Shown here in pieces: positions 1 to 64,000 of a stretch of DNA of 64,000 nucleotides. The notes under the pieces were generated by a model. It was not told the DNA's origin. It ran no database searches and was given only the letters and a program-made list of their open reading frames with translations. The position numbers and the translations under genes were made by a program. Numbering within the stretch: the first letter of the stretch is position 1; each line of letters opens with the position of its first letter. This DNA is from Monocercomonoides exilis PA203 (lineage: Eukaryota; Protista; Preaxostyla), in the NCBI GenBank assembly GCA_001643675.2, contig LSRY02000068.1, positions 186,001 through 250,000 of the forward strand. The letters run 5' to 3'.

Positions 1-3000
1 ACACACGCAATTTGTGGCGATGGGCGATTGGATGCGCTGTGAAGGATGCGAAGAAGAAGCGCAAGCCGTTCACGTGGGAAGGAATCAAAGAGCGGAGAGA
101 CGACAAGAACAACTACATTGCACTGTGGAAGGATTACCTGACATCTCAGGCTGAGATGTCAGAGAAGGATAGAGAGAAAGAAAAAGAGGCAAAAAGGGAG
201 CTGCTCGCCACACCTTCTCCTCTAAAGGCAAATGCAAAGTCTCCTCAAATATCTTCACCGGATGGTGGAAACGGAGTTGTGGTGATTGATGCGGAAGACG
301 ATGATGAATCTGATTCCAACAACGGAAGTTCTGCTGAAGATGGAGAAAAAGATGAAACGGATGAGATGTCATCCAACGTCAAGGATATCAATAAGATTCC
401 ACTTTATGCGCAAAATCCGTTGCGTCAACTCGAGCTGAAGTATTCGATGTCAGACATTCTGTTCTTCCGAGCGCTTGCAGAAAAGCAACTTGCAGCAGAA
501 AAAGCGAAGCGGAAGGAAATTGCGGAGAAGCGCGCTGAGCGAGCGAAAGAGGCAAACGCGCAGAAAGGCTGGATGAAGCGGTGGTTTGGGCGGAAGACAG
601 CGGAAGAGAAGGAGGAAGAGGCGAAGAGCATCGAGGACGAAGAAAACGTGTCCTTTGACTCTCTTCCAGAAGAAGAAAAAAGAAGGTTTGTGGAGGAAGT
701 GCAGTACGATGCATCACTAAACATTTTGGAGGCATCACATCCACCTGAGTTTATATTAGTGAGTGCTACGCTTGACATTAAGCGTATATCCTTCACGCTG
801 CTGGAGCAGACGAAATATCTGCCTGCCTTCAAAGAACTGATGAATAAAAACAGCGTAAATGGACAATCACCATCGTCGTCATCAGCATCCTCTTCTTCTT
901 TAAGCTCTTTCTCTTCAACTTCTTTGAGTCCTGTTCCATCTGTTTCGATGGTTGTTCCCATTCTTTCGTTTTCTCTTCTTTCGATCGGCGGATCTTTTTC
1001 GTATCGGCCATATAAATCTGGCACGGATGTTGAATTCAACTTAGACAATTTGGAACTTGTCGATTTGAGTGGAAATTACGAAGCAGCCTCTCCTTCACAA
1101 CAAGGCAGGACTGGAAATTTGAGTTATTCTCCATCTGCTTCACCAACTTTCTCAACAAATTATTCCGAACCTTTTGTCACTCTGATCTCATCCAATGCAC
1201 CAATCGGGTCGCCTTTCATCTCCAACCAGGATGATGATGAATACGATGAAGCCAACACTGAAGGCGAAGAAGAGCAAAACGAACAGGGCAAAACAGCTGA
1301 GCAGTCTGCATTCGCCTCAGCTGCCAGTGAAGCGACGTCGATGCGTGCTGTTCAACTGGTGCGGCATCGGCGTCTGATCGAAGTGAAGTTTTCGCAGAAT
1401 TCTCTGTCGCTTCCAGTCGATCTGTTTGTGGCTGCTTCAGTTGCCCCGCTGAATGTTGTTGTGCCGTCTTCCTCGATTGCACGACTGCTTCCGTCTTTGA
1501 AGCGCTTCTCGTCTGCTGATCCGCAGATCACAACAGCTATGCGGAAGACATTCCGGTCGCAGTATGCTTCGCTCACTCAGCGCACTTCACTTCAACTTCT
1601 GAATGCGCTGGAGACACGGAAGATGATGGACATATCACTGAACATCGAAGCACCACACATTGCACTTCCACTTCAGCCACTTAATCCAGCATCGCCATGT
1701 CTCGTTGCCAACCTTGGCACAGTTAAAATTGTGACGAAGCCGACGGAAGCAGCTCTGAGAGAAAAAGAAAAAGAAAAAGAAAAAGAAAGACAGGAGAATG
1801 CAGAGAATAGCAATGCCACAGAAGCGTCTGAACCAATGAAATCAAATGTCGAAGGAGATGAAGATTCAGGACAAACGATGGAAAAGAAACACTCACGTGG
1901 AAACTCCACAATTGTGACCACATCGGCGCATCCAGAAGGAGTGGAGATCAGCGAAAGAACAGTTTTCGATTTGTTCCAAATTGAAATAGCGAAAGTTGGG
2001 ATTTACTTCAAAGGATGGACACAGACTGCTCGAAAGCGATTGCTTTCAACAGGTCCTTCTGCTCTTTCGATCTCTTCGACTTCTCAGTCTCCTGCTCCGT
2101 CTTCTTCTGCTTATCCAACCTCTTTCTCGTCTCGCTTCTACAATCCACCTGAACCCCCTCCACACACAGCCCGCCTTATCAATACATTGAAAAAGTCTCC
2201 GTTTTTGATTCCATTCAGTTTGACTGTTGATGCATACAAGTCGATTGCACAGGACGATGTGAACATTCCGCAGATGAAGGTCAAAGCAAGAATAAGCAAG
2301 ATTCATGCGCTTCTATCATATACGAATGTGTCGCTTGCTGCATTCCTGATGAAGACATATGTCGAAGCACTGGGAAACAGTGGAGAAGAGAAAACTGAAA
2401 AAGAGGAAGAAAAAGAAAAGGAAAAAGAAAGCAACGAAGAGAAATCCAGCAAGAAAGGAACAGAAGCCAAAGAGTCGATCCTTGAAACAGAGGCTTCATC
2501 AGATTCTGAAACGATTTTGGATTCCCCGCCTTCGTATGATGCACAACTTATGTCACTCACCGAAGAGATTCAGACGGCAACTGCCGAAGAAATGAGAAAA
2601 GATGAGAAAAGCCAGGCTTCTGTGAAAGTGAAGCCGCCATATCAGCGAGTGGATATTGATGCTTCGCTTGTTGTTGAAGAGATTGCAGCAACAATTTCGA
2701 CGAATCCAGGAAAGCAGATGGAGTGGAAGCAGAAGTCGCACACTTTTGTTGGGTTGGCTGCACCAAACAACCAAACACCACGGTCAAGATCAGCCAGCTA
2801 TTCACTCGCAAACTATGCATCTGCAGCTGAAAGAACTCCGCTTGGCGAGTCTCCATCTTCGCTTTCTCCATCTGCCTCTTCTGCATCTTCTGCCTCTTCC
2901 TCCTCTTCTTCTTCAGCTGATTCAGCTTCTGTAAATGGATCAGCAGAAAAGTCTACAAGCGTTTCTATTTCTCAATCCGCTACTCCTTCCACTTCTGCGC

Positions 3001-6000
3001 TTGCAGCTGTGTTTTACGAGAGCAATGAGCCACCAGAAGTGGAGCTGATGACAGCGTCTATTAAACACACCTGCGTGCACTTTGTGAAGAGGCCATTCGA
3101 CATGTCAGCAACACTTACTGTCTCGTCTCTTGAAGTGCTCGATTCGTTTGCTTCAGCAAAGAAACCATCAACCTCATTTGGCAGAGTGACAACGCCTCTT
3201 GTGTCTCCAGCTGTTTCTTCTCAGATTTCTTCGAATGCTCTTTCTGAACAAAAAGCGATGAAGATTCTTTCTTCTCTTCCGTCGGATCTTCCATCTTCTG
3301 AAGCGATGGCCGCATGGACTGCTGGCGAATCACTTGCACATCCTTCGTATTTTCTTGGCTCAAATGCGTCTGAACCACTCGCAGCAATCAAAGTGCCTGA
3401 CGGGATTTCTTTGTCGCGCCGGCTGAATTGGCGCTTGGAACAGGAACACGACGAGTCAAATCCGCCTGATGAGTTACTCTCTCACAGCGAAATTGATGTG
3501 CTTGGACTGACCTACGAGAAAAGAGAGAAAGAGCATCCACTCTTTGAGAATGTGGAACAGTATGCACAGTTAACTCTGACACGCCTGATAATGTGCTACA
3601 ACCCAACAACTTTGAAACTCGCAATGGATGCTTTGAAGCTGTTCCAGGAATTGTTTGGAAATGGAACCAATGCATCAGAAGGAAAAGATGGAAACGGAAA
3701 AGATAAAGAGAAAGAACAAACTTCTGCTGAAGCTAAAAAACACAAAATATCGGAAATACTTTTGAAATCAAAGAAAAGCAAAGATCCTGAAATTACAACA
3801 GTATCAGCTAAAGTGAATGTTCATGCGCTGTATCTTATTTTACCACGAATTTCACCTTCTGATTCTTCAACCAAAAACAGCAATCTTCAATCAGCTTCAA
3901 GCAAACAGGCTATTCTTCAGATTCCTGCGAATCTTAACACATACGGCTTTCCGTTTGAGCCACTATTTGCTTTGACGATGACAAATACATCAGCTTCGGT
4001 TGCAATGAAATCAATTGGAATGGACTTTACAGCAGATCTTGGAGCATTGAATGTGTTCGACATTGCAGGTGCGAATGTTACACGGTATCCTCACATATTC
4101 TCCTTTGGATTTCACAAAGGAAGCGAAGAAGCTACTGTTAAATCGATTGAGAGCAAGGAAAGTTCGAAAGAAGATTTGGAACATTCCAACAATAATTATG
4201 ATATTTCGAAATACAAAGAAGTAGATCAATTGAAGCAAGAATCTAAAGATACAGAAGAGAGCAGCAAAGATCCATTGTCAAAAGAACAGCTTACTCCCAT
4301 CTTGACAGATGTCAAAACGACCGAAGGTGCCAGCATCAGCCTGCGTGGGCGAATGAGCAACCGCAACGATCCACGCTATTTTGATGGGGCAGATGTGACA
4401 GTGGCAGCAAAGATAGCAGAAATGAAGGGAGTTCTGCTGAACGATTTTGTCAATCGAATCTTGCTGTATTTGGAGGAAATGAAAGATGTTTTGGAGAGCA
4501 GTGCGAAGAGCAGCAAGCTTATTGAAGATAAAACAGAGCAAGAGAAACGAAAGGAAAAGGAGGAAGAAGAGAAGTTCTGGAAGAAAGTGAAAAAAGAGAA
4601 CCACATTTCGAAACAAGCATTTGTGATGAAGCTGGACATTTTGATGTCTCGCTGCCGTGTGGTCGTTCCCGAGTCGCCTTTCTCTCGCAACACATTTCTT
4701 GTCTCATTCGATTCGCTGTCTGTGAAAAATTCACACAAAATACTGGGAATCGATCCTGCACCTTTTGATCAGATAGAAAAATTAACTGATTTGTCTGCTA
4801 TTCCTCAAGCACATGATTCAGAAGAGCCTGAATTTGTGCCATCTCTTCTGGGAAGTGATGCAAAGGAACCATACATCCCGAAGTACCTACCAACTGTGCA
4901 TTATGTTGAACACGATGAAGCTGTCATTTCCAATCTTGCCGTTTTGTATATTCACAACCAAGGCGACTTCATTTCTTCGAAGTCAACTTCTGCGTCTGCA
5001 CTATCAACTGAGCAATCCTTCTCTTTGGATTCGCAGGCAACACAACTTCCCTCTTCAATTTCAGTTCCTTCCAACAACAATACTCTATTCGTCGCCGAGG
5101 TTGGACCTCAAGATTTCATTTCGTTACTATCAATTTCACAGCCATTCAAAAATGTTGCTAAGATTTCATTGGAAAATAATTTATCAGATCAACAAACAGA
5201 TGATGTGGAATCATTGCTTAACGATTATGACTATCTGACTCTGAACAATCCCGCGTCTTCATCTGCCTCTGGATCTTCTACAATCACAAAAATATTATCC
5301 CCCTTCGACATAAATGTTGGTGTTGACCGTCTTTTGGATAGCGATGATAGCTTTGCTTATCACCTTCCTGCACTTCGGCCGAACGTCTTTGTATCTCCAA
5401 TTAGATTGCGTGTCACAAACCATCTGATTGAGCGATGTGTTGCCATTTACAAATCGAATTGGCTGGATGCTGACAGAAGAAGCGATGAAGAAAAGAAGCA
5501 AGACGAAATCGAGAAGCAGCTTCAAAAGGAAGAACAGAAGAAAAAGAAAGCCGAAGAAGAAAAGAAAGAGGAACAAGATGCAATGGCAGCAATTCTGAGG
5601 AGTGAAGACGGAGCAGAAGCAGCAAGCTCGACTCTTCCTTTGACTTCGCTGATTTCGAGCATTGCAGCAACTGCAACATTTGCGCTAATTGACGTTTCCT
5701 ATTTTATTCCCGAAAAGGAAGCATCGAAGAAGAAGATGAGAACAATGCGAAAGAAAAGAGAGGAGATTGAAAAGTCGGAAATGAACGGAATAAACGCAAC
5801 TGATACTGATGCTTCTCAAAGCACAGCAACAACAGACCTTCCATCAATAGGATCAACTGGCATTGATTCAGATGGCAATAAGAAAACAACAACATATCTT
5901 TCCTTAGCATCATTTGCAATCAGAGGCGTGACAGCTGCTTTTTGTCAATATACTCTACCACAGAAATACGATGAGAAAGAAGATGAGAAAGAAGCAAATG

Positions 6001-9000
6001 ATCAAATGAGTTCATCATCTGAAGAAGCCTTGTCCAAAAAGCAAAAACATATTCATCAAAAATACGTTTCCATGGTTGCATCTGCAAAGATAGACGACAT
6101 TCTTTTGTCTCTTTCTTTGCCATTTGCATCTGCTGTGTCTGTTGATCCTTCCTCTGCGCATGTGCATTGCATCTCAGCCTCTTCTTCAGCTTCGTCGTCT
6201 TCTTCCATCTCTTCAATGTCATCTTCATCAGTTGTGTCTTGTATGAGTCGTTATCTGCCTTCTCCTCTTTTGACAGTCATCGGAATGTCTGCCCTTTCAG
6301 CCAATGTTACACAGTCTACAAATAAAGATATGTCTGTCTACTTCACTTTAGGATCACTTTATGTAACTGACGAAATACAGAAACGGAAGAACAACCGGAG
6401 AAAGAAGATTTTCAGTCAACTTGGCGAAGGCAATGCAATAAATGAGCTGCAGTTCACGATCACCCAATGCGAATACATTCTGGCACCATCTTTGAATCAG
6501 GCCATTCCGTTGGATTCTGTCATTCGACGTTCAAACAAAGTTAGCACATCAAAAGAAGAAGAAAATGCATCTGAACAACTTGAATCACTAAATGAAACAG
6601 ACGTTATCAAAATGCTCCGCTATTTGGGAGTTGACAAATCGCTCTTCCTCAACTCTTCATTTGTCAGAACCAAAGCAAACATCCACCATCAGCCAACTCA
6701 TCTGGATTCGATGGACTTCGTATCTGAGTGGATCCCTCTTTTAAGGCCACTGGTTGTTTCAACAGCTAAAATGAAGTCTCCGTCGCTTCCTCCAGAAATA
6801 GAAGAGGTGACTCAAAATCTTTCAGAGATAAAAGAGAGAAGTAAAGATGATGAGTCTATTAAACTTTGGATGGAATGTTTGAAGAGATCGTATCAGGAAG
6901 AGAAAGAAGGAAGAGAAATGGAAGAAATCACAGATTTGAAGGAAGAAGAAGGAAATACAGATGAAAAGTTTGATCATTTTCTCGAAGTTTCTTATCAACA
7001 AATATCTGCGATCACGAACACAGCAATTGAAGAGAGAAAAAGAAAACAAGAGGCAGAATTAGAAAACAATGGAAGAAATGCTGCAGATGCTTCAAACGAT
7101 TTATCACTTTCACAGAATTCAATGACTACAACTTCTGTTTCATCAGCCACAACAACAACACCTCAGTCAGAATCGAATCATTTACCTCTAAAAACATCAG
7201 AGTCATTGCAGATAATCGATGGAGCCCTTCAAAATGTTGTTGTTAATGCAAAAAGTGGAATGGTTGCACTTCTTCTTCAGTGGGCACAGTACGCTCAAGT
7301 TTCTGTTCCGATGGAAGCAATCAAATCTATTTCATCTACTCCAGTTGATGACAAAACGAAAGAGAAAGAAGAAGAGATTAAAGAAAATTCCAAAAAGGAA
7401 GTCGAGCAAATTAAGTCTGAACAGAAGAACAGTTGTCTGAAGCTGAAAGTCTCGTTCTCTTCTCTTCACGTGTTTCTGCATCATCGACTGCGCCCGTTGG
7501 CTCTTCTTTCTCTCACGCACATAACAGCAGACTATCTCCAGACACACACATTGATGTCTGCCTCAGCCACACTCAACTCAATGGATGTATTTGACTTGGA
7601 TTCGAAGCAGAACTCGATCTTTCTTTGTGACGACACCACGCTCCATCCATCGACATGCGCTCCGTATAGTTTCCCTCACATTCTGTCATTCTCTTCCACA
7701 AATGAATACTCCAATGCTTTCACTGCTGCCTATCAGAAGTTTGAGAGAAGCGATGATCCAAGATGCTTAGAAGTTTACAGGGGCATTGACACTGAAATAA
7801 CACTCCGTTCCTCTTCTCTTCGATTGCTTGCGACTGGCTCATTTATTTCTCGGATTCTTCAGTGGGTCTCAACAATGCAAACAAAATTATCGAAAATTGG
7901 AATGACGAAGAGCAATGAACAAGGAGCAATAGATTTATCAGGCAATCAAAAAACACAACCAATCTCCATTGCTTCCGACAAGCAGAATGAATCATTCAGT
8001 TCCTCTGCCTCAGAAACAGGGGCATCCGAGACAACTGATTTATCTTCGCTGTCTCTTGTGTCTGACAAGCCTGACGCCAAAGAAAGGAATATTTTGAAAG
8101 AGAAACTTAAAGAAGAAGCAATTGAGAAGAGGAAGAAAGCAAAAGAAGAAAGAAGAATCCAAATGGAAAAGAAGCTGAAAGAAGAAGAGGAAAAGCTGAA
8201 AAAGAAGGAAAAGCAAAAAGAAGAGAAAAGCGAGAAGCCACCTCCGATTATGAAACTGGATGTGATTATTGAAAGTCCGATGATTCTTGTTCCTTCTCCG
8301 TCGAACTCGCGAGAATTGCTTGTTGTGGAGATTGGCTCGATGGGAGTGAAGACGGCACATCGGGTGATGCCAAAGGCAGAAGTGGCAGAAAAGGAGAAGC
8401 GAAGGGAGAAAGAGATCGAAGAAGATGTGGAGCGAGCCAATGCAGCCAAGAAGAAGATCAATGAGCTGCTTGATAGCAAACAGGATGGAATCAAATTTGA
8501 AAGCGAAGATGTTGTTTCTCAAAAGCGACGCAAATTGCACAGATGGAAAGCCGTTTTGGACAAGCCATCTATTTTGCTGGATGAAGAGATCACTTCATCT
8601 TCGCTGAATTCGTCGCTTTGGCTTCTTCCAGACGGACATCTGAATCCGAATTATGGAGAAAGAGTGAAGGAGAACATTCATGTTTTGCTCAACAATACTT
8701 CCATCACTCGTGTTCTGATTGATTTTGACCATCCTCTTTTCTTAACAACATTCAACATGCGCGATTCGTTTCTGTCTTCTTCTGCTGCTTCGTTCTTTCA
8801 GAGTGCTGCTTCATCAACATTTACGCCAGCCATTGTGACTGTCGGAGCACAAGACTTGTCTGTTGCTCCTCAGCCGCTTTATTGTCTTCCAAGTGCGCCA
8901 TCTCAACTGCCCCAAGCAGAACTTGCTTCTTCTTCTTCTTCTTCTTCTGCTCTTGCACAGCAATCTCCTCCATTTTCATCTGTGCCACTAAGTTTGCCTG

Positions 9001-12000
9001 ACGCATCATCTTCAGCAACCATTTCAGCAGTTTCAACATTCGAAGCACAACCCTCAGTTACTTTTGCTTCAATTGCTGCTCTTCTCTCATCCTCTCCACA
9101 ATACTCTCCACTCATCACTCAGAAGGAGTCTTTTCTCTTTGACTTTGGAATGAAGTGCTGTTTGTCGCGTAACATTCGTCCGAATGCTGCGATGAATGCT
9201 GGAAAGCCTCAGATGCTTGTTGCTGTGAACACTGACCCTGTTCTGTTGTCGATGAATCCAAATCACATTCGTCTGTTCTCTTTGATTCTCAAAGCATACA
9301 ATGATGCCACACAAACAGATGAGAAAAAGAAAAAAGATGAAGAAGAGAAGAAGAAGGCTGAGGCAAAAGCAGAAAGGAAAAAGAGAGTAGAGGAATTGGG
9401 AATAGAAGATGATGACACAATAAGAGATGAGTTGGAAGCTGCTGAGCACAACGAGGAAGAAGCAGCAATGTCTTCTATGCGCACAGCATCCTACTTCAAT
9501 CGCATTAAGGAGAAAATCAAAGTAGCTGAAGAGAAAGGGCGATTTAAATCACTGTCGATGGCTATCACCGCAGAGGTTCCACTTATTGCGATGGTGCTAC
9601 ACGACGATGATGCGTTGCATGTGAGACAAGAAGCGCACACAGAACTGATTGTGAAGTCGCTGCGGTACAAGCAGACTTCGTGGGTTGATGGAGAAAGACT
9701 TCTGACTGTTGGGGTGGGAGACATGTGGATGAAGGACGTCAGAGGAACACCAACAGAGGAATATTCATTCCCAGCTGCTGTGTCTTCACCTTCTTCTTAT
9801 CCTTCTTGTCTGCAATCACCAAATGCTTCATTCGACACTCTTTCATCGTCGCCATCTCAACTCAACTCAAATAACTCTTCACCAACACCTCTTCTTGTTG
9901 AACCAACCAGTCCGTCCAATGCAGATCCTAACTTTGACTCAAACGGCTCATCTTCTCCTTTTGCTGCTGCTCAACCATCTTCTCAACAGCCTTATGCACC
10001 GCCGTCAACATCCTCTGGATTCACATTCACGCCAATGACTCATTCATCTGTGTTTGGCTCTCCAATGTCTGTTACTATTCCTCAACCGTCTCCAAATACA
10101 AATGAATTGAAACTTGCATATTCTTCTGTTATTAGAAAGATTATCTCATTCATTCCAGTCGACACAAATGCAGACAGTGGTTCAAGCAGCAACAACAGAA
10201 ATTGCTCAAATGGAAGCGAGGATGTGATTGTATTTTCGATGTTCACCGATCTTACAGGAAGCAATTCGATGTCTGTGAGTGTGTATCAACCAGTTATAAA
10301 CGCTAACACAGAATATTTGAAAGATTTTATGGATTATTACGATGCACTGATGCAAATGTTCTCCCCAAATGATGGAAATGCTAAAGACGATGGCGAGAAA
10401 TCTCACAACAAAGATGCAAAGAACAACAAAAACAGAAAAATTAACAAAAATAATTCATCGAAAGGCAATGTAGTTCCAGCTGGGTTTGCTTCGATCGACA
10501 AGGCGGATGGAAAAAAGAGTGAAACAAAAGACAAACAAGTTAAAAAAAGTCCAAATATCCGAAAACCATTTTTCAGTGAAAAAGATGCGTTTGCCACAAA
10601 GTTATGCTCAACATTGATTTGTGGCACGCCATCAAGGCTGGATGAATATATATTTTTCGTGGAGCTGATTGGAGCAGCAATGTGGGAGCATTCGATGGAG
10701 AGTTCAGAACGAGAAAAGCGTAAAAAGCAGAAGGAATTGCTGATGAAATTGTCGCAAGCTGAAAAGGAAAAGAAAGAAAGCGAAGAAGATGAAAGCGATT
10801 CCGATGACGATGAAAGTGATAGTAGCGACAGTAGCGACAGTAGTGATAGCAGTGAAAGCGATTCAGAAGACGAGAAAAAACCTGCTTCACGTGCTTCATC
10901 ATCATCATCATCAACTTCTGCATCCTTAAACAAGGGCACAACTCCGAAATCTGAGTCAATTAAAAAGAAAGAGCAGGTAGATGCTCAGAAAGAGAACAAT
11001 CGTCTATCAATTGTGCCAGCATCAAAAACTTTATCCGCCTCGTCTGCTAATTCTGTCTCATCTGAGCCAGCTCTTTCTGGTTCTGCTCCGAATGGAATGA
11101 GAATGCACATTTCTTTGACGAATGCTGTTGTTCTTGTTCCACAGCGGTTCGACTACAAACGTGCTCCTCTGCTCTATATGACGTTTGGAGCAACAATCGA
11201 CTTCTTCAGCGGTCCACCGTTGATGACAGAGAAGAGGCAGCTGTGCAACACTGAGTTTACGCATTGTTCTGTGGAGCTGTGCAGATTGTTCCCAGACTGG
11301 CCAATTCTCTTCATATTCCCTCAAATGCTAGGCAGCTCGCAAGTGTTTTTGAACACACTTATGTCGAAAAGAAAGAATAAGAACAACGACCTAAATTCAA
11401 ATGGGGATGAAAATGAAAATTCATCATCATCATCATCTTCTTCTTCTTCTTCTGATCTAAATGAGTTGGGATATGGCACTTATGAGCAGATACCTCCACT
11501 AAAGAGCAATGAGCCAGAGACAGACGAAAGCATTATGTGGCGTTCGCTGCAATTTCCTGTGATTCGCCAGCCGAAGAATCGAACGGGAGTTGAAAGGGCA
11601 ACCTCTCATTCTTCTTTGCAATCTTCATCAAGCAATGAAAGTCAGTGCCAATACAATCATGCAGTTGATGAATCAGTCAGAAGCGAAATGTCTGTTTGCG
11701 CAACGATTGATTCGCTCTGCCTCGGAATTGCTCATCCTCTGAGAGAGATTTCTTCAATGCAATTGAGTAACAATACAAATCTGTCATCCTTTTCGCAGCT
11801 AATCCAGCCACCGCAGGATTTGATGATCAACAGCTTCAGTGTGGAAGCCAACTACACGCAATTCACTCTCAACACTGGTGCTTCATCATCTTCTTCGTCT
11901 GCTGCTGTCCAATCTTCATTAGGAACAGATCTGACTCTGAAGCACAAGACGAAGATTATTGCAGAAAGCACAATTCCTCTCAGACACATCAAAATAGAGA

Positions 12001-14734
12001 CATTAACACCACTGAGAATGGAGATGTATTTGAGAGAAATCAAAGAAGCCATGAAAATATACAACACAGCAATGGGAGAGTGGAACAAGGAATATGAACC
12101 ATATCACATGCCTACAGAAATGAGCATATCTTCATCACAATCAGCATCAGCATCAGCATCAGCATCGTCTTCTTCTTCAGCTACTTCTTCGAATAATGTT
12201 GCATCAGACACACCAACTTCTCATTCATCTCTTTCCTATCCAAACCTTTATAAAACGAAGATGAAGAGATGCTTCAAAGCGTTCGTTGATCTTTCTGAAG
12301 AAGAAACTTCTGAAATGTCTCTTTCAGCAATTTCATCGAATGAGATTGGAGACAAAGGATCATATGCCTTCAGCTCTTCAGAGATATCTTCTGATCAGAC
12401 TAGCAAAATCTCTTCATTTTCTGCTTTTGCTCCACCTTCCTCTTCTCCAGGAGCATCGTCTTCGCTTTCTTCTTCTGTTCTTTCTGCCTTTGAGAACGAC
12501 CTGGCCCTGACACAAGATTCAGTCACGACTGATCTGCTATACGAGTCACTACCGCATGATGCTGTTAGATTGGACAAGTTGACAAGAGAAGCCATTGCGA
12601 AGAAAGAGAAAGAAGAGAAGAAGAAGAAGAAGGCGGAGAAAGTGAAAGTGAAGAGGCAGAAGAAGAGAATGAAGGAAGCAAAGCACAAACAGAAGAGATC
12701 GACAATATTGAAAGACGGATATCCAGACGATTGGGACGGATCAAACGAAGATGAATGGGGTGACGATGACGAATACGTGCGGAACTACAAAAAGATCACT
12801 GGCAATGGAAAGAGAGAAGACAGCAGCGACGAAGATTCAGAGGATGAAGTAGACGAATTTGACTATTTGGAAGAGACAGAAGAGGAGAGGAGCATCAGAA
12901 AGGACTTCATCAGACGAGCGTGGATTGAGCTGAAGAGGCGGTGCTTGGCGGTTGTGCCGAACTCGTGTCTGCATGTGGCTGCCCACTTCACTGGAATCAA
13001 CGCTGTCATTGTGAACGATGCCGTGTCACCACTTCCGCTTTTCAGGCTGCTGATTGGAGAGACTCAGGCAGTATATTCGCAGGAGTCTGAAAAGAGACGG
13101 CTGACGAACGAAGGGAAGCTGATGTGGATTGCATGGAGAAAGGAGAACTTCCCTGAAGATGCCGATGCAAACGAGGATTATTCTCTTTCTGCTCTTCAAA
13201 ATCAAACTTCTTCACCATCACCTTCTTCTTCTTCGGCTTCATCAACTGCAATTGTCACTTCTTCCACAACATCAAACAGCGGATCTGAACGTCTATCGAA
13301 GAAACGACGCTATCTCCGCCCCCCTCCTCTTCCAGGCACATTCACAAGGCTCTTCGCACAAGTTGACACGATCATCTCAGTCAACTTCTTCAACGACTTG
13401 AGAATGTCATTCGAGCCGTTTTTGGAGCCTCTTGCGCTTTCTGTGCGGATGAACCCCTCAATTTCTCCGTCAATGTCTCTTTCTGTTGCCTCTTCTGATG
13501 TGTGGAACTTCAACATCACATCTCCATTTGTCGCATCGCTTGTCACGCTCATAAATGCATTCACTGCTAAAACAGAAGAAGAGAAGGCGATGGAGGAAAT
13601 AAAGCGAAAGAGGAAGAAGGCCAAGGCCAGAGAACGATTGATGTCTCATCATGCACTTACAGATGGGTCATCGCAGCCATCTTTATCAAATGCAACTTCA
13701 ACCAAAGCCAAATCAGCAACTGTTGAAGATGAAGAAGAAGAGGAAAGATTGGCAAGAGAGCAGTTGGAAAAGGAAAGAGAAAAGAGAAACGAGAAAAAGA
13801 GTCATTCACACAAAAAGCAGCTGACACTTGAATCAAAAATAAAGCGAGATTCACTTAATTTAAGTGCTCATATTTCACATTCACCGATTTCTCACTCACC
13901 TCTCCATTCTCCTTTGCATTCACCTGGAAACTCCATCATTCCGCAAAAAGTGTCTCCATCAACAGAATCTTTGTCGTCTCAAATTTCTGTTGCATCACAA
14001 AAATCTTCTGTTGCCTCTGCTTTGAGTTCTTCCTCTAAACAGCCGGCAGCCAGTGAGGTGACTCCATTTATTGTCTACAATCGCTCAGGCAAAAGTGTTG
14101 ATCTCATATTCCCTTCATTTGCCACTCCTCACCCTGTTTTCGCTGCGTCGTCACTGAGAGGAGGTGAGCGTGTTGTTGGGAACATTCAAGAAATAAAAAC
14201 AACTCCTGTTGCAGCTTCTCCTTCTTCCGTACATGGTCAGTTACAAAGACTTCCTGCCCCACAATCATCATCAAGCAGTGAAAAGCCTTCTTCGACCTCT
14301 GCATTAACTGCTTCTATTTCATCTGCGATTTCATCGACTCCTCGATCACAGCAGGAATATTTGACAGAAACTGTTCCAGACAACTCGTCCATTCCGTTTG
14401 ACATTCCGTGGATTCCGTTTTCTGATTCCACACTCCGCCAGAACCAGAATCAGAGCAAGCGCAGCTCCTCTTCGTCGACTGTAATTCCTGTGAATATTGC
14501 AATTGATGGCTTCGACATGCTTCCACCTCTAAATCTTGCTCGCCCATTTGTTGCGGCGTATATGCTCAGACAGGACAAAAGAGAAACTGGGCTTGTTGTT
14601 CGACTTGAGAACTTTGTAATGTGCGGACGGAGAGTACTTTTAATCAACAGCACAAAAACATTCTCGAACAAGACAACACTCCCTGTGCTTGTAACATTGG
14701 AGAAATACCAAACAAATTTGCAGCAAAACACAAG

Positions 14735-14768
<34 letters not shown>

Positions 14769-17700
14769 AATCTATCAACATCAAGTGACTCGACCAAATG
14801 GACAAAGCAAGTCCTTCCTGGTGATACACTTTTCATTCCAATTGAGCACAGCTTCTCTCATCTGAGCGTCACTCCTATCCATGGATCGCTCTTTGAGGCT
14901 AAAGGGCATTTCACCCAATGGAGTGCCACTCCACCTGTACCAGTGACAAGTATGGACGAAGGTGCCTGCATAATGCTCCTTTCTTCAGCAAAAGGCCCTT
15001 CTGTTGTCAACCCGTCGTATTCGATCAACCAGGAAGAAGGAGACCAGACTGCTCATGTTGAGGACACTGTTCAACAGACAGTCACAGCAACTTTTGCTCT
15101 CTCTTCTCGTGTTCTTCCTTCGTCTTCTGTGAAAAACGCACTTTTGCACGAAACGGCTGCTGCATCCGACGACGAAAAGGAGATTGCAGAACCAAAGACT
15201 CCGGAGCAGCGAGAAGAGGAAATACGGCTTCAAAGAGAAGAAGACAACATGGAAGAAGAACAGGTAAGCGCAAAAATTGGGATGAATGACATGTCATTTG
15301 CGCCTCCGTTTGACGAGTTGGATCATCTTATCACACGAAATCAGTCGAAGGAGAAGTCTGTAAATGCCTCTTCGCCTTCTTCTGTGTTTCATGCAATCAG
15401 CCTCAAACCCCAATGCAATCCTGCTGATGGCACAAAAGATAAAGACAAGGAAAAAGGAAAAGGAAAGAAGCAAAAAGAAGAAACTGCAAACGCAAGACAA
15501 ATTCAACAATCGACTCCATTTGCTTCTCATTTCTTCAGCTCAGATGTCATTCAGATTATTCTATCTCCTCCTTTGGTTGTCACAAACACTCTTCCTCTAC
15601 AGATCGCATTCAAACTTCAAGAAAAAGAGATTTCTGTGCAAAAAGCCAAAAATAACTCTCAAAAGAAAAGAAGCACTCATAACGACACAGAAAGTCATAG
15701 TTCAAAGCAGGCAATAATTGAGCATCCACCTCATTTGATGTTTCCTGGCAGATTTCTACCATTTTATCATTTTGATCTTCAAAGAGAAATATCCGGAAGC
15801 ATCGCTTTTCCGCAGCTAAAGGCAAAGCAAGCAGAAGCAGCCGAGCTTTTGGCATCTGTTGGCACATCCAACAAGAATTCAGGAGAAACAGCATCAACTC
15901 CAAACTCCGAGAACAAAAATGGAAATATTGTATCAACAAATGCACCTGCAACATATCAGCCAATCTTCGCACCTCCTTCTGATCCGATCTTTGATCCTTC
16001 TTCAAACTCTTCCTCTTCTTCCACCAATTCATCTGATTCATCTTCATCTTCATCTTCATCTTCATCGACATCAAACACCGAAAACGAGAAGACGTTCTTT
16101 GTTTATCCAGAGCCTGAGGAATTCGATCTTATCAATGCCCAATATTCTCCTTCTGTTGTCCTCTTCAGTGGAGACGTGCCATCGCTTTATGTTCCATTGT
16201 CACCTGAAAGTTGTGAGGCAATTACTCGCATTGAGCTAAATGGAATGCATTTGCTGGTAAAGAACAGGTTCTATAGAAGTGGATCTCGAATTATCAAGTT
16301 TAATACTCCATTCTGGATCGTTAACAGAACCAATATTCCATTACTGTGCGTTCAGGAGAAGACGCCGCATGGAGACTATCTTTATGCACCTGGAAAATTG
16401 CCTTTTGTCCGCTCGCTTGTGAATCAAGAACGTATTCTGCGGCTGAAGAGCGAAGAGGAAGACAGAATTGCAGAAGATTTCTGGAGAAGCGAGAAAACGA
16501 GTGCAATTGCAGAGAAGCTTGCTGCTGAACCGAATGGAGAAGAGGACGAGAGAGGAGAATCATTCAGAGCTGATTATATGAGACAAGATCAGTCCGATGA
16601 AACAAACGGAAAAAATAAAAAAGAAATAGAAGAATCTACAGAACTACTCGGAAGAGCAAGAGCATTGGGAGCAAAAGTGAAGCCACTTCCTGCAGCAACG
16701 CTCCTTCCATTTACTTATTTGAATGACAAGCAGCAGTCTGAAATGCTGACCTCTTTTGCATTAGCTGAAACATGCGATCCATCCGATCCTTTCTTCAAAA
16801 GACGCGACCACAAACCAATCAAAACTCAGCCAATTTCGTTTGACAATCTGAATGGAACAAGTGAGATATCACTTAGACGCAAAGATGGCACTCAAACAGT
16901 CTTTTGCGTCACAACCCGAACGGCAGCTGCGCCATTTGACGAAGTTACAATTGTTTCACTTACGCCGCAGCTTGTTATTTCGTCAAGATACGAGAATTAC
17001 TCAATATGGATGAGAGAGTACCAGCCAGGTTCGGAGTCTTACAGAAGGGTATCCTTTGTCTCAGATGATCAAATGCCTGATTCCGCTAAAAGTCTTGTGT
17101 CGGATAAATCTTCTTCACCTTCCTCCTCCTCCTCCTCTTCTTCTTCTTCTTCAAGCGAAAGCAATCAGCTTTCTCTCTTTGAGCGTTATGCTCAGGTGGC
17201 GGCTGGTGATTCCAAGGCTTTGCTTCTTCTACCAAAATCTGCTCCACTTTCATTTGAATGGCCGAATCATTCGAAAGATTCGCTTGAAAAGAAGCTTGTG
17301 CAATTTGCACTGGTGACAGACATATTTAATGATCCGAACAGAGCCAACGAACTCAGAAGAGATGGCTCAGATGGACTCAATCCTTCCTCATCAGCAAGCT
17401 CAATGCCTTCAACTTGTGTTTCTTTTGAAGGGATTCCATTTTACAGCCCCAGACAACTTTTCTGGTCAGGCCCTGTTCCGCTTGATGCTGAAGGAGACCA
17501 TGCGCTGTTTATTGTCGATCCACAGCGAACAGACTATCCACACACACTGAACATCCACATCAGACACCATCCAGCCACGAAAGGACTGGAGGCAGTGTTG
17601 TCTCCTGAATCAATCTCTCTCGTGAACGCTGAAGAGGAAGGAGCGAGCAAAAAAGAGAAAAGTGATGCTCCATCAAATGGAAGAGGAGTTGACGATAAAA

Positions 17701-20700
17701 AGGACGAGAATGAAAATCTTATGAAACCACAACAGCGTCTTGAAACACGTTACGCAATCATCAACAAAACTGCGTTCCCGCTAACAGTTGTGCAATCCTG
17801 TTTGGCATCACTTCCTTCTGCAACTTTGGATGCTGTTGAAAACATTAACTTACGCGTCATTCCACAAAAACTCGAAAATGGCTTGACTTCTTGCGTTCTC
17901 CGTGTCCCTCCGTTCACAAGAGTACCCTTTGCGTGGTTTGACTGCTGTGAAAAGAAGGAGATTGTTGTGTACTTCACAGGAACAGAGGAGAAAAGAGAAT
18001 ATGCGTTTGGTGAAATGAAGGACTTTGGTGCCATTACTCTAACAAGACCACTTTCACAGGTTGCTCTTTTGCACGAAGACAAAAGGAAATCCATTCAAAC
18101 AACGTCATCTCCACAGACAGCTATGATGAAAAAACAGAGAGAAGACTTTATTACAGAACGAGTATATATTTCTGCCTTTCCAATCGGAATTTCGTTCGTG
18201 ATGTCTGCTTCTTACCACGAAAAAAGCGCAAAAACGTCTCAGTTTGAGCGCCTTGAAAGAGCAGAACGGAGGCAGCTGCAGCTGAGAGCAGCAGCAATCG
18301 CAGCCTCGATGAAAAAGTCTTTCAAGCGCAGAATTTTGGAACTCGAGCGAAAGAAGCTTCTGGAAGAGAAGGCAAAGGAAATGGAAGACAGTTCAGATGA
18401 CGATAGCGACGATAGCTCTGAAGATGAAAGCAATCAACGAATGAAAAATCTTAGTGAAGAACAGAAAGTGAATATAAAGAAAGAGCAAAATGCAGAAGCA
18501 CTTCCAAATGCTCCTGTAACAACGCTTATGACAGCTGCTGGAATCACAGATGATTCGCAAACTGCTCTAACAGAATCAACGAATTCAGCAGCATTTCTAG
18601 ACGACGCTGTTCAATCTCCACAAATCTTTGAAAGCAATGGAAAGAAATCTGAATTTATTAAAGAAGGAGAAGAGGCAAGTGATACAGAAGAAGAATATGA
18701 TGAAGATGATGAAGATGATGATGAACTGTATGCACCACTTTCACAGGTGAAGCCGATGCAAGTAATTCTTGGACTAGCTGGATTTGGATTCTCATTCAAC
18801 ACTTCTGGGTCGGTGGATCTTTTCCAGCCGAAGCGTCCTGAAGAGTTGATGTTCTTCTCGATGGGAAAGATTTCGCTGAGCTACGTGAATACTGTAAAGA
18901 CTATGTCTGTTGAAATGTCAATGAAGTCAATGCAACTGGATGATCAGAGCCTTTCTCCAGTGTATCCTGTTGTGATTGGAAGGGAGCAGGGCTCAACTGA
19001 TGGCAATCAGTCGAGTGAAATACAGGAGAAGATGAGAAAACGAGGTGGAAAAGAAAACGAAAGAAATCTGAAGCGAATGGAAAGCGGTGAAAGATCAAAG
19101 CAGATGCATAACAACATGGGAGACTCACAGCAGAATCCGATGATTTTCCTCACATTCATAACACAAAAAGGTGAGTCAAATATGATATTTGTGAAGATGT
19201 TCAGTATTCTCATCCAAACAATTGAAGTTGGCATTAACGAAGAATTCCTCCTTCGCGTGGCGTCATTTGTGAAGGACGAGATTCTGCCGATAACTTCTCT
19301 GATGAACAAGAAATCCTCTTCTTCTTCTTCTCTCTCTTCACGCCTTGTAACACAAGAAGAAGACCATCATATTGTTTCCGCCAACATTAACGACTGTCTG
19401 GCTACTCTTCGTCTTGGTCGCACCTTCTCCTCCACTCCTTTCCAGCCTTCAATCACTTCTCTGCTTGCTGTTCGTGCACAGACACAGCTGAACGAGACGA
19501 TGCCTCCGTCGCAGGTGAATGCTCAGTCAGCTGCAAAAAGATACATCTTTGGCGAGTTCGTCTTTTTGCAACCGATCCGCGTCTCTTTGTCTCTTTCTAT
19601 TAGTGATATCTCCCGCTTTGGATCTTTTGGCGTGTTCAAGCCACTTCTTGGCCTCTCCACATCTCTTTTCTCACTTGACCACGCCAACATCGATCTGAAT
19701 GCATTGTTTGTGATGAACCTGCATGGCGAAGTTAACGACATCGTCTCGCGCGTCAAGGGTCACTACATTGCCGAGGGAACGACTCAGATAATGAAGCTCC
19801 TTGGATCGCTGGAGCTGCTTGGAAATCCTCTTGGCTTCGTCTCCTCGCTTGGAACGGGAGTTGTGGGGATGTTCTATGAACCTGCAAAGGGAATAACGAA
19901 AGGACCAGGCGAATTCCTGAACGGGCTAAGGAAAGGAGGAACAAAGCTTATTCAGAACTCAGTGTTTGCGTTGTTTGGATCAGCAAGCAAGATCACAGGC
20001 ACTTTGTCGCGTGGAATTGCGCAGCTGTCGATGGACGATGAATACATCAGAGAAAGAAAGCAGCGTGCTGCACAAAGGAAACCAAAACATGTTCTTTCTG
20101 GAATAGCACAGGGATTTGTGGCGATGGGAGCAGGGATTGGAAAGGGGCTGGCAGGGATTGTTGTGCAGCCCATTAAAGGCGCACAGAAAGGAGGAGTGCT
20201 TGGATTCATGAAGGGAGTAGGGAAGGGTCTTGCTGGAGCGGTGGTACGTCCGACTGCCGGAGTGCTTGACTTGGCAACGATGACACTGAGTGGCATTCAG
20301 AACACAGGAAATCTTCTTGATGGAAGTAGCAGCGAAGGAGGAAGAGTACGACCTGTGCGAAATGTTCTGGCGAGCGGGCTTATAACGACATTTGATTGGG
20401 CAGCAAGCAAAGGATACGAATGTATGCTTCTCACCGGGTTTGTCAGTCCAAAAGAGGAGCTTGTTTTGTTTGCACCTCTCAGCGTTCACACAGCATCAGA
20501 GTTTCTTGCATCGACTTCTATTCTGGGAAAAGAAAATGATGCACTTGTTATCACAACACACAGGCTGTTTCACATCACAACTGGAACATCGTTTTTGTAC
20601 GATTTGAAGGCATCTGCTTCGTCTGGACCGTCCACTTCTCCCTCTGCTGCTGCGCGCAATTCATCTAATGAACAAGAATTTCATGTTGTCTCTTCTTCAC

Positions 20701-20924
20701 TCGCAAACGTTACAGTCGATTGGCAGGTTCTTTTCCCTAACATAATGTGCGTTCATCTAACTCCATTGGGTGACCTTACTAAAACCAATGGATTTAATAT
20801 AATGACGCTGAGAGTTAAAAGCCCCTCCACACTAAAGAGAGCAACTGTACAAGAAAAAGAATTTAAAATTCTAAATAGAGAAGCAGCCGAAGAGATTCGA
20901 AAAGAGTTAATTAAGCGCTCATAA
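1..20924 (+). CDS. VPS13: VPS13-family bridge-like lipid transfer protein, giant (>6970 aa), 5' end outside the window
   Basis: The frame is open from base 3 to TAA at 20922-20924. It has an N-proximal 'LWRWAI..V' Vps13-type segment, VAB/SHR-BD repeat signatures (FIVYNRSG, PPLVVTNTLPL, PFWIVNRTNIPL, YAIINKTAFPL) and an APT1-like 'MQLDDQ...YPVVI'. The ATG2_C/Vps13_C block 'LGSLELLGNPLGFVSSLGTGVVGMFYEPAKG...GKGLAGIVVQPIKGAQKGGVLGFMKGVGKGLAGAVVRP' is followed by a PH-like tail. Confidence 0.95.
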
Positions 20925-21652
20925 ATATTACAAACATTCATTGAATTTTAAATGTTGTTTTATCTTTTCTTATGAAGTTAATGATTTTTCTGATTTTCAG
21001 GTTTTGAAGAACTTTTTTTTAACTATTGACTATTAAATGTTTTCCAGTCACACCATTTTTATGTTTGTTTTAAAAGTTAAAACTTTAAGATTTTTATATG
21101 TTTTGAATCTGTTGGTTGTATGTAGTTTGATGAGTTTTTTTTTCTTTTCGATTGATATTTTGATGCAAAATTTGCAAAAAATAAATAAAAGATTCTCCTT
21201 TGAAATGTTTTTGTTTTTTTATTTTTGAAAAAAAATCATTATGTTCTTTATCAGAATTAATAGTATTAAGACTTAAAAATCTTAAAAAAAAAAACCTAAA
21301 AATAAAAAATAAATTGTTTCATAAAAAAAATAAAAAATAAATAATAAAAAAATAAATTACTTTGATTTCAAAAAAAAAGCAAAGCCAATCATAACACTTG
21401 CAAAATGGTCAAAGCTGAAAAATAAAATGTATTTCTAAAATTTAACACGAATAAACATAATGAGAATTGAAAGGTTTTGTTTGAATTAAAATAACTTATT
21501 CAAATAAACAAAATTTATTCGGAATAAATAATTTTCATTGGAATAAACTGGTGTTATCTGGAATAAACTTTGGTTATTCGAATTATTATTTTTATTTCAA
21601 TAAAATTTTCTTATTCCAATTCCATCTAATGTTACATAAATGCAGTTTTTTT

Positions 21653-22099
21653 TTACGAAATTTCAGAAGCAACTTGAGTTGAAGTTATTGCTTGAGAAGA
21701 TGTTGTCGAGGTTGGGTATTCATATGTCATAAATAAAGAATTTTGCGATTTGTGATGATTGTCATCTCTAATAAAACCATATACACCAAAAACACCAGCA
21801 CACTTTTCAATTTTATGTTCAGACTTTAATTCTGGTATTTCCAGTAAAGCTTTTGTGCATTCAAGATATTGACCAAGCTCTAAAAGAAGAAGCATGGTTG
21901 ACCTTCCCTGTGAATGTAAAAACGTATGTAACACAAGTTCCAGGTGAGAGTCGTCGTCTTCCTCCACTTCAACAGCAGACGCAGTCCATCGAGATGTTAG
22001 GACATTTTCGTCATTCCTTGTTTCCATGCCTATCACCAAATGAGCATCCTTCTGTTGTATAACTTCAGACTGGAAAAATAAAGGTGTAGAAGCCATCAT
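21653..22099 (-). pseudogene. Small orphan ORF or gene remnant, function unknown
   Basis: 148-aa ORF of normal composition in AT-rich DNA. The frame stays open ~24 codons upstream of the ATG (HAPRKSWGGAFDVFLRRHGFKKLP) and then hits TAA. No domain recognised. Confidence 0.3.
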
Positions 22100-22838
22100 C
22101 GGAAGCTTTTTAAATCCGTGCCTTCGTAAAAATACATCAAAAGCACCACCCCAAGACTTCCTTGGGGCATGTTAGATACACAATATCTGTTGACCTATTT
22201 CTTGATACTCTGAAAAATTGACTTGTGATGTGAGCTTTCTTCGGTTCCCTTGATATAATTCTCATATATTAAAAATTTTTTAATCTACAAAAGTATGCAA
22301 ACATTTCTTTTTCTTTTCAATTCCAGTTCTTGAATAAAATGTTTTTCTCAAATAAATCTCCCATAATCATATTTCATTTTTAATTAAATATGGTTATCAT
22401 CCAGTTCACTAAAATTGAGTACAAAAGATTTGAAAAGAATTTTAATATAAATAAGAAGTTTAATCCCGATTTCCCATTACAGAAGAAAACGAAACATTCT
22501 CATATTAAATTGATGCATTCTGTTACAGTTTGATTTTTGAACATTTATAAAATCGAATCTGAAAAAGTGAAAAATAAATTATGATTAGTTTTTTTTCATT
22601 TACTAACCATGAGTTATTCAATAAAGTGCATGCTCATTAGCGATGGAAAAAACAAAATAACAGCTGGATGAATGTGAAGTGATAATAAAAGCCAGATTGT
22701 CGATGTTAATATGCATATGGAAAGCATGAATTAAATTTTCAAAGAATGCATATAGATGAAAAAATATTTGTTTTAAAGATTCATCAAAATTTCGTAATGC
22801 ATGTGAGCAAGCATTTTCTAGCAATCAATAAGATTCAA

Positions 22839-24157
22839 TCAGCACAATACAAAATAATCATTGGGACAAGTTGGGATATTTAAATAGTACTTATAATGAA
22901 TGAAATATCCACATAAACTTGTGAAAATATCTTTATATCCCATTTCCTCAAATATTTCGAAAATTTCTCTCTTTAACATCTTTAATTCAACAGCGTTGCT
23001 GTTTCTGTCTTCAATTTTGCAAAGCATAACAGATACATTATTAAAGAAACTAAGAAAAGTCACTGCCAACGTTCGATGCAATGTTTCTTGAATAAGTTCC
23101 TTAATAACGAAGTCAAAGACTCCACAGTGGAGTAAGTTTTTAATTGTTTTGGTAACTAACATTCTGCTGAATAACCTAATGCCATTCATTACAATTTCGG
23201 AAGATCTGCCATCAGCTGTTCTGCACAGCGTTAAGACGCATCCAACCAATTTTTCACGATCTTCTTTGCATAACTGACACGTATCAATGCAAAACCAAAT
23301 ATCTTCGATCCATTTTAGAATCTCAACAAATTCAGTAATTTCATTCATTTCATTTTCTTCTTTGCTCCAATTTGCACACCTCGAAAGCTCTTCCAATTCT
23401 TTCTCAGCTTCTCCCACAAAATGCAATTCATTCACTATCACTCCTTCCAAACTTCTTTCATTGGGAATTCTGTGGAGCAAAAATCTCAAGGCCGATTGAT
23501 AGGCAATTTGCGTCAGATTGTGATGTTCTTGATGATAATTGATGATTTCTGTAATCTTATTCAAATATAGTTCTTTATTCACATTCTGACATAAAAGAAT
23601 AAAAAAAAACAACAAATGTTCAAACATAAGGAAAGAAGGAAAGAAAATATTCAAACAAAACATTTGTCTATTTTGCTCAACGCTAATAAAGATATCTCCA
23701 CCTCTTTTTGCATTTCCTCACTTTCTTCTTTGCTCGTGAGAGTTTTTAAAATGCAAGAAACATAAATTGGAAGCAATTCATTCGGAATGTTTTGGTCACT
23801 TTTGTTCAAAAGAAGATAGCATTCACAAAGATCTTTGAGAACCTTCTTATTATCATCATCTTGTTTCTTTGCTTCACTGACTATCATCTTTTTAAGTTTT
23901 ATGTTCAAAGAAGATTTATCAATATTAACATTTGATGCCCTTCGCAATTCTTTGAAACATCCAACGCATTTTAATAGTGACAAGGCATTTTCAATTGTTA
24001 AATTCTTTTCTTCAATCATGTAGCATATCATCTCAAATACTCCCTTTGTGAATGCACATTTCAATTCTTCCCAATTCATCTCCTCCACTAATGCGTTCAT
24101 AATTTGGACTTCTTGCTTTTTTTCATCCCCAGTACAAAAATTCAGTTTTATGATCAT
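22839..24157 (-). CDS. Two-exon member of an expanded lineage-specific helical protein family (uncharacterised)
   Basis: ORFs 23651-24157 and 22839-23663 join in frame via a phase-0 GTTTGA...CAG intron at 23586-23656, giving '...LLALSKIDKCF|NVNKELYLNKITEIINYHQEHHNLTQIAYQSA...'. I recall this motif from a large paralogous family of Monocercomonoides hypothetical proteins. The start codon is uncertain. Confidence 0.75.
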
Positions 24158-24614
24158 TTCTTCAAAGACATTTTAAACAACAACAGTTAAATAATCAAAA
24201 GAAATCTACAAAAGAATGCCTCTATATTTTTTGGCTAATGAAGTCTATTGTTACATTTCAATTGTTTATTTTTCAAAATTTTGATTATCAGGTTGCAAAA
24301 TGTTTATTTTGGAAATGATTCAAAGAAAATGCAATACAGAAAAAGAATAATACTTTTTCATTCTGAGCATAAGCAGATTTCTCTGACATTTAAATCTCTG
24401 TTGCTTCTTTGAATAACACGAAAAATTTAATTAACAATTATTAATCACTCATCAAATGAGGACAAATCATGAGGAATATTATCTGAAAAAAATGCAGAAA
24501 TAGAAACAAAATAAATACACATTTGATATAAACTGAAAATTTTTATTCTGTTATTTATTTGTATTTTTTAAAAATAAAACCATTACGAAAAAATAATAAT
24601 AATAATAATTGCTA

Positions 24615-32460
<7,846 letters not shown>

Positions 32461-32801
32461 TGATCAATTTTTTCCAACAAATCTTTCTATCACACGAGTT
32501 ATCATTTAAAAAATGTTGATTCAATATCGAATTTTGTGAAAAATATTTTTTTGTCTGCTTTTTGATAATTTTTGTCACTTTTTTAACTTTTTAAGGAAAA
32601 TTGATATTTGATTCTCTAAAAAATAATTTTGAATCTAAATTTCAAATGTGTAATGGATTTAATAATTGTTGTGTTACAAAATCTGTAATAACGTCATTAT
32701 TTTTGTTCTTCAAAGATATGAAAAATTGATGGAAAGAAATTACCCATTTTAAAAATATTATTTAATGTAATGGATTTCGATTGATTTTTTCTTTGCATTC
32801 A
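32461..32801. promoter_or_regulatory. Putative bidirectional promoter between the pseudokinase (-) and SLX1 (+)
   Basis: 341 bp separate the divergent ATGs at 32460 and 32802. An exact 12-bp direct repeat TGTAATGGATTT occurs at 32649-32660 and 32766-32777. Confidence 0.55.
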
Positions 32802-35800
32802 ATGAACTATCGGTTTTTTTGTTGTTATTTGTTACGATCTCTTGTGTCTCCTCAGAAAACATACATTGGATTTACCAGCATGTGATTTTTTTCTGATAAT
32901 TTGATTTTATGTGTATTATTTTTTACAGTTAATCCAAAACGTCGTTTGCTTCAGCATAATGGCTATCTCAAAAATGGGGCATATCGTACCTCACAAGGAA
33001 GACCTTGGACAATGGTATTTGAGATATTTTTCAAGCATTTTACAAATTTTTATTATAAAAAGTAGTGCCTATGTGTTGTTGGATTTTCTTCAAAACATGA
33101 AGCTCTTCAATTTGAATGTTTGGATGTAATTTCTTGAGCGCATGCTGTTTAGAAAAGTTTCTCTTTATTGATCTTGTGATTCTTTTTATTCTTAGGGTTT
33201 TGGCAGCACCCTGAGAGGAGCAAATCATTTATTTCTTATTGTAAAAATTTTGGCTGGGATCCATCACGAACAAGAAGTGTTACAAATCTAATAAAACTGG
33301 CTTATTACTTAATTCCTTATTTAACTCTTTTTAACGATCATCAAAAACACCTTCCCTTTCAACAGTTGGCTCGTAATTCAAAGGATATTGAATCTTCTTG
33401 CACTAAATTTGAATGGAAAAGTCATCTTCGAATTGTTATTCTTGAAGAATATCTTCAAGAAATTATTCTTAAAAGAATCCAGAAAATATGCAAACAAATG
33501 AAATTAATCCATTCAGTTGAAGATTTTGAATATCCACGAGAACAATCAGCCTCATCTAGCTCTTCCACAGCTACCCCTCCTGAAGATGAATTTTTCTGGA
33601 AAAAGACATTTTTTTTGCCAGATTCTATTTCTTCTGAAGAGTCAATTGAATCGTTCTTTTCAGATGCTATTATTCCTTCTGAAAGCTCTCACAGATTTAT
33701 GGCAGAACGACAAAAGCAGAAGATAATTTCACCGAATCCAGGAAGTTGTTTTATTGAAGTCTCAACGATGAAAATGGCCAAGCTGATGGAGAAAGTCCAT
33801 TTACTTTGCAGTCGACAGAAGACAACTATGCCCAGAATGGATGAATGCGATGCAGAAGGATATGAAAGCTACGAAGACGATGAATTCGATGGTGATGGCG
33901 ATGGTGACGGTGATGGTGACGGCGATGGCGATGATAAAGATATGAATGAAACTTCGGTTTTGAATGGCTCGAAAAGGAAAAACGATGAAAACAGAAAACG
34001 GAAAAAATCTGAATATTTTTGTGGAATGACTTCAAGACAAAGCAGAAAATATATGTTGATGCAGAGAAGAGCGAAAGGAACAGAGCAAGAGACAGAAATA
34101 GTGCTCAACATTGTGTTTGACGACAATGGCAGCGAAGACTGTGAAGCTGATTATAGACGAAAGAAAGCAATAAAAAGAAAAAGGATCATCAAAGAAAATG
34201 AAGAAGTGCAAAATGAAGGAAATGATTCAAGCAATGCTGAGATAATGAGACTTCTTCTGAAAAAGAAGAAGAAACTGAAGAAACAGAAAAAAGCCGTTTT
34301 GAAATTGTCGCAAAAGATTGAAAACGAAGCAGATAGATTCAGTCTATTTCAACACATCTGTCCTTCTTCTGCGAAGAAATCGTTGTTCAATCACAAATCT
34401 CTTGTTGGCTCTTCTTCCGACGATTCGCAATTGCCTTTTTCTTCGTCTGAAAAGTCGTCTTTTTGTGATTCATTTTCTTCGTCTTTTGTTCCTCCTGATT
34501 TGCCTCTGGATGATCTACAGCCATCTGAAGCATCACACAACTGCTCATCTGATTCTTCTGTTTCAAAAACACTTTCATTTTCAAATTATTCCCCACTTCT
34601 TTCTTTGCCGCCAACTCCATCGGTTTCTTCTCCTGTGATTTGTTTGTCTTCTTCCCCTTCTTTTGCCACATCCCCTCCTCTTCCTCCTTCAAAAGACACT
34701 TCTTTTGACACTTCTCCTTTGCCGTTCGATGATTCGCCTTCAACGTCATCTTTTCATTCGTCTCATTCACTCAACTCAGACATAATTGTGATTGATGCTG
34801 AAGAGGAATGCGCTGAAAAACTATCTTCTTCTTCATCCTCTTCTTCCTCCTCCTCCTCCTCTTCTTCTTCTTCCTTCTCCTCTTCTTCTTCATCTTCTTC
34901 CTCCTCTTCTTCCTCCTCTTCCTCTTCCTCTTCTTCACATATACGTTTCACTCCAAATTATTCTGACTTAACACTTCCATCTTTTCATTATCCACCGTCT
35001 TCTTCGTCTTCGATGCGGATGCCCCGTTCCTCATTAACGCCATCAAACAATTATTTAAATCATGTTTTGCCTTCTTCTTCTTCTTCTTCTTTCGGATTCT
35101 CTTCATATTTTGAAAATCCTTCGTCTTTAACATTTTCTTCTTCTTCTGCTTCTGCTTCTGCTTCTGCTTCTGCTTCTGCTTCTGCTTCTGCTTCTGCTTC
35201 TTTTATCGCATCTGCTTCTTCCATCGCATCTAAATCATCAGCCTTTCAAATCGAGCATTGCACAGCTTTGGCTTCTGATTGTTCCCCAAATGGAGCTGAA
35301 TGTGATTCTTCCTCTGTTGGATGCTCAGATCTAAACTCGAACAATCTTCTTTTCGATGCCTCTTTATCCAAATCTGCAGATGATTTTTCGCCTTTCTCTC
35401 AGTCAAATTCTTCTCCATCATTAATATCACTCACACCCTCCATTCCACCCACTTCACCTTCATCTCTACATTCTCCGCTGATTGCTATGCTCGACGAAGA
35501 CAAATCCCATTCAACACTTCAGACTGCTTCTTCAATCCACTCACAATCTCAACCCCAATCACACACATTCATTCATTCACATCTTCCTGCTTTATCTGCC
35601 TCTGCATTTGCTGCCAATCTGAAATTGGATTCGCTTTGCTTTTTCTGCAAAGGGGCTTCTTCTGCTTACAATTTGCTGTTTTGTCCGTTTTCGTTGTGCA
35701 CAATGTCTGCTCATCCGCTCTGCCTCAAAGAATACTTTAACAGCGAAAGAAATGCTGAGAGAAATTCCTTTAAAAGTTCATCAATAAAAACATGTGAAGT

Positions 35801-35978
35801 GAAACATGAATTAACACAAAAATCAGTCAATGAATCTTCCCAATCGATTATTTCTGGAATTTGCCCAATTTGCCAAAATCATTTATTGTATTCTGATTTA
35901 TTGAAACAGAGAAGAAACAGAATAAACAAAGAAAAAGAAAGTAGAATTGAGAAATTAAAGAAAAATACAAGATCATGA
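32802..35978 (+). CDS. SLX1: Structure-specific endonuclease SLX1 (GIY-YIG + C-terminal RING/PHD-type Zn finger), 4 exons, ~998 aa
   Basis: Exons 32802-32877, 32929-33014, 33066-33117 and 33196-35978 spell [37 protein letters not shown]...[36 protein letters not shown], the SLX1 signature. The C-terminal finger reads CFFC...[14 protein letters not shown]...CPIC. The ORF track (33366-35978) captures only part of exon 4. Confidence 0.92.
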
Positions 35979-36197
35979 ATCCCTTTTGTTTAAGGTTTGA
36001 ATAATTTAAAACGAAAACAAATGGTTTCAATTCATCGCAAATTGTTGAAACATTTTTTTTGTATTCATTTATCGCGTTGCCATTTAAAAATTATTTCAAA
36101 AATTTCAACAGCCTGTTCAGATTATTTTTAATTAAAAAAGCCTTATGAAATAGCAGTTATGAGAATTGGATGAATTTGTTCGATTTGGTTAATAAAT

Positions 36198-36452
36198 GGG
36201 TAATTATTTTTGAAATCATAACTTTTTTCGGGGTGATAACTTTTCTTGGGTTATATGTCTTTGAGAAGAGATTTTGAATTCAAATGAAAAATTCATAATA
36301 TCTGTTTTAAAAACATATTTTCAAGCTGAAATAAAGAAAAGCGTTTATTGGATTAGAATGTTCTCTTTTCAGGGTTCATTTACGAATATTCAAAAATAAT
36401 TTTCTAACCGAAATTTTTGACAGAAAAAATATGATTTCAAAAATAATAACCC
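36198..36452. mobile_element. ~255-bp MITE-like element (GGG...CCC termini, AAAT target-site duplication)
   Basis: 23-bp terminal inverted repeats with 1 mismatch: GGGTAATTATTTTTGAAATCATA (36198) and TATGATTTCAAAAATAATAACCC (ends 36452). AAAT lies directly on both flanks. Confidence 0.65.
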
Positions 36453-37288
36453 AAATATGATATTGTTTAAGTTAATAATTGTGGATTCTTTTATTTACTG
36501 TGGGCAGTTGAGTTAATTCAACGGTTGTTGATGGATGTATAATGGAAAATTTACCAAATTATTCATTTTTCAAATGCGAACTAATGCGATATTTTTCTTT
36601 TTCGTACAACCTCTTTTCTGAAAGAATAATAATATTTACTTTGTTATTTTTTCTTTTCGGAGAAATAAGATTCTGAAAGTGTCTCTGTTATTTGAAAATA
36701 TTCTTATTAAAAGAACTTTGAGATCAATTGTTCCATTTTTCTTAGTCGCAATTATTTGCAAAAAATTATTGAATTCAAAAATTGAACCTGTTATTTCTCC
36801 AAGTTAATGAATTACAAATATTTCCGGATAGTATCACATCATATTTTGCACAACTTTTTGTGATTATATCCGATTGTGATTTTTTGTGATGTGACTTAAC
36901 AAAGAAAAAAATTAATTTTAATTAATTAAATTTTAAATTTTGTGTCGATTTGTTCATTTTTGGAAATTCTATCCAAATACACTTTTTTCTCTTGCGAAAT
37001 TAATTTTTTTTCACAAATGCACATTATTTAAACTTATTTGAGCACATTTTTGAAAAAGCAAAAAATTGAAAATTTTGATCAAAAAATCGATTTTTCATTG
37101 AAAAAATCACCCATTATGATTAAAAATGTGATTATATATTTTCATCCCTGTGATAATATGCGATAGAAAATGAATGAAAGACAAGCAAAAAATGTCCATG
37201 TATGGAAAAATGTGACTATATACGAATGTGATTATATTCGACGTGATTATATCCGGTTTAGATTGTAATTTTTTTTTTGCAAATATTA

Positions 37289-38014
37289 CACAAAAAATTA
37301 TTCAACATCGAAAAAGTTTAATTCAAGATCGAAAAACTTTAATTCGAAATCGAAAATATTTAATTCAACATCGAAAATTCTTGATCATCAAAAAATTTGA
37401 AAAATTTTTAAAAAATTCATGCTCATGTCAGTTTCTATTCTTTCAGTTATTGATCTCAGAAATTTGTCAATTTCAATTAGAAAAATATTTTTTGATGTTT
37501 TTTTGGTGTTTGATAGTGTGAAATAGTGGAAATAGGATAAAACTGAATTATTATTAAACTCTTCACATATGTTCAGGAGATTTTAAGGAATGAAAGAAAT
37601 AAATAAGAGTGACAGGATAGTTCATGATCTTGTTTTTTGAACAAAAAAACAGAAATTTATCTCATTTATTGAAAACGAAATGTTTTGAATTTCATTTATT
37701 GCATTGGAAACTGATAATATAAAACATTTTCAATCTTTAAAATGAGAAAAGAATCGATTGATATCAGTCGTTATCATTGAAAACAGTAGTCAAAAACGAA
37801 AGAAAAACATTTTCAATAAATAAATATTTGTAATTATCAACATTTGTGTTAATGAAAATATTTTGGTTTTGACTTGAATTGAAATTCTGAACAAATTATC
37901 TTCTTTTTCGATTTTGAATAAAACATTTTCGATGTTCAATGAAATATTTACGATGTTGGATTAATGTCTTTCGATGTTGTTTTAAACTTTTTCGATGTTG
38001 AATAATTTTTGGTG
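37289..38014. mobile_element. ~726-bp non-autonomous TIR element (CAC...GTG termini, TA duplication, 21-bp subterminal repeats)
   Basis: 32-bp TIRs with 1 mismatch: CACAAAAAATTATTCAACATCGAAAAAGTTTA and TAAACTTTTTCGATGTTGAATAATTTTTGGTG, each flanked by TA. About four ~21-bp ..CAACATCGAAAA.. units occur at each end in mirror orientation. Confidence 0.75.
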
Positions 38015-38769
38015 TATATGATAATAATTTCTCAATAAATTATACTTAAAAAATAATTCTGAATGAGAATATTTCCACTCAAATTAACAATTTTTGCATT
38101 CAAAATTGGAATTTCTCAATCAAAATGGATTATATTATGAACAAAACCTTCTGGAATTTCCCGGGAACAATTTTTTTTTCCCTTTTGCATCTGTATAGAT
38201 TCAATATTATCATTTGCATCTTGTGTGTGCAGACAAAATTTAAAAATCTTCATTCATTCTTATAAATTTCCATTTCTAAGATAATTGTTTTATTTTTAAC
38301 GAAAACAAGAGATGTTTTCATTTCGAACGAAAAAGTTATCTATTTGATCACAAGTTTGGAATTTTGAATGAAAAAATTGTGATATGGGTGATTTTTTTTG
38401 AAATCATAAAAAAAGATCAAAAATCGAAAAAATAAATTTTATTGTGGTAATTTTTGATCAAAGAGAAAAATAGATTTTTTTTGCAGGTATTAAGCTTTTA
38501 TTTCTGTAATATATATTTGTTGTATTCATTAATATGAAAAAAACCATACATTTCGATTTTTTGTGAAATTGAATATTTTGATCAAGTTTTCAAAAAAAAA
38601 AAAATGAAAAATCTATTTTAAAATGGTTAACAGGAATTTCAAAACTGGAAAAACAAAATATTGCAAAGAAAACATTAAAAAGAAGAACAAAAAAGAAAAA
38701 AAAAAAACAAAATTATTGAAACCAATTTATTATTAATTGTTATTTTTCTTTTTTTTCTTCGTCTTTGCA

Positions 38770-39107
38770 CAGCCAACAAATCTCCATTCCTTTAATTTGA
38801 TTTGTCAAATCCGTCAAACGTATACAGATATAGTGGATTATTTGATAAAGTCGAGTTCAACAGCTGGCTCCTCCTCATCGCTTTGAACAAAATCGTTGCC
38901 AGCAACGGAACCAATACAGATGCCTGTGGCAGACCCCTACAGACCCCATGTGCCACCATCGAGTATGCCCTCAACGGCTTCGTTTCCCTCCTCCCAGACG
39001 CCTCTCTCACCCTCCTCAGCTCAACATTTACTCCTTATCATACACTCACCTTCAGCGAGGTTGATACAAAAATCACTGGAAATGATGAACTTTTTCATTT
39101 CCAGTGA
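38770..39107 (+). pseudogene. Isolated fragment of a large putative surface/adhesin-like repeat protein
   Basis: Reads 'ASNGTNTDACGRPLQTPCATIEYALNGFVSLLPDASLTLLSSTF', a C-G-x4/5-P-C-x-T-I motif of the kind found in large oxymonad surface-protein families. There is no ATG, the island is GC-richer than its surroundings, and the frame ends after ~100 codons. Confidence 0.6.
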
Positions 39108-39199
39108 TTTCTTTATTATTCCTTCTATTTATTAATTTTGAATATTTTCCATTTAATATAAAAACCATTAATCTTTCATCTTCTTTTCAATACGAGAAC

Positions 39200-42115
39200 A
39201 TATCTTCACTTTTCTTTCGAGAAGTCTAACATTGGATCACATAAAACATATTTCTTTGAAAATTCCTCATTTATTTTCTCTTCTTCATCAAATGCAAATT
39301 CTGCTGTTGCTTAAAGGAATCATCTATTTCATCTCTTCGACAAGGATTTCTTCAATTATATCAGCAAGATCTTCAAAAATTTCCATTCGTTTGTTAATCC
39401 AATTTCACCTTTTTTGCCCGCTGCAGACGCACTTATTTCATAGAATTATCCTTCGATTATTTGTATTTTTACAAATTTCTATTCCTCTCCTCATTTCATC
39501 TTCGACGGATCGCTGAAGGCGCATAACATTATGCAATCTCTCGAAGATCATCCACATATTCAATCCTTCCAAATAACGTCTTCTGACTTGCTCCATCTGT
39601 TTTCGGAACAATCTTCAAGCCAAAAAAAAAAAAATCAGATCCAATCTTCACGAATTGTGCACCGAATGATAGGCCATTCTTGGTTTAATATTGAACCATT
39701 TCTGCTGTCTCATAATTTATACAGACATTCTATGATATAATAAATATACGTTTTGTGCTTCTGAATGGGAATGAAAGATGAAGCCTGATTCCAAATTCGA
39801 AGGGAGTTGAATGAAAGAGAAGGAGCAGGAGATAGAGCAGGAAGACAGAGTTGAGAAAGTGAGCCAGAAGCAGTAGGATTAGCAGAAGATGGATGAACAG
39901 CTTAAGACAAGAGGTAAGGAAACAAAGATGTTCTGAAAGAAGGAGAAGATTGCTGCTGGGTGTTTTTAAACATGAACAAATTGACAAGCGAAGAAGTGCA
40001 ATGAGAAAGAGGATGAAGAGAAATATTTTCATTTGCAGTTAGATCAGCAGCTGAATCAAAAGGCGCAACCTAATTAAGGGCAGGGCATTTCAACATCAAA
40101 TCCATCTCCATTGAATTCTGTAAAGCGGAGAAAGATACCAATTTTGAGAACGATAGCTCATCTCTTCTCCCAGGCACGCTGTTCTAACTGAATGTTCTTA
40201 TCCCTTTCTCCTTCTGAAACAGCAGCGGTGATCCTTTCCCTGCTCATTTCCTTCCCTTTCTGTGTGTCACATCTGCTTCCTCTTCGCAGTTCCGCACGGC
40301 TTTGCTTTAGAACACTCTTCAGCGCACTCATCAAATCCAACCGCGTTCTTGTTTGCCTCGCGTCGACTGCCGCATACACAGGCACTTCCTGTAACTTCCA
40401 CACAAATTGCCCATTTTCCTCGCTTTTGATTCGCACATAACGGCAGGGCACATCCAGTTCATCGCTCAAATCTTCCAGGTCAGAATTCGCTAAATCATTC
40501 AGCATGCTGTCCTATTTCCGCTCTCTTGTCAAAATTGGCGTTTGGCTTTCTTTCGCCTCTTGCTGCGCCTCGCTGGCCATTTTGTTCTCTTTCTGGTTGG
40601 TCGGAGTGCCTGTCTCAAGATGTGGTTATAATATTCCTTGGATGCTGCTAAACAGCTTTTTGTCTTTTTCCTCAATCTTCTTCGCCATTTTCTCCATTTT
40701 TCTGCGCTCCCGCTTTTCTTTCTCCTTCTTCTTCTTCTGTATCTCCTGTTGTTTCATCAGCCAAAGCAGTTTTTCTCTCTGATCATCAGATTCCAATGAG
40801 CCAAACGTGATTTTCGCCTCTTCATCGTCCCCTTTCCCTTTCTCATTCTGAAACTCATCTGTCATTGCCTTTGTAACTTCTTTATTCAAATCCTTCATTC
40901 CCATTCTCACCCAACGTCACCCCTCCTCCTCATCCTCCTCCCACTCCACCTCCTCCAACAACAGGCGATAGCTGTATTGTTGATGCACCAACAGCTCCTC
41001 TCCCCATCTCCATCTCCTGGCTGTACACAATCAACGCTCTCCCTTTGACTCCTCTCCATCCACCGTCCATTCGCTTCCCTCTCGTACAGTGTATCGTTCC
41101 AAAGGCGCCTCTTCCTGAAGAGTATTGTTTAGGTTGTGGAGAAGGTGATGTTGTTGTGTTCTGTTACTGCAATTTTTGCTGGACTTGTGATGAAAGAGGC
41201 TCTGGTTTTGGCTCATTGGAATGGATTTCGTCTTTTCTGCCGTTTTTCATTGATTCTATTGTGTTTGTATTCTTTTCTGCTTCCGTTTGATTATCTTTGC
41301 TTTTCAAACAACTGCTTTGGGGTTGTTCATTGAATCCTCCAAAAATCACTTCTTGATCCTCTTCTTTTCAGTCATCTTCATCGCCTTCAACTTTTTCCTA
41401 TTCTCCAGATTCTCTGCATACCGCTCCACCATCCGAAACTCTGCAAACAGCGGCAGTGCCTCAAATACATCGGGAGGGAGAACAAAATATTGTATTTTCC
41501 TTCTTCTTCCGAACTGCTGCCTCATCCTCCTCATCTGCTGCTCTTCGCTTGTCAGAAATCTGTTTCTAGAAGAGCGAAGCAACGAGGAAGAAGAGGAGGA
41601 AGAAGAAGAGGAGGAAGCGCCAGAAGTAGCAGCCACTTGCGCACAGCAGTTGAGATAGCATCGGAGGAGGAGAGGGTGCATTGCCCTTATGCGGAGGTCA
41701 TTTTAATCTCAGAGCGATGAGGTGATTTGGGGTGGAGAGAGAGGTCAGTTACCGCTGGAGATGACTGAGGAAGAAAAAGAAAAGATTCATTGGGCAATGA
41801 AGAAGGAGATGCGCCTGTTCCTGTGCCAATGCCAGCAATTGAATGAGTCAAAGATGTTTGTGAAGTATTTTGATTATTTTTTCTCTGTCTTTGTCTTCGA
41901 GGCACATAAGATGGATTCTGAAGAGTTGCTTCTTGTGGCGGAAGGATCACAGGAAGAGGCATACGCGGTGCATGCTTTCTTTTGAAGCCTTCGATGATTT
42001 TGTCCATTTCTGCTTTTTCAGCTCTTTCTTGTGATGAATTCACTTCTGACTGTTCAGAAGAAGAGGAAGATGAAGATGAATCGTTTTCTATGTTTTCTTC
42101 ATCCATGAATTTGAC
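39200..42115 (-). pseudogene. Degraded coding sequence broken by stops/frameshifts and abutting the telomeric tract
   Basis: A chain of short same-strand ORFs (41687-42106, 41346-41681, 41164-41349, 40626-40910, 40158-40505) has the E/K/S-rich composition of host genes. They are separated by stops and frameshifts rather than by AT-rich introns. Confidence 0.6.
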
Positions 42116-42199
42116 TAGGTTAGGGTTAGGGTTAAGGGTTAGGGTTAGGTTAGGGTTAGGGTTAGGGTTAGGGTTAGGGTTAGGTTAGGTTAGGGTTAG
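42116..42199 (+). repeat. Interstitial telomeric tract (TTAGGG)n, ~14 units with TTAGG and TTAAGGG variants
   Basis: Seen directly. The G-rich strand is on +, so the implied chromosome end lies to the right. Confidence 0.95.
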
Positions 42200-42888
42200 A
42201 TCGGCCATGTGACAAAATGTTGATCTCCCATTAGTCTATCTTAACTTTCTTCAAAAACATTTCGTGATTTGAACCCATTTGACTACATTTTAATATCCCA
42301 AAGTGTTATTATTTAAGAAATTGTTGCTTTAATCCATGAATGTTGTTCAACATAGCTTGAATATTAACCCATGTGGTTGTCAATTATATGAATGTGTTCA
42401 CATGAATGTGCTCAATCATATTTATTTTCTTCGATCTTAATTAACTTTCATGATATCTTTCGAATTTTTGTTTGAAGAGTCAACCTATTTATTTTCATTT
42501 ATCCAAAAGAATGAAATTTAAATGAAAAGGAAAAGTGATCAATCACTTTGGTATCAGTTTGTAAATGTTTCAAATCTTTCAAACTTAATTTCTTTATCGC
42601 AAATGAATTTCAAATTGAATATTCAATATATTAAAATTATCAGGAAAAGATAATAAAACAATGATATGATTTATAATAATTATTGAAATCATATATGTGA
42701 ATCATGAAAATCAAATCAACCCAATGAAATTACAATTATCACGAAACATAGATAAATTTATTTATCTGAAATTATTGAAATTACCGATTATGACAGGAAA
42801 TTTTTTCAAAAAAATTTGAAGAATTAGCCAAAAAAAAAGAAAATTGACAAAGAAAAGTGGCCTTTAAAAGTGCATTTTTCACAAAAAT

Positions 42889-43017
42889 CTCCCATTATGG
42901 GAGGCTCTGGCGCGCTGTCCTCCCACCCACCCCAGCGCGCACCTGTAATCGAAGCCTCCTCCCCATTGGGCTTCGTTTACAGTCAAAATGAATTCAACTT
43001 CGTCGAATTCATTTTGA
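42889..43017. other. Cluster of four adjacent hairpins/inverted repeats, including a 13-9-13 site
   Basis: CTCCCAT-T-ATGGGAG (42889-42903); GCGCGCTG-15nt-CAGCGCGC (42910-42940); CTGTAATCGAAGCC-12nt-GGCTTCGTTTACAG (42943-42982, 1 mismatch); TCAAAATGAATTC-AACTTCGTC-GAATTCATTTTGA (42983-43017). Confidence 0.85.
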
Positions 43018-43323
43018 TAAAGTGCGCGCGTTATCACAACTGACGGTGTCATCTAACTTACACAGTTGCGCAATTTTAAGAATGTGCGAAAATAAAGAAA
43101 AGTGCATTTTACATTTAATTTGGATTATTTATATTTCAAATAAAACCTTGTGAACTCGCTAAATGCGAAAATAAAAGCGCAAATATCAAATTGGATTAAA
43201 CAATAAAAGTCAATGAAGAATTAATCTAACTTGAAAAACTGCGATCGTCAAAATGAAAATTAATAAATAAAAAGGTAAATTGAGTGATTATCGCACAGCA
43301 TTGCATGTGCGAACCTTCTGTAA

Positions 43324-46047
43324 TTACTTTTCATCCTTCTCTTTATCCTCACTCTCAGTTTGTTTTTCATCCTTCAGAACTTCTTCTTTGACATGCTCAA
43401 TCAATGTCTTCCTCGTTCTCATCTTCAGCCCTGCCATAGTTGTCCATCCTTCAACCAAACCCAAGTTTATCAATCTGTCTCTGCAGTCTGTCGGTAATCT
43501 AATCCTAAGCTCCTCCGCCATCTCCGAGTAACTCTTTCCTTCCTTCCGCATCCTTTTCAATGTCTCATCTTCTTCCTCGCTCCATCTCAATCTCTTTCTC
43601 CTTCCATTTTCATCTCTCTCCCTCTGCAGTGCTGCGTCATAATTATACACCTTTTTTCTCTTTATTTGCTTCATTTCCTTTTTCCCTTCCATCTCCTCTT
43701 TGTCCACTAACTCAATCAACTCCTCCGCTATCTTATTTTCGTCTTCTCCCTCTTCAATCCTTTGCGCAATCTTTCTCAATCCAACTTCCATTCTGCCATT
43801 CAAAATTGTTGAATGTCGACATCTCGATTTTTTGAAGTTTTTATGTTTTGAATATATTTCATATGCGTTTCTCTCCATCATTGCGTCATTCTTGACATAG
43901 CTGCAAATAGCTGACCTCCATGCACGTTGTTTGTAATAATATCGTTTCTTCTTTGTCGTTTTTTCATTTGATCCTGTTATGCCATTTACAGCAATCCTGC
44001 TTTTGAAATATATCCGAACCTTCCGCACTGCAAAACGATCGCTAACGTTATGATTGCAATTTTTATCTAACTTGATGTTGTGGAAAACTTCAATATCCAA
44101 CAATGCTTTTTCTATCACTTCTTTTCCATCAACGTCTGGATTCCCAATTCTGCTTGAAACGATTGTGGCAGATATTGCATTCTTTGCATATCTTTGCTGC
44201 ACAGCAGAATTGGGAACCCATCCCGCAATTGCAGCTGTGAATGTGAAAGTTGAGTCGCGCGAATGTGCATCCAAACCTGTTGCTAAAAGAGCCGAACACA
44301 TGAATCCACTTCTAAAAGAATGGAACGAAAAAAGGTTAATTGGATATCCCGCTGCTCTTGCTCGTAGCCTCAACCGCATTGACATGGAATCTCTTCTCCA
44401 ATTCCATATTTTTTGTTCCTTTTGCGTTTCTGTGAGAACCCAACAATCTCGATTATGAAGATCCAATTTAAAGCTTTTCTTCAAATGCTCGTTCAACCAA
44501 TATAACACATTCGTATTTGTCCTCTCTTCAAGATTGCCTTCCAATGTGACATCATGGTTCCACCTGATATTCCCTTTGGTTACTCGAAACTTCATTTTGA
44601 GAACTTTTGTGTCTTTCCCCACTGCATCAAGAATAACACCTATGTCTGATAACAGCACGTTGCACATTGTGACAGCTCTCGCACCCGTGGAAACTGCTGT
44701 CAACCACAGTGAAGCCTCCATAGCTTTGTCTGGATGCAAGTCACTTGTATTTTCAACGATTCTTTCCACGTCCTTCAAAAGGCATGGTTCTTTTCCACAT
44801 CCGTTCGGCTTAACACCTTTATCCACTCGCCCTTCCTTTATAACGAGTGAAATTGCATCTCTGACTTCTTCTGTTAACCTCTGTCCAGTAATTTCCGTAT
44901 TTATACGTTTTAAGCTACAAGCAAAGACATTTTCCACTGTATCTCTGGTGTAAATGCGACTTCTGTAACAAAATCGGAGAAAGGATGTGATGTTCTTCTC
45001 ATCCAATGGAAATCCATTCATATCTTTCATTTCACAAAATGCATCATAAACCTTTTGAACCCATGCATGTTTTTTAAGTGTTGACTCGCTATACACTGCT
45101 CCTGGCTCTTCAAAAGAATTCAATTCATCTTCAGACATCGATCTTATTTTTTTTATTGTATCAAATTCATTGACAGAACGATTAGAAATTGGTGTGCTAA
45201 CAGGACAAATGCACTTCTCATAACCTTCAGATATTGCTTGTTCCGACAGTTCATTCGTTTTTGAAACACTTTCGTTTTCCTTTGAATTGCAACCTTCCTG
45301 ATGCTGTTCTTCCCAAGAGTCTTTTTGAGAACTTGAAGGTTTCTCTTGATCTTTTCCTTTAACTTCCAATTTATCATCTATTCTGATTGATTCTGTGATA
45401 ACTTCATGCATTGATGATCTTTCTTTTCCTTCATTCAGATCAAACTGCTTGTTTTCCACATTCTGCTTCAACAATGCTGATATCAATGAACCTTCAGAAC
45501 TCACCTTTATCTGCTCTGTCTTTCCTTTTAATTTCGCAGTCTTTATTGAACTAGACTTCTTCTGTTTCTTCTTTCCAATTTGTCTGCACTTTTCCATCGA
45601 ACCCGAAGAACTGCTTTCAGTGAAATCGGTTGTGTCATCTTTCTTAACAATCTTGCGACAACCTGAATGATTTTTAATTTTTATCTTTCGCATCTTTCTC
45701 AGGTCAAAGGCATATTCCGATTCAGATGATGAAGAAGAACTCAATGTTTCCATGCTACACGAATCGCCTTCAATGTCTGAATCTTCAGATAAATCTATCA
45801 CGAACACCTCTTTCTTCTTCTTGCTTTCCATTGGCTTCTGCATTTCTTCTTTGACTTTGCTCTCTGATTCAAACTGTGAGATCTTCTTCATCAAAGGAGT
45901 TCTGAACTTTGGCTTGGATGAGATCAAAACAGTTTTCGATATGGAACCATCTTCACTGTCGCTCATAACGCTTCTGGACATCGATTTATTAAACTGCGCT
46001 GTGCACTTTGGATGTGGGACAAATTTAACATAATTTCTTGACAACAT
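43324..46047 (-). CDS. Tyrosine recombinase (phage integrase fold) fused to a C-terminal Myb/SANT DNA-binding domain
   Basis: Catalytic residues occur in canonical order: R in STGAR (44677-79), K in RVTKG (44575-77), H-x-x-R in FSFHSFRSG (44311-22), W in AGW (44218-20) and Y in QQRY (44188-90). A core-binding-like helical region (NITSFLRFC) precedes them. The Myb repeat reads KRLRWSEEEDETLKRMRKEGKSYSEMAEELRIRLPTDCRDRLINL (~43460-43600). The first ATG is at 46047. A short upstream exon (ATG 46289, intron 46091-46236) would also be in frame. Confidence 0.9.
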   Translation of the reverse strand: MLSRNYVKFVPHPKCTAQFNKSMSRSVMSDSEDGSISKTVLISSKPKFRTPLMKKISQFESESKVKEEMQKPMESKKKKEVFVIDLSEDSDIEGDSCSMETLSSSSSSESEYAFDLRKMRKIKIKNHSGCRKIVKKDDTTDFTESSSSGSMEKCRQIGKKKQKKSSSIKTAKLKGKTEQIKVSSEGSLISALLKQNVENKQFDLNEGKERSSMHEVITESIRIDDKLEVKGKDQEKPSSSQKDSWEEQHQEGCNSKENESVSKTNELSEQAISEGYEKCICPVSTPISNRSVNEFDTIKKIRSMSEDELNSFEEPGAVYSESTLKKHAWVQKVYDAFCEMKDMNGFPLDEKNITSFLRFCYRSRIYTRDTVENVFACSLKRINTEITGQRLTEEVRDAISLVIKEGRVDKGVKPNGCGKEPCLLKDVERIVENTSDLHPDKAMEASLWLTAVSTGARAVTMCNVLLSDIGVILDAVGKDTKVLKMKFRVTKGNIRWNHDVTLEGNLEERTNTNVLYWLNEHLKKSFKLDLHNRDCWVLTETQKEQKIWNWRRDSMSMRLRLRARAAGYPINLFSFHSFRSGFMCSALLATGLDAHSRDSTFTFTAAIAGWVPNSAVQQRYAKNAISATIVSSRIGNPDVDGKEVIEKALLDIEVFHNIKLDKNCNHNVSDRFAVRKVRIYFKSRIAVNGITGSNEKTTKKKRYYYKQRAWRSAICSYVKNDAMMERNAYEIYSKHKNFKKSRCRHSTILNGRMEVGLRKIAQRIEEGEDENKIAEELIELVDKEEMEGKKEMKQIKRKKVYNYDAALQRERDENGRRKRLRWSEEEDETLKRMRKEGKSYSEMAEELRIRLPTDCRDRLINLGLVEGWTTMAGLKMRTRKTLIEHVKEEVLKDEKQTESEDKEKDEK

Positions 46048-46477
46048 TTCTATATGTTCACAATTTCGTAACACCAAAAAAATGGCAACCCTTTTTAGTT
46101 ATATTTTTCATTTCAATTTAAGGGAAAATTGATATTTTCATAAATTAAATTGTGGTATCTATGAATAAATTAAACTAATATCGAAAAAAATTAATTAATA
46201 AAATACAATAATTAATTATCGATAAATATTAACTACAAATATTGTTCATTACATTCTTTGATTAATAATTCATTATTATTTGAGTTCATTATTGAAATAT
46301 TCGAAAAAATAAAGAAATAAAAATTATAAAAATACACAATTGCAATAAATATGAAATAATAATGATAATTGATAAAAATAAAAACATTAAATAAGTATTG
46401 AAAGTTTTGCGAGCCTGAACTCGAGTACAAAGTCGAGCGAAAAACATGCGAAGCATCGTTTTTGGCGAGACTTCGAA

Positions 46478-49400
46478 TCGCAGAGTGAAGGCGAGTAAGA
46501 GGGATGAGCGCTGCAGCGCTGTGCACCATCTGTGCAGCCCCTGTGCAGCACTCGCCTCTCCCAACCTCTCTGACTCCCCACTCTTTCCTCTCTCTCTTTC
46601 TCTCAACCCATCCATTTCCCTCTCTCTCTCTCAACCTCACCCTCACTTTTCTTTCCTCTCCTTTTTTCTCCTATTTTTTATAATTTACCTCATAGGGTGT
46701 GCACCCCATCCCTGCACTCCAAATCCTTCTCTCTCCATCCCTTCATCCCACACGATTTTTTTTATTCTTTTTTTCTCTTCCCTCTCTAACCTCTCTTTCT
46801 CCCTCATTCTCCTCTCTTCCCCAACTCCCCTCTCTCCCACACTTCATTCGCAGAGTGAAGGCGAGTAAGAGGGATGAGCGCTGCAGCGCTGTGCACCATC
46901 TGTGCAGCCCCTGTGCAGCACTCGCCTCTCCCAACCTCTCTGACTCCCCACTCTTTCCTCTCTCTCTTTCTCTCAACCCATCCATTTCCCTCTCTCTCTC
47001 TCAACCTCACCCTCACTTTTCTTTCCTCTCCTTTTTTCTCCTATTTTTTATAATTTACCTCATAGGGTGTGCACCCCATCCCTGCACTCCAAATCCTTCT
47101 CTCTCCATCCCTTCATCCCACACGATTTTTTTTATTCTTTTTTTCTCTTCCCTCTCTAACCTCTCTTTCTCCCTCATTCTCCTCTCTTCCCCAACTCCCC
47201 TCTCTCCCACACTTCATTCGCAGAGTGAAGGCGAGTAGAAGGGATGAGCGCTACAGCGCTGTGCACCATCTGTGCAGCCCCTGTGCAGCACTCGCCTCTC
47301 CCAACCTCTCTGACTCCCCACTCTTTCCTCTCTCTCTTTCTCTCAACCCATCCATTTCCCTCTCTCTCTCTCAACCTCACCCTCACTTTTCTTTCCTCTC
47401 CTTTTTTCTCCTATTTTTTATAATTTACCTCATAGGGTGTGCACCCCATCCCTGCACTCCAAATCCTTCTCTCTCCATCCCTTCATCCCACACGATTTTT
47501 TTTTATTCTTTTTTCTCTTCCCTCTCTAACCTCTCTTTCTCCCTCATTCTCCTCTCTTCCCCAACTCCCCTCTCTCCCACACTTCATTCGCAGGAGTGAA
47601 GGCGAGTAAGAAGGGATGAGCGCTACAGCGCTGTGCACCATCTGTGCAGCCCCTGTGCAGCACTCGCCTCTCCCAACCTCTCTGACTCCCCACTCTTTCC
47701 TCTCTCTCTTTCTCTCAACCCATCCATTTCCCTCTCTCTCTCTCAACCTCACCCTCACTTTTCTTTCCTCTCCTTTTTTCTCCTATTTTTTATAATTTAC
47801 CTCATAGGGTGTGCACCCCATCCCTGCACTCCAAATCCTTCTCTCTCCATCCCTTCATCCCACACGATTTTTTTATTCTTTTTTTCTCTTCCCTCTCTAA
47901 CCTCTCTTTCTCCCTCATTCTCCTCTCTTCCCCAACTCCCCTCTCTCCCACACTTCATTCGCAGAGTGAAGGCGAGTAAGAAGGGATGAGCGCTACAGCG
48001 CTGTGCACCATCTGTGCAGCCCCTGTGCAGCACTCGCCTCTCCCAACCTCTCTGACTCCCCACTCTTTCCTCTCTCTCTTTCTCTCAACCCATCCATTTC
48101 CCTCTCTCTCTCTCAACCTCACCCTCACTTTTCTTTCCTCTCCTTTTTTCTCCTATTTTTTATAATTTACCTCATAGGGTGTGCACCCCATCCCTGCACT
48201 CCAAATCCTTCTCTCTCCATCCCTTCATCCCACACGATTTTTTTTTATTCTTTTTTTCTCTTCCCTCTCTAACCTCTCTTTCTCCCTCATTCTCCTCTCT
48301 TCCCCAACTCCCCTCTCTCCCACACTTCATTCGCAGAGTGAAGGCGAGTAGAAGGGATGAGCGCTACAGCGCTGTGCACCATCTGTGCAGCCCCTGTGCA
48401 GCACTCGCCTCTCCCAACCTCTCTGACTCCCCACTCTTTCCTCTCTCTCTTTCTCTCAACCCATCCATTTCCCTCTCTCTCTCTCAACCTCACCCTCACT
48501 TTTCTTTCCTCTCCTTTTTTTCTCCTATTTTTTATAATTTACCTCATAGGGTGTGCACCCCATCCCTGCACTCCAAATCCTTCTCTCTCCATCCCTTCAT
48601 CCCACACGATTTTTTTATTCTTTTTTTCTCTTCCCTCTCTAACCTCTCTTTCTCCCTCATTCTCCTCTCTTCCCCAACTCCCCTCTCTCCCACACTTCAT
48701 TCGCAGAGTGAAGGCGAGTAAGAGGGATGAGCGCTGCAGCGCTGTGCACCATCTGTGCAGCCCCTGTGCAGCACTCGCCTCTCCCAACCTCTCTGACTCC
48801 CCACTCTTTCCTCTCTCTCTTTCTCTCAACCCATCCATTTCCCTCTCTCTCTCTCAACCTCACCCTCACTTTTCTTTCCTCTCCTTTTTTCTCCTATTTT
48901 TTATAATTTACCTCATAGGGTGTGCACCCCATCCCTGCACTCCAAATCCTTCTCTCTCCATCCCTTCATCCCACACGATTTTTTTTATTCTTTTTTTCTC
49001 TTCCCTCTCTAACCTCTCTTTCTCCCTCATTCTCCTCTCTTCCCCAACTCCCCTCTCTCCCACACTTCATTCGCAGAGTGAAGGCGAGTAAGAGGGATGA
49101 GCGCTACAGCGCTGTGCACCATCTGTGCAGCCCCTGTGCAGCACTCGCCTCTCCCAACCTCTCTGACTCCCCACTCTTTCCTCTCTCTCTTTCTCTCAAC
49201 CCATCCATTTCCCTCTCTCTCTCTCAACCTCACCCTCACTTTTCTTTTCCTCTCCTTTTTTTCTCCTATTTTTTATAATTTACCTCATAGGGTGTGCACC
49301 CCATCCCTGCACTCCAAATCCTTCTCTCTCCATCCCTTCATCCCACACGATTTTTTTATTCTTTTTTCTCTTCCCTCTCTAACCTCTCTTTCTCCCTCAT

Positions 49401-52400
49401 TCTCCTCTCTTCCCCAACTCCCCTCTCTCCCACACTTCATTCGCAGAGTGAAGGCGAGTAAGAAGGGATGAGCGCTACAGCGCTGTGCACCATCTGTGCA
49501 GCCCCTGTGCAGCACTCGCCTCTCCCAACCTCTCTGACTCCCCACTCTTTCCTCTCTCTCTTTCTCTCAACCCATCCATTTCCCTCTCTCTCTCTCAACC
49601 TCACCCTCACTTTTCTTTCCTCTCCTTTTTTCTCCTATTTTTTATAATTTACCTCATAGGGTGTGCACCCCATCCCTGCACTCCAAATCCTTCTCTCTCC
49701 ATCCCTTCATCCCACACGATTTTTTTATTCTTTTTTTCTCTTCCCTCTCTAACCTCTCTTTCTCCCTCATTCTCCTCTCTTCCCCAACTCCCCTCTCTCC
49801 CACACTTCATTCGCAGGAGTGAAGGCGAGTAGAAGGGATGAGCGCTACAGCGCTGTGCACCATCTGTGCAGCCCCTGTGCAGCACTCGCCTCTCCCAACC
49901 TCTCTGACTCCCCACTCTTTCCTCTCTCTCTTTCTCTCAACCCATCCATTTCCCTCTCTCTCTCTCAACCTCACCCTCACTTTTCTTTCCTCTCCTTTTT
50001 TCTCCTATTTTTTATAATTTACCTCATAGGGTGTGCACCCCATCCCTGCACTCCAAATCCTTCTCTCTCCATCCCTTCATCCCACACGATTTTTTTTATT
50101 CTTTTTTTCTCTTCCCTCTCTAACCTCTCTTTCTCCCTCATTCTCCTCTCTTCCCCAACTCCCTCTCTCCCACACTTCATTCGCAGAGTGAAGGCGAGTA
50201 AGAAGGGATGAGCGCTACAGCGCTGTGCACCATCTGTGCAGCCCCTGTGCAGCACTCGCCTCTCCCAACCTCTCTGACTCCCCACTCTTTCCTCTCTCTC
50301 TTTCTCTCAACCCATCCATTTCCCTCTCTCTCTCTCAACCTCACCCTCACTTTTCTTTCCTCTCCTTTTTTTCTCCTATTTTTTATAATTTACCTCATAG
50401 GGTGTGCACCCCATCCCTGCACTCCAAATCCTTCTCTCTCCATCCCTTCATCCCACACGATTTTTTTATTCTTTTTTTCTCTTCCCTCTCTAACCTCTCT
50501 TTCTCCCTCATTCTCCTCTCTTCCCCAACTCCCCTCTCTCCCACACTTCATTCGCAGGAGTGAAGGCGAGTAAGAAGGGATGAGCGCTACAGCGCTGTGC
50601 ACCATCTGTGCAGCCCCTGTGCAGCACTCGCCTCTCCCAACCTCTCTGACTCCCCACTCTTTCCTCTCTCTCTTTCTCTCAACCCATCCATTTCCCTCTC
50701 TCTCTCTCAACCTCACCCTCACTTTTCTTTCCTCTCCTTTTTTCTCCTATTTTTTATAATTTACCTCATAGGGTGTGCACCCCATCCCTGCACTCCAAAT
50801 CCTTCTCTCTCCATCCCTTCATCCCACACGATTTTTTTTTATTCTTTTTTTCTCTTCCCTCTCTAACCTCTCTTTCTCCCTCATTCTCCTCTCTTCCCCA
50901 ACTCCCCTCTCTCCCACACTTCATTCGCAGAGTGAAGGCGAGTAAGAAGGGATGAGCGCTACAGCGCTGTGCACCATCTGTGCAGCCCCTGTGCAGCACT
51001 CGCCTCTCCCAACCTCTCTGACTCCCCACTCTTTCCTCTCTCTCTTTCTCTCAACCCATCCATTTCCCTCTCTCTCTCTCAACCTCACCCTCACTTTTCT
51101 TTCCTCTCCTTTTTCTCCTATTTTTTATAATTTACCTCATAGGGTGTGCACCCCATCCCTGCACTCCAAATCCTTCTCTCTCCATCCCTTCATCCCACAC
51201 GATTTTTTTTTATTCTTTTTTTCTCTTCCCTCTCTAACCTCTCTTTCTCCCTCATTCTCCTCTCTTCCCCAACTCCCTCTCTCCCACACTTCATTCGCAG
51301 AGTGAAGGCGAGTAAGAAGGGATGAGCGCTACAGCGCTGTGCACCATCTGTGCAGCCCCTGTGCAGCACTCGCCTCTCCCAACCTCTCTGACTCCCCACT
51401 CTTTCCTCTCTCTCTTTCTCTCAACCCATCCATTTCCCTCTCTCTCTCTCAACCTCACCCTCACTTTTCTTTCCTCTCCTTTTTCTCCTATTTTTTATAA
51501 TTTACCTCATAGGGTGTGCACCCCATCCCTGCACTCCAAATCCTTCTCTCTCCATCCCTTCATCCCACACGATTTTTTTTTATTCTTTTTTCTCTTCCCT
51601 CTCTAACCTCTCTTTCTCCCTCATTCTCCTCTCTTCCCCAACTCCCTCTCTCCCACACTTCATTCGCAGAGTGAAGGCGAGTAAGAAGGGATGAGCGCTA
51701 CAGCGCTGTGCACCATCTGTGCAGCCCCTGTGCAGCACTCGCCTCTCCCAACCTCTCTGACTCCCCACTCTTTCCTCTCTCTCTTTCTCTCAACCCATCC
51801 ATTTCCCTCTCTCTCTCTCAACCTCACCCTCACTTTTCTTTCCTCTCCTTTTTCTCCTATTTTTTTATAATTTACCTCATAGGGTGTGCACCCCATCCCT
51901 GCACTCCAAATCCTTCTCTCTCCATCCCTTCATCCCACACGATTTTTTTTTATTCTTTTTTTCTCTTCCCTCTCTAACCTCTCTTTCTCCCTCATTCTCC
52001 TCTCTTCCCCAACTCCCTCTCTCCCACACTTCATTCGCAGAGTGAAGGCGAGTAAGAGGGATGAGCGCTACAGCGCTGTGCACCATCTGTGCAGCCCCTG
52101 TGCAGCACTCGCCTCTCCCAACCTCTCTGACTCCCCACTCTTTCCTCTCTCTCTTTCTCTCAACCCATCCATTTCCCTCTCTCTCTCTCAACCTCACCCT
52201 CACTTTTCTTTCCTCTCCTTTTTCTCCTATTTTTTATAATTTACCTCATAGGGTGTGCACCCCATCCCTGCACTCCAAATCCTTCTCTCTCCATCCCTTC
52301 ATCCCACACGATTTTTTTTATTCTTTTTTTCTCTTCCCTCTCTAACCTCTCTTTCTCCCTCATTCTCCTCTCTTCCCCAACTCCCTCTCTCCCACACTTC

Positions 52401-55400
52401 ATTCGCAGAGTGAAGGCGAGTAGAGGGATGAGCGCTACAGCGCTGTGCACCATCTGTGCAGCCCCTGTGCAGCACTCGCCTCTCCCAACCTCTCTGACTC
52501 CCCACTCTTTCCTCTCTCTCTTTCTCTCAACCCATCCATTTCCCTCTCTCTCTCTCAACCTCACCCTCACTTTTCTTTCCTCTCCTTTTTCTCCTATTTT
52601 TTATAATTTACCTCATAGGGTGTGCACCCCATCCCTGCACTCCAAATCCTTCTCTCTCCATCCCTTCATCCCACACGATTTTTTTTATTCTTTTTTCTCT
52701 TCCCTCTCTAACCTCTCTTTCTCCCTCATTCTCCTCTCTTCCCCAACTCCCTCTCTCCCACACTTCATTCGCAGAGTGAAGGCGAGTAAGAAGGGATGAG
52801 CGCTACAGCGCTGTGCACCATCTGTGCAGCCCCTGTGCAGCACTCGCCTCTCCCAACCTCTCTGACTCCCCACTCTTTCCTCTCTCTCTTTCTCTCAACC
52901 CATCCATTTCCCTCTCTCTCTCTCAACCTCACCCTCACTTTTCTTTTCCTCTCCTTTTTTTCTCCTATTTTTTATAATTTACCTCATAGGGTGTGCACCC
53001 CATCCCTGCACTCCAAATCCTTCTCTCTCCATCCCTTCATCCCACACGATTTTTTTTATTCTTTTTTCTCTTCCCTCTCTAACCTCTCTTTCTCCCTCAT
53101 TCTCCTCTCTTCCCCAACTCCCCTCTCTCCCACACTTCATTCGCAGAGTGAAGGCGAGTAAGAAGGGATGAGCGCTGCAGCGCTGTGCACCATCTGTGCA
53201 GCCCCTGTGCAGCACTCGCCTCTCCCAACCTCTCTGACTCCCCACTCTTTCCTCTCTCTCTTTCTCTCAACCCATCCATTTCCCTCTCTCTCAACCTCAC
53301 CCTCACTTTTCTTTCCTCTCCTTTTTTTCTCCTATTTTTTATAATTTACCTCATAGGGTGTGCACCCCATCCCTGCACTCCAAATCCTTCTCTCTCCATC
53401 CCTTCATCCCACACGATTTTTTTTATTCTTTTTTTCTCTTCCCTCTCTAACCTCTCTTTCTCCCTCATTCTCCTCTCTTCCCCAACTCCCCTCTCTCCCA
53501 CACTTCATTCGCAGAGTGAAGGCGAGTAAGAGGGATGAGCGCTGCAGCGCTGTGCACCATCTGTGCAGCCCCTGTGCAGCACTCGCCTCTCCCAACCTCT
53601 CTGACTCCCCACTCTTTCCTCTCTCTCTTTCTCTCAACCCATCCATTTCCCTCTCTCTCTCAACCTCACCCTCACTTTTCTTTTCCTCTCCTTTTTTCTC
53701 CTATTTTTTATAATTTACCTCATAGGGTGTGCACCCCATCCCTGCACTCCAAATCCTTCTCTCTCCATCCCTTCATCCCACACGATTTTTTTTATTCTTT
53801 TTTTCTCTTCCCTCTCTAACCTCTCTTTCTCCCTCATTCTCCTCTCTTCCCCAACTCCCCTCTCTCCCACACTTCATTCGCAGAGTGAAGGCGAGTAAGA
53901 GGGATGAGCGCTGCAGCGCTGTGCACCATCTGTGCAGCCCCTGTGCAGCACTCGCCTCTCCCAACCTCTCTGACTCCCCACTCTTTCCTCTCTCTCTTTC
54001 TCTCAACCCATCCATTTCCCTCTCTCTCTCTCAACCTCACCCTCACTTTTCTTTCCTCTCCTTTTTTCTCCTATTTTTTATAATTTACCTCATAGGGTGT
54101 GCACCCCATCCCTGCACTCCAAATCCTTCTCTCTCCATCCCTTCATCCCACACGATTTTTTTTATTCTTTTTTCTCTTCCCTCTCTAACCTCTCTTTCTC
54201 CCTCATTCTCCTCTCTTCCCCAACTCCCTCTCTCCCACACTTCATTCGCAGAGTGAAGGCGAGTAGAGGATGAGCGCTACAGCGCTGTGCACCATCTGTG
54301 CAGCCCCTGTGCAGCACTCGCCTCTCCCAACCTCTCTGACTCCCCACTCTTTCCTCTCTCTCTTTCTCTCAACCCATCCATTTCCCTCTCTCTCTCTCAA
54401 CCTCACCCTCACTTTTCTTTCCTCTCCTTTTTCTCCTATTTTTTATAATTTACCTCATAGGGTGTGCACCCCATCCCTGCACTCCAAATCCTTCTCTCTC
54501 CATCCCTTCATCCCACACGATTTTTTTTTATTCTTTTTTTCTCTTCCCTCTCTAACCTCTCTTTCTCCCTCATTCTCCTCTCTTCCCCAACTCCCTCTCT
54601 CCCACACTTCATTCGCAGGAGTGAAGGCGAGTAAGAAGGGATGAGCGCTACAGCGCTGTGCACCATCTGTGCAGCCCCTGTGCAGCACTCGCCTCTCCCA
54701 ACCTCTCTGACTCCCCACTCTTTCCTCTCTCTCTTTCTCTCAACCCATCCATTTCCCTCTCTCTCTCTCAACCTCACCCTCACTTTTCTTTCCTCTCCTT
54801 TTTCTCCTATTTTTATAATTTACCTCATAGGGTGTGCACCCCATCCCTGCACTCCAAATCCTTCTCTCTCCATCCCTTCATCCCACACGATTTTTTTTTA
54901 TTCTTTTTTCTCTTCCCTCTCTAACCTCTCTTTCTCCCTCATTCTCCTCTCTTCCCCAACTCCCCTCTCTCCCACACTTCATTCGCAGGAGTGAAGGCGA
55001 GTAAGAAGGGATGAGCGCTACAGCGCTGTGCACCATCTGTGCAGCCCCTGTGCAGCACTCGCCTCTCCCAACCTCTCTGACTCCCCACTCTTTCCTCTCT
55101 CTCTTTCTCTCAACCCATCCATTTCCCTCTCTCTCTCTCAACCTCACCCTCACTTTTCTTTCCTCTCCTTTTTTTCTCCTATTTTTTATAATTTACCTCA
55201 TAGGGTGTGCACCCCATCCCTGCACTCCAAATCCTTCTCTCTCCATCCCTTCATCCCACACGATTTTTTTTATTCTTTTTTTCTCTTCCCTCTCTAACCT
55301 CTCTTTCTCCCTCATTCTCCTCTCTTCCCCAACTCCCCTCTCTCCCACACTTCATTCGCAGAGTGAAGGCGAGTAGAAGGGATGAGCGCTGCAGCGCTGT

Positions 55401-58400
55401 GCACCATCTGTGCAGCCCCTGTGCAGCACTCGCCTCTCCCAACCTCTCTGACTCCCCACTCTTTCCTCTCTCTCTTTCTCTCAACCCATCCATTTCCCTC
55501 TCTCTCTCAACCTCACCCTCACTTTTCTTTCCTCTCCTTTTTTTCTCCTATTTTTTATAATTTACCTCATAGGGTGTGCACCCCATCCCTGCACTCCAAA
55601 TCCTTCTCTCTCCATCCCTTCATCCCACACGATTTTTTTTATTCTTTTTTTCTCTTCCCTCTCTAACCTCTCTTTCTCCCTCATTCTCCTCTCTTCCCCA
55701 ACTCCCCTCTCTCCCACACTTCATTCGCAGAGTGAAGGCGAGTAAGAGGGATGAGCGCTGCAGCGCTGTGCACCATCTGTGCAGCCCCTGTGCAGCACTC
55801 GCCTCTCCCAACCTCTCTGACTCCCCACTCTTTCCTCTCTCTCTTTCTCTCAACCCATCCATTTCCCTCTCTCTCTCTCAACCTCACCCTCACTTTTCTT
55901 TCCTCTCCTTTTTCTCCTATTTTTTATAATTTACCTCATAGGGTGTGCACCCCATCCCTGCACTCCAAATCCTTCTCTCTCCATCCCTTCATCCCACACG
56001 ATTTTTTTTATTCTTTTTTCTCTTCCCTCTCTAACCTCTCTTTCTCCCTCATTCTCCTCTCTTCCCCAACTCCCCTCTCTCCCACACTTCATTCGCAGAG
56101 TGAAGGCGAGTAGAAGGGATGAGCGCTGCAGCGCTGTGCACCATCTGTGCAGCCCCTGTGCAGCACTCGCCTCTCCCAACCTCTCTGACTCCCCACTCTT
56201 TCCTCTCTCTCTTTCTCTCAACCCATCCATTTCCCTCTCTCTCTCTCAACCTCACCCTCACTTTTCTTTCCTCTCCTTTTTCTCCTATTTTTATAATTTA
56301 CCTCATAGGGTGTGCACCCCATCCCTGCACTCCAAATCCTTCTCTCTCCATCCCTTCATCCCACACGATTTTTTTATTCTTTTTTTCTCTTCCCTCTCTA
56401 ACCTCTCTTTCTCCCTCATTCTCCTCTCTTCCCCAACTCCCTCTCTCCCACACTTCATTCGCAGGTGAAGGCGAGTAAGAAGGGATGAGCGCTACAGCGC
56501 TGTGCACCATCTGTGCAGCCCCTGTGCAGCACTCGCCTCTCCCAACCTCTCTGACTCCCCACTCTTTCCTCTCTCTCTTTCTCTCAACCCATCCATTTCC
56601 CTCTCTCTCTCTCAACCTCACCCTCACTTTTCTTTCCTCTCCTTTTTCTCCTATTTTTTATAATTTACCTCATAGGGTGTGCACCCCATCCCTGCACTCC
56701 AAATCCTTCTCTCTCCATCCCTTCATCCCACACGATTTTTTTATTCTTTTTCTCTTCCCTCTCTAACCTCTCTTTCTCCCTCATTCTCCTCTCTTCCCCA
56801 ACTCCCTCTCTCCCACACTTCATTCGCAGAGTGAAGGCGAGTAAGAGGGATGAGCGCTGCAGCGCTGTGCACCATCTGTGCAGCCCCTGTGCAGCACTCG
56901 CCTCTCCCAACCTCTCTGACTCCCCACTCTTTCCTCTCTCTCTTTCTCTCAACCCATCCATTTCCCTCTCTCTCTCTCAACCTCACCCTCACTTTTCTTT
57001 CCTCTCCTTTTTCTCCTATTTTTTATAATTTACCTCATGGGGTGTGCACCCCATCCCTGCACTCCAAATCCTTCTCTCTCCATCCCTTCATCCCACACGA
57101 TTTTTTTTATTCTTTTTTTCTCTTCCCTCTCTAACCTCTCTTTCTCCCTCATTCTCCTCTCTTCCCCAACTCCCCTCTCTCCCACACTTCATTCGCAGAG
57201 TGAAGGCGAGTAAGAAGGGATGAGCGCTGCAGCGCTGTGCACCATCTGTGCAGCCCCTGTGCAGCACTCGCCTCTCCCAACCTCTCTGACTCCCCACTCT
57301 TTCCTCTCTCTTTCTCTCAACCCATCCATTTCCCTCTCTCTCTCAACCTCACCCTCACTTTTCTTTCCTCTCCTTTTTCTCCTATTTTTTATAATTTACC
57401 TCATAGGGTGTGCACCCCATCCCTGCACTCAAATCCTTCTCTCTCCATCCCTTCATCCCACACGATTTTTTTTATTCTTTTTTCTCTTCCCTCTCTAACC
57501 TCTCTTTCTCCCTCATTCTCCTCTCTTCCCCAACTCCCCTCTCTCCCACACTTCATTCGCAGGAGTGAAGGCGAGTAAGAGGATGAGCGCTACAGCGCTG
57601 TGCACCATCTGTGCAGCCCCTGTGCAGCACTCGCCTCTCCCAACCTCTCTGACTCCCCACTCTTTCCTCTCTCTCTTTCTCTCAACCCATCCATTTCCCT
57701 CTCTCTCTCTCAACCTCACCCTCACTTTTCTTTCCTCTCCTTTTTCTCCTATTTTTATAATTTACCTCATAGGGTGTGCACCCCATCCCTGCACTCCAAA
57801 TCCTTCTCTCTCCATCCCTTCATCCCACACGATTTTTTTTTATTCTTTTTTCTCTTCCCTCTCTAACCTCTCTTTCTCCCTCATTCTCCTCTCTTCCCCA
57901 ACTCCCTCTCTCCCACACTTCATTCGCAGAGTGAAGGCGAGTAAGAAGGGATGAGCGCTACAGCGCTGTGCACCATCTGTGCAGCCCCTGTGCAGCACTC
58001 GCCTCTCCCAACCTCTCTGACTCCCCACTCTTTCCTCTCTCTCTTTCTCTCAACCCATCCATTTCCCTCTCTCTCTCTCAACCTCACCCTCACTTTTCTT
58101 TCCTCTCCTTTTTCTCCTATTTTTTATAATTTACCTCATAGGGTGTGCACCCCATCCCTGCACTCCAAATCCTTCTCTCTCCATCCCTTCATCCCACACG
58201 ATTTTTTTATTCTTTTTCTCTTCCCTCTCTAACCTCTCTTTCTCCCTCATTCTCCTCTCTTCCCCAACTCCCCTCTCTCCCACACTTCATTCATGAGTGA
58301 AGGCGAGTAAGAAGGGATGAGCGCTGCAGCGCTGTGCACCATCTGTGCAGCCCCTGTGCAGCACTCGCCTCTCCCAACCTCTCTGACTCCCCACTCTTTC

Positions 58401-61400
58401 CTCTCTCTCTTTCTCTCAACCCATCCATTTCCCTCTCTCTCTCTCAACCTCACCCTCACTTTTCTTTCCTCTCCTTTTTCTCCTATTTTTTATAATTTAC
58501 CTCATAGGGTGTGCACCCCATCCCTGCACTCCAAATCCTTCTCTCTCCATCCCTTCATCCCACACGATTTTTTTTTATTCTTTTTTCTCTTCCCTCTCTA
58601 ACCTCTCTTTCTCCCTCATTCTCCTCTCTTCCCCAACTCCCTCTCTCCCACACTTCATTCGCAGAGTGAAGGCGAGTAAGAGGATGAGCGCTGCAGCGCT
58701 GTGCACCATCTGTGCAGCCCCTGTGCAGCACTCGCCTCTCCCAACCTCTCTGACTCCCCACTCTTTCCTCTCTCTCTTTCTCTCAACCCATCCATTTCCC
58801 TCTCTCTCTCTCAACCTCACCCTCACTTTTCTTTCCTCTCCTTTTTTTCTCCTATTTTTTATAATTTACCTCATAGGGTGTGCACCCCATCCCTGCACTC
58901 CAAATCCTTCTCTCTCCATCCCTTCATCCCACACGATTTTTTTTTATTCTTTTTTTCTCTTCCCTCTCTAACCTCTCTTTCTCCCTCATTCTCCTCTCTT
59001 CCCCAACTCCCTCTCTCCCACACTTCATTCGCAGAGTGAAGGCGAGTAGAAGGGATGAGCGCTGCAGCGCTGTGCACCATCTGTGCAGCCCCTGTGCAGC
59101 ACTCGCCTCTCCCAACCTCTCTGACTCCCCACTCTTTCCTCTCTCTCTTTCTCTCAACCCATCCATTTCCCTCTCTCTCTCTCAACCTCACCCTCACTTT
59201 TCTTTCCTCTCCTTTTTCTCCTATTTTTTATAATTTACCTCATAGGGTGTGCACCCCATCCCTGCACTCCAAATCCTTCTCTCTCCATCCCTTCATCCCA
59301 CACGATTTTTTTTTATTCTTTTTTTCTCTTCTAACCTCTCTTTCTCCCTCATTCTCCTCTCTTCCCCAACTCCCCTCTCTCCCACACTTCATTCGCAGAG
59401 TGAAGGCGAGTAAGAAGGGATGAGCGCTACAGCGCTGTGCACCATCTGTGCAGCCCCTGTGCAGCACTCGCCTCTCCCAACCTCTCTGACTCCCCACTCT
59501 TTCCTCTCTCTCTTTCTCTCAACCCATCCATTTCCCTCTCTCTCTCTCAACCTCACCCTCACTTTTCTTTCCTCTCCTTTTTCTCCTATTTTTTATAATT
59601 TACCTCATAGGGTGTGCACCCCATCCCTGCACTCCAAATCCTTCTCTCTCCATCCCTTCATCCCACACGATTTTTTTTATTCTTTTTTCTCTTCCCTCTC
59701 TAACCTCTCTTTCTCCCTCATTCTCCTCTCTTCCCCAACTCCCCTCTCTCCCACACTTCATTCGCAGAGTGAAGGCGAGTAAGAGGGATGAGCGCTACAG
59801 CGCTGTGCACCATCTGTGCAGCCCCTGTGCAGCACTCGCCTCTCCCAACCTCTCTGACTCCCCACTCTTTCCTCTCTCTCTTTCTCTCAACCCATCCATT
59901 TCCCTCTCTCTCTCTCAACCTCACCCTCACTTTTCTTTCCTCTCCTTTTTCTCCTATTTTTATAATTTACCTCATAGGGTGTGCACCCCATCCCTGCACT
60001 CCAAATCCTTCTCTCTCCATCCCTTCATCCCACACGATTTTTTTTATTCTTTTTTTCTCTTCCCTCTCTAACCTCTCTTTCTCCCTCATTCTCCTCTCTT
60101 CCCCAACTCCCCTCTCTCCCACACTTCATTCATGAGTGAAGGCGAGTAAGAGGGATGAGCGCTACAGCGCTGTGCACCATCTGTGCAGCCCTGTGCAGCA
60201 CTCGCCTCTCCCAACCTCTCTGACTCCCCACTCTTTCCTCTCTCTCTTTCTCTCAACCCATCCATTTCCCTCTCTCTCTCTCAACCTCACCCTCACTTTT
60301 CTTTCCTCTCCTTTTTCTCCTATTTTTTATAATTTACCTCATAGGGTGTGCACCCCATCCCTGCACTCCAAATCCTTCTCTCTCCATCCCTTCATCCCAC
60401 GATTTTTTTTTATTCTTTTTTCTCTTCCCTCTCTAACCTCTCTTTCTCCCTCATTCTCCTCTCTTCCCCAACTCCCCTCTCTCCCACACTTCATTCATGA
60501 GTGAAGGCGAGTAAGAGGGATGAGCGCTGCAGCGCTGTGCACCATCTGTGCAGCCCCTGTGCAGCACTCGCCTCTCCCAACCTCTCTGACTCCCCACTCT
60601 TTCCTCTCTCTCTTTCTCTCAACCCATCCATTTCCCTCTCTCTCTCTCAACCTCACCCTCACTTTTCTTTCCTCTCCTTTTTCTCCTATTTTTATAATTT
60701 ACCTCATAGGGTGTGCACCCCATCCCTGCACTCCAAATCCTTCTCTCTCCATCCCTTCATCCCACGATTTTTTTTATTCTTTTTTCTCTTCCCTCTCTAA
60801 CCTCTCTTTCTCCCTCATTCTCCTCTCTTCCCCAACTCCCCTCTCTCCACACTTCATTCATAGAGTGAAGGCGAGTAAGAGGATGAGCGCTACAGCGCTG
60901 TGCACCATCTGTGCAGCCCCTGTGCAGCACTCGCCTCTCCCAACCTCTCTGACTCCCCACTCTTTCCTCTCTCTCTTTCTCTCAACCCATCCATTTCCCT
61001 CTCTCTCTCTCAACCTCACCCTCACTTTTCTTTCCTCTCCTTTTTTCTCCTATTTTTTTATAATTTTACCTCATAGGGTGTGCACCCCATCCCTGCACTC
61101 CAAATCCTTCTCTCTCCATCCTTCATCCCACACGATTTTTTTTATTCTTTTTTTCTCTTCCCTCTCTAACCTCTCTTTCTCCCTCATTCTCCTCTCTTCC
61201 CCAACTCCCCTCTCTCCCACACTTCATTCGCAGAGTGAAGGCGAGTAAGAAGGGATGAGCGCTACAGCGCTGTGCACCATCTGTGCAGCCCCTGTGCAGC
61301 ACTCGCCTCTCCCAACCTCTCTGACTCCCCACTCTTTCCTCTCTCTCTTTCTCTCAACCCATCCATTTCCCTCTCTCTCTCTCAACCTCACCCTCACTTT

Positions 61401-64000
61401 TCTTTCCTCTCCTTTTTCTCCTATTTTTATAATTTACCTCATAGGGTGTGCACCCCATCCCTGCACTCCAAATCCTTCTCTCTCCATCCCTTCATCCCAC
61501 ACGATTTTTTTTATTCTTTTTTTCTCTTCCCTCTCTAACCTCTCTTTCTCCCTCATTCTCCTCTCTTCCCCAACTCCCCTCTCTCCCACACTTCATTCGC
61601 GGAGTGAAGGCGAGTAGAAGGGATGAGCGCTACAGCGCTGTGCACCATCTGTGCAGCCCCTGTGCAGCACTCGCCTCTCCCAACCTCTCTGACTCCCCAC
61701 TCTTTCCTCTCTCTCTTTCTCTCAACCCATCCATTTCCCTCTCTCTCTCTCAACCTCACCCTCACTTTTCTTTCCTCTCCTTTTTCTCCTATTTTTTATA
61801 ATTTACCTCATAGGGTGTGCACCCCATCCCTGCACTCCAAATCCTTCTCTCTCCATCCCTTCATCCCACACGATTTTTTTTTATTCTTTTTTTCTCTTCC
61901 CTCTCTAACCTCTCTTTCTCCCTCATTCTCCTCTCTTCCCCAACTCCCCTCTCTCCCACACTTCATTCGCAGAGTGAAGGCGAGTAAGAGGGATGAGGCA
62001 GCGCTGTGCACCATCTGTGCAGCCCCTGTGCAGCACTCGCCTCTCCCAACCTCTCTGACTCCCCACTCTTTCCTCTCTCTCTTTCTCTCAACCCATCCAT
62101 TTCCCTCTCTCTCTCTCAACCTCACCCTCACTTTTCTTTCCTCTCCTTTTTTCTCCTATTTTTTATAATTTACCTCATAGGGTGTGCACCCCATCCCTGC
62201 ACTCCAAATCCTTCTCTCTCCATCCCTTCATCCCACACGATTTTTTTTATTCTTTTTTTCTCTTCCCTCTCTAACCTCTCTTTCTCCCTCATTCTCCTCT
62301 CTTCCCCAACTCCCCTCTCTCCCACACTTCATTCGCAGAGTGAAGGCGAGTAAGAGGGATGAGCGCTGCAGCGCTGTGCACCATCTGTGCAGCCCCTGTG
62401 CAGCACTCGCCTCTCCCAACCTCTCTGACTCCCCACTCTTTCCTCTCTCTCTTTCTCTCAACCCATCCATTTCCCTCTCTCTCTCTCAACCTCACCCTCA
62501 CTTTTCTTTCCTCTCCTTTTTTCTCCTATTTTTATAATTTACCTCATAGGGTGTGCACCCCATCCCTGCACTCAAATCCTTCTCTCTCCATCCCTTCATC
62601 CACGATTTTTTTTATTCTTTTTTCTCTTCCCTCTCTAACCTCTCTTTCTCCCTCATTCTCCTCTCTTCCCCAACTCCCCTCTCTCCACACTTCATTCGCA
62701 GGAGTGAAGGCGGAGTAAGAAGGGATGAGCGCTACAGCGCTGTGCACCATCTGTGCAGCCCTGTGCAGCACTCGCCTCTCCCAACCTCTCTGACTCCCCA
62801 CTCTTTCCTCTCTCTCTTTCTCTCAACCCATCCATTTCCCTCTCTCTCTCTCAACCTCACCCTCACTTTTCTTTCCTCTCCTTTTTCTCCTATTTTTTAT
62901 AATTTACCTCATAGGGTGTGCACCCCATCCCTGCACTCCAAATCCTTCTCTCTCCATCCCTTCATCCCACACGATTTTTTATTCTTTTTTCTCTTCCCTC
63001 TCTAACCTCTCTTTCTCCCTCATTCTCCTCTCTTCCCAACTCCCTCTCTCCCACACTTCATTCGCGGAGTGAAGGCGAGTAAGAGGGATGAGCGCTGCAG
63101 CGCTGTGCACCATCTGTGCAGCCCCTGTGCAGCACTCGCCTCTCCCAACCTCTCTGACTCCCCACTCTTTCCTCTCTCTCTTTCTCTCAACCCATCCATT
63201 TCCCTCTCTCTCTCTCAACCTCACCCTCACTTTTCTTTCCTCTCCTTTTTCTCCTATTTTTATAATTTACCTCATAGGGTGTGCACCCCATCCCTGCACT
63301 CCAAATCCTTCTCTCTCCATCCCTTCATCCCACGATTTTTTATTCTTTTTTTCTCTTCCCTCTCTAACCTCTCTTTCTCCCTCATTCTCCTCTCTTCCCC
63401 AACTCCCCTCTCTCCCACACTTCATTCGCAGAGTGAAGGCGAGTAAGAGGGATGAGCGCTACAGCACTGTGCACCATCTGTGCAGCCCCTGTGCAGCACT
63501 CGCCTCTCCCAACCTCTCTGACTCCCCACTCTTTCCTCTCTCTCTTTCTCTCAACCCATCCATTTCCCTCTCTCTCTCTCAACCTCACCCTCACTTTTCT
63601 TTCCTCTCCTTTTTCTCCTATTTTTTATAATTTACCTCATAGGGTGTGCACCCCATCCCTGCACTCCAAATCCTTCTCTCTCCATCCCTTCATCCCACAC
63701 GATTTTTTTATTCTTTTTTTCTCTTCCCTCTCTAACCTCTCTTTCTCCCTCATTCTCCTCTCTTCCCCAACTCCCTCTCTCCCACACTTCATTCGCAGAG
63801 TGAAGGCGAGTAAGAGGGATGAGCGCTACAGCGCTGTGCACCATCTGTGCAGCCCCTGTAGCACTCGCCTCTCCCAACCTCTCTGACTCCCCACTCTTTC
63901 CTCTCTCTCTTTCTCTCAACCCATCCATTTCCCTCTCTCTCTCTCAACCTCACCCTCACTTTTCTTTCCTCTCCTTTTTCTCCTATTTTTATAATTTACC
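46478..64000 (+). repeat. Tandem array of a ~370-bp unit, ~47 copies visible, continuing beyond the window
   Basis: The unit starts TCGCAGAGTGAAGGCGAGT at 46478, 46848, 47218 and so on. The + strand is strongly pyrimidine-rich. Copies differ mainly by homopolymer indels and one G/A site (GCGCTGCAGCGC vs GCGCTACAGCGC). Confidence 0.98.

Follow-up and report, generated by a model that had tools for sequence, protein, structure and literature searches.

A tyrosine recombinase-Myb element joined to telomere repeats at chromosome ends of Monocercomonoides exilis

The window analysed here is a 64,000-nucleotide stretch of the Monocercomonoides exilis contig LSRY02000068.1 (record positions 186001-250000; full contig 255,432 bp), and all coordinates are those of the window unless stated otherwise. 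It contains an element of about 4.3 kb (42200-46469) whose one gene encodes a tyrosine recombinase (YR) fused to a Myb domain. An earlier note, made from the sequence alone, had listed five features at this locus (tract, junction, inverted-repeat cluster, open reading frame and array), all of which were found again at the same positions. The features are as follows.

42118-42199, plus strand: short interstitial (TTAGGG)n tract, period 6, about 14 copies, 92% matches
42200-42206, minus strand: element terminus ATCGGCC (sense strand GGCCGAT), abutting the tract and recurring in the window, L002 and L010
42200-43323, minus strand: element 3' non-coding region, 1.1 kb, AT-rich
42880-43030, minus strand: GC-rich double-hairpin island in the 3' region, from inverted repeats and RNA fold
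43324-45981, minus strand: YR-Myb gene, public model P0001 of 885 aa, with the open frame continuing to 46077
43465-43593, minus strand: single C-terminal Myb/SANT repeat, P0001 residues ~797-839, from Pfam PF00249 and the family profile
44095-45084, minus strand: tyrosine recombinase region, P0001 residues 300-629, a core-binding-like helical domain plus a catalytic domain
45982-46469, minus strand: AT-rich 5' region up to the array, presumed promoter and 5' UTR
46470-64000, no strand assigned: satellite array with a 370-bp unit, on the distal side of the element and not counted here as part of it, 47.6 copies, 98% matches

The G strand of the interstitial tract is directed at the contig end. 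Its start, the inner boundary, reads ...TTTGAC/TAGGTTAGGG, and the 42199/42200 junction with the element is sharp (...GGTTAG/ATCGGCCATGTGAC). Allowing at most 2 mismatches, (TTAGGG)3 matched 6 times in the tract, against an expectation of 0, and had no match in the rest of the window. No telomere tract was found at the 46469/46470 boundary between the 5' side of the element and the array, and neither inverted nor direct long repeats were found at the termini of the window element. A capped fragment at a second chromosome end matches the final ~530 nt of the 3' region (42200-42728) with 89% identity. Within the hairpin island, the inverted-repeat arms lie at 42943-42956/42969-42982 (14 nt, 93%) and 42983-42998/43002-43017 (16 nt, 94%), both pairs are surrounded by a GCGCGC stem, and the RNA fold of 42840-43060 has a z-score of -5.4 relative to shuffles. 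Rfam returned no match at E<=1 on 42000-47600, hammerhead ribozymes included, and a tRNA scan across the window found none; a 3' hammerhead and a tRNA-type target for the element were excluded on these two results. The array is strongly C/T-rich and, as the window stops at 250000 of 255,432 bp, extends at least as far as 5.4 kb short of the contig end. An array of identical type lies upstream of the L002 copy, which is 99% identical to the window copy, and L001 and L002 share 99% identity across 13.8 kb, array included; comparison with a 361-bp array next to the L007 copy gave no similarity.

The gene occupies an uninterrupted minus-strand reading frame (43324-46077, 917 aa from a TTG codon), the single long one within 42200-46469. 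YR is the only enzyme of the element, and Pfam finds Myb alone on its protein. The N-terminal ~300 aa are rich in Ser, Lys and Glu. Residues R435, K469, H554, R557, W588 and Y598 of P0001 form the catalytic set in the canonical YR order, and this hexad was invariant in 17/17 aligned homologs and in 38/38 full-length rows, ciliate-code members included. The window protein taken alone left Pfam and PDB sequence searches nearly blank; its assignment needed profiles built from the family and a search by fold. An AlphaFold model of the protein (pLDDT 80) was compared with the PDB using Foldseek, for which the best match was Cre (E 3.6e-6, ~320 columns), followed by XerA, IntI, lambda Int and XerH, with a probability of 1.0 for all. 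The product is a Cre-like two-domain tyrosine recombinase with a complete hexad. Pfam Phage_integrase did not match the window protein and matched 3 of the 17 relatives (best E 4e-4), and the family profile reached XerD in the PDB at E 0.045. Pfam DUF3504 matched neither the window protein nor any of the 17 relatives; this domain is a mark of Crypton-derived host genes, not of Cryptons themselves. For the end copies L003 and L004, dN/dS was 0.15 at a dS of 1.0, and the YR-Myb protein is under purifying selection.

On the window protein, PF00249 scored 20.4 bits, under its cut-off of 24.4, and it matched 16/17 family members (best E 3.5e-11). With the family profile, c-Myb repeats were reached at E ~1e-8 per repeat and, over the whole chain, SNAPc4 at 2.3e-17 and Reb1 at 1.4e-9; TRF1, TRF2 and Tbf1 reached ~1e-5 at best. 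The earlier note had proposed a Myb domain of the kind that reads duplex telomere repeats. A single Myb/SANT repeat is indeed present, but the telobox/TRF-type identity, which had been suggested by motifs picked out by eye, was dropped on the preference of the profile search for c-Myb-type repeats. Because the profile lies much closer to c-Myb, SNAPc4 and Reb1 than to TRF1/2 and Tbf1, reading of the telomere repeat by this domain, and hence Myb-guided targeting, is put forward here only as a role that the domain may have.

The YR-Myb element forms a multi-copy family tied to telomere repeats, in agreement with the first proposal, and is not a single-copy host gene. All 8 placed M. exilis loci, each on its own contig, are at most 36 kb away from a contig end. 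They were placed among at least 16 gene loci, the others including MONOS_16053, 12610, 16142, 14102, 15790, 16905, 7977 and 17651, and the locus comparison covered the material outside the contigs of P0010 and P0011 and the last 5.4 kb of the window contig. Terminal TTAGGG arrays of 2.6-3.9 kb are found at L003, L004, L005, L006 and L010, with the gene 0-5.2 kb away; at L008, where the flanks are short, no telomere tract was found. Several deep lineages occur together in this one genome, and the catalytic set is intact in all of them.

The ATCGGCC terminus and a short tract are joined at three chromosome ends (window, L002 and L010), each with a different inner flank; with this and the position of all placed copies near contig ends, the check that the earlier note had set came out positive. 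The L010 copy, being 89% identical to the window copy, represents a separate lineage. Two subfamilies were distinguished. The gene 5' end points toward the chromosome end in the A subfamily and the 3' end does so in the B subfamily, and orientation is constant within each. In the A subfamily the 3' end runs into telomere repeats in reverse complement, the 5' side is truncated by telomere repeats and copies are stacked at ends; the B subfamily is joined to the tract via its 5' end. Each element has a defined end that in every case abuts a short tract of host repeat, which fixes how the subfamily is oriented toward the chromosome end.

The chromosome ends of M. exilis consist of stacked whole and truncated copies separated by tracts of 11-84 nt, so that the suggestion that these elements make up the subtelomere is upheld. 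Every interstitial tract found in this species falls within 11-84 nt, and terminal arrays measure kilobases. At 14 of the 17 inner tract junctions, the window tract included, the tract starts with (T)TAGGTTAGG, which is a signature of de novo addition (healing), and the outer caps, that of the full-length L004 copy included, uniformly begin in the same way. Random insertion into long telomeres was judged unlikely because of the shortness of the interstitial tracts and the uniform healing start at the outer caps. The interpretation of the earlier note is partly supported; the M. exilis pattern fits better with joining to ends that are short or freshly healed, or with copying primed by tracts, than with random insertion into a kilobase-long telomere. 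Unrelated repeated modules are also present in the end stacks.

Relatives were sought in other hosts, and the YR-Myb family comprises 293 cluster representatives at E<=1e-30. TTAGGG tracts flank the metagenome relatives L009, L011, L012, L016, L018, L031 and L035, and TTGGGG tracts of one polarity flank L019-L029; part of the shortness of the tracts in these metagenome contigs may come from assembly of short reads. The L019-L029 contigs yield full-length YR-Myb open reading frames only under the ciliate genetic code and form one clade in a quick tree. In L026-L029, a 3.19-kb ciliate-code unit is 99.6-99.9% identical, lies with precise ends between a tract on either side and has three different right-hand neighbours. 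Ciliate-code elements also occur in head-to-tail tandems. The M. exilis terminus recurs with different flanks, and the tract type changes with the host.

These junctions could in principle arise in assembly, either as ONT chimeras formed at a telomere-like tract or, in the metagenome contigs, as gene-sized ciliate chromosomes that assembly fused telomere to telomere. The contigs do end in repeats, and the evidence is drawn from assembled contigs. The same terminus-to-tract junction, on the other hand, is present in three contigs and the layout is repeated at five loci with true telomeric ends, which makes a chimeric assembly, a possibility raised in the earlier note, unlikely. For the ciliate-code units, joined minichromosomes would put a G tract against a C tract, yet the two tracts have the same polarity, and the nanochromosome version was rejected on this ground. 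An artefact of either kind is considered extremely unlikely.

In our view, 42200-46469 is probably one copy of a small (~3-4.5 kb) single-gene family of mobile DNA living in telomere repeats, and the best reading of the family is a widespread group of Crypton-like YR elements with a specificity for telomere repeats. The recombinase would act on the directly repeated telomere tracts at both flanks of the element and excise a circle carrying one tract, and the circle would re-enter a telomere tract elsewhere. By a second route, which could operate instead or as well, the tract of the circle or of another end may pair with a short or newly healed telomere, after which the element would be copied onto that chromosome end and the new terminus re-capped by telomerase; repeated cycles would produce the layered subtelomeres of M. 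exilis. The catalysis of the joining step by the YR, the contribution of the Myb domain and the circular intermediate are all inferred. The sequences examined showed no recombination event, no circle and no empty site. Telomere repeats have no dyad symmetry and would be unusual as a YR core site.

A different account, regarded as unlikely, likens the copies to yeast Y' and sees in them a host gene family of the subtelomere. Blocks would spread between ends solely by break-induced replication from short telomeres that invade interstitial tracts, and the YR-Myb protein would either be a passenger or serve, after domestication, in some telomere function, for example capping or the maintenance of ends by recombination. 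Short tracts, the healing signature at the inner boundary, distal truncation with re-capping of copies and the unrelated modules within the stacks are all compatible with it, as is purifying selection on the protein, and the 99% identity of L001 and L002 over 13.8 kb including the array is expected of end-to-end copying. Crypton-derived host genes also exist, and WOC, which is one of them, localises to telomeres (PMC3212892). Break-induced copying, however, takes everything distal to the tract, whereas the 3.19-kb ciliate-code unit is precise at both ends and its neighbours differ on both sides; the A1 terminus is found again beside an unrelated flank in a lineage that is 89% identical; multiple deep lineages in one genome are all catalytically intact; and membership and tract type follow very different hosts. 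Break-induced copying without any YR step could nevertheless be the source of much of the M. exilis mosaic.

It was also considered whether the element is a non-autonomous retroelement, whose RNA would pair through a telomere-complementary 3' stretch with the G-overhang and be reverse-transcribed onto ends, as in the Athena/Terminon Penelope-like elements and HeT-A. The A-type anatomy resembles that of Terminons in its reverse-complement repeats at the 3' end, 5' truncation and head-to-tail stacks (PMC6431247). Against this, the element has no reverse transcriptase reading frame and no hammerhead or other Rfam motif (Rfam, 42000-47600), and its sole open reading frame is a conserved, catalytically intact YR. 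B-type and ciliate-code elements, moreover, are joined by their 5' end and their sense strand is the G strand, so priming by the G-overhang on sense RNA is excluded for them. This reading is regarded as very unlikely.

The mobile YR family remains the preferred reading. Because the family adjoins telomere repeats at every chromosome end examined and its relatives are flanked by the repeat of their own host, it looks like a kind of telomere-targeting mobile DNA that is as yet undescribed, and a literature search found no published account, in agreement with the expectation of the earlier note. A broader and more tentative proposal, which we consider possible but would not call probable, is an old and widely distributed superfamily of telomere-targeting YR transposons ('telomere Cryptons'), with an attachment site tracking the host repeat (TTAGGG for oxymonads and some other hosts, TTGGGG for ciliates) and building a chromosome-end compartment; such elements may back up short or broken ends and may explain the C4A2 blocks of Tetrahymena Tel-1. 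To our knowledge, telomere-specific mobile elements have so far been retroelements and giant viruses, to which Helitrons were added very recently. A compact telomere YR element would, if confirmed, be a third DNA-based route to chromosome-end building, and would supply a simple one-protein system that may both recognise and recombine telomere repeats. It would provide a handle on how subtelomeres arise once ends have broken and healed, in a protist that has ~40-50 chromosomes, and the host-matched tracts, TTAGGG against TTGGGG, would constitute a natural experiment in target specificity.

The view that known telomere-specific elements are retroelements has to be qualified, as DNA-based precedents exist among Helitrons (PMC13085455) and nimavirus YRs (PMC10871703). 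The closest known systems are Cryptons, which are YR-only eukaryotic DNA transposons; in CryptonF the YR is combined with a C-terminal GCR1_C domain and the termini carry 6-bp direct repeats (PMC3212892). The M. exilis element likewise has one open reading frame, YR as its sole enzyme and a C-terminal DNA-binding domain, with no LTRs, TIRs or reverse transcriptase, and the A1 terminus and the 3.19-kb unit are Crypton-like in having defined ends in different contexts and flanking direct repeats that are multiples of the 6-bp telomere unit. Unlike Cryptons, it lies at telomere repeats or near chromosome ends at all 8 placed loci, Myb replaces GCR1_C and DUF3504 is not matched; a place in one of the named Crypton groups (F, S, A and I) is no more than possible.

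The germline Helitrons of Paramecium, inserted in C4A2 telomere repeats (PMC13085455, 2026), are also DNA elements with telomere repeats of the same polarity on both sides, an element-specific absolute orientation and a role in forming a chromosome-end compartment. They differ in being much larger, with a Rep/helicase, a 9-10-kb open reading frame and no YR. In the endogenous nimaviruses of crustaceans, YRs specific for the telomere motif (TAACC)n (PMC10871703) similarly link a YR to integration into the host telomere motif. Each of these is one gene of a 200-360-kb genome, however, with C2H2/SAM-like N-terminal domains and no Myb, and acts on telomere-like microsatellites generally. Athena/Terminon elements, which are EN-deficient Penelope-like retroelements (PMC6431247), share with the A subfamily the 3' end followed by a short reverse-complement telomere stretch, the 5' truncation by repeats and the head-to-tail stacks, but have a reverse transcriptase and a 3' hammerhead ribozyme, neither of which the YR-Myb element has, and the B subfamily is joined by the opposite end.

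Tetrahymena Tel-1 has internal C4A2 blocks at the ends of a transposon-like element (Cherry & Blackburn 1985, as cited in PMC13085455). Tel-1 and Oxytricha TBE1 are germline elements of ciliates that have short blocks of telomere repeat at their borders, and the TTGGGG-flanked relatives look alike, for Tel-1 by description only; TBE1 differs in its DDE transposase and inverted terminal telomere repeats. The Tel-1 C4A2 blocks are, as far as we know, still uncharacterised. Yeast Y' encodes a helicase and spreads by recombination onto short telomeres. It resembles the M. exilis ends in its repeated end blocks, with short interstitial tracts between blocks and next to the core, and differs in carrying a helicase instead of the YR-Myb protein.

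The earlier note had described a telomere-repeat tract, a sharp junction, hairpins, an open reading frame and a 370-bp array in the right part of the window, and each of these was confirmed where it had been placed:

42118-42199: (TTAGGG)n tract
42200: sharp junction from the tract to ATCGGCC
42943-43017: GC-rich hairpin pair (fold z = -5.4)
43324-46077, minus strand: open frame of the tyrosine recombinase (YR)-Myb gene
Up to the window end: 370-bp array, 47.6 copies

The leftmost 42 kb of the window carries ordinary genes. At 12-20924 (plus strand), a single frame of 6970 aa is open throughout and resembles VPS13 in its N-terminal region (Pfam E 9e-38); it is a giant but otherwise ordinary host gene, which shows that this side of the window is normal chromosome. 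At 33366-35978 (plus strand), an 870-aa ORF resembled the SLX1 C-terminal domain weakly, below threshold (E 1e-3). A Ser-rich ORF of 139 aa, present in the annotation (41687-42106, minus strand), starts only 11 nt from the telomere tract, so that the tract itself forms its upstream region, as a past chromosome break healed at this point would predict. The product of the YR-Myb frame is identical to an M. exilis protein, and the window belongs to the 255,432-bp oxymonad contig LSRY02000068.1 (assembly GCA_001643675.2), where record positions equal window positions plus 186000. M. exilis telomeres are TTAGGG with a mean length of ~2.1 kb (PMC6759080), and neither M. exilis genome paper mentions recombinase or subtelomeric elements (PMC6759080, PMC8767320). 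The 3' region of the element (window 42200-43323) and those of two other M. exilis loci, L003 and L004, consist of DNA of 26-30% GC with 3-5 TGGGTT motifs each and 0-1 complements; the motif equals one G-strand-like unit, of polarity opposite to the flanking tract.

Searched alone, the window protein gave a Myb match only, below threshold. Alignment of 17 homologs revealed an invariant R...K...H-x-x-R...W...Y set (R435, K469, H554, R557, W588, and Y598 in the 885-aa numbering), and no full-length row of a broader set, 38 in all, lacked any of these six residues. The AlphaFold model of residues 300-885 (pLDDT 80) matched Cre best, over ~320 columns, followed by XerA, IntI, lambda Int, and XerH. 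The catalytic set and these Cre-like structural matches identify the protein as a two-domain tyrosine recombinase, intact as judged by its sequence. The C-terminal domain had been suggested to guide the element to telomeric repeats. It is a true Myb repeat (Pfam match in 16 of 17 members), but it bears no mark of a telomere reader, its profile being nearest to c-Myb, SNAPc4, and Reb1, with TRF1, TRF2, and Tbf1 about a thousand-fold worse. The L003 and L004 genes differ with a dS of 1.0 and a dN/dS of 0.15, which indicates old, separately maintained copies under protein-level selection. The N termini of five metagenome relatives (P0006, P0007, P0008, P0011, and P0014) contain a C-x2-C...(Y/C)C(S/G)-x2-C motif resembling FCS/MYM-type zinc fingers, which was not confirmed by Pfam.

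The M. exilis survey covered eight placed loci on eight contigs, about half of at least 16 genes. All eight lay no more than 36 kb from a contig end; none sat at a random internal site lacking TTAGGG, the gene was not a single-copy host gene, and a chimeric assembly is unlikely. The expectation that copies would be telomere-joined and near contig ends was thus borne out, with one terminus common to three ends that differ in their inner flanks. Three copies of the A type, sharing 52-55% identity with the window protein, were found at true chromosome ends. Each shows, from the end inwards, a terminal (CCCTAA)n array of 2.6-3.9 kb, the gene with its 5' end turned to the telomere, a non-coding stretch of 0.5-1.4 kb, and a short inner tract with the polarity of the terminal array; the DNA beyond is unrelated. 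B-type copies (28-33% identical; L006, L007, L010, and a second copy in L002) were also at ends, in the opposite orientation and frequently in tandem. In LSRY02000027.1 (L002), 19 kb from the contig start, a 99%-identical twin of the window copy is likewise flanked 5' by this array; homology breaks off at the same GGCCGAT, followed by a ~12-nt tract and then different DNA. L010 contains a 536-nt fragment that matches the final 530 nt of the window element at 89% identity. It shares the terminus, which here adjoins a 28-nt tract and an inner flank unrelated to the other two, and at its opposite end it is capped by the 3.5-kb terminal telomere.

The twin gene (L002 10001-12722) is divided into three reading frames by two frameshifts at ~10726 and ~11718, which reflect either ONT error or recent pseudogenization; the public gene model spans both as introns. 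Five or six tandem ~62-nt repeats occupy the 5' region of the A2 copies (L004 3620-4000, L003 4350-4585), each carrying the start-codon context (GACTATGCC..AATTTT), and may be spare promoters or starts facing an eroding end. A 361-bp satellite, unrelated to the 370-bp unit of the window, lies on the contig-end side of the B-type copy in L007 (15176-22989), so satellites distal to these elements recur.

Read along the G strand, M. exilis ends consist of stacked layers. Each layer begins directly after a short tract of 11-84 nt and runs to a truncation point, beyond which comes either a further tract or the terminal array. Across all tract boundaries of L001-L006 and L010, 14 of the 17 junctions at which non-telomeric DNA passes into a G tract began with (T)TAGGTTAGG, including those of the unique DNA left of the window tract (42117/42118), the truncated L005 gene, and the L010 fragment. 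The most plausible source of so uniform a start is de novo telomerase addition, and the register suggests a fixed start of such addition in M. exilis. Given a telomerase-type start at the inner tract boundaries, the element-specific step is the joining of a fixed element end, 3' in A types and 5' in B types, to the far side of the tract. Beside A-type ends, the first ~30 nt of tract had the same succession of short and long units in the window as in L010, L003, and L004, which suggests that the element carries a portion of the tract along with it. Other modules were also seen: a 135-nt module with a short tract, 98.7% identical at two ends with different flanks (L004 7738-7889, L005 4754-4905), resembles the end piece of a further element, and a subtelomeric module, 82-88% identical and without a long ORF, was present in both orientations (L004 9398-10778, L005 12261-13642, L006 15837-17230, L010 15032-15507), the L010 copy being bounded by short tracts.

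A profile search over 1.8 billion representatives matched 293 clusters at E<=1e-30 and 1256 at E<=1e-10, among which M. exilis, with its at least 16 genes, was the sole named source. A scan of JGI metagenomes yielded 27 loci, many with telomere-type tracts adjoining the gene. The tract type follows the host: TTAGGG in L009, L011 (118 nt, at the contig end), L012, L016, L018, L031, and L035, and TTGGGG in the lake contigs L019-L029, whose long ORFs exist under the ciliate nuclear code only. Translation with that code gives full-length YR-Myb proteins (E about 1e-110; positions 10-576 of the 591-position profile; catalytic set complete), which formed one clade with a support of 100 in a quick tree. 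Their element ends are exact (...AAAGTGAATAAAGGG / (TTGGGG)n of 17-47 nt / AGGAGCAACTCG...). A second ORF of ~315-350 aa was noted (L019 1781-2794, L024 2041-3090, L022 2165-3112); its stop-free piece at L019 1785-2303 gave weak low-complexity Pfam matches only. In L026-L029, a 3.19-kb unit, 99.6-99.9% identical, is flanked by two tracts of the same polarity and followed by three different elements; head-to-tail tandems are also present. The common tract polarity excludes, for these units, both telomerase action on the two termini of a linear molecule and the joining of gene-sized chromosomes end to end during assembly. Transposition yields discrete units of this kind, whose two ends are fixed and whose neighbours vary; copying of all the sequence distal to a tract would not.

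We consider it likely that the family is a telomere-repeat-specific YR element of Crypton-like design. The recombinase would recombine the flanking direct tracts to release a circle and re-integrate it at another tract, and the Myb domain may help in site finding. That inner tracts are short and outer caps healed in M. exilis argues for joining at short or freshly healed ends, or for tract-primed copying from the circle or another end. Reverse transcription primed from the G-overhang is unlikely, since the element contains neither a reverse transcriptase (Pfam) nor a ribozyme (Rfam), and in the B-type and ciliate elements the joined end is the wrong one for such priming. For M. exilis alone, a pure Y'-like host family is a possible but less likely reading.

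No published account of a compact YR element restricted to telomere repeats turned up in a full-text literature search. In crustacean nimaviruses, YRs are tied to (TAACC)n (PMC10871703), and Paramecium germline chromosomes are capped by Helitrons in C4A2 repeats with absolute orientation bias, in a 2026 report that also recalls Tetrahymena Tel-1 and Oxytricha TBE1 (PMC13085455). Terminons share their junction anatomy with the A types (PMC6431247). Cryptons, single-gene elements with 6-bp direct repeats, have in common with the window element the one-gene design of a YR with a C-terminal DNA-binding domain (PMC3212892).
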